A DNA stretch of 64,000 nt from an uncultured Verrucomicrobiae bacterium. Lineage in GTDB: Bacteria > Verrucomicrobiota > Verrucomicrobiia > Chthoniobacterales > JAFAMB01. The notes under the pieces are model-generated. The model saw only the letters and a program-made list of their open reading frames with translations. It made no database searches and was not told the origin of the DNA. The stretch's first letter is position 1. Every line of letters begins with the position of its first letter. The DNA lies in the NCBI GenBank assembly GCA_963762565.1, contig CAVXLD010000003.1, forward strand, positions 512,001-576,000, in the 5' to 3' direction. A program made the translations under genes and the position numbers. Below are positions 1 through 64,000 of the stretch, in pieces.

Positions 1-428
1 ATACCGAACAGGAAGACAACCAGCCAGAGATAACTGGGGCTCACTACAAGAAGGCACAGGAAGATCATGAAGATGAACATCTCGATAACGAACATCCGCT
101 TCCGACCAAAATGGTCCGACAAGCTGCCAAGACCGACCGCGCCGACCAGGATGCCAAATAGGCTCGCTGCACCGACGACGCCATGTTGGGCAGGGCTCAT
201 CCGGAACTCATCAGAAATGAGCGGCATCGCGACACCGGTCATGAAAACGACTAACCCTTCGAAGAATTTCCCGGCGGCCGCTAGTGTCCAGATACGCCAT
301 TGCATGCCGGTCATTGGCGTCGTCTGCAGCACGGTGCCATCGCGCCATACTGGCGTTTCGTCGATGTACTCTTGGACCGATTTCGGGCCCACCGCCGCCC
401 CAAGGTCTCCGGGCAACCCACTGTTCAT
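1..428 (-). CDS. MFS transporter (sugar porter/aromatic acid-like), N-terminal part; runs off the window start
   Basis: Manual translation from ATG 428: ...WRIWTLAAAGKFFEGLVVFMTGVAMP...GSLSDHFGRKRMF (MFS motif A). Absent from the ORF track because it is truncated. Confidence 0.85.
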   Translation of the reverse strand, partial: MNSGLPGDLGAAVGPKSVQEYIDETPVWRDGTVLQTTPMTGMQWRIWTLAAAGKFFEGLVVFMTGVAMPLISDEFRMSPAQHGVVGAASLFGILVGAVGLGSLSDHFGRKRMFVIEMFIFMIFLCLLVVSPSYLWLVVFLFG

Positions 429-612
429 GGTAGTCGGCTCCGTTATTACTGAGGCGCCGCCAACACGTCAATCCTAGATGTGGAAGAGCACTTTCTACGA
501 TAAGTGGAACAGTACCAATGACTAAAGAACAAGGTCTCCCTCACTTAAAAGCGTGCTCGCTGGAACGCCCAATCCAATTTTCTCTCTCCAATCCTGATGG
601 TACTGATCTGCG

Positions 613-1749
613 ATGTCCAACCAGTTTGAGGTAATTGTAGTAGGTGTCGGTGCCATGGGCGCTTGTACGTGCTTTCATTTGGCGCGTCGCGGCCTTCGCG
701 TCCTTGGCTTAGAGCAGTTTGGCATTCCGAACACCCTTGGGAGTTCGCATGGCGATACGCGAGCCATCCGTTTAGCATATTACGAGCACCCAGATTACGT
801 CCCCCTTCTACGTCGTTCATATCATCTTTGGCGAGAAGCTGAATCACTATCTGGTCAGAAGCTTTTGTATATAACAGGCGGTCTGTATCTGGGACAGTCG
901 GAATCAGATCTTGTAACTGGATCAATAAGATCAGCCGAAACGTTCGATCTGCCGTATGAGAAATTGGATCGTTCGATGGTGGCAGATCGATTTCCGCAAT
1001 TTGAAGTGCCAGAAGAGTACACTGGGATATATGAGCCGGAAGGCGGTCTGCTTCGGCCAGAACTATCGATATCGGTCAACACGGGTTTGGCGATACGTCA
1101 CGGTGCGGAAATCCACGGTTGCGAGAAGGTTCTAGACTGGAAGACTACTGGTTCAGGAGCGACAGTGAAGACAGATCGCGCTATCTATCAAGCAAGGCGG
1201 CTGATCTTTTGTGGTGGTGCCTGGACCGGTAAGCTGATGTTGGACATCGGCGTTAACGTAAAAGTAACCCGACAAATTGTTGGCTGGGTTTGGCCAAGAA
1301 AACCTGAGCAATTTGAGCTTGGACGCTTTCCGATATGGGCGATCGCCCATGAAAATCAGGCTCTGCATTACGGCTTTCCGATGCTCTCTGATAGACCTGG
1401 GGTCAAAGTCGCACATCACTCGCCTGGGATTCTGACAGACCCAGATTTGTGCGTGCGTAGCGCAACCCTTGGTGATGAAAATGACTTTCTGCCCGCGCTT
1501 AAGCGATTTTTGCCGGATGCAAGCGGGCCATTGCTTTCGATGTCTGTCTGTCTCTACGAAAATAGTCCCGACTCACACTTTATTATCGACCGCTATCAGA
1601 ATTCCGACTCTGTGTTCGTCGCTTGCGGTTTCAGCGGCCACGGCTTTAAATTTGCTACAGTAGTGGGAGAAGCCTTAGCGGATCTTGCCGAACATGGGCA
1701 GACTCAACTTCCAATTGGATTCCTAGGTTTGCACCGATTTGGAATTTAG
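613..1749 (+). CDS. solA: N-methyl-L-tryptophan oxidase / monomeric sarcosine oxidase family FAD oxidoreductase
   Basis: GVGAMG FAD motif, GSSHGDTRAIRLAY, C-terminal CLYENSPD and GFSGHGFKF. Confidence 0.9.
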   Translation: MSNQFEVIVVGVGAMGACTCFHLARRGLRVLGLEQFGIPNTLGSSHGDTRAIRLAYYEHPDYVPLLRRSYHLWREAESLSGQKLLYITGGLYLGQSESDLVTGSIRSAETFDLPYEKLDRSMVADRFPQFEVPEEYTGIYEPEGGLLRPELSISVNTGLAIRHGAEIHGCEKVLDWKTTGSGATVKTDRAIYQARRLIFCGGAWTGKLMLDIGVNVKVTRQIVGWVWPRKPEQFELGRFPIWAIAHENQALHYGFPMLSDRPGVKVAHHSPGILTDPDLCVRSATLGDENDFLPALKRFLPDASGPLLSMSVCLYENSPDSHFIIDRYQNSDSVFVACGFSGHGFKFATVVGEALADLAEHGQTQLPIGFLGLHRFGI

Positions 1750-1785
1750 TGTCCTGTCCCATAAATAACGTGGCTTTCGTTGCGA

Positions 1786-2295
1786 TCAAAATTTAAATGC
1801 GTCACGCGTTGCTGACATAATTGCTGCCAAACCTTGCCTTAAGCTTTCATCAAGATTTCCCTTGCGAAATTGTGGTGCGAAATCCTCAGCGATGATTTGC
1901 GCGCATAAGGCGTTAGGAAGGGCTCCTTTCTCGAAACCTCGTCCAGTATGAATCCTAATTCTTCCTTCCTTGAGCGATAAAAGCACCAGGACACCGTTGT
2001 CCTTCCCTTGTTGACCAATCTTAGCTGCGTGAAACAGCTTCTGCGCATAATCATCAAAAACCAGATCAGGCGGCCAATCCGGGAAGATTACAACCAGAAT
2101 CTGGTTAGACGTTTCTCGTTCAAAATTAGCCAAAGCGTGGTTCAAGCTGGCCGCTGTGGCCGGTTTCAGTACCTGACTCTAGTCGTTAAAATATTGCGTC
2201 GGCAGATGTATCAAAAGGTCGCTCGGGGTGATCGCCAAACAGGCGGAGCAGAGTGCGACCAGCATCAAGAAGGCACGCGGCACAGCCGTGATCAT
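1786..2295 (-). pseudogene. TPM-domain (YgcG-like) secreted protein with an in-frame TAG
   Basis: ATG 2295 gives a signal peptide, then YFND*SQVL (TAG at 2179-2181), continuing in frame into FERETSNQILVV...KIGQQGKDNGVLVLL. Confidence 0.7.
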
Positions 2296-2360
2296 ATATT
2301 TTTGCTGCGGTTCAAACGGTTTACTGACGCTGTGGCCCGGACGCAGAGTCAGCTGAAAGT

Positions 2361-2413
2361 AGGGTCACGTCTTAACAAGCAACATTTAAGGTGGATTGGT
2401 TGTGACTTGTTAA
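2361..2413. repeat. Left copy of the 43-bp direct repeat (2371-2413) plus the outer inverted-repeat arm
   Basis: cttaacaagcaacatttaaggtggattggttgtgacttgttaa is identical at 4041-4083. Confidence 0.9.
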
Positions 2414-4041
2414 AGGGGCTGTTGCCCAATAGCGCCTAATTAGTATGAGGATTTTGGGTTAGTAATTGGAAGGTTTGGCGAAGGGTTAGCTTGGCAAGAA
2501 GGAGGTTGAAATCGGGTGAAGGAGCCGGGTGAGCCAGCGGAGCAACTGAGTAAGGCGATAGGCTAGCGCAGGGTTGGTTTGGGAGAGATGCCTGAGGAGT
2601 TTTCTCAGGTTCTGTACCGTAGCAATGAGTAAGTCTTGGATAGCTTGCTTCCAAAGTCCACGCCAACGAGAACGCTTGAGCCCATGACGATTGGCGGCGT
2701 CGGCAAAGCTCCTTTCCATGAGATGTTGGCGGCGTTTAAGGTCGGCTTTAGCAGCCTTGGAGTTAGCAATTTTGCGAGCCTTTTCTAACCAGGCTTGATC
2801 CCGATGGCGGTGAATGGTGCGTCCGGTGCGGGAACGAGTGCACAAGGCGCGCAGCTTGCACACTAAACAGGTCCCCTTGGCGGTGACATATTCCCAGGTC
2901 AAGCGCTTGGGGTGTAAGCGCCTGGCTTTCATGATCTGCTTGGCGGGACAGAGATAGGTATTAGTCTGTGCATCGTATCTAAAATGCTCGTCGGAATAAA
3001 TGCCCTCGCTTCGTCCCTTACCTCGGATCGACTCCCCCAGCAGCTTCACATGGGCTTTAATCCCCGCTTTTTGACAGCTAATCAGGTTGCTGACGCTGCC
3101 GTAACGCGCATCAGCAATCACAGTTCGCACTGCTTGATCGGTAGTATCTTCATGAGCTTCAATGAGCCTCAACAGTTGCGAGGCTTCGTCGACCGCACCG
3201 GTGGTGGTCTCTACGGCGGTGATGATCTCATGGGCATCGTCGACTACTCGATGAGTCTTATAGCGTAAGCGGCTCTTTAGGCCGGCGTGTCGAACTAGAG
3301 TCGCATCCGGGTCGGTCGTACTGCGGAACTGGCGATTGGTAGATTTGGAGTATTGGCCAATGGCAGAACCGCCGCTGCCGCTGTCCCCTGATGGCGGATC
3401 TTGGTCTTGGTCGTGTTCATCGAGCTTTTGCACTTGCTCTTTGGCAGTTTGCTCGATGGCATTGAGCGTCTCCGCAGACAGGGGCTTAACTGAACCCAGA
3501 TTGGCATCGGCCTCCACTAGGCTCGCATCCACGTGGATCTTACGGCCTTCTACCAGACCAGCCTCCACGCACTGCTGCACTACCCGGCTAAATAGCGAGA
3601 CAAACACTTCTTTACCCCAGCGCTTGCGCGCCTTGCTCAACACACTGTGGTCGGGAATCTGATCGTCTAGCCCATAGCCAAGAAACCAAAGGTAATCCAG
3701 CCGTTCAGGGATGATGCGCATCAGCTCCCGCTCGCTCTTGATATCATCCAAGAATAACAACAACATCATCCGGACAATCACTTCGGGCGGAACCGACTTG
3801 TTGCCTCTTCGCCCATAAGTGTGCGCTACCTCCTTACGCACAAAACTCAAATCTAACGCCGCCCTGATCCGCCGCAGTGGATGATCGTTAAATAAAAATC
3901 CCGCACCCGCTTATCTAAATTGACCCGATAGCTCCAGATCGGAACCTGCGAGTCTTCTTCGTCCATCATGGGAACAATACACTATCAAATCTGTAACCAG
4001 CAAAGCAATACTATAATGGTTATTAATTGGGCAACACGCCC
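2414..4041 (-). mobile_element. IS1182-family insertion sequence
   Basis: Terminal IRs ggggctgttgcccaat (2415-2430) and attgggcaacacgccc (4026-4041) enclose a DDE transposase; flanked by 43-bp direct repeats. Confidence 0.85.
2486..3969 (-). pseudogene. IS1182-family transposase, frameshifted near the N-terminus
   Basis: MMDEEDSQVPIWSYRVNLDKRVR (from 3969) is out of frame with NDHPLRRIRAALDLSFVR...SERELMR...PDHSVLS...VDAS...ADARYGS...ERSFADA; the break is at about 3890-3900. Confidence 0.85.
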
Positions 4042-4094
4042 TTAACAAGCAACATTTAAGGTGGATTGGTTGTGACTTGTTAAGATATGACCCT
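4041..4094. repeat. Right copy of the 43-bp direct repeat plus the outer inverted-repeat arm
   Basis: cttgttaagatatgaccct (4076-4094) is the reverse complement of agggtcacgtcttaacaag (2361-2379) with 2 mismatches. Confidence 0.9.
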
Positions 4095-4134
4095 GACATG
4101 CCTCCCCAATTCGGCCAGCATTCCATTGCGTCAA

Positions 4135-4410
4135 TCACCACTTCCCATAGTTAGTAACTGTACCAGCGTAGTCTTTGAGATAAAGATGGTCGTCGATGCA
4201 CTGCGCTTCAAACAGAGTTTTGCCGTGGTTATCGACCAGGGTTAAGTGGGGGGTCCGCACTTCGGCAGCGGTGACGATGGACGCTGAGTGATTCGTGGCT
4301 GCGATGGAGGCGAAGCCAACAATTGCGCAAAGCGCGACGATCAAAATGCGATTGTGCCGTTCAAGACGGTGAAGCCGGGCTCGGATTTCTACTAAGGTAT
4401 CGTTGTTCAC
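4135..4410 (-). CDS. Hypothetical membrane-anchored protein
   Basis: 91-aa ORF with a coiled-coil-like N-terminus (RLHRLERHNR) followed by a TM helix. Confidence 0.6.
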   Translation of the reverse strand: MNNDTLVEIRARLHRLERHNRILIVALCAIVGFASIAATNHSASIVTAAEVRTPHLTLVDNHGKTLFEAQCIDDHLYLKDYAGTVTNYGKW

Positions 4411-4563
4411 TGAGCGAGTTTAGCTAGAGCTTGGAACACATGGAATGGCAATTTGAGCGGTCGCCTGAAAGTGACGACGGCGGCTTAGGCGGACGCGCTC
4501 TTAAAGCATTTCGGTTGTAGCATTTCCAGGCTCGACGCAATACACTGCGCGGATTTAGCGGCA

Positions 4564-6127
4564 ATGCACCACATCAATAAGACCAAACAGACTGCAGCGA
4601 GCGGCGCCTGGCTCACCACTGATCTCGCGAATAAAGAGGACGAGGGATCCCTCCGTGGCGGCCGCGGACTGCAGCCGAAAACCAACCCTAAAACGTCGAG
4701 GATTCTTGGTTCGGCTTGTGTGCTCGTCGCGACAGTCGTCTTTGCGATCTTTATCACGGGCTGTGCCGCTTATGGTCCTTATCACGCGAATACATCGGGT
4801 GAACCTTTCAACTCGGTAAGAGGACCTAAAGACGGTCGCTACAAACTGGCAATAATCGAATTCGGGGATCAAGGCTCGATGTTGGATCCATCGCAATTAG
4901 CGGCTGCTCTCCAAGTCATCGATAAAGCGGACCGTCCACTGCTCTTCGTTTACATCCACGGCTGGCAAAACAACGCCGTTTCCAGGGATGTTTGCCGGTT
5001 CGAACATTTTATCGATACCGTATCGGGTTTTCCCGAGATGACAGGCCGAAAGATTAACGTGATCGGCGTCTATATCGCATGGCGGGGCAAAGACGTGACT
5101 GTGCCCGGGTTGAATTTACTCACGTTCTGGAGCCGCAAAGCTACCGGTCAAACCGTAGCCTCGCAAAACAGCTGTTTAGCCGCCATCAGCGAGATCGCCT
5201 TAACTGCTCGCTCGCCAGCTAAGAAATATCATCATTGTGTGCTGCTAGGTCATTCTTTTGGCGGACTGGTACTAGGGAATACAATTTCCCACTCCATTCT
5301 CGATGCGAGCAGCAACGGCGTCCGCAATTCCAGCCCATGGGACAATGGCGGTGATATTCAATTCAGCGGATAGTTCTATTGGGGCTCGGCAATTGATGTC
5401 GGAACTGAATTACCTTTATAAATATGACGAAAAACGGCATGCCTATGTAGCTCGAACATCTCTAGAAAGCGGTACGGTTATAGAGGAAAACCATCCCTTC
5501 CTGACCATCTTGCAATCAGAAAACGATGAGGCGACCGGCGCCTACTTCCCCGTCGGTACGACGCTTTACAACACCCTCAATCTTAGGTTTCATTGGGATA
5601 AGGTATCAGTGCCCGGCCGGCACGGAACCAAAGTATCTGAAGAGGTGTTCGACACTCGGACGCCCGGCAACAACCCATACCTAGTCAATTTCCACGTTGT
5701 GCCTCTTGGAGAAACGACTGCGCCAAGCGATCTAAGGGCAAAGGAGAATAGGGCGTTCGAAGCCAATATCAGGGAAAACATCAAAGACAGAATCTTTTAC
5801 ACCAGCGAGCGTAACGACGGCCACGAAGACCGTTTCTGCCGGAACGGTGACTATAATCCGGACGAGGAGAGGCCATCTACCGGCAAAGAAATTTGGCGAC
5901 GCTGGCAATTCGTTTATTCGGGTAATGCCCGTCAACCCTTCTGGATTGTCAGGGTGCCAAAGGATATCATTTGGGGTCACCGCGGACTTTGGAGTGACAA
6001 CTCCGTAGCCATGTTGGCAGCCCTTTTCCGCATGCAGTTCCCGCTAACAGAAGGACGAGTTGTGCTACCTCCGCAGCGCGCCACGGTTCCAGGGTCTTCG
6101 GACCGGCAAGAGATGAACCAGGATTAG
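4564..6127 (+). pseudogene. Alpha/beta-hydrolase-fold lipoprotein-like protein split by a 1-nt frameshift
   Basis: YIHGWQNN and GHSFGG nucleophile elbow in ORF 4564-5373; the sequence continues in another frame (ORF 5303-6127) after gacaatggcg at about 5341-5350. Confidence 0.65.
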
Positions 6128-6145
6128 CGGCAGAGAGGAAAACCT

Positions 6146-7219
6146 ATGTCCCATCATTTCGATACCAAACTTTCGAAAGAGGATCCAAGCCTGAACGTGT
6201 GTGATTTCTATCTGTTTCAGGGCGCTCCCGACACAACGGTGATGGCGATGACCGTCAATCCTGATGTTATCCTCTCTGGACCGGATACCCTTCACATTGA
6301 GGGTTTGTATGCCTTCCGCCTGGACCTGACTGGTGACGCTCGCGAAGACGTTGTCTTCAAGTTCAGGTTCAACGAACCGAGACATGTGAATGGGGACGAG
6401 CATGTCCATGTTCAGAAGTTTCAGGTTCGTAGAGCCACTGGCGAGGCTATTGGCGGGGAGAAGGGCGACCTTCTGATAGAAGGGGACACGGGCAAAGTCC
6501 ATAGCCAGTCCGGTGTTCGCGCCTTCGTCGGAATCGCTCCCGATCTGTTCGCTGCTGCCGCTGTCGCAACGCGTGATCTTCAGAATGCCTTTTACAACGA
6601 ACACAGGTTTGACGGCGATGCGTTCCTGCGCCATCGCCAGAACTTCTTCTACCATCGCAATATCACTGCGATTGTTCTCGAAGTCCCAAACCAACTGATC
6701 GGCAAGGGAACGGTCCACGCCTGGGCCACCGTGTCACTTTACGGCCATGCTCCCGAGGTGCAGGTGTCACGCTGGGGCCTGCCGATGGTCACGCACCTCT
6801 TTCTCAACGATCCCGGCAACCAAGAGGTGAAAGAGACCTTCAACAAATCGGCGCCATCAGATGACATCGCTTTATTCTCGGGATACATCGCAGACTATAC
6901 CCAGAAGATGACTACCTACGCCGGATCTGTCACGAACCCGGAAGAATACGGAAAGGAAGTGGTCGCTCGACTATGCCCGAACACCTTGCCCTATGAATTA
7001 GGAACGGTAGCTGCATTTAATGTCGCGGGATTCAATGGGAGGCCACTGGGTGATGATGTTATGGATGTGATGCTTACATTGGCGACAAACAGGGAGCTCC
7101 AGCACGGCGCGGCCCCTGATCGCAATCGGATCCGGAGCGAGTTCCCATATTTTGGTGAGCCCTATTCGAAGGAAGAACAGAAGGATGTCGTACCATGGCA
7201 TCCACGTCGTAGTCATTGA
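6146..7219 (+). CDS. DUF4331 family protein
   Basis: N-terminal MSHHFD...DFYLF...MTVNP and C-terminal NGRPLGDDVMD...FPYFGEP. Confidence 0.85.
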   Translation: MSHHFDTKLSKEDPSLNVCDFYLFQGAPDTTVMAMTVNPDVILSGPDTLHIEGLYAFRLDLTGDAREDVVFKFRFNEPRHVNGDEHVHVQKFQVRRATGEAIGGEKGDLLIEGDTGKVHSQSGVRAFVGIAPDLFAAAAVATRDLQNAFYNEHRFDGDAFLRHRQNFFYHRNITAIVLEVPNQLIGKGTVHAWATVSLYGHAPEVQVSRWGLPMVTHLFLNDPGNQEVKETFNKSAPSDDIALFSGYIADYTQKMTTYAGSVTNPEEYGKEVVARLCPNTLPYELGTVAAFNVAGFNGRPLGDDVMDVMLTLATNRELQHGAAPDRNRIRSEFPYFGEPYSKEEQKDVVPWHPRRSH

Positions 7220-7291
7220 GATTCCGGAAGCAAAGCTAAAGGCTACAAGGTCTCGTGATTGGGGACACCTCACGAGGGGTTGTTGCCCAAA

Positions 7292-7735
7292 TCACGCCAA
7301 TCTGTCGCTGACGTTGATCTCGTGGCAGATGACAGCGCTGTTTGTCCATTGAACTCCTGCTCGCGCCCGAAGCGTCTCGATCACGCGCACGAGGTCGGAC
7401 TGATCCCGGCACGCGACTCGAACGCGAAAGTCGAAATCGCCCGTCACAATCGCGGCGCTCACGATCCCAGGAATCTTCGCCACCTCAGTCTCAAAATTCT
7501 GCGCGCTCCTCCCAGGCTGGAGTCTCACATCGATGTACGCCTCCACAGCATAACCTAAGTGCGGCCAGTTCACCACCGCACCAAAGCCGCCTATCACCCC
7601 GCTCGACTGCATTCGGCGAACGCGTTCCGCCGTAGCATTCGGACTTAGGTGGATGCGTTCGCCTAGATCGCGGAAGCTAATCCGCCCGTCGCTAACCAGG
7701 CTTCGGATGATCTTGCGGTCAATTTCATCGATCAC
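7292..7735 (-). CDS. Lrp/AsnC family transcriptional regulator
   Basis: IDEIDRKII...DGRISF..LGERIHLS.....ERVRRM HTH; VTGDFDF ligand domain. Confidence 0.9.
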   Translation of the reverse strand: MIDEIDRKIIRSLVSDGRISFRDLGERIHLSPNATAERVRRMQSSGVIGGFGAVVNWPHLGYAVEAYIDVRLQPGRSAQNFETEVAKIPGIVSAAIVTGDFDFRVRVACRDQSDLVRVIETLRARAGVQWTNSAVICHEINVSDRLA

Positions 7736-7902
7736 CGAAGTTTCCTCCGTCCAAAGTGCTCACCAGTCTTCGAGACCGCGCGAACCACTGTTCTTTAGTA
7801 GAATGAATAATAATAGTCTGCATTCTGTATCCATTCAGTATAATAGATTCAAAAATACTCTGTCTACAGATTTAAACACTGGGTGGAGGAGAGTGAGATC
7901 CA

Positions 7903-8817
7903 TTGCCTAAGAAAGTTCCAATAGCAATCCTGGCAGCCACGATCGCGTGTTCGTCCCAGCTGCAGGCTCAGGTGCGCGTCGGCCCGCAGGTTCCCGAGCC
8001 GGCAAGCATCAAGGTGCCCGCGGATGGCGTTACGGTCCCGATGCAGGACATGGGAGGAAGGCCGGTAGTCGAACTGAGAATCAACGGAAAGGGGCCGTTT
8101 CCCTTTATCCTCGACACGGGCGCAACAATGACGGTGATCAGTGAGGAATTGAGCCGCCAGTTGTCATTGTCGGCACCAGGGGACATGCACGTGGTCGCAA
8201 GGGGCGCTGGAACGCCGCCGCGGATCGTCGCTATTCACGAAGTTCGCATCGGCAACGCGGTGCTGGAAGATGTGATTGCGGGCATGATGCCTTCGGGTGC
8301 ATTTTCCGTAGGCGGAGACGCTCCCCGCGGCGTTTTGACCGCTGCAAGCTTTCCCGGCTATTTGCTTACCTACGACTATCGCGGCAAACGAATCTCAATC
8401 AAGAAGGGATCGCTCGCGGGAGCCGATTCGAAGAGCATTTTTCAATACAGCGAAGACCACCTTTTGCCCACCGTTCCGATTCGGGTTGCCGGCCATGACA
8501 CGCAAGTCGACTTGGACACAGGCTCTCCCTATGGACTGACGCTTCCAGTGAAGTTCCTTACGGAGCTGCCCCTGGCGACGGAGCCGAAGGAATCCGGCAA
8601 AGTGCGCACGGGCGGCGGGGGCGAGTTCCCGGTTTCGATTGCGCGCGTGCACGGGGTGATCGAAGTGGGCAAGTATAAGCTTGACGCTGGAGAGGTGAGC
8701 TTCAGCGATGCACGCCCTGGTCCTGGCCCTTCCACGGGTAATATCGGATACGAAGTATTGCGTCATTTCGTGGTGACTATCGATTCGAAAAACCGGCGTA
8801 TCGAGCTGGACCAGTAG
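7903..8817 (+). CDS. Secreted retropepsin-like aspartyl protease (two domains)
   Basis: Signal peptide; FILDTGA and LDTGS motifs; C-terminal GNIGYEVL. Confidence 0.85.
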   Translation: MPKKVPIAILAATIACSSQLQAQVRVGPQVPEPASIKVPADGVTVPMQDMGGRPVVELRINGKGPFPFILDTGATMTVISEELSRQLSLSAPGDMHVVARGAGTPPRIVAIHEVRIGNAVLEDVIAGMMPSGAFSVGGDAPRGVLTAASFPGYLLTYDYRGKRISIKKGSLAGADSKSIFQYSEDHLLPTVPIRVAGHDTQVDLDTGSPYGLTLPVKFLTELPLATEPKESGKVRTGGGGEFPVSIARVHGVIEVGKYKLDAGEVSFSDARPGPGPSTGNIGYEVLRHFVVTIDSKNRRIELDQ

Positions 8818-8939
8818 CCTCCGGAATCACACGTGCCTGATCGAACCTCTTGGTCGGAACGTCTTTGCAGGGAGAGAGAATCTTCTATTAACCTACAGGG
8901 TCACGTCTTAACGGTCCGTTGCCGTAATGGTACGGAATC

Positions 8940-9086
8940 GCAAAATTCTACGGCACTAAAGGCAATATTTCAGAAGATCCAGTGGTCATTATGAAAGATG
9001 ATGCTGTTGCTGTTTTTGGATAATGTGCGCAGCGAAAGAGAGTTGATGCGGATTATCCCGGAACGACTCGATTACATGTGGTTTTC
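8940..9086 (+). pseudogene. IS1182 transposase remnant
   Basis: AKFYGTKGNISEDPVVIMK / frameshift / MMLLLFLDNVRSERELMRIIPERLDYMWF, similar to the N-terminus of the transposase at 2486-3969. Confidence 0.85.
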
Positions 9087-9387
9087 GATTTCGACGCGAT
9101 AGATCGAGTTGGCGAGCGAAGTTAATCTGAGGGCCGAGCCACTAAGGAACGGCTCCTTATGAATGATTCTATCCCCATCATGCCCTCGTCCTTTTGCAGT
9201 GAGGTTAGCAGCTGTCTTAAGCTTTGCGCCTTTGCGTCTTTGCCTGAGATTTTCTGTGCTTTGGCTGCGGCTAAGCTGCTTTGTGGCCTTCTGTTTGAAA
9301 GCTGATTGGGCAACGAGCCCTCAAGAAACGACCCTGTTCGCCGGTCCCGGCGATTTGCTATTTGCTGTAGGCGCAGCGCCGGCGCCG

Positions 9388-9699
9388 CTACCAGTATTTC
9401 TCGTCCATCATTCTTCGCCCAACGGCCTCGAGATCGTTTGGCATCAGTTGAACATTGTGCGCCACCTGGACTAGGAATTGGTCGATCGGCATTTTTCGCC
9501 GTTGCTTGCCGGGTCGCTCGGTCTTTTCTTCGCAACCCCTACAAAGAAAAATGGGCTTTAGAACTTTTTCCGGTTCCGCACTAGGAGCCTCCAGAATCGC
9601 GACGCCGTCCTTGTGGTCCTTGATCAGCCCACCGCAACCGTCGCAAGTTATTTCCGGGATTGGATTCCCGGCCTTATCCAACTGAAGTACGATTGCCAT
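9388..9699 (-). CDS. Hypothetical small protein with two CxxC motifs (possible zinc finger)
   Basis: MAIVLQLDKAGNPIPEITCDGCGG...FLCRGCEE; the longer ORF-track start reads through repeats. Confidence 0.6.
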   Translation of the reverse strand: MAIVLQLDKAGNPIPEITCDGCGGLIKDHKDGVAILEAPSAEPEKVLKPIFLCRGCEEKTERPGKQRRKMPIDQFLVQVAHNVQLMPNDLEAVGRRMMDEKYW

Positions 9700-9794
9700 A
9701 TGTGAGCTTACGTTACCCAATTTCATCGGCAACCGGATACCGAAGCTCGGAAACGAACCGCAGCCCCGAAATTCTCCGGGGTGAAATGGACGCA

Positions 9795-9923
9795 GAACCT
9801 GTCGCGCCGTAGGCCTTTGCGGAGGCGGAACCTGTCGCGCCGTAGGCCTTTGCGGAGGCGGAACCTGTCGCGCCGTAGGCTGCGGAGGCGGAACCTGTCG
9901 CGCCGTAGGCCTTTGCGGAGGCG
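9795..9923. repeat. Tandem array of four 30-33 bp hairpin units
   Basis: gaacctgtcgcgccgtaggcctttgcggaggcg at 9795, 9828, 9861 (30 bp) and 9891, with no spacers. Confidence 0.95.
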
Positions 9924-10009
9924 GATTTACGCAGATGATGAGGTCCGGACGACCAATACGGTATAGCGAAACACGCTGCGGATCGTGGAACACTCTGAAA
10001 ACGGGAAAG

Positions 10010-10143
10010 ATCCGCAGATTACACAGATTACGCAGATTTCGTTTTGAGCTTTGATACGGCCGGCCATACAAATAAATCTTTCGTACCGACAAGTTCTCTC
10101 TTGCGCTGTCGCGCGACTCAGATTGAAAGCGAAATCTGCGGTT
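10010..10143. repeat. REPIN-like element family B (ccgcagatt...aatctgcgg arms around a ~95 bp core); other copies at 14950-15129, 21755-21893, 37136-37280
   Basis: Inverted 9-mer repeat arms (cgcagatta)n and (aatctgcg)n. Confidence 0.75.
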
Positions 10144-10179
10144 CGTTTTCTGTTTTCGCGGCTATGGTTGTCTTCGGCG

Positions 10180-11064
10180 ATGAAACCGAAACTGGCTGCT
10201 TTTCCCAAGTGCTTCATACAAGAACTCTGTGTTCGACACACGATGACGCTGGTCGATTGGATCGAAATGGCGTCCACTCTTGCGGTCGATGGGCTTGAAT
10301 TTTATTCCGGGTTCTTGAACGACGATCAGGCGTTTCTCGGCCAGGTGAAAGATCGCCTGCAAAAGCATGGGTTAGAAATGCCGATGCTGTGTTGTTCACC
10401 GGATTTTACGCAGCCGGATCCCGAACTGTTGAATGTAGAAATCGAACGGGAAAAGCGGATGATCGAGCTGACTGCATTTCTTGGAGGAAAGTTTTGTCGC
10501 GTACTTTCAGGCCAACGCTATCCAGGTCTGTCGCGTGAAGCCGGCGTATCTCAGGTAGTAAAAATTATCAAGTCACTGTTACCTTTTGCAGAGAAGCAGG
10601 GGGTCGTCCTAACCCTGGAGAACCACTATAAAGATAGCTTTTGGCGGTACCCCGAGTTCGCCCAAAAGATGGATGTTTTCCTGGAGATTGTGGAACAGAT
10701 CGATTCGCCTTGGTTCGGAGTGAATTTCGATCCTTCCAACACGATGTTAGCCGGTGAAGATCCAATCCAACTCCTTACAAGGATTAAACATCGGGTGGTA
10801 TCGATGCATGCCAGCGACCGTTATCTCACCAGCGGCACGCTCGAAGATTTACGTAAAGAAGAGAACGAGATCGGCTACGCCAACCGCCTGGCGCATGGCG
10901 TCATCGGGAAGGGACTTAATGACTATGACACTATCTTCACAATATTGCGTGAAGTTGGATTTAACTCATGGATCTCTATCGAAGACGGGATGCACGGGAT
11001 GGACGAACTGAGTGAGTCAGTGCGCTTCTTGAGGTCAAAAATAGATCAATATTTCGGCGCCTAA
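10180..11064 (+). CDS. Sugar phosphate isomerase/epimerase (AP endonuclease 2 TIM barrel)
   Basis: LENHYKD, VNFDPSN, MHASD and ISIED metal-binding motifs. Confidence 0.85.
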   Translation: MKPKLAAFPKCFIQELCVRHTMTLVDWIEMASTLAVDGLEFYSGFLNDDQAFLGQVKDRLQKHGLEMPMLCCSPDFTQPDPELLNVEIEREKRMIELTAFLGGKFCRVLSGQRYPGLSREAGVSQVVKIIKSLLPFAEKQGVVLTLENHYKDSFWRYPEFAQKMDVFLEIVEQIDSPWFGVNFDPSNTMLAGEDPIQLLTRIKHRVVSMHASDRYLTSGTLEDLRKEENEIGYANRLAHGVIGKGLNDYDTIFTILREVGFNSWISIEDGMHGMDELSESVRFLRSKIDQYFGA

Positions 11065-11378
11065 GGAAAGGTTAGCTTTGTCCCGGAGTGACTGGATGAT
11101 AGTAGCCCGACTCCGCAAGGCCTACGTCGCGATCGCTGGGGTTGGTCGTGCAAAATCAAAAGCTTCGGGTGCGCCGTAGTCTGCGAAGGCGACCTGGCAG
11201 TTTACTGCCTGGAATAGGTAAGAAAAATGAGTCCGTCTCGTAGAGATGGTTTGATCTCATTGGTTCTGGTGCGGCTTCATTTGGCATATCAAGATCCGGC
11301 AGGCTGAATCACACCGTCCCTACGGGACGAAGACATCCGGGCCCTTAGGTTGACGCGCGTGGGCAGCCACCGGACCGG

Positions 11379-11828
11379 TCAGTCGAGGATAGCGCCGGTG
11401 AGGTACTGTTCGAGGTTATCGATCGTCTCTGCCTGGGCCGAAATGAGGCACTTAACCAGATCACCGATCGAGAGAACTCCGACCATCTTAGCTCCTTTTA
11501 TGACCGGCAGATGTCGCACCCGCTCTTCGGTCATAACTCGCATGCAATCGACCACCGAGTCGGTCGGATCTGCGGTTACGAGATCCTGAGTCATTATCTC
11601 CTCCACGCGAGTCTCCTGTGAGGATTTTCCCTTGAGGATGACTTTCCGGGTATAATCGCGCTCGGAGATGATTCCAATCAGCCTGTTGTTTTCTAACACC
11701 GGGAGGGCTCCGATGTTTTTGTCCGCCATCAAGGCGATGGCGTCGAATACCATCGCGGTTGGTGCTATCGACCACACGGTCGAGCCCTTTCGCGCCAGAA
11801 TCCCGCTGATCGTGCCAGCGATTTTCAT
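11379..11828 (-). CDS. CBS domain-containing protein
   Basis: IGALPV, GIISERDY, RVRHLPV, LSIGDLVK. Confidence 0.95.
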   Translation of the reverse strand: MKIAGTISGILARKGSTVWSIAPTAMVFDAIALMADKNIGALPVLENNRLIGIISERDYTRKVILKGKSSQETRVEEIMTQDLVTADPTDSVVDCMRVMTEERVRHLPVIKGAKMVGVLSIGDLVKCLISAQAETIDNLEQYLTGAILD

Positions 11829-11908
11829 GTGTTACCTTCGGCCCGGCGGAGGAAGGATTCAAAAACAATCTGGGGGCTGAAAGAAAAATCGATCCCGCGG
11901 CGCTAACT

Positions 11909-12415
11909 CTAATGTAAGCCGCTTAGCTGTCGCTTTACTTTGTGGCCGGTTACAATGTCGGTGGGGTCTGCCTTGGTACCTTGGACGGTTACTTCTATCC
12001 AATCAGGAGGGGAGATCGTGAAATCGCGCTTAATAATCGGTCCGGTAAAATTATCTAACTGCAGGAATTTGTTGGTTGTGCGGTTGTAAAAGTAGGTTTG
12101 CCAATTCCATGGGGAATGGCCGCCGGAACTGGCCGTGCTGCACACGAAGAACTGGGAATCTGGTGTCCAGGCCGTCTTCTGAAGATTCCGGCCGTTGGAT
12201 TGGGTACTCGACCGGAAATTGTCGGTAGCAAGAACGCGATTACTTACATCGTGAATTTCGACGACAGATTCATTCAGGGGGGAAGGATTCCCGAACGACG
12301 AGATACAGGCCATCAGCTTTTGGTCCGGTGATGTTACTCCATCACAATTCCACTGAGATTGATGAGCGCAGCCCGCCGATAAAGTTATCAAGAGCAGGGG
12401 TAGAAAGGGGCGCAT
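11909..12415 (-). CDS. Hypothetical lipoprotein (beta-rich, PD40/WD-like)
   Basis: MRPFLPLLLITLSAGC lipobox; SPDQK and WTPDSQFF motifs. Confidence 0.65.
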   Translation of the reverse strand: MRPFLPLLLITLSAGCAHQSQWNCDGVTSPDQKLMACISSFGNPSPLNESVVEIHDVSNRVLATDNFRSSTQSNGRNLQKTAWTPDSQFFVCSTASSGGHSPWNWQTYFYNRTTNKFLQLDNFTGPIIKRDFTISPPDWIEVTVQGTKADPTDIVTGHKVKRQLSGLH

Positions 12416-12512
12416 ACAAACTGCCAACAACCTGCCACGGGTTGATAGGAACGCCAATACTAAATAGGGTGGAATACCTTGATTGTGAGTCACTTATAGG
12501 CAATGCTACGCT

Positions 12513-12886
12513 CTATGTTGCCAACCGCTCGGAGTCGGCCTCGCAAGCGAGGCGCGCTCCACAACCAGGCGTTGGCGAAGTCGGAAGGGCTTGGATCAAA
12601 TGGCGAGATGCCGAGGCTCTGATGCGAGCTTATGCCGGCGGGGCGGTAGGGGGGAGCGCATTAAATGAGGATCTGCCTTCGGCGCTCCTCGATCTAATAA
12701 AGGAGCAAAAAGAGTATCTCCAGAGCCTCCTTGAAGGCAGTTAGCAAGGAGCTCGGAGCTAGAATCTAGGAGCTAGGAGGCGGTGTCGCGGCTCCATCGT
12801 AATCGTCGTCCTTCCGCCTTCGCCAACGTCCCGGTTGTGGAGCGCGCCTCGCTTGCGAGGCCGACTTCCAGCGGTTGGCTACATAG
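12513..12886. repeat. About 76-bp inverted repeats (12513-12588 and 12810-12886) containing the REP ggagcgcgcctcgcttgcgaggcc; REP also near 16360, 19489, 19655, 22756, 23083, 26890
   Basis: Arms are reverse complements with few mismatches. Confidence 0.85.
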
Positions 12887-12951
12887 ACCCTGGGCTACGG
12901 CGAACAGGCTGTCCTCATTGGGGCGTGGCACGTCGATTCGATAGGCGGTTC

Positions 12952-13237
12952 CCAGCGCCTGGAGGGGAGCCGCTTTGGCGCGAAGCAGACGGCCTCGCAA
13001 TAGTTGTTTCAGCGCTCAATCCGGCTGAGAAATGTCGCAACAGGCGGCTCCCGGGAATAACCCAGGGCAATGTTTTATCTGTGGCTCGGGATCGTTTACA
13101 CCTGGCCACAAAGCTGCGAAGCGCTGGATTATTCCCGGGAGCCGCCTGTTTTTGCACGTTTCGGCCGGATTAGTGTTGGGACGAATTCGCGAGGGTGGAA
13201 AGGTAATGCGCCAAAGCGGCTCCCCTCCAGGCGCTGG
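12952..13237. repeat. About 285-bp four-REP BIME-like element; other copies at 22800-23065, 43883-44159, 52064-52363
   Basis: ggaggggagccgctttgg ... gcggctcccgggaa ... ttcccgggagccgc ... ccaaagcggctcccctcc in conserved order and spacing. Confidence 0.9.
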
Positions 13238-13519
13238 ACAGCTTGCCGACCGGAAGGAGTTAGCACTGATGTGTAACAGCCTAATCGGAATAAATCCGTT
13301 TGGCCCTCGGCCCGCATAGTGACGATCTTTATCGCCAATCCAGGGAGGGCTTCGGCTAATTTGTCCCGTAGTTCGTTAACTCTGGAATCGATGTCCCAGC
13401 TCGAGACTCCTTTCGTTTGCCCTACGCGGATTTTCGTCACCCGGAGTACATTGGACTTTTCGTCGGATTCCACCCTGATTATGCTTGGAGGGGAAAGGAA
13501 ACGTAGGGGGCGAGAGTAA

Positions 13520-13749
13520 CTGCGGCGGTCAATCGAAATCTCCGAGCGATCGACACATCGGCAGCTATGGCGAGAGCGCGGCCGCTGGCTTCTATGAATC
13601 GTTTCGACCACAGAAGCCGCCTCTTCAGCGCGTTCGCGATAGTTCACGGCGACCCCGGCACCCAAGTTAGCGAGCGCTAAAGCAATCGCCTTGCCGATGC
13701 CGCGCGAGCCGCCGGTGACCAACGCAATCCGGTTATTTAATCCTGACAT
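13520..13749 (-). pseudogene. Truncated short-chain dehydrogenase (FabG-like N-terminus)
   Basis: MSGLNNRIALVTGGSRGIGKAIA...VAVNYR, then a frameshift; no YxxxK region. Confidence 0.8.
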
Positions 13750-13889
13750 TTCGAAGAAACTTTCACAGCAAGATCGCAAAGGCCACAAAGACTTCTTTAA
13801 ACAGGAGGCTTTGACGACAACCGCGAATGGACCCGCGTTCGCAAGGCCGACGGCGTGGCAGGCCGCGAATTAACAACCAATACAAACCC

Positions 13890-14004
13890 AACCGCAGATT
13901 AAGCAGATGTACGCAGATTATAGTCAGGGGCGTAGCCGGAGCCCAGAGTCAAAATCTGCGTAAATCTGCGTCCATTTCACCCCGGAGAATTTCGGGGCTG
14001 CGGT
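13890..14004. repeat. REPIN-like element family A; other copies at 49090-49206 and 49688-49804 (inverted)
   Basis: accgcagatt..gcagatgtacgcagatta[g/t]agtca..ggcgt...aaaatctgcgtaaatctgcgtccat...ctgcggtt shared by all three. Confidence 0.9.
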
Positions 14005-14069
14005 TTCTTTTCCCTTTGTCGCGTTCCATACGCAGTTCTCGTCGGCTGGGGAGCGCCTTCCTTAGCGCT

Positions 14070-14501
14070 TCATTGCGCCTCGTCTGGAAGGGTTGCTTCC
14101 GGATCTCCCGGCCGATGGAACGCCTGAAAGTTTGCCACATCCAGCGTATAGATGCGGTCAGCTTTGGCTTTGCGTGCTGCCGCGAGGTGCAGATAGTCGT
14201 AAATCGCGGCACCGCGTACTCCGTGCAAGGGAGCCTCTTTAAGGCTGGCGATCAGTTCTCTGGCGGACAGCGTAACTACTTCAACATTAGGGAGCACGCT
14301 TTGCTCAAGGAGCTGGATCGCGATTTCTGGCGACACTCGAAAACCTAATCGACCGCCGGTTAAAACACTGTAGACTTCGCCTAGGGCATGCGCATAGACA
14401 TGCTTCCGAGGCGGATCAAGCAACTGTCCACAGGCATCATGGTGCAGCTCAGCCTCAACCAGAGCGGCGATCAAAACCGATGAATCTAACGCCGCACTCA
14501 T
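14070..14501 (-). CDS. vapC: PIN-domain toxin (VapC family)
   Basis: LDSSVLIAAL, E in ALGEVY, IYDYLHLAAA, YTLD; ATGA overlap with the antitoxin stop. Confidence 0.85.
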   Translation of the reverse strand: MSAALDSSVLIAALVEAELHHDACGQLLDPPRKHVYAHALGEVYSVLTGGRLGFRVSPEIAIQLLEQSVLPNVEVVTLSARELIASLKEAPLHGVRGAAIYDYLHLAAARKAKADRIYTLDVANFQAFHRPGDPEATLPDEAQ

Positions 14502-14779
14502 CTTGATCGACGCACCCGTCGAATAACCTGTTGGTCTTGATCCTCGCGGTCTGCTTGGATGGCTTCGGCTGCATTTAGGCCTTTGGGCGGACCAACGATG
14601 ACCAGGCGGTCGCCCCGCCGAGTCACCTTTACCTGGTCGTCCGCCTGGGGCGATAGTTCGATTTTGCTGGCCGAAACCTTTAACATCAACTTCGCGCCCC
14701 CTCGCAAGTGGAGGAGTTCCCGGACCGTCTTTGGCAAGACGATACGTCCGGCTGAGTCCATAGTTATGGTAACGTCCAT
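14498..14779 (-). CDS. AbrB/MazE/SpoVT-family antitoxin
   Basis: ITMDSAGRIVLPKTVRELLHL motif; upstream of and coupled to the PIN gene. Confidence 0.9.
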   Translation of the reverse strand: MDVTITMDSAGRIVLPKTVRELLHLRGGAKLMLKVSASKIELSPQADDQVKVTRRGDRLVIVGPPKGLNAAEAIQADREDQDQQVIRRVRRSR

Positions 14780-15436
14780 ACCATAAATTGTGCCATGGAT
14801 TATGGTTTACGGCAATCCGACCAGCCAGACGGCAAGACAAGACACATTTGAACGGGAGACTTCGACAGCTGGATGACTGCCCGACGGCCATCCGCGTCAC
14901 TAGTCCGCCCAGACCAGATCTCAGAATTCTGGCGGGACGAACATGAAGACAGGTTGATTATCCGCAGATTAACGCAGCCCCGAAATTCTCCGGGGTAAAA
15001 TTACGCAGATTACGGTTTGGGCTCGGGCTCGGCTTTGTCAGATAAATAGATCTTTGTGGCTGGATCAGGTTTTAGTAACCCTGGGCAACGTCCGAACCGA
15101 AAACCGAAATCTGCGTAATCTGCGGATATTAAAAACCCGATCCAACGCTTAATCCGGAGCTGCAACACTTGCCCGACCGCCATCCGCGTCTCTCTGCGGT
15201 TAGGCTTTCATTTGCGCTCTTTTGTTTCGATCGGTGGGTACCGCGGAAGCCTTCTGTTTAAAGTCTGTCTTTGTGGCCTTTGTGATCTTCCTGTGAAATT
15301 TCAGATCCGGTTCGACGAGAGGGCGGAACTAGCTTGACGCCGGGGCATTTTCCCGATGGAATCTTGGATAGCTTTAACTTCCAAACGGGTCCTCGGTTTG
15401 GCGGTTGTTTTGCTTCCAAAAAAGGGAACCCCCTCC

Positions 15437-16297
15437 ATGAAGATAAGTATTAGTTTCAATAAGAGGCTGCTTATTCGCGCCCTCTGTCTACTCTCAATTA
15501 CTGGTGCCGCGGTTTTGGCCATGCCAACACGGGCCGGCGCCCAGCTCTATGTCAGTCAAGTGCAAGCAGGGATTGTGAGCGAATACAATGCGAGCACCGG
15601 AGCACTCATCAAGGCCGACTTCATAACCGGGCTGAACACCCCTAACGCTCTCTTGCTGTCCGGCAGCGATCTTCTGGTTGCGAACGAAGCCGGATCAGTC
15701 GGTAAATACAACGCATCAACAGGGGCGGCCATTAATCAGAGCTTTATCACGGGCACGAACTTCCAGCCGATCGGCCTTGCCTTGTCGGGTACAGACCTGT
15801 TCGTGGCGAACATCTCCAACGCCACGGTCGGCAAATACAATGCCAGCACGGGCGCGGCGATTAAGGTGCCTTTCATCAAGAAGCTGCCAGCCGCCAGCAG
15901 TATCGGACTCGGAGTGTTCAACACCATTCTTTTCGTGGCGGAAGAGGGCCAGAGCAAGCTTGACAAATACGCCATCTCCACCGGAGCGGCAAAGGCAGCG
16001 CTGACGCTGAAGAAGCCGAATCCGTATGGGGTTGCGGTCTTGAACGACGACCTTTTTGTGACCAGCTTGAGCGCCGGCACAATTAGTGAATACAACGTCA
16101 AGACGGGAGCGGCGATTAAAGCTAGCTTCATTACCGGGCTGAATTTTCCGACCCAAATCGCTATACTAAACGATACCCTCTACGTGGTTAACTATGGCGG
16201 CGGTACGGTTGGTGAATACAATGCCAAAACGGGAGCAGTGATTAACGCCAGCCTCATCTCGGGACTAACCGCACCTTGGGGAATCGCCGTTCAGTAG
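15437..16297 (+). CDS. Secreted beta-propeller repeat protein (NHL/YncE-like)
   Basis: Signal peptide followed by about 6 repeats of LFV...G.V..YNA.TGA.I...FITGL..P.GIA. Confidence 0.8.
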   Translation: MKISISFNKRLLIRALCLLSITGAAVLAMPTRAGAQLYVSQVQAGIVSEYNASTGALIKADFITGLNTPNALLLSGSDLLVANEAGSVGKYNASTGAAINQSFITGTNFQPIGLALSGTDLFVANISNATVGKYNASTGAAIKVPFIKKLPAASSIGLGVFNTILFVAEEGQSKLDKYAISTGAAKAALTLKKPNPYGVAVLNDDLFVTSLSAGTISEYNVKTGAAIKASFITGLNFPTQIAILNDTLYVVNYGGGTVGEYNAKTGAVINASLISGLTAPWGIAVQ

Positions 16298-16464
16298 CCC
16301 CCTGACACCCTGGCGTGAGAGGTGAGAGGTGATCGGGGGAGGCGCGAAGCGCTGGCCCGTGGAGCGTTGCCTCGCTTGCGAGGCCGTGTGAGCAGCGCCG
16401 GACCGCACATCAGGTCCTTATTTTTTTGCGCTCTATGTTATAGCTCAAAAGCTTTGTCTTCGTT

Positions 16465-16878
16465 CTACGGCCCGCCGTCGTTAACTATGCGTTCAACCTG
16501 CGGTACAACGGACGGGTCACCGAACTTCTTTTGTAGGGCGTCAGCCAGATCTTTGACGAAAGTCTTTCCTTCTGCCGATCGCGACGAAGTGTCAATGCTT
16601 ATGTCATAAAAATACTTGCGTGCCTCGGGAGTTGGAAACGAAACGAGCGCGACGACGTTCCCCCGCCTTACGTTTATGCGCCGCCAATTGCCGCCTTGCG
16701 GTAAGCCTTTGGGAGGCAGACTATCAACGGAAACTCCGTTCAACCTACTGACCACGGCAATGACTTCACCCCGTCCAAGGGGTTCCAGGCGGAGCACATT
16801 TACGCCACTCCTCCAGCCGAGCATACATCCTGACAGGAATCCACACAGGAGAAGTAGCGGAACCATTTTTTTGATCAT
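16465..16878 (-). CDS. Hypothetical lipoprotein
   Basis: MIKKMVPLLLLCGFLSGC lipobox. Confidence 0.6.
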   Translation of the reverse strand: MIKKMVPLLLLCGFLSGCMLGWRSGVNVLRLEPLGRGEVIAVVSRLNGVSVDSLPPKGLPQGGNWRRINVRRGNVVALVSFPTPEARKYFYDISIDTSSRSAEGKTFVKDLADALQKKFGDPSVVPQVERIVNDGGP

Positions 16879-16886
16879 ACCTACAA

Positions 16887-17285
16887 CTACAACTCGCTCA
16901 TGGGAGTTCTCAGATACACCACGATATCGACCAGACGATTGCTCTCGTCGAAGCCGTACTCCGCTTTTACGCTGTAAGTAGTCAGACCGAAAAGGACCCT
17001 GTAGGTAGACTCAAAACCGAGTCGTTTGACACCAATAGAGGTCACTTCACGTCCTCGGTTCGCCAGATAACGGTACCGATAGACGGGTTGGGTCTGAACG
17101 AGTGGCAATATCGATGGCTCGTGCTCTCGAGCTTCCTTTTCCGCAAATTGTAAGACGGTCCTGAATGGAGTGCCGGCCGGGGTGATTGCCAAAAGCTGTT
17201 GCCTAACGGATTCACTGCTGCTCAGGAATCCTACGCGAAGCGTGTCAGCTCGCTCTTTGCGGCATCCGACAATTAAAGCAAACAA
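16887..17285 (-). CDS. Hypothetical protein (possible lipoprotein; start uncertain)
   Basis: FALIVGC; C-terminal YGFDESNRLVDIVV; 8 nt upstream of the next gene. Confidence 0.45.
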   Translation of the reverse strand: MFALIVGCRKERADTLRVGFLSSSESVRQQLLAITPAGTPFRTVLQFAEKEAREHEPSILPLVQTQPVYRYRYLANRGREVTSIGVKRLGFESTYRVLFGLTTYSVKAEYGFDESNRLVDIVVYLRTPMSEL

Positions 17286-17728
17286 GAGGGCGGAGCTTAC
17301 AACGCTGAGAAACGGATTCGTCGGTAGCCAAATGGCTCTGCGGATTTACGGCGCACGTCGCCACTCTATTTTACCGGCTTCGGCTTCGGAAATCAGAAAA
17401 ATAGGGCGTTTCTATTGACAAAAATGATAGTGCGTCTAACGCGGCGGAGCGGTGGGGTATTTAAGTCTGGCAGCTGCCATAGGCGTCAAGTTAACAGGCG
17501 GTGTGCACGCACCACCCCTTGCGGAGGGGAGCCGCATTAAAATCGTTCCGTCCTTGGACCGAGAAAAAGGAATTATGGCGAGGTGGGCCGAAACGCGTGG
17601 ACTGCTGCGGCTCCCTGTGCGCGCGGAACAACCTAGAGACGTTTTCAACCCCAGATTGTAACTACAGCGCAGTTCGGGGAGAGGGTCGAACGACGCGCTG
17701 ATGGCGCGTCGTTCGAGGATTGGTAAGA

Positions 17729-18616
17729 TCAATAATAGATATTGACCGCGGCGTCGGTGGCGCCGTTGGTGACGACCGTGGTTTGAACACCACAACTGGT
17801 CGCGGCGTTGGTAACTCCCCAGTTAATCGACGGTGTCCCCTTGTTGGTTCGGACGTTCATTTTCGACATCTGGGAGTAGGCGGTGTTAGGAAATTGGGAG
17901 CATTCGTCGACGCTGTAAACTTCGAGGGTTTCGGTGCACCATGTCAATTGCGCGATTTGATTGATCGAGAAATCAGTTCCGCTGATGCCCGTGAATTCAC
18001 AAGTGTAGTCAAACTTCTTGTTGGTTTTTCCGACATAAGTAATGACCCCAGTTAACGACTGACCAACGCTGACTGTGACCAACGATGAATAGTAGGCTTG
18101 GTTTCCAGTTACGTACCAACTAGCAACTGCCCAGTCTTTCCCGCCTCCCGCGGCGCTGGGCCCATATTGTAATACCGGCTGCAGGATGGCCGTGCCGCTA
18201 TTCGGTTCGATAGAGTTAAATTGGAAAAGGGTTTGTCCATCGTAGGTCGAGGGCGCCGGAGGGACAGTCCAGGTGGTGGTAAAAGATTTAACCGGGCTTC
18301 CCGTTCTGTTGAGCCAGCTCGCGTAAGTAATCCAGCCGTTGTCGGTGAACGGAACTCTGGATTCGGTGACGTCCGGAACAGGAAAATCGACGTGGGCGCC
18401 AGTTTTTGGGTTCTCCATGCGGATATGGCCATCCGGCATGGTGGTTAAACTAAACCCTTGTGGAACGAAGTGGACGTTCGCGGCATCCCGATAGCCGAAC
18501 GGAGTCAGCACTTGGGTAGAGCTTTGAGCGGCTGCATTCTGAGGCACCAGGGCGGTTGATAGAGAAAACAGGATAACTCCTGCTGAGATATGATATCCGA
18601 TCGTTTTCAGTAACAT
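17729..18616 (-). CDS. Secreted protein, possibly glutamic peptidase G1/concanavalin-like fold
   Basis: Signal peptide, pro-like region, then GWITYA, TTWTVPPAP, ILQPVLQYG, WAVASWY, TLEVY. Confidence 0.6.
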   Translation of the reverse strand: MLLKTIGYHISAGVILFSLSTALVPQNAAAQSSTQVLTPFGYRDAANVHFVPQGFSLTTMPDGHIRMENPKTGAHVDFPVPDVTESRVPFTDNGWITYASWLNRTGSPVKSFTTTWTVPPAPSTYDGQTLFQFNSIEPNSGTAILQPVLQYGPSAAGGGKDWAVASWYVTGNQAYYSSLVTVSVGQSLTGVITYVGKTNKKFDYTCEFTGISGTDFSINQIAQLTWCTETLEVYSVDECSQFPNTAYSQMSKMNVRTNKGTPSINWGVTNAATSCGVQTTVVTNGATDAAVNIYY

Positions 18617-18770
18617 GGCCGCAGGTTACTGAAAACGAATTAGTCAAGGCAATACGTAAAAGGGCGTAACCGAATAAAATGCCGATTGTTCTTCAACGTC
18701 GCGGACCTGCATCAATACTGAATGAGGCGACAGAGATGTTGTTAGCAATGTCCGGCGAGAAATAGGCAAT

Positions 18771-19391
18771 TCAGTGTTTTTTACCGAATCGATCTTGATA
18801 TTGCCGGGGCTGTTGCTGAGTAGCGTCCGGATGTTCGCTTCGCTCATAATATTTCTGGGGATCAGGTCTTAACGGAAACATGGCTTTTTGGAACATGCCG
18901 CGGGACCTGTCCGGACCGGACATGAGACGGTAGACGGAGAGTTGCTGGTCTTGAAGCCAGTGTAAGGTGCCGAGGCGTTGTTCCGGGTCTTGCAGGTTCC
19001 TGAAAATATCTGATCGGAACCGGTCGTCGAGCAACGTCTCGATTAGCAGAGATGGAACCGAGTCAGTTGGTTCTTGCAGTGATAACAGGTCGTTCCGAGC
19101 CTTATCTACACCCCGTAAACGATTGTCTTCATGAAAGGGTTCGGCGCACTGGACACTCTTGATCAGGCAGAGGGTCTGCCGGTCTTGGCGCCACGCGAGA
19201 ACGTGACAGGTGCCGGATCGTTTTTCGTGAGCGTCTGTAAGGTACACAACGAGAGTGAATGAAAACGGATCCGGCGAGGCGGCAGGTTTAATGACAATGG
19301 AGCCGTACCATTTCATGTAATTGCGGTCCCAAGACCGTAGATCCGTAGTTTCGAGAAATTCGTCGAAGGTTTGTTCGGTTGAATCGCTCAT
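18771..19391 (-). CDS. Hypothetical protein
   Basis: 206-aa ORF with an ATG start and no competing gene. Confidence 0.55.
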   Translation of the reverse strand: MSDSTEQTFDEFLETTDLRSWDRNYMKWYGSIVIKPAASPDPFSFTLVVYLTDAHEKRSGTCHVLAWRQDRQTLCLIKSVQCAEPFHEDNRLRGVDKARNDLLSLQEPTDSVPSLLIETLLDDRFRSDIFRNLQDPEQRLGTLHWLQDQQLSVYRLMSGPDRSRGMFQKAMFPLRPDPQKYYERSEHPDATQQQPRQYQDRFGKKH

Positions 19392-19437
19392 ATTCTTAGT
19401 TCGTTGGGGGTATCTGAGCGTAGCGTTTTTTAAGAAA

Positions 19438-19729
19438 GAATAGCCGCAAAAAGGCGCAAAAGGCGCAAAAAACTAGGGGTCGCCACCCCGTGGAGCGCTG
19501 CCTTGCTTGCAAGGCCGATGGTGAACAGGGAGACACCGCGCGATCCGCTCCTCCATTATCCACGCTCTGTACTGTACCAATAGAGGTCAGACCTCGGACG
19601 ATAGAGCGCAGCATGCACGAAGGTGTTACCTTACAGTATTTCTTTGTTCACCATCGGCCTCGCAAGCGAGGCGCGCTCCACGGGTGGCGACCCTATTTTT
19701 GTGCCTTTTGGGCCTTTTTGCGGCTATTC
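19438..19729. repeat. Nested about 290-bp palindromic intergenic element
   Basis: Outer gaatagccgcaaaaaggcgcaaaa / ttttgcggctattc, then gggtcgccaccc, the REP and atggtgaaca arms, all mirrored. Confidence 0.85.
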
Positions 19730-19806
19730 CTCTTCGGTTTTCGCTCTGTAGGTTTCCCCGATGAGGCTTGCTCAACGACGGACGCATCAATTATAACGCT
19801 GAGCCT

Positions 19807-20826
19807 ATGGACTTTACCGTTATCCAAGCCTTCCTCGGTATACTGGCTGGGATCATAGCGTACTTGTTGATCTACTGTCTCTTGGGCGGCGTTTACACAG
19901 TGAACCAAAACGAGCGCGCCGTGGTGACGAATTTTGGCCGGGCGGAACGGCTTGGCCAGCGGACAACGCTCGACCTGCCGATCGCTCAGAGTTTGAGCCC
20001 TGAACATCGGGAAAGGTATGTTTATCCCCAGGTTCGGGTGGTTGGTCCCGGCGGGCCCTACCTGCGGATGCCGTGGCAACGGGTCTATAAGGCGTCGACT
20101 GCGATCCAAACCATCAATATCGCTTTTGATCCGGATACGCCCGGCGCCAATGCAAACGGCACCATTTTAGAAGCGGTCACGAAGGATCAATTGAACATCG
20201 GTTTAACGGGACAGGTTCGCTATCGGATCAGCGAACAGAACATTTACGCGTACTTGTTCGGCGTTAAGCGGCCAATCAGTCATGTCCTTGGGTATTTCAT
20301 CTCGATTCTTCGGGAACGAATCGCGAATTACGAAGCCCCGGTGATCAAGGATCCCACGGTCGACGTCAACGAACCGACTAGCGAAACTCTGGCTAAAGTC
20401 GGTGTGTCCATCAACGATCTGCGCAAGAATTTGAATGATCTTAACGATCAAATGGATCAGCAATGTCAGTCGTCAGCGGCGCGATACGGCATGGTATTGG
20501 ACGCATCGTTAATCACGGGGATCGATCCGCCGCCGGAGATTGAATCGGCGTTAGCGGCTATCAATACCGCTCACAACGAAGTCTCGTCCAAGATTAGTGT
20601 GGCCCAGGCGTCCGCTGATCAAAAGATAGAACAGTCTAAGCGGGCAGTAGAGATTGAGACTAACCGGGCCCAAGCCGAGGTACAGCCGCTGCGTTGGATA
20701 GCCCAGCAGATTGCCGAACTGAAAAATAGCGGCGAACATGCCTTACCGGCTTACTTGCGTAACGTTCGCCTCGATCTGTTTTCTAAAGCCAACCGAGTGG
20801 TGCTAACCCGAAAGGAGGAGAGATGA
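19807..20826 (+). CDS. SPFH/band 7 domain membrane protein
   Basis: N-terminal TM, GVYTVNQNERAVVTNFG, AVTKDQL, IDPP, C-terminal coiled coil. Confidence 0.85.
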   Translation: MDFTVIQAFLGILAGIIAYLLIYCLLGGVYTVNQNERAVVTNFGRAERLGQRTTLDLPIAQSLSPEHRERYVYPQVRVVGPGGPYLRMPWQRVYKASTAIQTINIAFDPDTPGANANGTILEAVTKDQLNIGLTGQVRYRISEQNIYAYLFGVKRPISHVLGYFISILRERIANYEAPVIKDPTVDVNEPTSETLAKVGVSINDLRKNLNDLNDQMDQQCQSSAARYGMVLDASLITGIDPPPEIESALAAINTAHNEVSSKISVAQASADQKIEQSKRAVEIETNRAQAEVQPLRWIAQQIAELKNSGEHALPAYLRNVRLDLFSKANRVVLTRKEER

Positions 20827-21746
20827 CCTTTATTATCCTTTTTATTGTCACGTTTCTCCTCTCTATATTTACCGTTCCGCTTGCTCTAGGCGTGCTAAAG
20901 GGCATCAACTTTTACACCACCGTGAACGAGGGCCGGTGTAAGATGTACGTTTTGTTTGGCAAGGTATTAGGGGTCGTTGATCAACCGGGGTTGCATTTGC
21001 TTTGGCTAACCTTGGGGCCGCAGGCTGCGTTAGTGCGGTTTTTTGGGCGAGTGTATGAAATCGATCTTCGCCTCGATCAGGAGTATTTGCGAAGTAACCC
21101 GGTGAACTCCGAGGAAGGAACCCCGATGGGGGTTGGGGTTTGGTACGAAATGCGGATCAAGAATCCGGTTGATTTCTTATTTAAGAATGTTGATCCCCGA
21201 GGTTCGTTAAAAGCGAATGTGGCGAATGCTACCGTCCGTTCGCTTAGTAATATGCCTTTGGAAAAGCTGCTGGAGGACCGGCATGAAATGAGCCGCTTAG
21301 TTCGGCAGGAAGTATCACCTAAGTCGCAAGAATGGGGTTATGAGTTAGGTTCAATTTACGTCAGGAAAGTCCATTTCCGGGATGCGGAGATGATCCGGCA
21401 AATCGAGCAAAAAGTGGTTAACCGGTTGCGGCAGGTCACCTCGGCGATCCGGCAAGCAGGCAGTAACCAGGTGGATATCATTACCAGCGCGGCCGACCGC
21501 CAGGCTGCCACTGAGTTTGCCAAGGCGCGCTCGGTCCGGCCCCAGTTAGTAGGCGAAGCACTCCGCGAGATCGGTCAGGATCCGGATGTATTGAATGCCG
21601 TGTTCGAGACCTTAGAGGTTGACCGTATTACCAAGGGAGGAGCAGAGGTCACCCTGATCCCGGACGGTAAATACGAGACTTTGGTGGGCCTGCTCGCAGG
21701 TACAGGAGGGGATCTGCCGTCGCCAGCGCCGTTGAAAAACCGTTAA
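20823..21746 (+). CDS. SPFH/band 7 domain membrane protein (second of a pair)
   Basis: TM, YVLFGKV...PGLH, EIDLR, WGYELGSIYVR; ATGA overlap with the previous gene. Confidence 0.85.
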   Translation: MTFIILFIVTFLLSIFTVPLALGVLKGINFYTTVNEGRCKMYVLFGKVLGVVDQPGLHLLWLTLGPQAALVRFFGRVYEIDLRLDQEYLRSNPVNSEEGTPMGVGVWYEMRIKNPVDFLFKNVDPRGSLKANVANATVRSLSNMPLEKLLEDRHEMSRLVRQEVSPKSQEWGYELGSIYVRKVHFRDAEMIRQIEQKVVNRLRQVTSAIRQAGSNQVDIITSAADRQAATEFAKARSVRPQLVGEALREIGQDPDVLNAVFETLEVDRITKGGAEVTLIPDGKYETLVGLLAGTGGDLPSPAPLKNR

Positions 21747-21945
21747 AATAAAAATTATCCGCAGATTACGCAGATTTCGCTCAAGACTTAGTTCACGCTG
21801 CAGACCAATGGAAACCGTTGAGCTACGAAAAGAGTCTCTTGCTCTTTGGTGTAATAGGCCTTTGAAACGTAGTCTGCGTAATCTGCGGATAACCTCTAAT
21901 CTGCCGTCATCGTCGTCCATCTGCGGTTAAACCCTTATTTTTCGC

Positions 21946-22734
21946 GTGCATTCGAGTCCATTCGCGGTTGAGAAGCTATTTTCTGCGGGGGAGTTTCGGT
22001 TCTCGCTGGGGATTGGGGCAGTGGAACCGGCGGAGTTTTTTCGGAACGGGCAAGGGGATCAGTTGCTCGAGTTCAGACAGCGAGCACTGGACTCAAGCCT
22101 TAGCGATTATCTGCAGCCGGTCTGGGATGAAGCGGTTTGGTCAGTGCTGCAGGATTTTGTTAACGGATTGGAGCCGGGGGCGAATACCGAGACGATCGAG
22201 ACTTTGGGGCGAAGCTGGGAGCCTGATTTTGTGATCTTAGATCGCGCGGCGCCGCATCAGGTGTGGGGCGGGTGTGTCTGTTTTCCTTCCGGATGGAGTT
22301 TAAGGGAGAAAATCGGCAAGAGTTTGTTTCTGACTCATGCGCCGGTGCCGGGTCTGAATGAGGATTTAGGGGCAAATATTTCGAAGTTGTTATCGAGGAT
22401 TGATGTTGGCCAATTCTTTCAGCGGACGAACTGGGGACTGACTGGGGCGTCGGCGCTCGATCAACATCCGCGGCACAAGATCGCGGCGATCGGGGCTTCC
22501 GTAGATCCGCGGACAGTTCACTTACGGGTTGAGTGGCAAGTGCTAACCGCGATTTCGGCGGCCGCATTGTTGTTCGGTATCAGAGTGTTTCATGTGCCGA
22601 TCGAGGAGGTGAAAGCGGCTCCGGAGTTGGGTTCACGATTGGCGATGAACCTGGAGACGATGCCGGCTGCGGTAGCGCGATATAAGCGGCTTGATCAGTG
22701 CCGGGAAATGTTGGTGAAGTATTTGCAAGGTTGA
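21946..22734 (+). CDS. DUF3445 / heme-dependent oxidative N-demethylase alpha-subunit-like protein
   Basis: CVCFPSGWSLREKIG...HAPVPGL, RTNWG, LRVEWQ, LFGIR, YKRL. Confidence 0.8.
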   Translation: MHSSPFAVEKLFSAGEFRFSLGIGAVEPAEFFRNGQGDQLLEFRQRALDSSLSDYLQPVWDEAVWSVLQDFVNGLEPGANTETIETLGRSWEPDFVILDRAAPHQVWGGCVCFPSGWSLREKIGKSLFLTHAPVPGLNEDLGANISKLLSRIDVGQFFQRTNWGLTGASALDQHPRHKIAAIGASVDPRTVHLRVEWQVLTAISAAALLFGIRVFHVPIEEVKAAPELGSRLAMNLETMPAAVARYKRLDQCREMLVKYLQG

Positions 22735-23127
22735 GGGAGCGAGGGGTCGCCACCCGTGGAGCGTTGCCTCGCTTGCGAAGCCGTAGGGTTCGCCACCCCG
22801 GAGGGGAGCCGCTTTGGCACTTGGTTAGACGACGTAGCGAATTCAAGGTCGGGTGTCTTGTACCGCCAAGAAGGGCTTTAAACGGGCGGCTCCCGAGAAT
22901 GACCCAGCGCGATGTTCTTGGTCAACGCGTTCAAACTGGGTCAGTAGAAGTGCAGATCGCTCGGCCATTCTCGGGGGCCGCCTGCTATATCATTCTGGGG
23001 TCGTATCACGTAATTGACCTGGATTCGCGGGGGCGTGGCGGATAGCACCAAAGCGGCTCCCCTCCACGGGTGGCGACCCCTACGGCCTCGCAAGCGAGGC
23101 AGCGCTCACGGTTCCGACCGCATTGGA

Positions 23128-23370
23128 TCATTGCAGCTCCACCAGGAGAATATCGTTAGCGAGAGCGATCGCTTGCTCGACGGTTGGGCCATAGCGTTCC
23201 TTAAACGCGATCTCGTAGGTCACAGGATTGCCGAAGCAAGTTTGGCGTTTGTAAATCCTTAACGTCCAGCGGCGCGCGCATGAATCGAAAAGGAGAGAGA
23301 CGTCGGCGCTTTCAGCACGGATGAAAGATCCGTGTTCCTCGTGACTCCAAATAAAACCGCTTTGTTCCAA
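23128..23370 (-). CDS. Hypothetical small protein
   Basis: 80-aa ORF between repeats; TTG start. Confidence 0.3.
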   Translation of the reverse strand: MEQSGFIWSHEEHGSFIRAESADVSLLFDSCARRWTLRIYKRQTCFGNPVTYEIAFKERYGPTVEQAIALANDILLVELQ

Positions 23371-23454
23371 TCGCAGACCCGTTGACAGCAGGGATAATGC
23401 CAGGATCGCTGAGTGGATAGCAAACCAAAAGCGGACTCGCTTAGGCTCATCCGC

Positions 23455-23530
23455 ATGACAGATGACAAATTACAAATGACAGATATGGAGCGACCCCATC
23501 GCCCAATTTGTCATGTGTCATCTGTCATTT
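23455..23530. repeat. Heptamer (atgacaa/atgacag)n inverted pair; also at 24829-24956, 30954-31029, 33169-33189, 33881-33910 and 34155-34186
   Basis: Tandem 7-mers facing their reverse complement. Confidence 0.9.
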
Positions 23531-23574
23531 GGCGAATCGCGCCTGGGCATGATCCGTGCTCTTAGACCGGCGGT

Positions 23575-24846
23575 ATGGCGGAAATGATTCTCGCTGAGGG
23601 TCCGGCGATTGCCCGCGTCAATCGTTGGTGGCAGCTCGGATGGGGGTTGGTTTGTATGATGGCGATCTCGAGCTCGCAATATGTATGGACATTGTTCACG
23701 ACGCCTTTAACCGGGCATTTAAATGCGACGTTGGCAGAGGTCCAGGTGACCTTCTCGGTTCTGATCGTTTTACAGACTTTTTTATCGCCTTTTCAAGGTT
23801 ATCTGGTGGACGTTTTTGGCCCGCGCGTCCTTCTCTCAATTGGCGCAATGCTTACAGGTCTAAGCTGGGTGTTTGCGGCCGGCGCGAGAAGCACCTTCGA
23901 GCTTTACCTCACTTACGGACTCTTTGGTGGGATCGGCACCGGCATCATCTACGTGGGGGTGGTAGGGCTCATGGCTCGCTGGTTCCCGGATCGGCGAGGG
24001 TTGGCTTGTGGAATCGTTGCTGCCGGCTATGGCATGGGAGCAATCATTACGACTTATCCGATCGCTTCCGCGATTAGCGGTGTTGGCTACCAGCAAACGT
24101 TGATCAGGTTTGGCGTGATCTTCGGTGTGGTCGGACTGCTGGCAGCTCAGGGAATGAGACGGCCACCGGAAACGCAGTCACGGACGAGCGGGCCGCCATC
24201 GCTACCGGGTATGGGAGTTGGTCCAAGCACGATGCTGCTTTCACCTATTTTCTGGGTGATGTTTCTCATGATGACCATGATGTCGACTTCGGGGCTTATG
24301 GTGATCTCGCAGATGGCCGCTTTTGCGAAAGATTTTGGTGTGGCCAACGCGATGGTATTCGGAACCGCGGCTCTGCCGTTGGCGCTAACCATTGATCGGT
24401 TTACGAATGGCTTAACTCGCCCGTTTTTCGGCTGGCTTTCCGACCGCATCGGCCGGGAACAGACGATGGGCCTGGCCTTCGGTTCAGAAGGTGTGGCCAT
24501 GTTCGTTTGGTTATCGACTCGAGAAAATCCGTTGTTATTTGTGCTGTTATCAGGGGTCGTTTTTTTCGGTTGGGGCGAAATTTTTTCTTTATTCCCGTCG
24601 ACCTTAACCGACACCTTTGGCGAGCGGTACGCCACGACGAACTACGGTTTTCTTTATATGGCGCAAGGGGTAGGGTCGGTATTCGGGGGACCGCTAGCGG
24701 CGTGGCTCCATGAAGCAACCAAGAGCTGGATCGTGGTGTTCTCGGTCATGATCGTGCTGGACCTGGTTGCCGCGGCGACGGCGGTCGCGGTACTGCGGCC
24801 ATTGCGGCGGCTTCGAGGGCCGCCGCGAATGACAAATGACAAATGA
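23575..24846 (+). CDS. oxlT: Oxalate/formate MFS antiporter
   Basis: QYVWTLF, WFPDRRGLA.G..AAGYGMG, NGLTRPFFGWLSDRIGRE, GWGEIFSLFP, TNYGFLY.AQG. Confidence 0.85.
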   Translation: MAEMILAEGPAIARVNRWWQLGWGLVCMMAISSSQYVWTLFTTPLTGHLNATLAEVQVTFSVLIVLQTFLSPFQGYLVDVFGPRVLLSIGAMLTGLSWVFAAGARSTFELYLTYGLFGGIGTGIIYVGVVGLMARWFPDRRGLACGIVAAGYGMGAIITTYPIASAISGVGYQQTLIRFGVIFGVVGLLAAQGMRRPPETQSRTSGPPSLPGMGVGPSTMLLSPIFWVMFLMMTMMSTSGLMVISQMAAFAKDFGVANAMVFGTAALPLALTIDRFTNGLTRPFFGWLSDRIGREQTMGLAFGSEGVAMFVWLSTRENPLLFVLLSGVVFFGWGEIFSLFPSTLTDTFGERYATTNYGFLYMAQGVGSVFGGPLAAWLHEATKSWIVVFSVMIVLDLVAAATAVAVLRPLRRLRGPPRMTNDK

Positions 24847-24950
24847 CAGATGACAGATTGTCCCGGGCCTAACATAAAGGCGATCAAAGTCCCGGCCGCC
24901 CGTGAGCGACTTTCGGCTGTGTTCGGTCCAGATCGCTAATTTGTCATCTG

Positions 24951-25640
24951 TCATTTCTTCAGTATCGGCTCAAGGTACCGGAACAGGACTGTTTTCAGCT
25001 CCTGGATTCCTTCTTTTTGCTGTTTGGGGGTGCCAGTAACGGCGGAATGCAGGAACGCTTTGACCAGCTGAACAGAGGTGGCGGCGGCTCGGTTAATTTC
25101 GGCGCGATTGGCGGCGGGGCAGTGGGCTCGGAACAATGCGGCCAAGCTCTTTTCTACGTGCTGTTTTAAGCCGTCGATGCTGGCAGTCAATTCATCTGAG
25201 ATCACTGATCCAGTTAATAGAGCTTCGAGACCCGGCCCCTGGCGCTGAAGAGAAATAAAAGGGTCCACGAGATGCGCAATCAGTTCTGCAAGCGGCGCAT
25301 CGGCTGAAGCGATATCGAAAGCGGCGCGATGGGTTTCGGGTAAACGCTCGAGATAACGAGCCGCTAAGGCGTCAGCAATAGCCTGTTTATTGGGGAAGAA
25401 TTGATAGAGGGTCCCAGGAGATACGCCGGCCTGTGCACAGATAGCGTTGGTGGTAGCTCGTTCATATCCGACCTGAGCAAAGACCGTGTCAGCGGCATCG
25501 AGCAATTGATCGATCCGGCGTTGGCCCCGGGCTTGGCGCCGGGGAGGAGCCGGAAGCGTGTCGGCGTGTGGGCGTATCGGCGTATCGGCGTGTTTGCGTA
25601 TGGGCGGGTGGACGGATAGACGGGAGGTATTTTTATTCAC
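24951..25640 (-). CDS. TetR/AcrR family transcriptional regulator
   Basis: LLDAADTVFAQVGYERATTNAIC..AGVSPGTLYQFFPNK; start uncertain. Confidence 0.9.
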   Translation of the reverse strand: MNKNTSRLSVHPPIRKHADTPIRPHADTLPAPPRRQARGQRRIDQLLDAADTVFAQVGYERATTNAICAQAGVSPGTLYQFFPNKQAIADALAARYLERLPETHRAAFDIASADAPLAELIAHLVDPFISLQRQGPGLEALLTGSVISDELTASIDGLKQHVEKSLAALFRAHCPAANRAEINRAAATSVQLVKAFLHSAVTGTPKQQKEGIQELKTVLFRYLEPILKK

Positions 25641-25663
25641 GAATAAAAACTCGCATTTGCTTA

Positions 25664-25687
25664 ATATACGAATATATACTCGTATAT
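25664..25687. promoter_or_regulatory. Candidate TetR operator palindrome
   Basis: atatacga-N8-tcgtatat between the divergent tetR and SDR starts; a second palindrome ttttattcacgaataaaa at 25631-25648. Confidence 0.6.
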
Positions 25688-26785
25688 ATGACGGATGTGA
25701 ACCAAGACATCACAGCGGAGGCAGCGCCGGCATTGTCCGCGGCTAAGCCCGAGCAATCAGGCTGGAAGGCTGTTCCCGGGCAGACGGCGCTGGTAACCGG
25801 AGCTACCGGGCTACTAGGGAGTAACCTCGTTCGCGAGTTGGCAAAAAAGGGAGTCACGGTCAGAGCTTTGGTTAGATCCAAAGAGAAAGCGGAAAAGCAG
25901 TTCGGCTCCTTAGGTTTAGAAATTGTAGCGGGTGACATCAACGATCCGAAAACGTTTGTAGATCGCTTGCCAGGTGTCGACCTGGTTTTTCACACCGCAG
26001 CCTATTTTCGGGATAATTATAAAGGGGGCAAACATTGGGACCAACTCTATACCACTAATGTGGTGGGAACCGCGAACCTTCTCCAAGCCTGTTATCGGGC
26101 TGGGATTCGCCGGTTCGTGCAGATCAGTTCAACGGCGACGCTGCGCGGCCGGCCCGGAGAAGTGGCGGATGAGACGATGTTACGCCTGGAGAGTGAGGCC
26201 GATGACTATCAACGAAGCAAAATCCTTTCTGATCAGGAAGTGTTCAAGTTTTTGGGGTCGCATCCGGATTTTTGGACGGCGTTCGTATTACCTGGCTGGA
26301 TGCATGGCCCGGGTGACAGCGGGCCGACCGGTGCCGGCCAAACCGTGCTCGATTTTTTGAAAAGAAAATTGCCTGGTATTCCGCCCGGGTCCTTCTCGGT
26401 GGTGGATGTAAGAGACGTGGCCGACGTCGCCATCCGAGTCGCGGAAAGCGGAAAACGAGGTGACCGTTATCTGGCGGCCGGGAGAGCGGTAACCATGGAA
26501 AATCTGTTTAATGAGTTAGAGCGGGCCTCTGGGATCCGGGCGCCTCGTAATAAAGTACCAATGGCAGCCCTGTATCTGCTTGGAGCCATCGGCGAGCTTC
26601 GAGCTCGGATCACTCACCAACCTGCATTGATCAGTTGGGCAACAGTCCAGCTTCTGATTAAGGAAGCCGGTCGCCATCATTACGATCATCAAAAGAGCGA
26701 ACGCGAGTTAGGGATCCGGTTTAGAGAGGTACAGGAGACGTTGCGGGATGCGATAGGGTGGTTCAAGGCTAATGGGTATGCGTGA
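25688..26785 (+). CDS. NAD-dependent epimerase/dehydratase (extended SDR, dihydroflavonol reductase-like)
   Basis: VTGATGLLG, VFHTAAY, YQRSK, GWMHGPGD, VVDVRDVA. Confidence 0.9.
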   Translation: MTDVNQDITAEAAPALSAAKPEQSGWKAVPGQTALVTGATGLLGSNLVRELAKKGVTVRALVRSKEKAEKQFGSLGLEIVAGDINDPKTFVDRLPGVDLVFHTAAYFRDNYKGGKHWDQLYTTNVVGTANLLQACYRAGIRRFVQISSTATLRGRPGEVADETMLRLESEADDYQRSKILSDQEVFKFLGSHPDFWTAFVLPGWMHGPGDSGPTGAGQTVLDFLKRKLPGIPPGSFSVVDVRDVADVAIRVAESGKRGDRYLAAGRAVTMENLFNELERASGIRAPRNKVPMAALYLLGAIGELRARITHQPALISWATVQLLIKEAGRHHYDHQKSERELGIRFREVQETLRDAIGWFKANGYA

Positions 26786-27264
26786 GAGGGGGGAAGGGTG
26801 AGAAGTGATTGGTGATTGGTGGTAGGTGGTGGAGTGTCCCAGCGTTTCCGTTTCGTTCTCGTCCTTCCGACTTCGCCAGCGTCCCGGTTGTGGAGCGCGC
26901 CTCGCTTGCGAGGCCGTTCCAGCGTTGGCAACATAGACCATGGGCTTCTCGGACAGGCTGTCCTCGACTTGGGCGTGCACGTTCGACGTTCTAATCCCGG
27001 ACAAAAATACACCTTTGGGTCGTGGCACGTCCTTGCGGCGCGCGGGGATCCGACGTCGCCCCGCTGGGAGAAAAATCGATTGGTTGCCTCAGGCTATGTC
27101 GGACAGGCAGCGCGCCCTCCCCGATTTGCACCCTGCGACCACACCCCGCCTTGAAAATCATTTTTGCACGCTACATTGAGGGATGGCGAGGAACGTCCTA
27201 GATCCTAGATTCTAGCTTCCGCCTTCGCTACGCTATGGCGTGACAGGCCCTAGCTCCTCAAACT

Positions 27265-28218
27265 ATGCCTACGCAATTCAGGGACTATTACGAGACACTC
27301 GGCGTTAGCAAAACCGCCACGGCGGATGAGATCCGGTCTGCTTATCGAAAGCTGGCACGGAAATATCATCCAGATGTCGCAAAGGACAAAAAGGAAGGCG
27401 AAGAGAAAATTAAGGAGATCAATGAAGCGTACGAGGTTTTGAGTGATCCGGAGAAACGCACGAAATACGATCGTTTAGGGGCGGCTTGGCAAAGTGGCGA
27501 GTTTGCCGGAGCTCCCGGAGGTGCACCGGAAGGTTGGACCTTTCATCAGGGACCGTATGAGGAAGGCGCCGAGTTTCATTTCGGTGGTACCGGGTTCAGC
27601 GACTTTTTCGAACAATTCTTTGGTACCCGGCGATCGTACGCCGGGGCGCCGGACGTTGAGTTCGAAGCGGAGACAGCGCGGCGTCCGCGAAAGCGCGATG
27701 TTGAAGCGGACATGTTGGTCGGCCTTTCCGAGGCGCTACATGGTTCGACTCGGACGATCACTTTGCAGCGAGGGAATCAAACTGGGCAAGCGTCGAAGAC
27801 GGACACCTATAAGGTAAAAATCCCAGCTGGGATTCGGGAGGGCCAGCGAATCCGATTGGCCGGTCAGGGAGAAAATGGCGGCGATTTGTTCCTGCGGATT
27901 TCTTTCCAGAAACATCCCGATTTCCGGTGGCAAGACGCAGACCTTTACTATGATCTCGAACTGGCGCCATGGGAAGCCGTGTTGGGGTCCAGCGTGAATA
28001 TCCCAACACTGGATGGGCATGCGAAGCTGAAGGTTCCAGCCGGTACCGTCAACGGAGCGACTTTTCGGCTTGCCAACCTGGGTTTGACTGGCTCGGATGG
28101 AAAACGAGGGAACATTTATGCCGTGGTACGGATTGAGGTTCCAAAAACCGTTACAGCCGATGAACGCCGGTTATGGGAAGAACTGGCCAAAGGTTCTAAA
28201 TTTGACCCGCGAGCTTGA
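27265..28218 (+). CDS. cbpA: DnaJ-class chaperone CbpA
   Basis: J domain with HPD, G/F region, DnaJ C-terminal domain, no zinc finger; cbpM-like neighbour. Confidence 0.85.
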
Positions 28219-28334
28219 GGAAGAAGAATTCAACCGCAGATTAACGCAGATGTACGCAGAAAATTTTGCGAACGGCGCCTTTTTAATAGACTTGGCCAGC
28301 ACTGATTACTGATTACTGATTACTGCGGTTTTTT

Positions 28335-28664
28335 ATGAGCGGTGAAAGCAGCCACGAGAGGACGGAGTACCTGCGATTGACGGTGATTAATCCGGACACC
28401 GGTAAATTGTACGATGTCCGGACTGCGGCGGAGTACACTGCGGTCGATCCGGACGGCATACGCGCCTATTTGCGGGAAGGATTGGTAAGAGCCATCAGTT
28501 ACAAGGACGACGGGGAACCGTTATTTGATGAGGATGGAATCTATTGGCTGCGCCGGATCCAAAGTTTACGAACGGAGATGCGATTGGAAGGTCCCGGGCT
28601 GCGAATCGTGCTGGATCTGATGCAGGAAGTCGAGCGATTGAGGCAGGAGCTGAGAAGGCTGTAG
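28335..28664 (+). CDS. cbpM: Chaperone modulator CbpM (MerR-like HTH)
   Basis: LRRIQSLRTEMRLEGPGLRIVLDLMQEVERLRQEL; downstream of cbpA. Confidence 0.8.
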   Translation: MSGESSHERTEYLRLTVINPDTGKLYDVRTAAEYTAVDPDGIRAYLREGLVRAISYKDDGEPLFDEDGIYWLRRIQSLRTEMRLEGPGLRIVLDLMQEVERLRQELRRL

Positions 28665-28670
28665 CGGGTT

Positions 28671-28935
28671 GGTAGGGCGAGGCTCCAATGAGGCCTCGAA
28701 ATGTCCGCAACGTTGCGAGCATTCTGAGGCAAGTGAATGTGATGGGCCTCTACGCGGCCGAGCCGGGACCCCTGATGTGCCATGTCCCCGGAGCGATTTA
28801 AGATCTGTCGCCAAGTGCCCGCAAACACGCGCAACCTCAACGGCTCGGCAGCGAGTCGGCGTTGACTTGGTGTCGGCGGCGGCAAGCTTTGATCTCTGCG
28901 AAAACGTATCGGTCTTTCAGGAGCCTCGCCCTACC
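28671..28935. repeat. REP-bounded element (ggtagggcgaggctcc ... ggagcctcgccctacc); partial inverted homolog at 44513-44608
   Basis: Terminal IRs; about 95 bp shared with the 44.5-kb copy. Confidence 0.8.
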
Positions 28936-28939
28936 AAAC

Positions 28940-30916
28940 CTAAATGACCCTGTCGTTGCCGCCGTCGATGGGGATTTGGGCGCCGGTGGTTGCGCAGAAT
29001 GTAGGGCCGCAGAGTTCGACGATGACGCGGGCGACGATCTTGCTAGTGACCTCAGTTCCGAGGACGTTATTGCGTTTATAGTCCTCGACAGACAAACCGT
29101 AGCTGGCAGCTCGTTGCTGAAGGACTTCGGGAGTCCACAGACCGGTATCGAATACAGCGTTAGGGTGGACAATGTTGACGCGGATTTTGTCTTTACCCCA
29201 TTCGAGAGCAGCGACCCGAGCCAATTGAGTAAGCGCGCTCTTAGAACTCGAATAAGCGCCTTGGCCCGGGCCAGGAGCCGGCACATTTTTGGAAGCGTTG
29301 ATGACGACGCGGCCGCCATTTGGAGCCAACCGCAGCAAAGGATAGGTCAAACGAAGCAGGGATAAATTGGCGTCGAGATTGACGCGCATCGTGCCGTGCC
29401 AAGTGGCAAGATCGAGGTCTTCAATGCGTTTGCTGGAAGGGAAAATGCCGGCGTTTAAGACTAACATATCCAAGCCGCCAAACCTGCGGACAGAGCTTTC
29501 CAGGGCAACAGCTAAAGCATCTTCGTCGGCAACGTCGCACTGGATACCGAGGAACGATTTGCCCGTCTCCGCCAAGCCTTCCTCCGCCGGATTGATATCG
29601 AGAGCGACCACAGCAGCGCCGCGTTGGATGAGTTCTTCCGCACACGCTTTCCCGATGCCAGATCCGGCCCCGGTTACCAGTGCAACCTCGCCGAGCAACG
29701 GCTTGGACGCCCCGGCTTTACCGAGTTTTGCCTGTTCGAGTTCCCAGTATTCAACATCGAACGCTTGATCCGGAGTGACGGGTTGCCATGTGTCTAAAAC
29801 CACGGCGCGTGAGATGACGTCGATGGTATGATCATATAACTCGGCAGCAATGGCAGCTTCTTCGGCACTTTTGCCGATGCTGATCATTCCGAGCTCTGGA
29901 TCCAAAACGATGCGAGGCGCCGGATCGAGCATTTGCAGAGATCGTTTTGATCGTGCGGCGTTGGTGTTGAAGTATTCCCTATAGGCTTGTGTGTATTGCT
30001 TTACGTTCCGGCCAAGCAGCGGAATCCTTTTTGTGCGGATCACATGATCTGGTGTGGCTGGTCCCTTGGTTGCAATCACATCGAGATCTTTTCGCCGGGC
30101 GAAAGCCAAAAATTTAGCTTCGTCATGAAGCGACAAGATCGTCGGTTTACCGGCAGCGGAAGCAATCGCGTTTCGTAGCGCGGCAATCTCGAACCGCGCT
30201 GGTGCGGGACTTGGGCCCGCGGCCTGGTACGTGATCTCCCAGCAGTTGTGTTTCTGGAGGTAACCTTCCGCCAGGTCAACCAGTTCGATCATCCGTTCGT
30301 ACGATTCTCTGGCGGTTGCACCAAAACAGAAAATACCGTGGTTAAGCAGCACCATCCCGATGGTGTTTTGGGTGGCTGCTTTGGGAAAGATTTCTGCGCA
30401 GGTCCTAGATAATGCGAATCCCGGCATCACATACGGGATTGTTACGACCCGATCGCCGTAGATCTCAGATAAGCGTTCGCAAGCAGAGGGCAGATTAACG
30501 ATCGACGCCAGAGCATCGGAGTGGGTGTGATCAACAAACTTATAAGGAAGAATAGCGTGCAGGATGGCTTCGACACTTGGGGCCGGAGCTCCTGCCCTGG
30601 TGGTGGCCATCCGAAGTTCGTTGGCCATTTGAGAATCACTCAGCTCCTTTAAATGGGATAGTCGCAGCAAATGCTCCATGCGTACCGGAGCGAATCCAGC
30701 GGCTTCAATAGTAGATAAATCCCAACCACTGCCTTTCACATACAGAAGGTCGACCGCGTTGCCGAAAAGGTTGGTTTCGGTCAACTTCACCGAGGTGTTA
30801 CCGCCGCCATGTAAGACCAGGGACGAATCGCTGCCTAAAAGACGAGAAGTATAAACCCGCTGTTCCAGGTCGGTTTTGAACTGAGCAGCATCTTGATCGT
30901 TCCAACGGCTTTTCAT
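28940..30916 (-). CDS. Bifunctional class II aldolase / short-chain dehydrogenase (rhamnulose-1-phosphate aldolase-lactaldehyde dehydrogenase type)
   Basis: LVLHGGGNTSVK, PSVEAILH, DHTH, NHG, EYWELEQAKL; SDR VTGAGSGIG and YSSSK. Confidence 0.9.
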   Translation of the reverse strand: MKSRWNDQDAAQFKTDLEQRVYTSRLLGSDSSLVLHGGGNTSVKLTETNLFGNAVDLLYVKGSGWDLSTIEAAGFAPVRMEHLLRLSHLKELSDSQMANELRMATTRAGAPAPSVEAILHAILPYKFVDHTHSDALASIVNLPSACERLSEIYGDRVVTIPYVMPGFALSRTCAEIFPKAATQNTIGMVLLNHGIFCFGATARESYERMIELVDLAEGYLQKHNCWEITYQAAGPSPAPARFEIAALRNAIASAAGKPTILSLHDEAKFLAFARRKDLDVIATKGPATPDHVIRTKRIPLLGRNVKQYTQAYREYFNTNAARSKRSLQMLDPAPRIVLDPELGMISIGKSAEEAAIAAELYDHTIDVISRAVVLDTWQPVTPDQAFDVEYWELEQAKLGKAGASKPLLGEVALVTGAGSGIGKACAEELIQRGAAVVALDINPAEEGLAETGKSFLGIQCDVADEDALAVALESSVRRFGGLDMLVLNAGIFPSSKRIEDLDLATWHGTMRVNLDANLSLLRLTYPLLRLAPNGGRVVINASKNVPAPGPGQGAYSSSKSALTQLARVAALEWGKDKIRVNIVHPNAVFDTGLWTPEVLQQRAASYGLSVEDYKRNNVLGTEVTSKIVARVIVELCGPTFCATTGAQIPIDGGNDRVI

Positions 30917-31033
30917 GGTTCACAGTGCGCGTCTGGCGCGCGGTGAACCATGAAATGACAAATGACAGATGACAAATGACAGATTTTCGCCCCCGGCCAA
31001 TTTGTCATCTGTCATCTGTCATTTGTTATTTTT

Positions 31034-32389
31034 TCACCGGCGCGACCGCAGCCGGAACAGAATCGGCAGGCCATAGTAGCCTAAGTGCTCACGGATTTTG
31101 GACTCGAGGTACCGGCGATAATCGTCTGTCAGTGCGGCGGGATCGTTGACAAATAAGATGAACGCCGGCGGTTTGATGCCGGGCGCGTTGGTCGGATCGA
31201 TTTGAGTTGCGTAAAGAAGCTTTAAGCGGCGATTACTTCTTAAGGGGGGAGGATGCGCTTCCATCGCCGTCTGCAGCAACCGATTGAGCGGCCCAGTGCC
31301 AAGAGAACGTTGAGAATGTTTCTCGATCTTATCGATGCTCTTGAACAGGCGGTCGAGATTTTCTCGCGTGTGAGCAGAAAGGACATCAATGGGTGCGTAA
31401 GTCAGGAAGAAAAGGTTGGAGCGGATTTGGCCGAGCACCGCTTCAACGAAATCTCGGACCCGATTCGATGGTTTTACCAGGTCCAACTTGTTGACGACCA
31501 CTAAACAGGGTTTCTCGTTCTCCTGGATCAACCCTGCGATCTTCTTGTCCTGAGCGGTGATGCCGTCGACCGCATCAACCACTAGGGCGCAAATATCGGC
31601 TCGTTCGATGCTTTTTTCGGAGCGCATCACGCTAAAGACTTCCACCGAAGTGTTTTGTTTGCTCCGGGGCCGGATACCGGCGGTGTCAATTAAGACAAAG
31701 TCTCTCTCGTCGCGACGATAGGGAATATCGATGGCATCGCGAGTGGTCCCGGCTATGTGGCTGACGATGGTTCGTTGATCCTGCAGGATAGCGTTTATTA
31801 GCGATGATTTCCCGACATTAGGTCGTCCGACAATCGCGAGTTTAATCGCTTCGGGGACCTGTTCTTCACCGTTCTCAAGTGGGGATTGGCTCCACAATCC
31901 TGCCTTCAAAGCATCCGTAAGGTCAGCAATCCCCCGTCCGTGCTCCGCGCTTACGGGGAAGATATGTTCGAAACCGAGTTGGGAGAATTCCGTGTCGAAG
32001 AGTTCATGTTTAGCGTGATCAATTTTATTAACGGCGACCAGGATCGGTTTTCTCGTTTTACGGAGTTGCTTAGCCAGCAGTTCGTCGATGGGCGTTAGTC
32101 CGGCAGCGCCGTCGGTAACGAAAATGATTGTGTCCGCTATCTGCATGGCGAGTTCGGCTTCAGCCTGAACTTGATCGTCCAAAGAATCGCCCATGGCTGC
32201 TCCGATTCCACCGGTGTCAATCAGAGTCACCCGGCGGTCATCGAGCTCAAAATCCGCAGCTAATCGGTCCCGGGTTACGCCGGGTTGGTCATGAACAATG
32301 GCAACGCGTCGCCGTAAGAGGCGATTAAACAAAGCTGATTTGCCGACGTTTGGACGTCCGACTATGGCAACCGTTGGCACTTTAGCCAT
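31034..32389 (-). CDS. der: Ribosome biogenesis GTPase Der (EngA)
   Basis: Two GRPNVGKS P-loops, GVTRD/GTTRD, DTGG/DTAG, NKxD, KH-like C-terminus. Confidence 0.97.
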   Translation of the reverse strand: MAKVPTVAIVGRPNVGKSALFNRLLRRRVAIVHDQPGVTRDRLAADFELDDRRVTLIDTGGIGAAMGDSLDDQVQAEAELAMQIADTIIFVTDGAAGLTPIDELLAKQLRKTRKPILVAVNKIDHAKHELFDTEFSQLGFEHIFPVSAEHGRGIADLTDALKAGLWSQSPLENGEEQVPEAIKLAIVGRPNVGKSSLINAILQDQRTIVSHIAGTTRDAIDIPYRRDERDFVLIDTAGIRPRSKQNTSVEVFSVMRSEKSIERADICALVVDAVDGITAQDKKIAGLIQENEKPCLVVVNKLDLVKPSNRVRDFVEAVLGQIRSNLFFLTYAPIDVLSAHTRENLDRLFKSIDKIEKHSQRSLGTGPLNRLLQTAMEAHPPPLRSNRRLKLLYATQIDPTNAPGIKPPAFILFVNDPAALTDDYRRYLESKIREHLGYYGLPILFRLRSRR

Positions 32390-32421
32390 TGCAGTGCAGC
32401 AAACGTTATACCCGGTTTGGG

Positions 32422-32597
32422 GTGAGTGAGAAGTGAGAAGTGATTGCTGAGAGGTGAGAAGCACCACCGAGGGACGGACGACGGATGGGACCTATAGGAC
32501 TTATACGACTTATATGGCAGGCGTTTCAGGGCTGCGAAGATAGCCGACAGGCGAATTTATACCAATCACTTCTCACTTCTCACCTCTCACTTCTCAC
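32422..32597. repeat. Heptamer (gtgagaa/gtgattg)n inverted pair enclosing (gggacctat)n 9-mers; similar tracts at 26798-26825, 48226-48387, 50530-50672, 63066-63156
   Basis: Tandem 7-mers and their reverse complements. Confidence 0.85.
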
Positions 32598-33158
32598 TGA
32601 AGAAGCGCGTAGCTGCCGGATACCATCCAGGACGTAGCCGGTTCCTGAAATGAGGGTGAGGGACGCGGCGATGAAGACCATGGCATCCAAAAAGAGGGGG
32701 ATACGGAAGAGGACCCAGAGGATTGAGGTCAATTGAAATACAGTCGCAATTTTTCCGATCGGGCTGGGATGGATGTCGACTTGGTCGATCAACCGGGTTA
32801 AGGCGGTAAAGCCGATCGCTAGTACCACGTCCCGGCCAATGACGGCGCAAGGGAACCAGAAAGGGAGGCTATGAGGCCAACCTGAAAGAGCGAGCACAAG
32901 CAGAGCTGCTGCAACTAATCCCTTGTCGGCGATCGGATCCAAAATGGCGCCGAGACGGCTCTGCTGATGGAACTGACGGGCAACGAAGCCATCGAGACCA
33001 TCCATGCACGCTGCGATTAAAAAGATGGCGATAGCGGCAAACCGATAGGGCTCGATCGGCTGACCATCGGCGAACGATCGGCCGTAAGCCCATGCCAACC
33101 AGACAAAGGCTGGAATCAGGCCGATCCGGGCCAGGGTGATCTTATTGGCGGCAGTCAT
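32580..33158 (-). CDS. CDP-alcohol phosphatidyltransferase (PgsA-like)
   Basis: ANKITLAR, DGLDGFVAR...LGAILDPIADK signature. Confidence 0.92.
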   Translation of the reverse strand: MTAANKITLARIGLIPAFVWLAWAYGRSFADGQPIEPYRFAAIAIFLIAACMDGLDGFVARQFHQQSRLGAILDPIADKGLVAAALLVLALSGWPHSLPFWFPCAVIGRDVVLAIGFTALTRLIDQVDIHPSPIGKIATVFQLTSILWVLFRIPLFLDAMVFIAASLTLISGTGYVLDGIRQLRASSVRSER

Positions 33159-33285
33159 AGCCCGATGAATGACAAATGACAGATGACAGAAGGAAGATAG
33201 CAAGGGGAAGGGTAGGAGTCTGGGCGTGGCCAATCGAGGGACGAGCCACGGATAGGACCTATGGGACCTATAGGACTCATGTGTT

Positions 33286-34014
33286 CTAACGTTGAGCGGT
33301 GCTCGTCTCCTGCAGCGGGGTTCTGCCGCGATAGGCGACGATGCCTTGGTAGATTTGCTCGGCTAAGGCGTCCCGGTAGGCTTGGGAAGCGATCCGTCGG
33401 GACTCAATCGGATTACTCAGGAATCCGCCTTCGACCAGGATCGCCGGATTCGTGTTGTAGCGGATCACAAAATAGGGGGCGGTTTTCACCCGACGATCAA
33501 CGGCGCCAGGCAGTTGCAGAATACTTTGTTGAACCTTGGCGGCCAGTTTAGCGCTGCGGTTTGTGTCGTAATAGGTTTCCAGCCCTTGAATGTCGCGGTT
33601 CGGCGTGCCGTTAAAGTGGAGACTGACAAATATAACGTTGGGCTGAGAATTCGAAATTAGAACCCGGTTCTCTAACGGGACAAACAAATCGGATTGCCGG
33701 GTCATCACCACGTTAAAACCGGCTTGTTCTAAACGACTTTTGAGGCGGTACGCCAGGTCGAGGGTCCAGATTTTCTCTGGCAACACACCGCGCTGGTTTT
33801 CTCCCGGATCGTGTCCTCCGTGCCCGGGATCGACAACGACGGTTCGGAACGTGGGGCGAGTCGCGCAACTAGCCAAAAGAATGACAAATGACAGATGACA
33901 AATGACAGATAGAAGCCCGCGGCAACGTCTGTGGGTTGCATTGTCGGAGCGCGTTGCCGATTTCTGCGGGGTGGCGGCTACCCGCTGCGGCTCAAATCCG
34001 GCGCGGGAAAACAC
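33286..34014 (-). CDS. N-acetylmuramoyl-L-alanine amidase (Amidase_3), lipoprotein-like; start uncertain
   Basis: VVVDPGHGGHD, EK, FVSLHFN, ILVEGGFLSN; LASC lipobox. Confidence 0.88.
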   Translation of the reverse strand: MFSRAGFEPQRVAATPQKSATRSDNATHRRCRGLLSVICHLSFVILLASCATRPTFRTVVVDPGHGGHDPGENQRGVLPEKIWTLDLAYRLKSRLEQAGFNVVMTRQSDLFVPLENRVLISNSQPNVIFVSLHFNGTPNRDIQGLETYYDTNRSAKLAAKVQQSILQLPGAVDRRVKTAPYFVIRYNTNPAILVEGGFLSNPIESRRIASQAYRDALAEQIYQGIVAYRGRTPLQETSTAQR

Positions 34015-34166
34015 TGGAGAAAAATCGTCTGCGGCGCGCCGAGCCCCGCCGCCGCTACGCTTTGGCGCGGCCCAGCTGTGGATAGAGACCCGCCTTGAGA
34101 CTGGCCGCGACGTAGGCCTTGCGAAGTCGGGTTTTCGTCCTACCGGAACCCCGCATCTGTCATTTG

Positions 34167-34832
34167 TCATTTGTTATTTGTCATTTGCTTGGTCTCGACC
34201 TTTACCTGGTAGCCAAGCGGTTTCAATTTGTCTGACAATTCTCGTTCGAAGGCATGCTGGGCTTCTGCGGGTAGATCGGGTGCCTGCGCCTCGGCGATTT
34301 TCGGCAGAGCGTTCAACTCGGTGGTGACATCTTGGGGTTGAATTTTGTTCCAAAGACCATCTTGGAGTTCTTCGACGTCCCAATGAACGACTTCGGCGCT
34401 CAGGATTTTTGCCGGCGGCAGAGTCACGGTGACGGTGGTTCCCTGCACAGCTACCTGGCATTCTTTATCGAGGTCGAACCCGGCATGTAATCGAAAAGTT
34501 GCCCGGATCCGAATATGTTTTGTGCTTCCTAGCCAGCTTTGATCGCTTTCGTGCATTACCTGGGTGTCCTTGGTCAATACGGTGAGTTGCATGACCTCCT
34601 GAGAGGACTCATAAAAGACTTTGTTCCGAACCACCATGCGAGGTCGAAACTGGAAGGTATCTGCCAGGACATCGCGGAGTTTTGCGACGCTGGCAGCCGA
34701 TTCGTGCGTGAAGGAAGCAAAGGCGCGTTCGGGCCAGGAGGTGATGCGGTCGAAAACAAAGTAAACCAAAACAGCGCCTATCAGCGCGATCAAGACGAAG
34801 GCGAGAGGCCAGGAAAAACGCTTCCGGGTCAT
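34167..34832 (-). CDS. DUF4230-like membrane-anchored protein
   Basis: N-terminal TM, AGFDL, VTLPPAKILS. Confidence 0.7.
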   Translation of the reverse strand: MTRKRFSWPLAFVLIALIGAVLVYFVFDRITSWPERAFASFTHESAASVAKLRDVLADTFQFRPRMVVRNKVFYESSQEVMQLTVLTKDTQVMHESDQSWLGSTKHIRIRATFRLHAGFDLDKECQVAVQGTTVTVTLPPAKILSAEVVHWDVEELQDGLWNKIQPQDVTTELNALPKIAEAQAPDLPAEAQHAFERELSDKLKPLGYQVKVETKQMTNNK

Positions 34833-34987
34833 TACACGGATGATACAGGGTCGAACGAGCGGGAACGAGCGCGAACGGAACAAAACGTGGGAGGGCGCGC
34901 GTCCCCGCGCGCCGCGAACGGGTCAATAGTTCCGTAACTCAGTCTTACGCTGGATCGGGTCTGTCGTGGACTTCGAGAACGGCGGAT

Positions 34988-35079
34988 CCAACACTCCATT
35001 ACGCCGGCACTCCAACACTCCGCGCGGCTGAAATCGAGGACGAGGACGACGACGAGAACGAGTACGAGTACGAAGCACC
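34988..35079. repeat. Composite (actccaac)n + (acgagg/acgaga)n repeat; inverted homolog at 40058-40142
   Basis: Same order of 8-mer and 6-mer blocks ending in cgaagc. Confidence 0.75.
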
Positions 35080-35094
35080 TAACGGTGCAGGCCT

Positions 35095-35137
35095 AAAAAA
35101 AATACAGCCCCCCGCATCCGCTGGATACGAAGGGCTG
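35095..35137 (-). terminator. Rho-independent terminator
   Basis: Minus strand cagcccttcgtatcc-agc-ggatgcggggggctg hairpin followed by tattttttt. Confidence 0.7.
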
Positions 35138-35405
35138 CTGTTCCCCCCAGAACAATCCGAAAAAACTTTCATTGTGACAGTGCTACAGATTTTAGGGATT
35201 TCAAATGATTTGTTGTCGATTGTACCGCTAGGTTTAGTTGCATATTGCATGAAATGCAACTTTTTCGCCAACTCGTCGTAACCTATTGATGGGGTGGTCC
35301 TTTGCCTAGCTCAAGAGCTGGCGATTTGAGTACATTTCATCCCTCTCATTGCTTTCCGATTTGCTGTCGCTTACCGATAGTCGTTAATTTTTAGCAGCAA
35401 ATCGC

Positions 35406-37064
35406 ATGCAAACTATCGTCATTGGCCATCGCAACCCCGACATGGATTCGATCTTTTCCGCGATTGCTTACGGGGAACTAAAGCGAGAACTCGGCATGCC
35501 CGACGTATTGGTGGCGCGCGCCGGAAACACGAATGAGCGCATTGACTTTGTGCTCGAAAAGTTCGGTGTACCGGCGCCGGAGTTTATCGGGGATGTGACC
35601 CCGAAAGTTGGCGACCTGATGGAAACGAAAGTGGTATCGGTGCTGCACCACTCGACCATCAATAAGGCAATCAATTCCATCGAGCAAAAGCGGTTGCGGG
35701 GATTGCCGGTGGTGGACGATGAAGACCGTTGTCTCGGTTTGCTATCCGCCTGGAAAATCACGAACCACCTGTTTCCTTCGCGAGAAGAAACGAGCAGTTC
35801 TCGGCTGATAAACGCTTCGATCGCGGATCTGGCTCAGGCCTTAGAAGGGAATATCCTGGCCGGCAAAGCTGACACGGAAGAACGCCAGTTGATCATCATG
35901 GTCGCCGCGATGACGCTGGAAGCCTTTTTGGGACGGTTTCAGCACTATGATAGCGGAAAGATCGTTCTATTTGTGGGCGACCGCGACGATGTCCAACTGG
36001 CCGCCATCCGAGAGGGCGTCAAAACGATTGTAGTCACCGGCGGGTTAGGGGTTTCGGCCGACGTCCGACTCGCCGCTAATAACGCGGGCGCTTGTTTAAT
36101 CTCGAGTCGATTTGACACAGCGACGTCGGTTTTGCTTTCCCGGAGTAGCGTGCGGGTCGATCAGTTCGTAGAGCCGAACTTCACGAGTTTCACCGCAGAG
36201 ACCACCCTACAGGCGGCCCGGAAAATCGCGGCCAATGCGCCTGATTTCTTCATATTTCCGGTGCTGGGCGAGGACAAACGGTTGGTGGGGATCCTGTCCA
36301 AGAGCGATTTTTTGAGGACGGTGCCGCGCCAGCTGATCCTGGTCGATCACAACGAGATGACGCAAGCGGTCAAAGGAGCTGATGAGATCCCGATCATCGA
36401 AGTGCTGGATCATCATCGTCTGGGGAGCTTTCGGACGGATGTGCCGATCCTTTTCTGGAACAATCCGGTGGGATCGACTAGTACGATCGTCACTCTTTGC
36501 TACCAGCAGTTCGGGATCGCCATCAAACCGCCGATCGCGGGGCTGTTAATGGCGGGCCTGATTTCCGATACGCTCAATCTGACTTCACCGACCGCGACGC
36601 CGGTTGATGCGCAGGTGTTGCAAGACTTGAGCAGGATCGCCGGGGTGAAGGCGGACGAGCTGGCCAAGGAGATGTTCAGCGTAGGATCGCCGCTGTTGAG
36701 CCTGGCGCCGAAGGATGTGGTGGTAGCCGATTGCAAAGATTACGAAGAGAGCGGTTTCCGGTTCAGTGTGGCTCAAATCGAGGAGCTGAGTTTTGCTTAT
36801 TTCGATGACAAAAAGGCGGCGTTGTTTGACGCGCTGGAAGAGTATCGAAAGAAAAACGACGCTTATTTCAGCTCGTTATTGGTCACCGATGTGAACACCC
36901 AAAATTCGCGGTTGTTGATCGCGGCTCCGCCGGAGTTCCAAGAGCTGATCCATTATCCAAATCTCGGGCCGAATCTGTACGAGCTAAACAATATCGTCTC
37001 GCGAAAGAAGCAATTGGTTCCCTATTTACTGGATTGCCTGCAACGCGTGAACGCTAAACTCTAA
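35406..37064 (+). CDS. ppaC: Mn-dependent family II inorganic pyrophosphatase with CBS and DRTGG insert
   Basis: GHRNPDMDS, VGDR..VTGG, LVDHNE, DHH, VGSTST, SDT, SRKKQ. Confidence 0.95.
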   Translation: MQTIVIGHRNPDMDSIFSAIAYGELKRELGMPDVLVARAGNTNERIDFVLEKFGVPAPEFIGDVTPKVGDLMETKVVSVLHHSTINKAINSIEQKRLRGLPVVDDEDRCLGLLSAWKITNHLFPSREETSSSRLINASIADLAQALEGNILAGKADTEERQLIIMVAAMTLEAFLGRFQHYDSGKIVLFVGDRDDVQLAAIREGVKTIVVTGGLGVSADVRLAANNAGACLISSRFDTATSVLLSRSSVRVDQFVEPNFTSFTAETTLQAARKIAANAPDFFIFPVLGEDKRLVGILSKSDFLRTVPRQLILVDHNEMTQAVKGADEIPIIEVLDHHRLGSFRTDVPILFWNNPVGSTSTIVTLCYQQFGIAIKPPIAGLLMAGLISDTLNLTSPTATPVDAQVLQDLSRIAGVKADELAKEMFSVGSPLLSLAPKDVVVADCKDYEESGFRFSVAQIEELSFAYFDDKKAALFDALEEYRKKNDAYFSSLLVTDVNTQNSRLLIAAPPEFQELIHYPNLGPNLYELNNIVSRKKQLVPYLLDCLQRVNAKL

Positions 37065-37296
37065 CCGCCAACCGCGAATGGATACGAATTGACGCGAAGA
37101 GCAAAGACGAACCGCAGATTTCGAAGACTCAAGGCAGGTTGATTATCCGCAGATTACGCAGATTTCGTTTTCAGGTTCCTATGTTGCCCAGGGTTACAGA
37201 AGACGTGACCGAGCCACAAAGATGTTTTTATCTGAAAAGCCGCGCCAAGTCCGAACCGTAATCTGCGTAATCTGCGGATGAATCCCTTCTTAATGC

Positions 37297-38133
37297 ATGG
37301 CTAGAGTAGCGACGACCAGTTCTGCGGTTCGGGTTTGGCGGGGTTTTCGACGCTGTTTTTGGCAATCGCCGGAGGAGCGCTTGATGCGGCCGGCGTGGTG
37401 GGCCGTCACCATCAATTGGGTATTGGCTTTCTTGCTTTTGTCTCTGGTGGCGTGGTTCGCGTTTGCCAGCCTGCGATACAATTGGAACTGGGATGCGGTG
37501 AGTAGCTACGCCGGTTTCTTTTGGAGGGGCTGGTTCACCACTATCGGAGTTTCCGCGGTCGCGTTGGTCCTGAGTACGGTGCTGGGCGTGGCGGTAGCCA
37601 TGGTGCGGCGCTCGGGTTTCTTTGTGCTAAGGGCGCTAGGGCGGATTTATGTGGAGACGCTAAGGGGGACACCGCTTCTGGTGCAGGTCTCTTTTGGATT
37701 CTATGTGGTGGCATCCGCGATTCATCTGGAGAACCGCCTGGTGGTAGGCGTGGCCACACTCGCGATCTGCTACGGCGCTTTTATCAGTGAGATTGTTCGC
37801 GGAGGAATTGAGAGCATTGGGGCATCGCAACTGGAGTCGGCGCGGGCGATCGGTTTGACCCGGGTCCAGACCTATCGATATGTGATTTTTCCGCAGGCTA
37901 TCCGTGTCATCCTACCGGGATTGGCCGGTATGTTCGCTTCGATGATTAAAGATTCATCGCTGCTCTCTGTGATTTCGATCGGAGAATTTACCTGGAGTGC
38001 GCAACAGGTTGGGGGACTGACCTATAGTCTGTTTGAAACCTATATTCCGCTGGCTGTTGGTTACCTGGTACTCACATTGCCAATTACGCTTTGGACTCAA
38101 TGGCTGGAGCGGAGGACCAAATTTGAAACTTAG
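37297..38133 (+). CDS. Polar amino acid ABC transporter permease
   Basis: RGTPLLVQ, EIVRGGIESI...QLESARAIG, IKDSSL. Confidence 0.92.
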   Translation: MARVATTSSAVRVWRGFRRCFWQSPEERLMRPAWWAVTINWVLAFLLLSLVAWFAFASLRYNWNWDAVSSYAGFFWRGWFTTIGVSAVALVLSTVLGVAVAMVRRSGFFVLRALGRIYVETLRGTPLLVQVSFGFYVVASAIHLENRLVVGVATLAICYGAFISEIVRGGIESIGASQLESARAIGLTRVQTYRYVIFPQAIRVILPGLAGMFASMIKDSSLLSVISIGEFTWSAQQVGGLTYSLFETYIPLAVGYLVLTLPITLWTQWLERRTKFET

Positions 38134-38180
38134 AAATGTAATGGAAGACCAGGCTCCTGAAAGCGTCGCGAGCCTGGCGC

Positions 38181-38432
38181 TTATTCGCTTGAATGAGACA
38201 CGGCATTCAACAGCGCTCCGGCTAGCTGAACTACAAATGCTGCGCCATATACTAATCCTTCGCCTAATTTGTCGCTGCGCTGTGACGGATTCATTTCAGT
38301 GATCCATGTCGAGATCCAGAACAGGAGAGAAGCCACATAGACAGGTAGGAGCACGAACTTCATGCTCCAATGCCACCACGCCGACAACCTCTGGAACATA
38401 GCCGACCTTCGGACAAAACCGAACCACGTCAA
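38181..38432 (-). CDS. Hypothetical small membrane protein within an insertion
   Basis: 83-aa ORF with two hydrophobic segments. Confidence 0.4.
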   Translation of the reverse strand: MTWFGFVRRSAMFQRLSAWWHWSMKFVLLPVYVASLLFWISTWITEMNPSQRSDKLGEGLVYGAAFVVQLAGALLNAVSHSSE

Positions 38433-38463
38433 ATAAAGTTACGAGCAGACAAATTTCTAGAGA

Positions 38464-39195
38464 ATGAAACTTAGGATCCAGAATCTGAGAAAGAGTTTCG
38501 GCCAGCAAGTCGTGTTAGATAACATCTCGTTATCACTAGAAAAGGTCCATACCCTCGCGTTGATTGGTCCCTCGGGTGGCGGCAAATCGACGTTACTTCG
38601 CGTAATCGCAGGCCTGGAACGACCCGACCAAGGCGAGGTTTGGTTGAATGACAACGAGATCGTCTTTGAGGAAAAATTGCTGCGAGAGCATCGCCGCACC
38701 GTGGGAACGGTGTTTCAGAGCTTCAACTTGTTCCCGCATCTGACTGCGTTTGCGAATGTCACGTTGCCTTTGGAGAAGGTGCATCATCATGCGCCTCAGG
38801 AGGCTCGGATGATGGCGGAGGAGATCCTGGAGCGCTTTCAATTGATGGAGCACGCGCATAAGCAACCGGCTCAGCTTTCCGGTGGCCAACGGCAACGGAT
38901 CGCTATTGCGCGGGCGGTGGCGATACGGCCCAAGCTACTTTTGTTTGATGAACCTACTTCCGCTTTGGATCCCGAGATGACGGGTGAGGTGTTAGACCTG
39001 ATCGAGGAGCTCCGAGAAGAAGGCCGCGATTTTTTGCTGGTGACGCATCAGATGGGGTTCGCGCATCGGGTGGCTGATCAGATTGCGATCCTGAGCCAGG
39101 GACGGATCGTTGAGTGTGGCCCGCCTGCGCAGGTGCTGGATCAGCCGAGAGAGGAAGTGACTCGGCAGTTTTTGTCGAGGATCCTGAAATACTAG
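38464..39195 (+). CDS. Amino acid ABC transporter ATP-binding protein (GlnQ-like)
   Basis: [36 protein letters not shown]. Confidence 0.95.
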   Translation: MKLRIQNLRKSFGQQVVLDNISLSLEKVHTLALIGPSGGGKSTLLRVIAGLERPDQGEVWLNDNEIVFEEKLLREHRRTVGTVFQSFNLFPHLTAFANVTLPLEKVHHHAPQEARMMAEEILERFQLMEHAHKQPAQLSGGQRQRIAIARAVAIRPKLLLFDEPTSALDPEMTGEVLDLIEELREEGRDFLLVTHQMGFAHRVADQIAILSQGRIVECGPPAQVLDQPREEVTRQFLSRILKY

Positions 39196-39234
39196 GAGTT
39201 CGAGGAGTTCAAGGAGTTCAAGGAGAGGGCGGCG

Positions 39235-39846
39235 TTACTGCTCCTTTGTGGTTTTTGTACCCGCGGTGCTGCCGCCGTCTTTTACGCGGTCGCAATCGAT
39301 GGTCCAATTCGTTTCCCAGGTCTTACCTCCATCGGGCGAGAATGCTTGTTCCCATCGGTACGAGTCGAGGCTGTTAATCAGATAGAGATAGCGGACCAAA
39401 ACGGCTTTACCGTCGTAGATTTCGTAGTCGTAGAACTCACCTCGGCGGTCACCGACAAAACGGCCGACGGTCGGCGGCAAGCCTAAGCTTCCTTTTCTGC
39501 TGTTCGCAAAAAAGATGCTCCAAAGGCGGGTGCTCGGGTCGTAGAGCCGCAATGTTAACCCTTGGATGCGGCCGGCGGGATCATTGAACTCGTCTTCATC
39601 CATATTTGCGCGGCCGTCCCAGATTTTCTGGGCAACAGAAGTTCCGCCGAACTCGACCCAATTGTTCGAGCCGGTCAGCGGGTTGCGTAACCGTCGATTA
39701 TGAAGTTTCCAGGTGCCGATATTAAAATCGAAATCATGTTGGTCATCGCGATCCTGATTGATTGAGGTTGGCTGGTCTGCCCAAGCGATTAGCTGAATGC
39801 CTAGCAAAAAGAAGCTTAACGCGAAGAAGAGCCGGTGGAGTCTCAT
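39235..39846 (-). CDS. Secreted DUF1579-like beta-barrel protein
   Basis: Signal peptide; HDFDFNIGTW, LTLRLYDP, WEQAFSPDGGKTWETNW. Confidence 0.7.
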   Translation of the reverse strand: MRLHRLFFALSFFLLGIQLIAWADQPTSINQDRDDQHDFDFNIGTWKLHNRRLRNPLTGSNNWVEFGGTSVAQKIWDGRANMDEDEFNDPAGRIQGLTLRLYDPSTRLWSIFFANSRKGSLGLPPTVGRFVGDRRGEFYDYEIYDGKAVLVRYLYLINSLDSYRWEQAFSPDGGKTWETNWTIDCDRVKDGGSTAGTKTTKEQ

Positions 39847-40245
39847 AGTTTGTTTTGATGACTGCGAAGAACGCCGGGTCGGCGATCTGAAATGTGGCTG
39901 GGAATTGGTAGCGAAAAATGTCCGCCCGGTAAATAGCCACTTCCTGCGGCTTCGATAAGGCCAATTATACTAGGAGTTCAAGGAGGGGCGTCTAGGGTCC
40001 TGGAGGGTTAGTGGGCGGAAAGAACCAGGTAGGTCCTGGCACGAATAGGACTCACAAGGCGCTTCGTTCTCGTTCTCGTCCTCGCCGTCGTCCTCGAATC
40101 CGGCCACGCGGAGTGATGGAGTGTGGGAGTGTTGGAGTACTGCGCCAAGTCCGAAAAGCACCCGCGTAGCGGGTTGGAGATGCTTATGAGACAGATAGGA
40201 CTTATAGGTCGCGTAAGTCCTATCTGTGATACGGCCCGAAGGGTT

Positions 40246-40989
40246 TTAGCTGCTGGCGTGTAGCGCTGAGCTTCCGCGCAAGAACTCTGCAACGAAAGGT
40301 GTAGCTGGGAAATCGTGTACTTCAGACGGGGTACCGATCTGCTCGATCTGAGCGTGGTTCATGACGACGACGCGATCAGCTAGATCGAGCGCTTCTTCCT
40401 GGTCGTGAGTGACGAAGATCGTTGTGATCTTCAACTCTTGTTGCAGGGTGCGAACCCAGGCGCGTAATTCTTTGCGCACCTTGGCGTCCAGGGCGCCAAA
40501 AGGTTCATCGAGGAGGAGAATGCGAGGCTTGATGGCAAGGGCTCGAGCCAAGGCGACTCGTTGGCGTTGACCGCCGGAGAGCTGGTGAGGGCTGCGATCT
40601 TCGAAACCGGACAACCGGACCAAGCGCAACAGTTCACTGACTCGGTCCTGTATTTCGCGCCGGCTCATTTGAAACTGGCGGCGGTTTACCTCGAGACCGA
40701 AGGCAACATTTTTGGCCACGCTCATGTGCCGAAACAAGGCATAATGCTGAAAGACGAAGCCAACGCGGCGTTTTTGGATCGGGAGCGAAGTGGCATCGAC
40801 GTCATCAAACAAGATGCGACCGGAATCCGGAAAATCGAGCCCGGCCACTAACCGGAGCAGCGTGGTTTTTCCGGAGCCGGAAGGGCCAAGCAAGGCTACT
40901 AGCTCGCCGTCATCGACGTTCAGAGAAACGCCATCCAACGCGCTAATAGCGCCAAATCGCCGGACTAGTTGTTTTGCTTCGATGCGCAT
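40246..40989 (-). CDS. cysA: Sulfate/thiosulfate ABC ATP-binding protein (short, no TOBE domain)
   Basis: [34 protein letters not shown]. Confidence 0.93.
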
Positions 40990-41039
40990 TCTTGGAAGGA
41001 GTTAGTTCAAAGGAGTTTAGGAGTTCAGATTGGTTTGAA

Positions 41040-41894
41040 TCAGCCGGGGACGAGATCGGGTCTGCGCCAAGTGAGAAATCCTTTGATCATGAGGGTGAAA
41101 AGGGCGAGCAATGTGAGCAGCGACGCAACGGCGAAAGCGCCAACGTAATCGTAGTCGTTGTACAAGACCTCGACGTGAAGAGGGATGGTATTGGTGAGCC
41201 CCCGGATATGTCCGGACACCACGGAAACCGCCCCGAACTCGCCCATGGCGCGTGCGTTACACAAGATCACGCCATAGAGAATGCCCCAGCGCGCCTTGGG
41301 CAAAGTGATCCGCCAAAAGGTTTGCCACCCGTTGGCGCCTAAGGAGAGCGCGGCTTGTTCTTCGTCGCTACCTTGGGATGTTAGCAGCGGTATCAGCTCA
41401 CGAGCGACAAACGGAAAAGTGACAAAGATGGTAGCGAGCACGATCCCCGGAACAGCAAAAATGATTTTAATGTTCCAGGCGCTAAGCAGGGGTCCGAACC
41501 AGCCGCGAGCGCCGAATAGCAGAACAAACACCAGACCGGATGTGACCGGTGAAATTGAGAACGGCAGATCGATGAGAGAAATGAGAACCGTCTTACCGGG
41601 GAAGTTAAACTTAGCAACGGCCCAAGAGGCGGCGACGCCAAAAATCAGGTTGGCGGGGACTGCAATTGCAGCGACCAGCAGGGTAAGCTGAATGGCAGAC
41701 AACGATGCTGGCTTCGCGAAAGCCGCCAGGTAGCCGGTAATGCCCTTTTGGAAAGCTTCAAAGAACACGGCCAAGAGCGGGACTAGCAGGAATAAGATCG
41801 CGAAAGCGACCGCCGCGACCAGAAGGACTGCTTTCACTATCCAGGGATCGCGGACAGCAGGATGGCTAATGGGAATCGGACTGGTGTTTTCCAT
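41040..41894 (-). CDS. cysW: Sulfate ABC permease CysW
   Basis: DLPFSISP, PFVARELIP, NARAMGEFGAVSVVSGHIRG. Confidence 0.95.
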   Translation of the reverse strand: MENTSPIPISHPAVRDPWIVKAVLLVAAVAFAILFLLVPLLAVFFEAFQKGITGYLAAFAKPASLSAIQLTLLVAAIAVPANLIFGVAASWAVAKFNFPGKTVLISLIDLPFSISPVTSGLVFVLLFGARGWFGPLLSAWNIKIIFAVPGIVLATIFVTFPFVARELIPLLTSQGSDEEQAALSLGANGWQTFWRITLPKARWGILYGVILCNARAMGEFGAVSVVSGHIRGLTNTIPLHVEVLYNDYDYVGAFAVASLLTLLALFTLMIKGFLTWRRPDLVPG

Positions 41895-41897
41895 CGT

Positions 41898-42752
41898 TTA
41901 AGCAAACTCGCCCCGGAGTTTTCCCCAGCGCTGCAACCCATTGATGAGGAAAAGTAAGATTAGCGAAACAACGAGCATCATCACCGCGATGACCGTGGCT
42001 TCGGTATAATGGAACTGATCAAGCTCCATCATGATCAGCAGCGGTACGATCTCGGTTTTCATCGGCATATTACCGGAGATGAAAACGACCGACCCGTATT
42101 CCCCAAGCGCCCGGGCAAATGCCACGGTGAAGCCGGTGAGAGCGGCCGGGATCAGCTCAGGAATGACGATCCGAACAATAGTCTGGAGGCGTGATGCTCC
42201 TAAGCTAGCCGCTGCTTCTTCAAACTCGATATTGAGATCCGCCAATACGGGTTGAACCGTTCGGACCACAAAGGGGAAGCCAATAAAAACGAGCGCTAGA
42301 AAAATGCCCATCGGAGTAAAGGTCAATTTCCAACCGGTGAGCATCTGAACGGGGCCACCAATCCAGCCGTTCGCTGAATAAATGGCGGTCAGAGCGATAC
42401 CGGCAACCGCTGTGGGCAATGCGAACGGAAAGTCCACAATGGCATCTAAGAATCGACGGCCGGGAAACCGATAACGGACCAATACCCAGGCCAGGATTGT
42501 ACCCAAGAATATGTTGACCAATGCAGCGTAGAACGAGACCGAAAAGCTGAGTTGAAAAGCGGCCAGAACCCGCGGGTTCAAGATGGTGGCGATGAATCCG
42601 TCAAACCCGATCCCGGACGCCTTGATGAAAAGCGCCGCTAGCGGGATCAGGACAATCAGACTCAGGTAAACAAGCGTAAACCCCAGGCTCAAACCGAACC
42701 CGGGAAGGACTTGGCGCCGCCACCAGAGACTGAAGGGAACAGAATTGGTCAT
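41898..42752 (-). CDS. cysT: Sulfate ABC permease CysT
   Basis: [32 protein letters not shown]. Confidence 0.95.
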
Positions 42753-43756
42753 TTAGGTTGGTAGATCTGATCGAAGATGCCGCCGTCAGCGAAGAACTTG
42801 GGTTGCGCAGACTTCCATCCGCCAAAGAACTTATCGATCGTAAACATCTCGATATTTGGGAATTGTTTGCTGTACTTCGCGTAGATCTGGGGATCGATCG
42901 GCCGATAGAAATTCTTGGCAATGATCTCTTGGCCAACTGGAGTGTAGAGATATTGCAGGTAGGCCGTGGCAGCGTCGCGGGTTCCTTTTTTGTCCACCAC
43001 CTTATCCACTACCGCTACCGGAGGTTCAGCCAGGACACTGACCGACGGATTGACAATCACGAATTTGTCTGCCCCAAATTCTTTGAAGCTAAGATAGGCT
43101 TCGTTCTCCCAAGCAATGAGAACATCTCCCAGCTCCCGTTGCACAAAGGTAGTGGTTGATCCGCGCGCACCGGAATCTAGCACCGGAACATTCTTATAGA
43201 GGGCGGTAACAAACTCTTTGGCTTTGGCTTCGTCATTCTGATTGGCTTTCAGCGCGTAACCCCAGGCCGCGATGAAATTCCATCTGCCTCCGCTAGAGGT
43301 TTTCGGGTTTGGCGTGATGACCTGGATGCCCGGTTTAATCAGGTCCGGCCAATCCTTTATCCCTTTTGGGTTCCCCTTTCTGACCAGGAGCACGATGGTG
43401 GAAGTGTAGGGGCAGCTATTCTGCGGAAATTTCGCCTGCCAGTCAGAGGCGACGAGGTTTCCATTGTCGTGAAGGGCATCGATATCTGCGGCAAGACCCA
43501 AGGTCACGATATCGGCTTCAAGTCCGTCGATCACTGATCGAGCCTGTTTGCCCGAACCTCCGTGAGACTGGTCTATCACAACCTGTTTACCGGTCTTACT
43601 CAGGTAATCCTGGGCGAAGGCCTGGTTAAATTCTTCGTAGAGTTCGCGAGTTGGATCGTAGGAAACGTTGAGGAGATGGATGGCGTCTGCCGACACATGG
43701 GTTACAAGCGTGCCGACAAGAGAGAGAATGGCGAGACATCGGAGGAGCGATCGCAT
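42749..43756 (-). CDS. sbp: Sulfate-binding periplasmic protein
   Basis: [42 protein letters not shown]. Confidence 0.95.
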
Positions 43757-43760
43757 AAAG

Positions 43761-43815
43761 AACCCGACCAAATGCATCGGGATTAGAGAAAAGCATACTC
43801 TTTTGATCGGGTAAA
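43761..43815. promoter_or_regulatory. Two candidate Rrf2 (CymR/IscR-like) binding sites upstream of sbp
   Basis: aacccgaccaaatgcatcgggatt (43761-43784) and aagcatactcttttgatcgggtaaa (43791-43815); an Rrf2 gene lies upstream. Confidence 0.5.
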
Positions 43816-44611
43816 GCCGAAATGGTCGGGCCTTTTAGGTTTTAGCGGTCGATGCTGCCGCGCGGTGTGTGATCACACAGCACCTGGAGGGGAGCCGCTT
43901 TGTCATGTATCAGGCGACCCTCGCGATTTCGTCTCAGCGCTCCATTCGGAGAAAGGATATTGCAGCGGGCGGCTCCCGAGAATAGCCCAGGGCGAATGTG
44001 TGAACCCCGGGGTTTGGGACCGTTTACGCGCGGCTACAGAGCAGCGAATCGCTGGGTCGTTCGTGGGAGCCGCCTGTTCTCACATGTCTTACCTGGACGA
44101 ATGATGAGGCGAAGTGTGCGAGGGTGACAAGATGTGCGCCAAAGCGGCTCCCCTCCAGGCTCCGGGCGTGTGACTCAACACACGGCTTTGCCGACGCACC
44201 GGAAGGGACTCAAAAAACAAAAGGATCGAATCGTATTTTTTGCCGGGCTAGGCTTCATTGAGCGCGGATGAACAAACACTGAGTACGCTCCTGGAGAAGC
44301 CGGAGACTGCGCCGGCAATTCAGGCGCAAGTCGTCGCGCTGCGAGGCCGTGCCCCAGCCTAAAGGTTTATTTTCATCTGCGATCACAAATAGGTCCGCGG
44401 CTTCACTAACAGCGGATCGCGAGCACGCGATCCCTCTCGGGTTTGGGTTCGCGCTGTATCGGAGGTGATGGTTTCTGATGTCGGTCCGGGCGAGGTAGCA
44501 AATCAGGGGGCGCGGCTCGGCGGCGTAGAGGCCGAACGCAATCATGGGCGTCAAATGGGCGCGGAGCGTTGCGACCGTTTCGAGGTTACATTGGAGCCTC
44601 GCCCTACCAGG

Positions 44612-45127
44612 CTACGATTCCAGCACCTCGAGCTCGGCGCCTTCTTCGGGGCGAAGCGCTTTGGCGGCAAATGGCAACGGGACTTTATCTCGCCGCATTT
44701 TGCGAAGCGTAACCTCGACGATTTGAGCCAGGGTAAACCGATCCAAAATGTTGGCGATGGCATTGCGAACGTCAGACATGAGCATCCGTAACCCACAATG
44801 CTCTTCGTCCGGACAAGTACAACGCTCGTAGGCCATTTGGCTCACGCAGGCGATCGGCGCGAGCGGTCCGTCGATTAATCGGACCACATGACCGATGACA
44901 ATCTCTTCCGGAGGTTTGGCGAGGAGGTAACCGCCATGTTTGCCACGGCGACTATCCAAATAGCCTGCTCCTTTGAGCTGCATCAGGATTTGCTCCAAAA
45001 ACTTGACGGGCAATTCTTCCTTAGAAGCGAGTTCATTCACTTGGAGAAGCGGCTTACCGAGTGCTTGTGCCAGCCCAAAATCAATCAGCGCCCGGAGGGC
45101 GTACTCGCCCCGCTTAGAAAGTTTCAC
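44612..45127 (-). CDS. Rrf2 family transcriptional regulator
   Basis: LSKRGEYALRAL, FLEQIL, SRRGKHGGY.LA, three Cys (CVS..C.C...C). Confidence 0.95.
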   Translation of the reverse strand: MKLSKRGEYALRALIDFGLAQALGKPLLQVNELASKEELPVKFLEQILMQLKGAGYLDSRRGKHGGYLLAKPPEEIVIGHVVRLIDGPLAPIACVSQMAYERCTCPDEEHCGLRMLMSDVRNAIANILDRFTLAQIVEVTLRKMRRDKVPLPFAAKALRPEEGAELEVLES

Positions 45128-45237
45128 GATTGGCTATATTACCTTGCCACAGAGGGAAAAACAACACCTGGCAGGCGAAAGTTGCAGTGGGAGCTCTTTA
45201 TTGTTGCAAGTAAGTTGCAACGGGAGAATGTTTCGCG

Positions 45238-46131
45238 ATGGGCCGTGCCTTCGCCTCTTTTTGCGTCTGTTTTCTCGTCTTTTCAACCCCTAAACTGCAG
45301 GCCGAAATCAAGGTCGCTTCTTTCTCCACTGTTCTCACGGAAATTGCACAGAAAGTGGGCGGGAAGGATGTGACGGTCGCCGGTCTGATCAAACCCGGGC
45401 AGGATCCACACGAGTACCAATTAACGCCCGGAGACCTGAACGCGGCGTCGACAGCCGATCTCGTTCTCTTGAGCGGAAAAGGGATGGAAGCGAGCTATTT
45501 GCAGAATCTGAGTGACGCTTTGCCGAAGCATGTGCAAGTGCTGACGGTTGGTGACAAACTTCCTAGTTTAACCAGGCCGACTGACGAAGAGAAAGAGGCC
45601 CAAAAAGAAACGACGCAAGATCCCCACTGGTGGAATAGCGTCTCGGAAACGGAAAAAGCGACGGTGATTGTGCGGGATGCGTTGATACATCTAGACGGGC
45701 AGCACACTGCCGATTATCTAGCCGGAGCGCAGGCTTATCTGACCGCGCTCAAGGAGCTCGATTCATGGGTCAGACGGAAGGTGGCGGAGCTTCCGCGCAA
45801 TCAGCGTAAATTGGTGACTTCGCACGACGCGTTCCAATACTTTGCGAAAGATTACGGGTTTCAGATCGACTCAATCGAGGGCATGACAACCGATCAGGAA
45901 CCGTCTGTCAGCCATGTGACCGGGTTGATCGCGGAGATCAAGAAGCAGGGGGTAAAAGCGATCTTTTTGGAGAACACGCTTAACCCGAAGGTGAGTGTGG
46001 AGATTACTCGCGAAAGCGGGGCGAAAATTGGCGGTAGCCTTTATGCCGATGGATTGGGGCTGGGGGACGGCGCGACGTACGCCAGCATGTTCCGGCATAA
46101 CGTCAACACGATCGTCGACGCTCTGAAATGA
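45238..46131 (+). CDS. Zn/Mn ABC transporter substrate-binding protein
   Basis: DPHEY, DPHWW, TSHDAFQYF, LYADGL. Confidence 0.93.
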   Translation: MGRAFASFCVCFLVFSTPKLQAEIKVASFSTVLTEIAQKVGGKDVTVAGLIKPGQDPHEYQLTPGDLNAASTADLVLLSGKGMEASYLQNLSDALPKHVQVLTVGDKLPSLTRPTDEEKEAQKETTQDPHWWNSVSETEKATVIVRDALIHLDGQHTADYLAGAQAYLTALKELDSWVRRKVAELPRNQRKLVTSHDAFQYFAKDYGFQIDSIEGMTTDQEPSVSHVTGLIAEIKKQGVKAIFLENTLNPKVSVEITRESGAKIGGSLYADGLGLGDGATYASMFRHNVNTIVDALK

Positions 46132-46547
46132 GGGGATCGCCACTGGCCCAGGCGGTTTTGGTAGTAGCTGTCCTTTTGCTATTGTTGATTCCGCTGCATC
46201 GTCTCACAAAAAGAGAACAAAGGCCTCCCGAGCGTCCGGTCGTTTCATCGCCTGAGAAACAGGTGCATCTGGCCATGAGGACCACCGCGGTGCCATGCCG
46301 ATTTAAAATTACATTTTTGGGGAAGACATTGTGGGCGGAAGAAGCCACGACTCCCGAGCTGGCAAAGGATTTCGATATTGATTTTCCCAAGGAAGGAATT
46401 GACCTGGTGGTGGATGCAGCCTGGCAGACTCAAGCTTTAGCGGCGATCGAGATCACGTTGTCGTTACCGGACGGGACTGCGATACATAAGACGCTATGGG
46501 GCCAAGGAACGGCGAGCGACGTCGTCACGTTCAGAGAAGATGAATAG
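46128..46547 (+). CDS. Hypothetical membrane-anchored protein in the metal ABC operon
   Basis: ATGA overlap with the binding-protein gene; N-terminal TM. Confidence 0.75.
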   Translation: MRGSPLAQAVLVVAVLLLLLIPLHRLTKREQRPPERPVVSSPEKQVHLAMRTTAVPCRFKITFLGKTLWAEEATTPELAKDFDIDFPKEGIDLVVDAAWQTQALAAIEITLSLPDGTAIHKTLWGQGTASDVVTFREDE

Positions 46548-46604
46548 CCGCGAAAACTTGTCGCGCCGTAGCTGGCGAAGGCGGAAGGCGCAAAAAGCAA
46601 AAAA

Positions 46605-47345
46605 GTGAAACCTGAGCACGTTTTGGCAATCAAAGATCTGACGGTCAGTTATCGCCGAGTTCCGGCGGTGCATCATGTCGATCTAAGGCTGCATTGCGGA
46701 CGGTGTGTCGGGTTGTTGGGGCCGAACGGAGCCGGTAAGACATCGTTTCTGAAAGCGCTGGCGGGTTTGGTACCCATGGAGACCGGCACCATCGAGTTTG
46801 GCGGCCACAATCACAAGCAAGGGCCAGGAAGTTACACAGCCTACCTGCCGCAAAGATCCGCGGTCGATTGGGATTTCCCTACCACGGTTAGAGGCCTGGT
46901 GGAAATGGGCCGCTACTCAGCTTTAGGCTGGTGGAGGCCGTTTCGAGGAATCGACCGGGAAAAAGTTGATAAGGCCCTTGAAGCAATGGAGCTGGTCGAT
47001 CTGGCCGAAAGACAAATCAGTGCGTTGTCCGGGGGCCAACAACAACGAGCTTTTCTTGCTCGCTCCTTGGCCCAAGATGCGCACGTTTTCTTGCTGGACG
47101 AGCCATTTACCGGGCTGGACCGGCCCTCGCAAGATCTGTTTGGCCAGATCTTGAAAAGGCTGGCTGGGCAAGGGAATCTCTTAATTGTCTCGCATCACGA
47201 TCTAAGGATGGTGCCCACGCTGTTTGACGAGGTTATCTTGTTGAACGGAGAGCTCGTGGCATACGGTCCGACCGAGCAAGCGTTCAGTGAAGACACCATC
47301 GGGCGAACGTTCGGAACGCACACTTTTTCCGGAGCAAGCACCTGA
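46605..47345 (+). CDS. Zn/Mn ABC transporter ATP-binding protein
   Basis: GPNGAGKT, YLPQ...DWDFP, LSGGQQQR, DEPFTG, SHHDL. Confidence 0.93.
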   Translation: MKPEHVLAIKDLTVSYRRVPAVHHVDLRLHCGRCVGLLGPNGAGKTSFLKALAGLVPMETGTIEFGGHNHKQGPGSYTAYLPQRSAVDWDFPTTVRGLVEMGRYSALGWWRPFRGIDREKVDKALEAMELVDLAERQISALSGGQQQRAFLARSLAQDAHVFLLDEPFTGLDRPSQDLFGQILKRLAGQGNLLIVSHHDLRMVPTLFDEVILLNGELVAYGPTEQAFSEDTIGRTFGTHTFSGAST

Positions 47346-48235
47346 TGTCGAACGGCTGGCTGCACCTCTTCTACGCGCAGGATATGTTGCGTCCGCTCTT
47401 TGCGGCGGTTCTGATCGGGTTCACTAACGGCGTTTTAAGTGTTTTCGTCGTTCTGCGCCGGCTTTCGTTGATGGCGGACGCGATATCTCATTCGCTATTA
47501 CCGGGTTTGGCGATCGCCATTCTTCTTTTTGGGCTGGCGCCGGCTACGCTGGTGGCAGGCGCTTTTCTGGCGGCGCTTTTGGTTGCGCTAGGCACCCAGA
47601 TTATCGCCAATAGCACCCGGATAAAAGAAGATACCGCTCTGGGCTTGTTGTTCGCTTGTGCGTTCTCGTTAGGGCAAGCATTGTTAAGGCTAGCTCCGGC
47701 ACAGATCGGGATTACAGAATACCTTTTCGGCAATATCCTGGGACTTAGCGATGGCGACCTGTACTTAACCTATGGGATCACGTTCTTTGTGCTTCCGCTG
47801 TTGGTGCTGCTCCAGCGGCCATTCCTTCTGATGTTGTTCGAGCCGTCAATCGCTTCGACCCAAGGAGTCCCGGTCAGAACCCTGAAATATCTCTTAATGG
47901 TTGTGCTGGTGCTGGCAATGATTTCTTCGTTGCGCGCGGTGGGAATCATCCTTGCCTTGGGAACATTGATCGGGCCGGCCGCAACCGTTTATCTCTTTGT
48001 GGATTCCTTTTCGGTCATGTTCTGGCTAAGCGGTTTGCTTGGCGCCTTCGCATCGCTACTAGGGCTATTGGTCTCTGATTGGACCGATCTACCAGCCGGA
48101 GCATGTATCGTGTTGGTGCTGGGAATCTTATTTCTGGCAAGCTACCTCTTAAGCCCCCGTTACGGGCTGCTCCGCCGTTTGCGTAAGGGGCATTTCCACG
48201 CGCAATCGCTGGCGAGATGGGGAGGTGAGAAGTGA
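47345..48235 (+). CDS. Zn/Mn ABC transporter permease
   Basis: LRRLSLMADAISHSLLPG, IKED, YLFGNILG. Confidence 0.93.
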   Translation: MSNGWLHLFYAQDMLRPLFAAVLIGFTNGVLSVFVVLRRLSLMADAISHSLLPGLAIAILLFGLAPATLVAGAFLAALLVALGTQIIANSTRIKEDTALGLLFACAFSLGQALLRLAPAQIGITEYLFGNILGLSDGDLYLTYGITFFVLPLLVLLQRPFLLMLFEPSIASTQGVPVRTLKYLLMVVLVLAMISSLRAVGIILALGTLIGPAATVYLFVDSFSVMFWLSGLLGAFASLLGLLVSDWTDLPAGACIVLVLGILFLASYLLSPRYGLLRRLRKGHFHAQSLARWGGEK

Positions 48236-48383
48236 GATGTGAGAGGTGAGAAGTGATTGGTGGCGGAGGGTGATGGCCCGCAAAACGGACATCATTCTCG
48301 TCTGTCACGGATCACACTGTTCCCACTGTGATTCGGCACGGCCGCTGACTACCTCTCACTTCTCACCTCTCACTTCTCACTTC

Positions 48384-49010
48384 TCACACGAGGGTTTCTC
48401 GCGCGGCACGAAACAGGAGGTTAACCGAAGTCGATCCCGGATCCTGGTGGCCGATGCTTCGTTCGCCGAGATAGCTGGCGCGGCCTTTTTTGGCAAGCAA
48501 CGGGACGGTGCTTTCCATTCCTTTTTCGGCGGCGTTAGACGCTGCTAACAGGGCATCCGCAAATGGTTTACCGGATTTCAGTGTGGCTTGATAGGCTTCA
48601 ACCGCCGGCTGGAGAGCGTCTACCATCGTCTTATCGCCGAGGGCAGCTTTACCGCGCTGGAGGATCCCGGCTAGCGCTTTCTCGAGGAGGAGGCCGAATT
48701 CTTCTGCGGAGATTTCAGACTTGCCTCCGGCCGCCATGGAGGCCTGTAGAAAAAAGGTGCCATAGAGCGGCCCGCTGGCTCCGCCGACTGTGGATAAAAG
48801 AGTCATCGCTACGGTCTTGAGGACTGTGGTGATATCTTTACCCTCGAGCTCGGACTTTTTTGCCAACACGGCTTGAAACCCACGATCCATATTGGCTCCG
48901 TGGTCGGCATCTCCGATCGCGGCGTCGAGTTGGGTAAGATAATCTTTGTTTTCGGCTAGAAGCCCCGTAAACCGTTCCAACCAACGAATTACCTGTTCGG
49001 AAGTGACCAT
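48384..49010 (-). CDS. dhaL: Dihydroxyacetone kinase ADP-binding subunit L
   Basis: LDAAIGDADHG.NM, GGASGPLYG, GDKTMVD, GRASYLGERS.GHQDPG. Confidence 0.95.
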   Translation of the reverse strand: MVTSEQVIRWLERFTGLLAENKDYLTQLDAAIGDADHGANMDRGFQAVLAKKSELEGKDITTVLKTVAMTLLSTVGGASGPLYGTFFLQASMAAGGKSEISAEEFGLLLEKALAGILQRGKAALGDKTMVDALQPAVEAYQATLKSGKPFADALLAASNAAEKGMESTVPLLAKKGRASYLGERSIGHQDPGSTSVNLLFRAARETLV

Positions 49011-49340
49011 AGAAGCAGAAATTTGACCACAAACCCGCGAAGACACAAAGCCGAATCTAAACCGCGAATGGATGCGAAAACGGAAAGCGAACCGCAGCCC
49101 CGAAAGTCTCCGGGGTGAAATTAACGCAGATGTACGCAGATTAGAGTCAGTGGCGTGGACGAAACCCAGGCCAAAATCTGCGTAAATCTGCGTCCATCTG
49201 CGGTTAGATTTTTATTCTCGTCTATTCGTGGTTAGCCTTCATCTCTTTGTGCCTTTGCGGCGAACATTGATTGTGGGCAGGGATCGGGAAAATGGGTTGC
49301 TTTCGGATTTGGGGAGGGGTTTTATCGCAAGGGAGACGCT

Positions 49341-49619
49341 ATGATTTTCTTCGAGATCCTAGGCGCGATAGTGATTGGCTTTCTAGTCGGGGCATTAGCG
49401 AAACTGATTGTTCCGGGTCGGGAGCGTGGGGGCTGTTTGACCACTATATTAATCGGAATCGCTGGTTCGTTTGTCGCCTTTTTTATCGGCACGTATTTCT
49501 TTGAACACAAATTTACGAGCAGTAACCCACTTCAACCGGCAGGATTCATCTCCTCACTGCTCGGGGCGATTCTGATTCTCGCCATTTATCATTGGATCCG
49601 CCGGCGCCGACAGAAGTAG
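49341..49619 (+). CDS. GlsB/YeaQ/YmgE family stress-response membrane protein
   Basis: IVIGFLVGALAKLIVPG, ILIGIAGS, S.LGAILIL. Confidence 0.9.
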   Translation: MIFFEILGAIVIGFLVGALAKLIVPGRERGGCLTTILIGIAGSFVAFFIGTYFFEHKFTSSNPLQPAGFISSLLGAILILAIYHWIRRRRQK

Positions 49620-49845
49620 CCAAAATTTCACGCGAGAAACCCTAAGACTAACCGCGAATGGACACGAATGAACGCCAATAAAAGCGAAACCGCAGCCCCG
49701 AAATTCTCCGGGGTGAAATGGACGCAGATTTACGCAGATTTTGGATTCGGCTTCGACTACGCCATTGACTCTAATCTGCGTACATCTGCGTTAATCTGCG
49801 GTTCGGTTTTCCGTTTTCGCGTCCATTCGCGGTTTAGATTTTGTC

Positions 49846-50454
49846 TTATCGGTAAACCGTTACCGGGGTCCCGAGTGCGACATTGGCGAAGAAAATCTGG
49901 GCCATTTTGCCGGGCATGCGGATGCAACCGTGGGACGCTGGATAACCGGGCAGATAGCCTTCGTGCATGCCGACTCCGCCCGTGATCCGCATGAAATAAG
50001 GCATCGGAGCGCCTTTGAAGATAGCTCCGGGAGGTTTTGGGTCTTTACCCAGTTCGACATCTTTCTGAATCATGTTGCCCTGGGCATCGACGTAGTCACC
50101 GTAAAGACTGGAGGCGTGATTCACGTCCTTTTGGATGATCTTATAACTTCCAGGCGGGGTATCATGACCCTCCCGGCCAGTCGAGAGCTGGGACACGCCG
50201 ACAAGTTGGCCGCCTTTATAAAAATAGGCGCGTTCTTCACTGAGATGGATCTCTACCGACGGTGCGCCAGCTACTCCATCACCGTCCCAATAAGAAATCG
50301 GATCGTATCCGGATGTTCCTTGAGAAGCGGCAGAACCACTTGTTGCCGCTAAATAAGGAGTATTCGGGTTGTTCAGGCGAGAGGTTTCACCATTTTCACA
50401 CCCCGCTACAAAAGCTACCAAAACGGCGACAGCCGCGAAAACTCTTAGACTCAT
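49846..50454 (-). CDS. L,D-transpeptidase (YkuD) lipoprotein
   Basis: VAGC lipobox; STGREG..TP.G, MPYFMR, HEGYLPGYPASHGCIRM. Confidence 0.93.
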   Translation of the reverse strand: MSLRVFAAVAVLVAFVAGCENGETSRLNNPNTPYLAATSGSAASQGTSGYDPISYWDGDGVAGAPSVEIHLSEERAYFYKGGQLVGVSQLSTGREGHDTPPGSYKIIQKDVNHASSLYGDYVDAQGNMIQKDVELGKDPKPPGAIFKGAPMPYFMRITGGVGMHEGYLPGYPASHGCIRMPGKMAQIFFANVALGTPVTVYR

Positions 50455-50739
50455 AAACAACGACGAAAGTTCAATAATGGTCTTAGACTAAAAGGTCAAG
50501 TATGCGGAGGAGCCAGGGGAGAGAATCTAGGTGATTAGTGATTGGTGATTGGTTACTGGGACGTGGACGGTCGCAAAATGGGCAACAGCGAAACCCTATA
50601 CTTCACATAAGTCCCATTGGCCGTGTGGCTCCACCACCAATCACCGATCACCAATCACTAATCACTAATCACCCTCCCCGGCTCGTACCCGTCATTGCCT
50701 CAGCCTGCGCCATCTGCTATATGAAGTCTCGTTAGAGCT

Positions 50740-51075
50740 ATGCCGACGTACGAATACCGCTGCGAGAAGTGTAACGAAACGTTCGAATTGTTTCAATCCA
50801 TGAAGGATGACGCGCTGCAGGTTTGCCCGCAGCAGCAGTGCCGGATGGAAACGTGGGGTCAAGGGAAAGTGAAGCGGTTACTTGGTACCGGCGCAGGTCT
50901 TATCTTCAAGGGCTCAGGATTTTACATCACAGACTACAGGAGCAAAAGCTACACTGAGGCTGCCAAAAAGGAGAGCGGCAGCAAAGAAAGCGGCGGGGCC
51001 AAGACTGAGAGTAGCGCCCCGAAAACCAGTCAAGAAAAGAGTTCAGGCGGAAGCACCTCAAAGTCCGAAAGTTAG
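50740..51075 (+). CDS. FmdB family zinc ribbon protein
   Basis: MPTYEYRCEKC, FKGSGFYITDY. Confidence 0.93.
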   Translation: MPTYEYRCEKCNETFELFQSMKDDALQVCPQQQCRMETWGQGKVKRLLGTGAGLIFKGSGFYITDYRSKSYTEAAKKESGSKESGGAKTESSAPKTSQEKSSGGSTSKSES

Positions 51076-51250
51076 GTCTCTATTGCAGGAATCAGTAAGT
51101 CAGTGATCATCAGTAATCAGTTGCACAGCCTTGACTGAAGACCGGGTGTCGTTTGCCGGAACCGATTCACCGATTACTGATTACTTAATCAATTGGGATC
51201 ATAGACCATAACTCGGGCGTGACCAATACGGTCGCGACCGATTCGTAGGT

Positions 51251-52003
51251 ATGTCCGGGAAGTCGACCAAGCCGCCTGCGGAGAAAGAAAGCGGTGGCAG
51301 TGCCCCTGCTAAACCTAAAGCATCGAAGGAATCGCCCAAGGCTTACACTGCATCGCCCAAGGCTTACACTGCATCGCCCAAGGCTACAGCGGCATCGCCC
51401 AAGGCTACAGCGGCATCGCTGGAAAAGTTTGACGCTGGTCTCCGACATTTTCTGAATCGAGTCGTTGGAGTCCTCATTGCCAGCTTCTTAGTCGGCTGCC
51501 TGATCACAATTTGCGAGGCGCCGGAGGGATTGCCGGCACCCCAATCTGCAGGGAATGGGCTTGCCGTGATGCAGGTGATTGCCCAGGCCAAAGCGTCGCG
51601 GGGCAGTGATGTGGCTGAGCTAGCCCAGGGCGAAATAAACGATTATTTGGCGCAACGGACGGCTCCACGCGGTTTTCTGTTCGATAATATCAGCCGCTTC
51701 GATGGCGTGGTCATTTCTTTTCAGCCAGGGGTCTGCTTGGTCTTCACCCGGTACTCGATTTTTGGTTACCCGATTTATCTAAATGGCCGGTACAGCGCGC
51801 GGGAAGACTTCGGGCGACCCGCATTCGACAACCGCGGCGGCGCAATCGGCCGGCTAGCAATCGCGCCGGCATTCATGCGGATAGTCCAGTACCCATTCTT
51901 TGGGGAGCTCTGGAACGGGTTCGGTATCGAGCGAGAAACGCTTAATCGATTCCGCAAAGTGGAGTTCGAGAAGGGTTTGGTGAGGCTGGAACCGGAGCAG
52001 TAA
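51251..52003 (+). CDS. Hypothetical membrane-anchored protein with an N-terminal 7-aa repeat
   Basis: SPKA(YT/TA)A x4, then a TM segment. Confidence 0.65.
   Translation: MSGKSTKPPAEKESGGSAPAKPKASKESPKAYTASPKAYTASPKATAASPKATAASLEKFDAGLRHFLNRVVGVLIASFLVGCLITICEAPEGLPAPQSAGNGLAVMQVIAQAKASRGSDVAELAQGEINDYLAQRTAPRGFLFDNISRFDGVVISFQPGVCLVFTRYSIFGYPIYLNGRYSAREDFGRPAFDNRGGAIGRLAIAPAFMRIVQYPFFGELWNGFGIERETLNRFRKVEFEKGLVRLEPEQ
51331..51419 (+). repeat. 21-bp coding tandem repeat x4
   Basis: atcgcccaaggct(tacactgc/acagcggc). Confidence 0.9.
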
Positions 52004-52644
52004 GGGGGCGGCGGGGCCCATCGTCCTCGTGCTCGAAAGGTTTGACGGGTCGGCGCGGTGTGCGATCACCCAGCGCGTGGAGGGGAGCCGCTTTGGCGCG
52101 CGTAAGGTGACCTCGCAATATTTGGTTCAGCGCTCCCTTGGCCAAAGAATATCGCAACAAGCGGCTCCCGCGAATAACCCAGCGGCTCGCAGCTCTACAG
52201 GCCGCGCTTAAACGAATCGAAAGTCACGGGTAAATGCATCACACTGGGTCCTTCCCGGGAGCCGCCTGTTTTCGCACGTTCCGGCTGGACTGGCATTGCG
52301 ACAAAATGTGCTAGGGCGGCCAGATGCGTGCCAAAGCGGCTCCCCTCCAGGCGCTGGGTGATCGCGCATCGCAGCAACCCACACTCTTTCGAGGACGAGG
52401 ACGAGAACGATTGCCGAGGGCCGATGCGGGCCGCTGATTGTCCCAGAAAACCAGCGAGCAGCCACGAAACGAACAACGGATGACAAAACAGGGGACTTTC
52501 GTATATTGGGCCGGTGTTTCGCCTGACGCGAAGGGAACAAATCTTTATAATCCTATTCTTGTCCGCTATTTTCGTCGGAGCGATCGTGAAACACTTTCGC
52601 GACGCCGCCACCCCGGCTCCGCCACTCTTAGAAAACAGCAGGTA

Positions 52645-53049
52645 ATGCAGAAATCGTTCAACGAAATCGTCGAGGAGATTGTAAGAAAAGATCCGCGGTT
52701 CGAAGCAGCCGCTTATGAGTTCGTAAAGGAGGCGCTGGAATTTACGATCAAGCAAAATAAGCGCAGCCAAACGGGTCTCAACGTCCATGTGACAGCAAAG
52801 GAATTGATGGCGGGGTTCCAGCAATACGCTTTGAAGGAGTTCGGCCCGATGGCAATGACTGTTTTCGAATACTGGCGGGTTACATCTTCTCAGGATGTAG
52901 GAGACATTGTGTTCAATCTGATCGGTGCCGGAGTCTTCGGCAAAACAGACTCTGACAGCCCGGGAGATTTCCAAGACGGCGTGGACTTTCAGGAAGCTTT
53001 TGTTGCTCCCTTCGAGCCGCTAAAAACCAGCACCGCGAAAAGATCGTAG
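52645..53049 (+). CDS. Verrucomicrobia/Planctomycetes-type conserved protein (Minf_1886-like)
   Basis: DPRF..AAYEFVKEAL, HVTAKEL, FGPMA.TV..W.V....DVG.IVFNLI. Confidence 0.8.
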   Translation: MQKSFNEIVEEIVRKDPRFEAAAYEFVKEALEFTIKQNKRSQTGLNVHVTAKELMAGFQQYALKEFGPMAMTVFEYWRVTSSQDVGDIVFNLIGAGVFGKTDSDSPGDFQDGVDFQEAFVAPFEPLKTSTAKRS

Positions 53050-53064
53050 CTTCGGGCGCAACTA

Positions 53065-55578
53065 ATGGATGCTCCTGAGATTTCGGTGGAAAAATCCACC
53101 CTGGCAAACGGTCTGACTCTATTAATAGCACCGGATCACTACGCCAATGTAGCCAGTGTGCAGGTTTGGTGTGAAACCGGCAGCGTGCACGAGGGGGAGT
53201 GGGTCGGTGGCGGCCTAACCCATTTGCTCGAGCACATGCTTTTCAAGGGGACAGCCAAACGAAGCGCTAAAGAGATTAGCGGGGAAATTCATCAAGCCGG
53301 CGGATACCTGAATGCCTATACCTCGTTCGATCGCACGGTTTTTTGGGTGGATTGCCCGGCTGCTGCAGTCTCGACCGCTTTGGATCTTGTGGCCGACATG
53401 TTATTCGAGTCGGTAATCGACGAAGAAGAAATGAGCCGGGAGATGGATGTCATCCGGCGGGAGTTCGATTTGGGCTATGACGATCCGGATCGAACTTTGA
53501 GCCATCTGACTTTCGCTACGGCCTATCAAGTGCATCCGTGCCGTTACCCAGTTATCGGTTTGCGCCGGAGCTTCGACCAGATCGACAGGGAGACCCTGTT
53601 AGCCTATTACAGGCGCCGCTATGTTCCGGAGAACGTTTTTGTAGTGGTTTCGGGTGATGTCCAGGTGGAGCAGGTGCAGGGGTGGGTTCAGAGGAGCTTC
53701 GGAGCCGTATCGCCAAGGCCGGCGGCGCCAATGGTAATTCCGGCCGAGCCTCCGCAGGTGGGCCGGCGTGATGAGACGGAGTCTTTTGAGACAGCAATTG
53801 GTTATTTTAACCTGGCATGGCATGTGCCCGCGGTCTTCCATCAGGATGTACCTGCGCTCGATGTGCTTTCTATCCTGCTGGGCGGCGGGGCCAGCTCGTT
53901 TCTTTTCGAGGAAGTGCGGGAAAAACTAGGAGTGGTTCATTCAATCGGGGCATATGCCTTCACTCCGGCTTTTCCGGGATTACTAACGGTATCTGGGACG
54001 TGCCCGATTGAGAATATTGATGGGATCGATGAGATAGTACTCACTAAACTTGCAGCTTGGAGAAAGCAGGGCCTGGGTGCAGATGGGCTCGCTAAAGCCA
54101 AGCGGATTATTTGGGTGAGCGCTTTAGAACAGTTGCAAAGCGTGCGAGGCGTCGCGTCGGATATTGGGCTAAACTGGCTTTACACCAGAAATCTCAAGTT
54201 TAACCGACGTTATCTCGAGCGGGTCGAGGCCGTATCCTTCGAGCAAGTCCAAGCAGTATTTGATCGTTATCTAAAGGAGGACAGTCTGAACGTCGTCTCG
54301 GTGCGTCCCAAGACCTTGGCGCGGAGCGCATCAACGCGGAGCCTGCCTGAAAAGAAGAACCAGGTCCGAGTATTACCGAACGGCGTGCCGGTGGTGCTAA
54401 TTCCCGACGACCGGCTACCCCTTCTGCATGGGACCCTGGTATCGGCAGGAGGCGTGCTGACGGAACCGCCGAAAAGAGGTGGGATTGGCCGGCTCTACAC
54501 CCAGTGCTTGTTGAAAGGAACCGCGAAAAGGAGCGCTCAAGAGATCGCGGACATGGTCGAGAGCTTAGGCGGTTCTCTTTTCGGGGATTCCGGTTACAAC
54601 TCCTTTCGTTTTGGCTTCGGTTCGCTGTCGGACGATTTCGGGCGAGTACTGACCCTATTTACAGAGATTTTGTCAGGGCCCACGTTTCCAGAGGATGCGA
54701 TCGAGAGGGAGAGAGCGAGCCAGATCGCGGCCATCGAGGCGGACGAGTCACAGTCCGGTGTAATCGCGCGCAACACGTTGCGGAGCGCCATCTATGGGAG
54801 TCATCCCTACGCCGCGAACCCGCTGGGGACCACGGCGAGCGTCGCTAACATTGAGCGCGCGGATCTGACCCAGCTCCACGAGTGGGTGAAAACCAGCACG
54901 GCCTGGGCTCTCGGTATCTGCGGCCATTTTGATGAAGAGAAATTGTGGAAAGAGCTTTGCCAAACTGTTGGATCGCTCCCGCAGCGGCCTGCTGGCTACT
55001 CATTCGACATGCCGGCGGTGAAGCCGTTTGCGGCGCAGACAATCGTGGAACGGAACGAAAAACATCAGGCATTCGTAACCATGGGGTATCTTGCCTGTAC
55101 TCTGTCTGATCCTGACCGGGTCGCTTTTGAAGCTCTGGATGAAGCGGCCGGGGATGCCAGCTCGCGCTTCTTTGTTAAACTCCGAGAGGAGCTGGGACTC
55201 GCTTATTCTGTCGGAACCTCTCTGGCGCTGGGCTTGGCGCCGGGTCTATTTACAATGTATGCCGCTACGGCTCCAGAGACGGCGGAAGAGGTGGCGAAGC
55301 TGTACCACGAAGAAATCGACGCGCTGGCGTCAGACGGCTTATCTGAAGAAGAATTGCGCCGGTCTAAGAAGAAGCTGCTAGCCCAGTTGGGATTCCAGAA
55401 ACAAAATCTGGAGTCCTATTGCCACAGTCTAACGCTCAACCAGTTGTACGGATTCAGTCTGGACTACTTTGACCAACGCCAGAGACAGATCGAAGAACTG
55501 ACGACCCAAGATTTGCTGGGGGTATGTCACAAATATTTGATGGATAAACCGGCCACAACGGTGATTGTAAAGTCTTAG
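53065..55578 (+). CDS. M16 family zinc peptidase (two fused halves)
   Basis: HLLEH inverted zinc motif, NAYTSFD, LREELGLAYSV. Confidence 0.93.
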   Translation: MDAPEISVEKSTLANGLTLLIAPDHYANVASVQVWCETGSVHEGEWVGGGLTHLLEHMLFKGTAKRSAKEISGEIHQAGGYLNAYTSFDRTVFWVDCPAAAVSTALDLVADMLFESVIDEEEMSREMDVIRREFDLGYDDPDRTLSHLTFATAYQVHPCRYPVIGLRRSFDQIDRETLLAYYRRRYVPENVFVVVSGDVQVEQVQGWVQRSFGAVSPRPAAPMVIPAEPPQVGRRDETESFETAIGYFNLAWHVPAVFHQDVPALDVLSILLGGGASSFLFEEVREKLGVVHSIGAYAFTPAFPGLLTVSGTCPIENIDGIDEIVLTKLAAWRKQGLGADGLAKAKRIIWVSALEQLQSVRGVASDIGLNWLYTRNLKFNRRYLERVEAVSFEQVQAVFDRYLKEDSLNVVSVRPKTLARSASTRSLPEKKNQVRVLPNGVPVVLIPDDRLPLLHGTLVSAGGVLTEPPKRGGIGRLYTQCLLKGTAKRSAQEIADMVESLGGSLFGDSGYNSFRFGFGSLSDDFGRVLTLFTEILSGPTFPEDAIERERASQIAAIEADESQSGVIARNTLRSAIYGSHPYAANPLGTTASVANIERADLTQLHEWVKTSTAWALGICGHFDEEKLWKELCQTVGSLPQRPAGYSFDMPAVKPFAAQTIVERNEKHQAFVTMGYLACTLSDPDRVAFEALDEAAGDASSRFFVKLREELGLAYSVGTSLALGLAPGLFTMYAATAPETAEEVAKLYHEEIDALASDGLSEEELRRSKKKLLAQLGFQKQNLESYCHSLTLNQLYGFSLDYFDQRQRQIEELTTQDLLGVCHKYLMDKPATTVIVKS

Positions 55579-55595
55579 ATCATCAGGAGTTTTGT

Positions 55596-56030
55596 ATGGC
55601 AGAATACCAAAACACGCCCGTTTCTTCGGGCGAAATGGCGCAGCGATTCATCGAGTTTGTGATGATGCAAGCCCAGAATGCGGCGTTTATGCTTGGGCAA
55701 ATCCCGCATCCACAGACCGGAAAGGCGGAAGTGAATCTGGATATGGCGCAGTTGTTGATCGATCAACTGGTCATGATCCAAGAGAAGACCAAGGGCAATC
55801 TGACCCACGACGAAGGCCGGATCTTGGCAAATGCGTTGGCGAATCTGCAGATCGCCTTTGTAGAAGTCGCTCAAAGGCAGCGGTCGGGCGGCTCAGTGAG
55901 TCCAGCACCGGAACCAGTCAGCCCCTCGAAACCGGAGGCTGAAAGTCAGGGTTCTCCCATTGGTGAAGCCACTGGAACCGGCGCCGAAGGCGACGGTAAA
56001 CGGAAATTTGTAAAAAGTTACGGCTCTTGA
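55596..56030 (+). CDS. DUF1844 domain protein
   Basis: LGQIPHP.TG....NL..AQ..ID.L..IQEKTKGNL..DE. Confidence 0.85.
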   Translation: MAEYQNTPVSSGEMAQRFIEFVMMQAQNAAFMLGQIPHPQTGKAEVNLDMAQLLIDQLVMIQEKTKGNLTHDEGRILANALANLQIAFVEVAQRQRSGGSVSPAPEPVSPSKPEAESQGSPIGEATGTGAEGDGKRKFVKSYGS

Positions 56031-56842
56031 CGCGTACGTTTACGGTTGGGTCGGTTCAGACCGGCGGAGCCAGGCCGCTTTTTATTCTGGGGCCGTGTGT
56101 CATCGAATCGGAGGCGTTCCTGTGGACGATGGCAGAGGAGCTGTCTAGCCTGGCGCAGTCGCGACAGCTGTCTTGGATTTTCAAGGCCTCCTACGACAAA
56201 GCCAACAGGACATCTGCAAAATCGTACCGTGGTTTTGGGGTCGAAGAAGGTTGCAAACTCCTCCGAGCGGTTGGTGATAAGTTCAAAGTACCGGTTACGA
56301 CCGATGTCCACTCGCCGGAGGAAGCGAAACGCGCCGCCGATTACGTCGACTTGCTACAGATCCCGGCCTTTCTTTGCCGTCAGACCGACCTGATTCGGGC
56401 GGCCGCGGAGACGGGGAGACCGGTCAATGTAAAAAAGGGACAATTTTTGGCTCCGTGGGACGTTCGAAATATAGCCGAAAAATTAGAAAACTTTGGTTGC
56501 AAGAGCTACGTCTTCACAGAGAGGGGCGTAAGCTTTGGCTACAATAATCTTGTGGCTGACATGCGTTCGTTGTACTGGATCAAACAACAGGGCTATCCCG
56601 TGATTTTCGATGCGACGCATTCCGTGCAGCGACCGGGGAGCGCCGGTGACGCAACCGGCGGTGACGGGGAGTTGGCTCCAGTTCTGGCGAGGGCGGCAGT
56701 GGCTGCGGGGTGTGACGGGATCTTCATTGAGACGCATATTGACCCGGCCAAGGCGCTCTCGGATGGGCCGAACCAAATCCCTTTAAAAGAATTACCCAAT
56801 TTATTGTCTCAACTACAACGGATCCATGAAATCGTGCATTAA
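56027..56842 (+). CDS. kdsA: KDO-8-phosphate synthase
   Basis: GPCVIES, KASYDKANRTS, QIPAFLCRQTDL, KKGQF, DATHSVQ.PG. Confidence 0.97.
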   Translation: MTRTFTVGSVQTGGARPLFILGPCVIESEAFLWTMAEELSSLAQSRQLSWIFKASYDKANRTSAKSYRGFGVEEGCKLLRAVGDKFKVPVTTDVHSPEEAKRAADYVDLLQIPAFLCRQTDLIRAAAETGRPVNVKKGQFLAPWDVRNIAEKLENFGCKSYVFTERGVSFGYNNLVADMRSLYWIKQQGYPVIFDATHSVQRPGSAGDATGGDGELAPVLARAAVAAGCDGIFIETHIDPAKALSDGPNQIPLKELPNLLSQLQRIHEIVH

Positions 56843-57338
56843 GCTCGTCGCGATTCTCGGCCTTGTAGGGCTCACCGGGGTAGAGCTATGGGCTGATAAA
56901 CCGAAACAACCGAAACCGGACCGTAAGATCGATATTCCGATACCGGTGGGCCACGATGCCAAGGGATTGAGGCTGCCGATTCGAAATGATGACGGAAAAC
57001 TGCAAGCCGTGGTGGACGTAGAAAAGGTACGCCGGCTGGACCAAGCCAATGTCGAGATGCACAATTCGACGATTCAAACCTACGACGAGCAAACGGGAGA
57101 GCCGAGCGCGAAGGTTGAAATGGTCAACTCCGTAATGAATACGGAGACGAACGTCATAACGACCCATGATCCGGTGATCATTACCCGAGCTGACTTCCGG
57201 CTCACTGGGGACAGCGCCGTATTCAACACTAAGACGCGCCAGGGAAAAGTGATCAAGAACGTCACCTTGATTATCTTTAATCGGGATGAGCTAAAGAAGA
57301 AGAACCCGGAAGAAGTATCGGCCAATGAACAGAAGTAG
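56826..57338 (+). CDS. lptC: LptC-like LPS export protein
   Basis: N-terminal anchor, beta-jellyroll-like sequence, position between kdsA and lptA/lptB. Confidence 0.65.
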   Translation: MKSCIKLVAILGLVGLTGVELWADKPKQPKPDRKIDIPIPVGHDAKGLRLPIRNDDGKLQAVVDVEKVRRLDQANVEMHNSTIQTYDEQTGEPSAKVEMVNSVMNTETNVITTHDPVIITRADFRLTGDSAVFNTKTRQGKVIKNVTLIIFNRDELKKKNPEEVSANEQK

Positions 57339-58206
57339 ACTTATTTGGTTCTTAGTTATTGGCTTTTGTCCTGGCCTCGTCTGGGCGCAGACTACGGGTT
57401 CTCCAAAACCTAGCGCACGAGCTTCGGCCCACGCGGCGGGTTCCGCAGCCGGAACAAATAAAAAGGGGACGGAAAAGGGTACGGCCGACGCCAAGAAAAC
57501 GCCGGGCGCGTTCGGGACTGAGGACTCGGAAAACAAAGGTCCCACGGAAATTACTGCGAAAGAGGAGTCGGATTTTGACGGCAACGCTCATACGGCGACT
57601 TTTGTAGGGAGCGTCAAGGTGATCGACCCTCAATTCACGATGACCACAGACAAGCTGACTGTGTGGATGAACAAGCAGGAGGACGGGGGTGGTATTAAGG
57701 AAGCTCATGCCGATGGAAATGTCATCATTGTTCACGTGAATCAGTCGAAGGACAAAACACAGACCGCCGATGCCAGTGGCAGTCCTCGGACGACACCGGT
57801 TGCGAACACCGCTGTGACTCCGGAGGCGAAGACCTTTGGAAGCACCGGAGTGTTCGGCGAGGGAACCCCGTCCGCCAGCCCCGGCGCTACGCCGCCGGTA
57901 CTGGACACCGGGCGAGCTCAAAAAGCGATTTATAATGCGAAACAGGATGCCGTTACTTTAATCGGCTGGCCGCAAGTGACCCAGGGAGTGAATACGCATA
58001 TCGCCACCGAAGAAGGTACCCGTATGATCCTTTACCGAGACGGACGGTTGCAGACTTTCGGTCCTAGTAGGACTGTTATTGAAGACAAGAAAACGATGCA
58101 GTCGCCTTCCCCTTCCCCCTCTCCCGGAGAGCCTCAACTGGGCCCAAACAACTCGCAGAGGAGACTCGATCCGGATAACGCTCAGAAGAATAATGCTATC
58201 CACTAA
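57325..58206 (+). CDS. lptA: LptA/OstA family protein
   Basis: TEITA, F.GSVKV, DKLTV, A.GNV.I, A.KAIY...VTL.G.PQV.QG. Confidence 0.8.
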   Translation: MNRSRLIWFLVIGFCPGLVWAQTTGSPKPSARASAHAAGSAAGTNKKGTEKGTADAKKTPGAFGTEDSENKGPTEITAKEESDFDGNAHTATFVGSVKVIDPQFTMTTDKLTVWMNKQEDGGGIKEAHADGNVIIVHVNQSKDKTQTADASGSPRTTPVANTAVTPEAKTFGSTGVFGEGTPSASPGATPPVLDTGRAQKAIYNAKQDAVTLIGWPQVTQGVNTHIATEEGTRMILYRDGRLQTFGPSRTVIEDKKTMQSPSPSPSPGEPQLGPNNSQRRLDPDNAQKNNAIH

Positions 58207-58978
58207 CCTGACGACCGCCCCGGTACCGCTCCTCTCGACTGAGGATAAGGTCAGCGAGGCTATTCTGAGGACCGAGAAATTGGTCAAGATCTATGGGGGC
58301 CGGGCTGTCGTTAACGGAATCGATATTCATGTGAATCGTGGGGAGGTCGTGGGGCTATTAGGACCAAATGGTGCTGGTAAAACGACGACTTTTTATCTTA
58401 TTGTGGGTCTTGTGCGGCCGAACGGTGGTCGAGTTTTCTTTGATAATCGCGATGTCACTCGCTTCGCGATGCATCGCCGGGCCAGAATGGGGATGGGGTA
58501 TCTGCCGCAGGAAGAGTCGATCTTTCGAAAACTGACCGTCGAGCAAAATATCATGGCGATTCTCGAGATGCTGCCAGGTAAGCGCCGAGAGAAGAAGCAG
58601 CGCTGCGAGCAGCTGCTCCGCCAGTTTGGCATCGAAAATTTGGCCAGGAACCAAGCGTTGACTCTCAGCGGCGGTGAAAAAAGGCGGCTAACGATCGCAC
58701 GTTCGTTGGTCACGAATCCGCAGATGATCATGCTGGATGAACCCTTTAGCGGCGTTGATCCGATTGCCGTCGCTGAGATCCAGCAGCATATCTCAAATTT
58801 GCGGAGCTCCGGCCTGTCCATTCTGATTACCGACCATAACGTCCGCGAAACGCTCGAGATCGTGGACCGAGCCTACCTAGTTTACGATGGCCGGGTTGAA
58901 AGCCAGGGTAGCCGAGAATTTTTGATTAATGACCCGATTAGTCGCCAACTCTATTTGGGTGAACGTTTTCGCATGTGA
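58193..58978 (+). CDS. lptB: LPS export ABC ATPase
   Basis: GPNGAGKTTTFY, YLPQEESIFRKL, LSGGEKRR, ITDHNVRETL, YLGERF. Confidence 0.97.
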   Translation: MLSTNLTTAPVPLLSTEDKVSEAILRTEKLVKIYGGRAVVNGIDIHVNRGEVVGLLGPNGAGKTTTFYLIVGLVRPNGGRVFFDNRDVTRFAMHRRARMGMGYLPQEESIFRKLTVEQNIMAILEMLPGKRREKKQRCEQLLRQFGIENLARNQALTLSGGEKRRLTIARSLVTNPQMIMLDEPFSGVDPIAVAEIQQHISNLRSSGLSILITDHNVRETLEIVDRAYLVYDGRVESQGSREFLINDPISRQLYLGERFRM

Positions 58979-59127
58979 CGGAAAGAGAGACGGTTCTCTT
59001 CCCGGAAGAACAAGCCAAATCGTTGCCGGTCAGTTCCGCTCGCACCAGCGACTGACTTGCGAGATCTCGCAACTGCCGTCGTTGGAGCGGCTGATGATCG
59101 GCAAACAAACAACCAGAAAGGGTTCCC

Positions 59128-59757
59128 ATGCAGATTAGAAATGCAAACCCATCGATCCAAGTAACCGGAAGACATGTCAGCGTTACCGAGGCAATGAAGG
59201 AGTATTGCCGTCGGAAGGCATCAACGCTTCACCTTGATTACCCCAAAATTATTGAGGTGCAGGTTATTCTTGATGTGCAGAAATATCGGCATCAAGCGGA
59301 AGTGATTTTGCACTGCAGCAATCACATCACTCTAGAAGCGAGCTCCACGTCGAATGACATGTACGCGTCGATCGATCAGGTTATGCTGCGCATTGCCCGG
59401 CAAATGCGGAAGTGTAAGACCCGCTTAATAATGCGCAACCATCGTCCAGGACGGCAACAACTAGGACGTGAGATGGCTGAGAACTCAGCTAAGTGGCGCT
59501 GGCTCACAAGCAAAGCGGCATTGGACGGCACTTCAATCGAGGAGTTTGAAAACGAGGAAAAGGTAAGCGGCGAGCCCGAATTGATCCAAACCGAGAAATA
59601 TCCGGTAAAACCGATGTCACCTGAGGAAGCGGTTTTGCAGATGGAGTTTTCGAAGAAACAATTCCTGGTTTTTCTGAATGCGAAAACGGAAAAAGTGAGT
59701 GTGCTGTATCGACGAAAGCATGGCGACTTCGGCCTGATTGAGCCAACTTTCACCTAA
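59128..59757 (+). CDS. hpf: Ribosome hibernation promoting factor (long HPF)
   Basis: VTGRHVSVTEAMKEY, DMYASID, KPMSPEEAVLQM, YRRKHGDFGLIE. Confidence 0.93.
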   Translation: MQIRNANPSIQVTGRHVSVTEAMKEYCRRKASTLHLDYPKIIEVQVILDVQKYRHQAEVILHCSNHITLEASSTSNDMYASIDQVMLRIARQMRKCKTRLIMRNHRPGRQQLGREMAENSAKWRWLTSKAALDGTSIEEFENEEKVSGEPELIQTEKYPVKPMSPEEAVLQMEFSKKQFLVFLNAKTEKVSVLYRRKHGDFGLIEPTFT

Positions 59758-59821
59758 CGCGTTCGCGCAGCCATTGACGAACTGAGTGACCGACAGACTC
59801 ACTGACTTTGTGAGAAGATGA

Positions 59822-59923
59822 GGTAGGGACGAGCTCCGGCTCGTCCCTTGATTTTAACAACCGCGGCCATGCTGAATCATCGGAGGACACGTGCCAACGG
59901 ACGAGCAGAGGCTCGTCCCTACC
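59822..59923. repeat. REP doublet
   Basis: ggtagggacgagc..gctcgtcc ... ggacgagc..gctcgtccctacc. Confidence 0.75.
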
Positions 59924-59954
59924 GTTCCATCGAGCCAAATGATTTATCCGCCCG

Positions 59955-60911
59955 ATGATCAAAGGCAAACGTCCGTTCATCGAGGTCGGTGAGTTTTACA
60001 GCCGGCACGCGGAAGCTCTTCAGCTCAAATTAGTCGGGCCGGCAATTGGGTTTGACCGCAAAGTCCGGGAGCCAACCATTAATCGGCCCGGCCTAGCGCT
60101 TTCCGGTTTTTTTGTCTACTTCGCCGGAAAACGGATCCAAGTCCTAGGGAACGCCGAATCGAGTTATTTGAAAAGTCTCGACGAGGCGGAAGAGCGCGCG
60201 CGTTGTTTCCAGCTCTGCGCTCAACACATCCCGTGTGTAGTGGTCTCGCGCAGTCTTCCGGTACCGCGTGGTCTACTTGAGGCAGCTGCTGAACATCATG
60301 TGGCCATATTCCGGACCCCGCTGGTCACGATGCGATTCATCAACGCGGCCACGATCGCCCTGGAGATGGATTTCGCGCCGACCTGTACCGAACATGGCAG
60401 CATGGTCGATATTATGGGGATAGGAACCCTGATTCGGGGAAGTAGTGGAATTGGCAAGAGCGAATGCGTGTTGGGCCTGATTGAACGGGGCCACAGCCTG
60501 GTCAGCGACGATGTGACCCGATTCCGGGCGATCGAGGGACGAGAGTTAGTCGGTACAGCTCCCGACCTGACCCGATATCACATGGAAGTGCGAGGTCTCG
60601 GCATCATCAATGTTGCATCCATCTTTGGCGTCGGCAGTATACGCCTGGAGAAGCGCCTTGACTTAGTCGTAACCCTCGTGGATTGGCACGAACTGGAAGA
60701 GGTTGATAGGATTGGACTTGAACGGGAATATTATGACATCCTCGGGATTCGTATTCCCCATATCACCATTCCGGTACGTACCGGGCGAGACCTTGCCCGT
60801 TTGGTGGAAGTTGGGGCGCTGGACCAGAAGCTAAAAAGTTTGGGCCAAAACAGCGCAGTGGAATTTAATCAGCGGCTATTGAGCTTGATGCAAAAGAACA
60901 AGGAGAAGTAA
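59955..60911 (+). CDS. hprK: HPr kinase/phosphorylase
   Basis: INRPGLAL.G, G.SGIGKSE..L.LI.RGH.LV.DD, MEVRGLGII. Confidence 0.97.
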   Translation: MIKGKRPFIEVGEFYSRHAEALQLKLVGPAIGFDRKVREPTINRPGLALSGFFVYFAGKRIQVLGNAESSYLKSLDEAEERARCFQLCAQHIPCVVVSRSLPVPRGLLEAAAEHHVAIFRTPLVTMRFINAATIALEMDFAPTCTEHGSMVDIMGIGTLIRGSSGIGKSECVLGLIERGHSLVSDDVTRFRAIEGRELVGTAPDLTRYHMEVRGLGIINVASIFGVGSIRLEKRLDLVVTLVDWHELEEVDRIGLEREYYDILGIRIPHITIPVRTGRDLARLVEVGALDQKLKSLGQNSAVEFNQRLLSLMQKNKEK

Positions 60912-61211
60912 ATGGGGTTATTGAACAAACGTTCGGGGCCAGAAAAAGTTAAGCGAGAGGTGACCATCGTGAACAAGCTTGGTCTCCACGCTCGCCCTGC
61001 CGCGATGTTTGTCCGGGTCGCGAATAAGCATCGGGCTGAGATTTGGGTCGAAAAAGACGGGGAACAGGTGAATGGCAAAAGCATCATGGGACTAATGATG
61101 CTGGCTGCCGGTCAGGGAACGAAGCTATTGATTTCCGCAGAAGGTTCCGATGCCGACAAAGCGGTGCAAGAGCTTGAGACGCTGATTGAAGGCAAGTTTA
61201 ATGAGGAATGA
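60912..61211 (+). CDS. ptsH: Phosphocarrier protein HPr
   Basis: GLHARPA, NGKSIMGLMML. Confidence 0.97.
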   Translation: MGLLNKRSGPEKVKREVTIVNKLGLHARPAAMFVRVANKHRAEIWVEKDGEQVNGKSIMGLMMLAAGQGTKLLISAEGSDADKAVQELETLIEGKFNEE

Positions 61212-61291
61212 CGTTTAGGGCGCTACATTTTACGCAAAACCTTTCTTTCTAATCGAATCTTCCGTTTCTTTCATTAGGTTCTGATCGCGAA

Positions 61292-63067
61292 ATGAGTGAT
61301 GAGGAAGTACGGCTTCGAGGTGTCGGCGTTTCCGCCGGAATTAGTCGCGGCACTGTCTTCATCCACCATCCCGAGGATGAAGAACCACCGAAGAAGAAGA
61401 TAGATAGCAGCGACGTGCCGGCAGAAATTGCTCGGTTCGAGGCTGCTCTTATTGCCACCCGGGCGCAGATCCTGGAGATGCAGCAGAAGATCGCGGAGGC
61501 AATCGGCGCCAAGGACGCAAGTATCTTCGATGCGCATCTCCTGGTGGTCGAAGATCACACGCTGATTGACGAGGTGTTACGCACTCTGCAGCGCGATCTG
61601 TGGAATGTAGAGTTTATCTTTTCCGAGGTCGCCAACCGTTATGCCCGCACGCTGAGCGAGATCGATGATCCCTATCTGAGGGAGCGGGCCTTCGATATCC
61701 ACGACGTCACTAAACGGATCATCCGCAATCTGCTCGGTCGATCCGGACGGCCGCTATCACAGATGGAGGAGCCGCACATCATCCTGGCCCATAATCTTAC
61801 TCCGTCTGATGCAGCTAATTTGAATCGGCAGTTTGTGCTCGGTATCGCCACGGATATTGGGAGCCGGACTTCGCACACGGCCATCATGGCTCGGTCGTTG
61901 AATATCCCGGCTGTAGTGGGCCTGAAAGACGCCAGTACACGTCTTAAAAACGGCGATCACATTCTGTTGGATGGCAATACTGGGTTGTTGATTCTCAATC
62001 CAGCAGATCAGGCCCTGTGGGAGTACGGAGAATTAGAGGTACGCCTGGAGAAGGTGGAAGAGCAGTTGACCACCCTCAGGGAGACCGCGTGTATCACCAC
62101 CGACGGCACGGAGATTATCCTTTCGGCAAATATCGAGCTTCCCGAGGATGTGAATCTCGTCAACCAGGCTGGCGCCAGGGGTGTCGGGCTCTATCGAACT
62201 GAGTTTTTTTTCCTGAACAAGACTGAACTGCCAAACGAGGAAGATCAGTTCCGGGCCTACCAAGCGGTTGCTCAGGCCATCCACCCGCACAGCGTCATTA
62301 TTCGCACCTTGGACTTAGGTGGAGACAAGTTTCTGAGTCATTCTCACATGCCGATGGAGATCAATCCGTTTCTGGGTTGCCGAGCGATCCGGTTTTGTCT
62401 GGACCGACCGGATATCTTCAAGGCTCAGCTTCGAGCGATTCTGCGCGCGAGTGTGGGTGGTAATGTGAGCCTTATGTATCCCATGATTTCGGGTCTATCC
62501 GAGCTGCGCCAAGCCAATGAGGTCTTAGAAAGTTGCCGGGCTGAGCTGCGTGAGGATGGGGTCGCGTTTAACGAGGAGATGGAGATCGGTATCATGATCG
62601 AAATACCGAGCGCTGTCTTAGTGGCTGACGCTCTGGCCAAGGAAGCGGACTTCTTTAGTATCGGTACGAACGATTTGATTCAATACACCGTGGCGGTCGA
62701 CCGGGTGAATGAGCGCATTGCCCATCTTTATGAGCCGACGCATCCCGCCATTGTTCGTCTTTTGGAGATGACGGTAGAGGCGGCGCACTCGAACGATATT
62801 TGGGTCGGTGTCTGCGGGGAGATGGCGGGTGAGGTGACTTTGACGCCGCTACTCGTCGGCCTAGGGGTTGATGAACTGAGCGCTAGCCCTGGTCTGGTGC
62901 CGCGCGTGAAGAAAGCAGTTCAGACGTTGAACGCGAAAGAATGCGCCCAACTCGCCGCCGAGATCCGCGCCATGACATCGGCCAATGAGATCTTAGCGAA
63001 ATGCGAGGCGGTAGCCCGCAACCACTATCCTGAGCTGTTGACGATGTCGGGAGGGGGGGAGGCGTAA
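61292..63067 (+). CDS. ptsI: PTS enzyme I
   Basis: SHTAIMAR, GLYRTEF, RTLDLGGDK, SIGTNDL.QY, CGEMAG; no GAF domain. Confidence 0.95.
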   Translation: MSDEEVRLRGVGVSAGISRGTVFIHHPEDEEPPKKKIDSSDVPAEIARFEAALIATRAQILEMQQKIAEAIGAKDASIFDAHLLVVEDHTLIDEVLRTLQRDLWNVEFIFSEVANRYARTLSEIDDPYLRERAFDIHDVTKRIIRNLLGRSGRPLSQMEEPHIILAHNLTPSDAANLNRQFVLGIATDIGSRTSHTAIMARSLNIPAVVGLKDASTRLKNGDHILLDGNTGLLILNPADQALWEYGELEVRLEKVEEQLTTLRETACITTDGTEIILSANIELPEDVNLVNQAGARGVGLYRTEFFFLNKTELPNEEDQFRAYQAVAQAIHPHSVIIRTLDLGGDKFLSHSHMPMEINPFLGCRAIRFCLDRPDIFKAQLRAILRASVGGNVSLMYPMISGLSELRQANEVLESCRAELREDGVAFNEEMEIGIMIEIPSAVLVADALAKEADFFSIGTNDLIQYTVAVDRVNERIAHLYEPTHPAIVRLLEMTVEAAHSNDIWVGVCGEMAGEVTLTPLLVGLGVDELSASPGLVPRVKKAVQTLNAKECAQLAAEIRAMTSANEILAKCEAVARNHYPELLTMSGGGEA

Positions 63068-63196
63068 TCAGTGAGAAGTGAGCAGTGATTCGTGAGAGGT
63101 GATTGGTGGCGCAGAGCGGCGCTGCGATAATCACATAAGTCCCATAGGTCCTATCCGCGACTAGGCCCTAAAAGCCGTTACGTCCGGGCGTCTTTC

Positions 63197-63604
63197 TCAA
63201 CGCCGCTTATAATAATTAGTCACCCGGCACTCGCAGAGCTGGTTCTTGGTTTCTTCGTGGATGATTTGTACGGAGTGAACCGCGAGAGCGTGTGATCGGC
63301 GCAAGACGCGGGCAACGGCAATGACGTGGCCTGAGGTTGCCGAACGCAGATGTGAGCCGTTGATCTCGATTCCGACCGGTATCACTTCTTCAGGATTAAT
63401 ATCCCAAGCTGAATGCATGCTGGCAGCGCTTTCCGCCAGCAGCAGGCTAATGCCGCCGTGTAAGAGGCCGAATGGTTGCCGAGTCGCGTTTGTGATGGGG
63501 ATTCGCAGGGTCAACCCTTTTTCGTCCACCGATACGACCTCAGCGGCTAGAGGCTCGAGCGCCGTGTTGGGAATGAGCTGTTGAAAGTCAGCCAGCGATT
63601 TCAA
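63197..63604 (-). CDS. PaaI family hotdog thioesterase
   Basis: RQPFGLLHGG, AESAAS, GIEINGSHLR. Confidence 0.92.
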   Translation of the reverse strand: MKSLADFQQLIPNTALEPLAAEVVSVDEKGLTLRIPITNATRQPFGLLHGGISLLLAESAASMHSAWDINPEEVIPVGIEINGSHLRSATSGHVIAVARVLRRSHALAVHSVQIIHEETKNQLCECRVTNYYKRR

Positions 63605-63667
63605 AACTGAGCCCCGGAATAGTTGACCATAAAAGCGCGGATTCGAGCCAGCTCGACGGTCACCCGG

Positions 63668-64000
63668 CTACACCGGGTGCTGTTTGATCCACGCGAGAGT
63701 ATCAGCCGCACTTTTGTCCGGCGGAAATACCGGATAGAGAACGTGAGTAATCACCGCATCATCAACGATCAAGGTGAGGCGTTTAATCAGGGTTTCGCCA
63801 TCAAAGTCAAATGTGGGCAGGTTCAGTGTATGAGTGAAGGCCAGTTTTTCATCGGAAACGAGCAGATAGGGTAAATGCAGCCGTTCGGCGGCTTCTCGTT
63901 GATAGCTGGAACTCTGGGTGCTTAGCCCGAACACCTGTTTCACGCCCGCCCGCTGCACATTAGCGTACTCGTCTCGGAACCCACAATTCTGTGGCGTGCA
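63668..64000 (-). CDS. Peroxiredoxin/redoxin family protein, C-terminal part; runs off the window end
   Basis: CTPQNCGFRD at the window edge, VFGLSTQ, LKRLTL-like motif, YPVFPPD. Confidence 0.85.
   Translation of the reverse strand, partial: CTPQNCGFRDEYANVQRAGVKQVFGLSTQSSSYQREAAERLHLPYLLVSDEKLAFTHTLNLPTFDFDGETLIKRLTLIVDDAVITHVLYPVFPPDKSAADTLAWIKQHPV

Follow-up and report, generated by a model that had tools for sequence, protein, structure and literature searches.

A 22-nt REP-like hairpin element, precisely present or absent at matching sites within unrelated repeats of a genus of soil Verrucomicrobiota

We describe H, a gene-less, REP-like micro-element of 22 nt made of a single hairpin, whose range is one genus of soil Verrucomicrobiota only. 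It lies within several unrelated repeats that form hairpins, and matching sites either hold it or lack it precisely. It behaves as an insertable DNA unit, one among the smallest seen in bacteria, and we file it among the very small mobile repeats that are REP-like or resemble small dispersed repeats (SDR).

The window, the whole 64,000-nt stretch of DNA that was analysed, contains exactly five matches to the pattern CCCCGAAAKTCTCCGGGGTRAA at ≤2 mismatches, all with 0 mismatches and all where an earlier note on this DNA had placed them; none is expected by chance (mean 0.00, maximum 0 in 100 dinucleotide-preserving shuffles of the window). Across the genome (G000, 93.7% complete), H was counted 69 times at ≤2 mismatches and 82 times at ≤3, compared with 0 matches to a reversed control pattern at the former threshold, and one identical sequence accounts for 30 of the 69 copies. 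Its stem is of 5 bp (CCCCG/CGGGG) and its loop of 8 nt, followed by a tail of 4 nt (TGAA or TAAA); on its own, as DNA, it folds into a weak hairpin (−4.4 kcal/mol, z = −1.4). The copies examined, in the window and in fetched loci, sit in gene spacers. Rfam gave 0 matches for the whole window at gathering thresholds; at E ≤ 1, four H or H-like loci returned only tRNA matches and, below threshold, a single Plastid-ycf2 match (21.8 bits, gathering score 65.7, E = 0.54), which overlaps a tRNA-Lys gene on the opposite strand and does not fall at any H. H does not have the build of a MITE: its 3′ tip is the 4-nt tail and not the stem, and there is no target-site duplication. The copies and their surroundings in the window are as follows.

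9764..9785, + strand: H copy 1 (CCCCGAAATTCTCCGGGGTGAA), 0-mismatch match, flanked by aaccgcag and atggacgcag
9796..9924, + strand: M2, a second micro-element (AACCTGTCGCGCCGTAGGCCTTTGCGGAGGCGG), four tandem units of 33, 33, 30 and 33 nt, from sequence reading
13890..14005 (C3:525890-526005): 116-bp palindrome of 10-nt words, alpha arm attaaGCAGatgtaCGCAG, beta arm atggaCGCAGatttaCGCAG, H in the beta arm
13976..13997, − strand: H copy 2, beta arm of the 13890-14005 element, 0-mismatch match
14960..15127: 9-nt-word palindrome, atccgcag attaacgcag (H) attacgcag ... ctgcgtaatctgcggat, the first word being followed by H
14978..14999, + strand: H copy 3, TAAA-tail subtype typical of 9-nt-word hosts, 0-mismatch match
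37145..37279: empty homologue of the 14960 element, left flank identical, without H and with one word fewer
49090..49205: 116-bp palindrome of 10-nt words, alpha arm holds H
49098..49119, + strand: H copy 4, variant CCCCGAAAGTCTCCGGGGTGAA, alpha-arm lineage, 0-mismatch match
49688..49803: 116-bp palindrome of 10-nt words in opposite orientation, beta arm holds H
49696..49717, + strand: H copy 5, canonical form, 0-mismatch match

All five copies lie between ...CGCAG and AT..., and no duplicated target adjoins any of them. The context aaccgcag^H^atggacgcag is common to the copies at 9764, 13976 (as the reverse complement) and 49696; at 49098 it is aaccgcag^H^attaacgcag, and at 14978 it is attaacgcag^H^attacgcag. 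The palindromes at 13890-14005 and 49090-49205 agree in arm identity and loop orientation and hold H in opposite arms, and the left flank of the 9-nt-word element at 14960-15127 (caggttgattatccgcagatta) recurs in that at 37145-37279, from which H and one word are missing. These comparisons bear out what the earlier note had read from the window, namely a very small, non-coding element at a sequence-defined site in other repeats, with no target duplication; its orientation is fixed. Folded as single-stranded DNA, the 49090..49205 element reaches −34.6 kcal/mol, H branching off at the side, and that at 49688..49803 reaches −30.8 kcal/mol. The other micro-element, M2 (32-33 nt), shares the CGCAG^AT junction with H and is inserted at the next such junction of the arm that holds H copy 1.

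Filled and empty alleles, for which a comparison with related loci had been suggested, were found: precise 22-nt pairs occur both between strains and between paralogs within this genome. Locus L075 and its counterpart in G000 (C8:47.5k) differ by exactly 22 nt. Among the 211 nt displayed, 3 are mismatched, identity across 629 columns is 94.75% when gaps are counted, and no co-converted flanking markers are visible. The paralogs at C12:500360 (filled) and about C12:505871 (empty) have rare host variants in common. An orthologous 9-nt-word element holds H in its left arm in G000 and in its right arm in L044, and the 19 class-2 hosts (see below) with a CAG junction divide into 8 filled and 11 empty. 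At the orthologous sites L067 and L093, H is 22/22 or 21/22 identical and the flanks have diverged to about 77-85% identity; orthologous spacers of sister species usually hold other elements and no H.

Genome-wide, the CGCAG^AT target proposed from the window was not upheld; the rule is CAG^, and H is also found in two types of REP and in other contexts. CAG directly precedes H on its 5′ side in 71 of the 82 copies of this genome and in 77/88 copies from 80 independent metagenome loci (background CAG frequency, 1.6% of positions). Insertion is directly 3′ of CAG, the orientation of H is constant relative to it, and the right flank is variable (AT, CG, CA, CC or AG), with no target duplication. 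The hosts in this genome include the following.

10-nt-word CGCAG arms: 48 copies
9-nt-word CGCAG arms: 7 copies
class-2 REP, ctaggctaTAATctatCAG^cgcttcgcgcc: 15 copies
class-3 REP, ggCAG^caggcggctccc: 3 copies

Metagenomes add three further host contexts. The class-2 REP flanks an IS200-like gene at C9:102253, and the class-3 REP flanks a RAYT at C1:579877 (NF047646, 89.5 bits; cut-off, 80). The earlier description of the CGCAG-word hosts as REPINs is not supported: they have no linked RAYT, and 9-nt-word arms bracket GxxExxY genes. There are at least 6-10 mutually unrelated junction contexts with the 5′ CAG in common. Among CGCAG-word junctions, the outermost (AACCGCAG) were filled in 48/257 cases, versus 5/664 for inner ACGCAG junctions (p = 6e-23), and the junction-length histogram peaks only at 0 (485), 22 (48) and 32 (18). 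H occupies one arm in 9, both arms in 1 and neither arm in 84 of 94 complete CGCAG-word palindromes.

The form of H varies with its host. The tail is TGAA in 10-nt-word hosts and TAAA in 9-nt-word, class-2 and class-3 hosts, a variant with TG at positions 9-10 occurs in class-2 hosts only, and alpha-arm and beta-arm copies carry different variants. ATGGA is the first word in 14/24 filled arms versus 29/132 empty arms (p = 0.00075), and the second word also shows enrichment in filled arms (p = 0.012); the word ATTACACAG that adjoins H in 9-nt-word hosts is also common among empty arms (25/56 two-word arms). Because subtypes follow host families and the flanks of filled arms are non-random, the majority of copies probably result from spread inside a host family, primary insertions perhaps numbering 6-10. 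Not every copy is therefore an independent insertion, as the earlier note had inferred; much of the copy number goes back to descent or templated copying inside a host family.

Our preferred, though tentative, reading is that H is inserted by a trans-acting, hairpin-nicking enzyme, most likely a Y1, and then spreads secondarily within host families. Such an enzyme would nick hairpin DNA, whether single-stranded or extruded, once at its foot (CAG^C) and once four bases past the hairpin (GAA^AT), giving rise to rare primary insertions. The most likely candidate would be one of the genome's HUH Y1 (IS200/RAYT-type) transposases, acting in the manner of IS200/IS605 elements that insert 3′ of a short target. 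Most of the ~70 copies would then be secondary within their host family, either amplified together with the host repeat or copied from one homologous arm as template to another, which may include arm-to-arm transfer inside a single palindrome; in the folded host, H would be a side branch on a long stem.

IS200/IS605 elements insert just 3′ of a specific short sequence and always the same way round, with no target-site duplication and with hairpin-dependent ends (one hairpin per end), and their precise excision restores the empty site. H is like them in its position 3′ of a fixed CAG, its single orientation and its lack of target duplication, but it is one hairpin of 22 nt rather than two subterminal hairpins plus a gene, and it has neither a replication-strand bias (34 vs 25) nor an identified cognate TnpA. 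A lagging-strand-dependent mechanism of the IS200/IS605 type would predict an orientation bias; of 59 copies in CGCAG-word hosts, 34 point the same way as positive local GC skew (p = 0.30), contig-level draft skew being a weak proxy. The genome has 12 Y1_Tnp matches, and H lies within 2.5 kb of none of these genes (0/12), though at 93.7% completeness the assembly may lack a gene. None of 23 Y1 loci fetched from five relatives (G001-G005) contained H, and no Y1 orthologue tracking H abundance was found across the six genomes. The partner genes that the earlier note had suggested seeking beside the motif fared no better: RAYT/TnpA-Y1 genes flanked by H number 0/12 in G000; GxxExxY genes, which are bracketed by 9-nt-word arms, are not a clean partner, as many other word types bracket them too; and for GIY-YIG there is one small gene, flanked only by H-like hairpins and not by canonical H.

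It is possible, if on the unlikely side, that no dedicated mobility is involved: H would have arisen once or a few times in repeat families, gain and loss would occur only through homologous recombination or gene conversion among hundreds of near-identical arms and through host amplification, and CAG would reflect ancestry rather than targeting. The tracking of host families by H subtypes, the separate alpha-arm and beta-arm lineages and the enriched first and second flanking words all agree with this account, and subtype-host tracking and non-random flanks fit recombination and transposition equally well. Almost all copies are held by repeated hosts that offer homology, and the occupation of opposite arms in the G000/L044 orthologue is easily reached by arm-to-arm conversion within the palindrome. 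However, H has the same register and orientation in at least 6-10 contexts with no homology beyond CAG, so that each would need a non-homologous event respecting the same trinucleotide. In 10-nt-word arms, the left-flank homology is only about 8 nt (aaccgcag), with variable A-rich sequence before it, and the 22-nt indels are exact, without visible co-converted markers in the case of L075 and C8. Secondary spread within host families comes close to one insertion plus gene conversion, which the earlier note had named as fatal to its own claim.

We consider it unlikely that a small, putatively structure-specific GIY-YIG nuclease nicks hairpin feet after CAG and that repair then copies H in, in a homing-like manner. 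The gene in question (C1:180071-180283, 83 aa) is the only small GIY-YIG gene of the genome and lies in a cassette beside tRNA-Lys, flanked by tRNA-Lys-like copies in which CCCCGAAAGCTTTCGGGG, or a longer form of it, takes the place of the anticodon arm from exactly after GAGCAG^. A matching architecture with two tandem cassettes is seen in G004, which with 47 copies is the other genome rich in H and the only one in which a close orthologue (80% identity) was found; G002, G003, G005 and G001 (4, 15, 1 and 0 H copies) gave only matches of 38-57% identity, although this comparison spans six genomes only, with four of the relatives 78-89% complete, and G003 has its 15 copies with no close orthologue found. 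Moreover, the hairpins adjoining the gene are H-like rather than canonical, they stand in place of a hairpin instead of having been inserted, and the sole family assignment of the protein is the Pfam GIY-YIG domain.

It is very unlikely that H is mainly a functional cis-element under selection (for instance a hairpin bound by a protein, a stem that serves to process or stabilise RNA, or a brake that limits cruciform extrusion), its distribution reflecting function rather than selfish spread: its conservation at L067 and L093 amid diverged flanks, the single sequence of 30/69 copies and the position of H a few bases downstream of a TATAAT-like box in class-2 hosts would suit such a role, but there is no Rfam family match, the hairpin is weak, either arm can hold H, 84/94 complete palindromes and most junctions lack it, sister-species spacers usually hold different elements and no H, and the homogeneity of copies is equally explained by recent spread or concerted evolution.

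H can be set beside other small repeats. The cyanobacterial SDR of Elhai et al. reportedly have units in the low 20s of nt that partly form hairpins and are nested in other repeats, and they are said sometimes to replace stem-loops in structured RNA genes. They have no known enzyme, nor are a CAG^ junction rule or RAYT-REP hosts known for them. H shares the nesting in repeats, and an H-like hairpin replaces the anticodon arm in the tRNA-Lys-like copies, but the phylum and the sequence are different.

A second comparison is with REPs that lie within 'target palindromes' and with the REP/BIME mosaics that RAYTs move (Di Nocera et al. 2013, PMC3733652; Bertels & Rainey 2011, PMC3116915). In the former paper, REP super-families are defined by a GTAG or CGTC tag and REP families are regularly inserted inside other palindromes, with hundreds of unoccupied copies of the target palindrome in Thermomicrobium roseum. 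H is alike in being a short non-coding intergenic hairpin repeat (REPs, 20-40 bp) and in its nesting, two of its hosts being themselves REPs that flank Y1/RAYT genes, but the unit CAG-CCCCGAAATTCTCCGGGGTGAA-AT carries neither tag on either strand. Like REPs and REPINs, H is a short imperfect intergenic palindrome, and its 69-82 copies fall within the tens to hundreds that define them; unlike them, it is mostly a single unit rather than an inverted doublet, it lies beside no Y1 gene (12 in G000, 23 loci from relatives) and it has a trinucleotide junction rule across unrelated hosts. The GC clusters of yeast mitochondrial DNA (Wu & Hao 2015, PMC4478555) are 42-bp units with a constrained stem and a putative AG target-site duplication; they undergo 'merger and shuffling', homologous recombination at conserved flanks aids their spread by a mechanism left unresolved there, and an RNA-mediated route is proposed. 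Like H, they form hairpins, are tens of bp long and are variably present at homologous positions, and the stem constraint, the shuffling and the recombination-aided spread are further parallels, but they are organellar and have the putative duplication that H lacks.

A more far-reaching reading, which we hold to be doubtful, is that H is a true hyperparasite: a 22-nt unit with autonomous target and non-autonomous enzyme, whose single hairpin would be cut and pasted 3′ of CAG into the stems or loops of selfish repeats, including the REPs of resident RAYTs, and would also be swapped hairpin for hairpin, as in the tRNA-Lys-like anticodon arm. M2, and perhaps the 9-10-nt CGCAG words, may share its junction machinery. 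If this were so, H would be among the smallest mobile units in bacteria, and if the CGCAG words were handled likewise, the word-built palindromes would be assembled piecewise at CAG^ junctions and not by slippage.

If H does move as a 22-nt unit, it would put a lower bound on how large a site-specific DNA insertion has to be in bacteria, and selfish repeats would themselves be colonised by still smaller repeats. Micro-insertions such as H are a source of strain-level indels and can confuse metagenome assembly and alignment, and the hairpin-for-hairpin swap in the tRNA-like copies hints at how structured RNA genes get remodelled. The hairpin and its CAG together offer a compact, testable substrate for finding the enzyme, whether Y1/RAYT, GIY-YIG or other, that builds the intergenic palindromes of soil Verrucomicrobia, which are layered and unusually dense.

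The degenerate 22-mer CCCCGAAAKTCTCCGGGGTRAA, which describes the hairpin micro-element of 22 bp (H), matches the window exactly five times, with no match expected from dinucleotide-preserving shuffles; the coordinates and strands reported for these five copies are thereby confirmed. All five lie between CGCAG and AT, in runs of CGCAG-ending words. The earlier note had also placed H in opposite arms of homologous palindromes, and this is indeed the arrangement in two 116-bp elements that have the same arms and the same loop orientation:

Arms of the palindromes at 13890-14005 and 49090-49205
alpha arm: attaa.gcag atgtacgcag
beta arm: atggacgcag atttacgcag

H occupies the beta arm at 13890-14005 and the alpha arm at 49090-49205. 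Likewise, the element at 37145-37279 contains no H, and its left flank is common to the H-bearing element at 14960-15127. Across the assembly of the genome studied (G000; 6.1 Mb in 15 contigs, prefixed C, with the window at C3:512001-576000), H has 69 copies with two mismatches or fewer (30 of these copies are identical to CCCCGAAATTCTCCGGGGTGAA; a control pattern gave 0) and 82 with three or fewer. The genome mean is roughly one copy per 75-90 kb, compared with 17 copies in 46 kb at C12:480000-526000 (L023-L025), where ten successive copies are on the minus strand despite mixed gene orientation.

We sorted the 82 copies by flanking sequence into host classes, which comprise palindromes built of 10-nt or 9-nt words ending in CGCAG and two classes of REP. 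Sites carrying H are termed filled, and those lacking it empty.

Host classes of H in G000 (^, insertion junction)
10-nt-word arms, aaccgCAG^atggacgcag...: 48 copies
9-nt-word arms, atccgcag attac(a/g)CAG^attacgcag: 7 copies
class 2, ctaggctaTAATctatCAG^cgcttcgcgcct: 15 copies
class 3, gggagccgcttt...ggCAG^caggcggctccc: 3 copies
degraded contexts: 9 copies

CAG, which makes up 1.6% of genome positions, stands directly 5′ of H in 71 of the 82 copies; the class-3 copies have one additional stem base, and the 22-nt register therefore scored their 5′ flank as AGC. We independently scanned public metagenome contigs with a pattern lacking CAG; 118 stretches were returned, and in the 80 loci that we fetched CAG precedes 77 of 88 copies. 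That scan also revealed three further junction contexts (gaacCAG^ccgttcgcg, gcaCAG^aggacgc and gatgCAG^agtggcg). The bases 3′ of H are variable (AT, CG, CA, CC or AG), and the orientation of H relative to CAG is constant. Thus the earlier description of the site as always CGCAG^AT holds for all five window copies but not genome-wide, where the junction rule is CAG^. The absence of target duplication was borne out: nothing is duplicated at H among either the sorted G000 copies or the metagenome copies. Within CGCAG arrays H strongly prefers the outermost junction, with 48 of 257 outermost AACCGCAG junctions filled versus 5 of 664 inner ACGCAG junctions (p = 6e-23), and the interval from ...C(G/A)CAG to the next AT-word peaks solely at 0 nt (485 cases), 22 nt (48, corresponding to H) and 32 nt (18).

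H occupies several unrelated hairpin repeats, and matching sites either carry it or lack it precisely. The metagenome locus L075 aligns with C8:47423-48027 at 94.75% identity (629 columns, gaps included), and, apart from three substitutions, the two differ over the surrounding 211 nt only by an indel of exactly 22 nt, identical to H, that lies between ...gcgtccat and ctgcggtt. Within G000, the class-2 paralogs at C12:500360 (filled) and ~C12:505871 (empty) have the rare variants tttCAC and CGCTACGCGGCT in common and differ by exactly 22 nt across a host of ~85 nt. Overall, H is present in 12 of 49 class-2 hosts and missing from 37; hosts whose junction is CAG comprise 8 filled and 11 empty and the rest 4 filled and 26 empty, although these groups are also different subfamilies, so that the comparison is no clean test of a CAG requirement. 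In the 9-nt-word element at C12:65986, H is in the left arm in G000 and in the right arm in its orthologue L044, with word number differing between the arms. At two loci (L048 compared with C4, L107 with C10) the relative is filled and G000 empty, the elements being partly rebuilt, and at three (L067, L093 and L069) the same site is filled in both genomes, with H identical at 22/22 or 21/22 positions and flanks at ~77-98%. About nine other syntenic spacers contain wholly different elements. At 22 nt, H obeys one junction rule in one orientation, with nothing duplicated, and the exact filled and empty pairs in several unrelated hairpin-repeat hosts uphold the earlier proposal of a very small element nested in other repeats.

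The further proposal that the insertions were independent stands only in part. H subtypes follow their hosts: TT..TGAA is found in 33 of 48 copies in 10-nt-word hosts, a TAAA tail in 6 of 7 in 9-nt-word hosts, and TG at positions 9-10 in 11 of 15 in class 2, a pair absent from every other class. In complete palindromes, beta-arm copies are canonical and alpha-arm copies are other variants (AGTC, GATA, AGCC..TTAA). Filled arms are also enriched for particular flanking words, with ATGGA as first word in 14 of 24 filled arms versus 29 of 132 empty arms (p = 0.00075) and ATTTA as second word in 12 of 24 versus 31 of 132 (p = 0.012). The 94 complete palindromes (84 empty, 9 with a single H, 1 with two) show no excess of double occupancy (1 observed versus ~0.3 expected). 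A 31-nt module of word plus H in the 9-nt-word hosts was ruled out, as identical word order is common in empty arms. We read these patterns as a handful of primary insertions, probably ~6-10 with one per context, followed by spread inside each host family. Most copies would then not be independent, and subtypes would track hosts because H spread secondarily within each family, by co-amplification or templated copying.

By the usual definition, the class-2 and class-3 hosts are REPs. An IS200-like Y1 gene at C9:102253 (NF033573, 59.6 bits; cut-off 55) lies between inverted class-2 copies, and class-3 copies flank a RAYT gene at C1:579877 (NF047646, 89.5 bits; cut-off 80). At C1:531701, a 348-aa Y1-like gene precedes a ggcctcgcaagcgaggc REP array, the last unit of which carries a second micro-element (M2). 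Each of these three Y1/RAYT-type genes has its own flanking REP type: class 2 at C9:102000-102900, class 3 at C1:579600-580400, and at C1:531700-533000 a third, in which ggcctcgcaagcgaggc...ctccacgg units are arrayed in tandem. The Y1 genes at C7:408772, C3:712536, C3:55497 and C1:119032 are flanked by different hairpins again (gtccctacgggac, ccaggca..tgcctgg and ccccagg..cctgggg). Class-2 REPs also contain a promoter-like sequence, ...tttttcaacag...ctaggcTATAATctatCAG (for example at C5:74303, C7:321218 and C3:509632); the H junction lies ~6-7 nt after the TATAAT box, where H would sit at or near the 5′ end of a putative transcript.

Orthologous spacers of five sister species (G001-G005) hold palindromes analogous to the CGCAG-word ones that are built of other words. 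In these species both window spacers carry different word palindromes, and four of the five lack a CGCAG host, making these spacers uninformative about gain or loss of H. For window positions 47300-51000 (L009-L018), long palindromes lie behind the same genes in every species, with words that differ among them (caccacagagacacagag, gcagatagca, cgcgaat, cgcagat); differing words in the same spacers imply that the element is exchanged at a constant position.

M2, AACCTGTCGCGCCGTAGGC(C)TTTGCGGAGGCGG, is 32-33 nt long and has 121 genome matches at up to three mismatches. It is found about a dozen times at CGCAG^AT, the same junction as H; in one such case, at window 9796-9924 directly behind the first H copy, four units stand in tandem. 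At least six other hosts carry it, including the loop of a ggcctcgc^aagcgaggc REP, of which empty copies exist.

M2 sites in G000
C11:64718 and C11:65486 (L019)
C3:800103
C5:119892
C13:130929

Two 66-nt forms with an H-like start and end also lie between CAG and AT, at C3:254647 (254647-254725; L027 341-416) and C12:537462 (537440-537510; L028). They fold as a nested double hairpin (-21.6 kcal/mol, z = -4.3) and may be H with an additional insertion, or a parent form. No gene-bearing parent of H was found; a scan for separated left and right halves was mostly noise, but recovered these two forms with H-like termini. By itself H folds only weakly as DNA (-4.4 kcal/mol, z = -1.4); within its host it is predicted to branch off the side of a stem with a folding energy of -31 to -35 kcal/mol.

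H is present in four of the five other genomes of the genus and in none of 35 searched genomes that belong to different genera within the family and order. Scanning one genome per species (185,579 species) for CAG plus H gave 23 stretches: four isolates whose records are titled Verrucomicrobiota MAG account for 21, and a single contig from a bin with the title Actinomycetota for the other two. Elhai et al. in 2008 reportedly described mobile repeats of very small size in cyanobacteria, which seem to be the closest precedent. Searches of the literature on nested REPINs and on GIY-YIG genes with tRNA and hairpin repeats yielded no description of H. According to PMC3733652, REPs can be nested in target palindromes of which empty examples occur elsewhere in the genome; H is alike in nesting and in empty targets but has no GTAG/CGTC tag. 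In yeast mitochondria, hairpin GC clusters are polymorphic in a similar way and undergo "merger and shuffling", by a mechanism left unresolved in PMC4478555.

As to the enzyme, RAYT or Y1 genes flanked by H, one possibility raised in the earlier note, were not found: there is no H within 2.5 kb of any of the 12 Y1_Tnp matches in G000, nor at any of 23 Y1 loci in G001-G005. No Y1 orthologue tracks H abundance across genomes, and the Y1 phyletic profile was therefore rejected as a pointer. H orientation is unbiased relative to local GC skew (34 versus 25, p = 0.30), and Rfam matched no relevant family. One pair of H copies (C5:372082/373219) encloses an ordinary methyltransferase-like gene (putatively RsmD-like, from its translation). 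Another (C11:64682/65527) encloses a GxxExxY gene (TIGR04256), as the note had envisaged, yet word arrays of many kinds bracket such genes, which rules out a link specific to H. Two GxxExxY genes lie within 9-nt CGCAG-word arms, and around the one at C11:64902 each arm carries both H and M2. At C1:643896-644435 a GxxExxY gene lies inside 9-nt-word CGCAG arms; the orthologous metagenome locus L091 has, in place of the gene, a 10-nt-word palindrome carrying H.

GIY-YIG genes, also raised in the note, supply a lead. The sole small one in G000 (83 aa, C1:180071-180283) is in a cassette adjoining tRNA-Lys(UUU) (C1:179950-180460, L026), where one copy of tRNA-Lys, degenerate, lies upstream and another, partial, downstream. 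Both copies read ...GTAGAGCAG^, followed by CCCCGAAAGCTTTCGGGG or by a hairpin that has the same base but is longer, and then return to tRNA sequence; the CCCCGAAAGCTTTCGGGG-type hairpin substitutes for the 15-nt anticodon stem-loop, exactly after GAGCAG, and the downstream copy nonetheless retains an Rfam tRNA score of 33.8 bits. The same arrangement, with two tandem cassettes, occurs in G004 (C2; L148 970-1800), the only one of the five sister genomes with a close orthologue (80% identity). G004 is also the only other H-rich genome, with 47 copies versus 15 in G003, 4 in G002, 1 in G005 and 0 in G001. Across six draft genomes, this co-occurrence is a hint only.

Three tests of membership in the IS200/IS605 and RAYT systems went against H, for which neither a cognate gene, nor a GTAG/CGTC tag, nor a strand bias was found. 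The formal properties of H insertion are those of IS200/IS605 and RAYT enzymes, and G000 is rich in enzymes of these types. We suggest that the primary events would have been carried out by a trans-acting nuclease or transposase acting on hairpin or single-stranded DNA.
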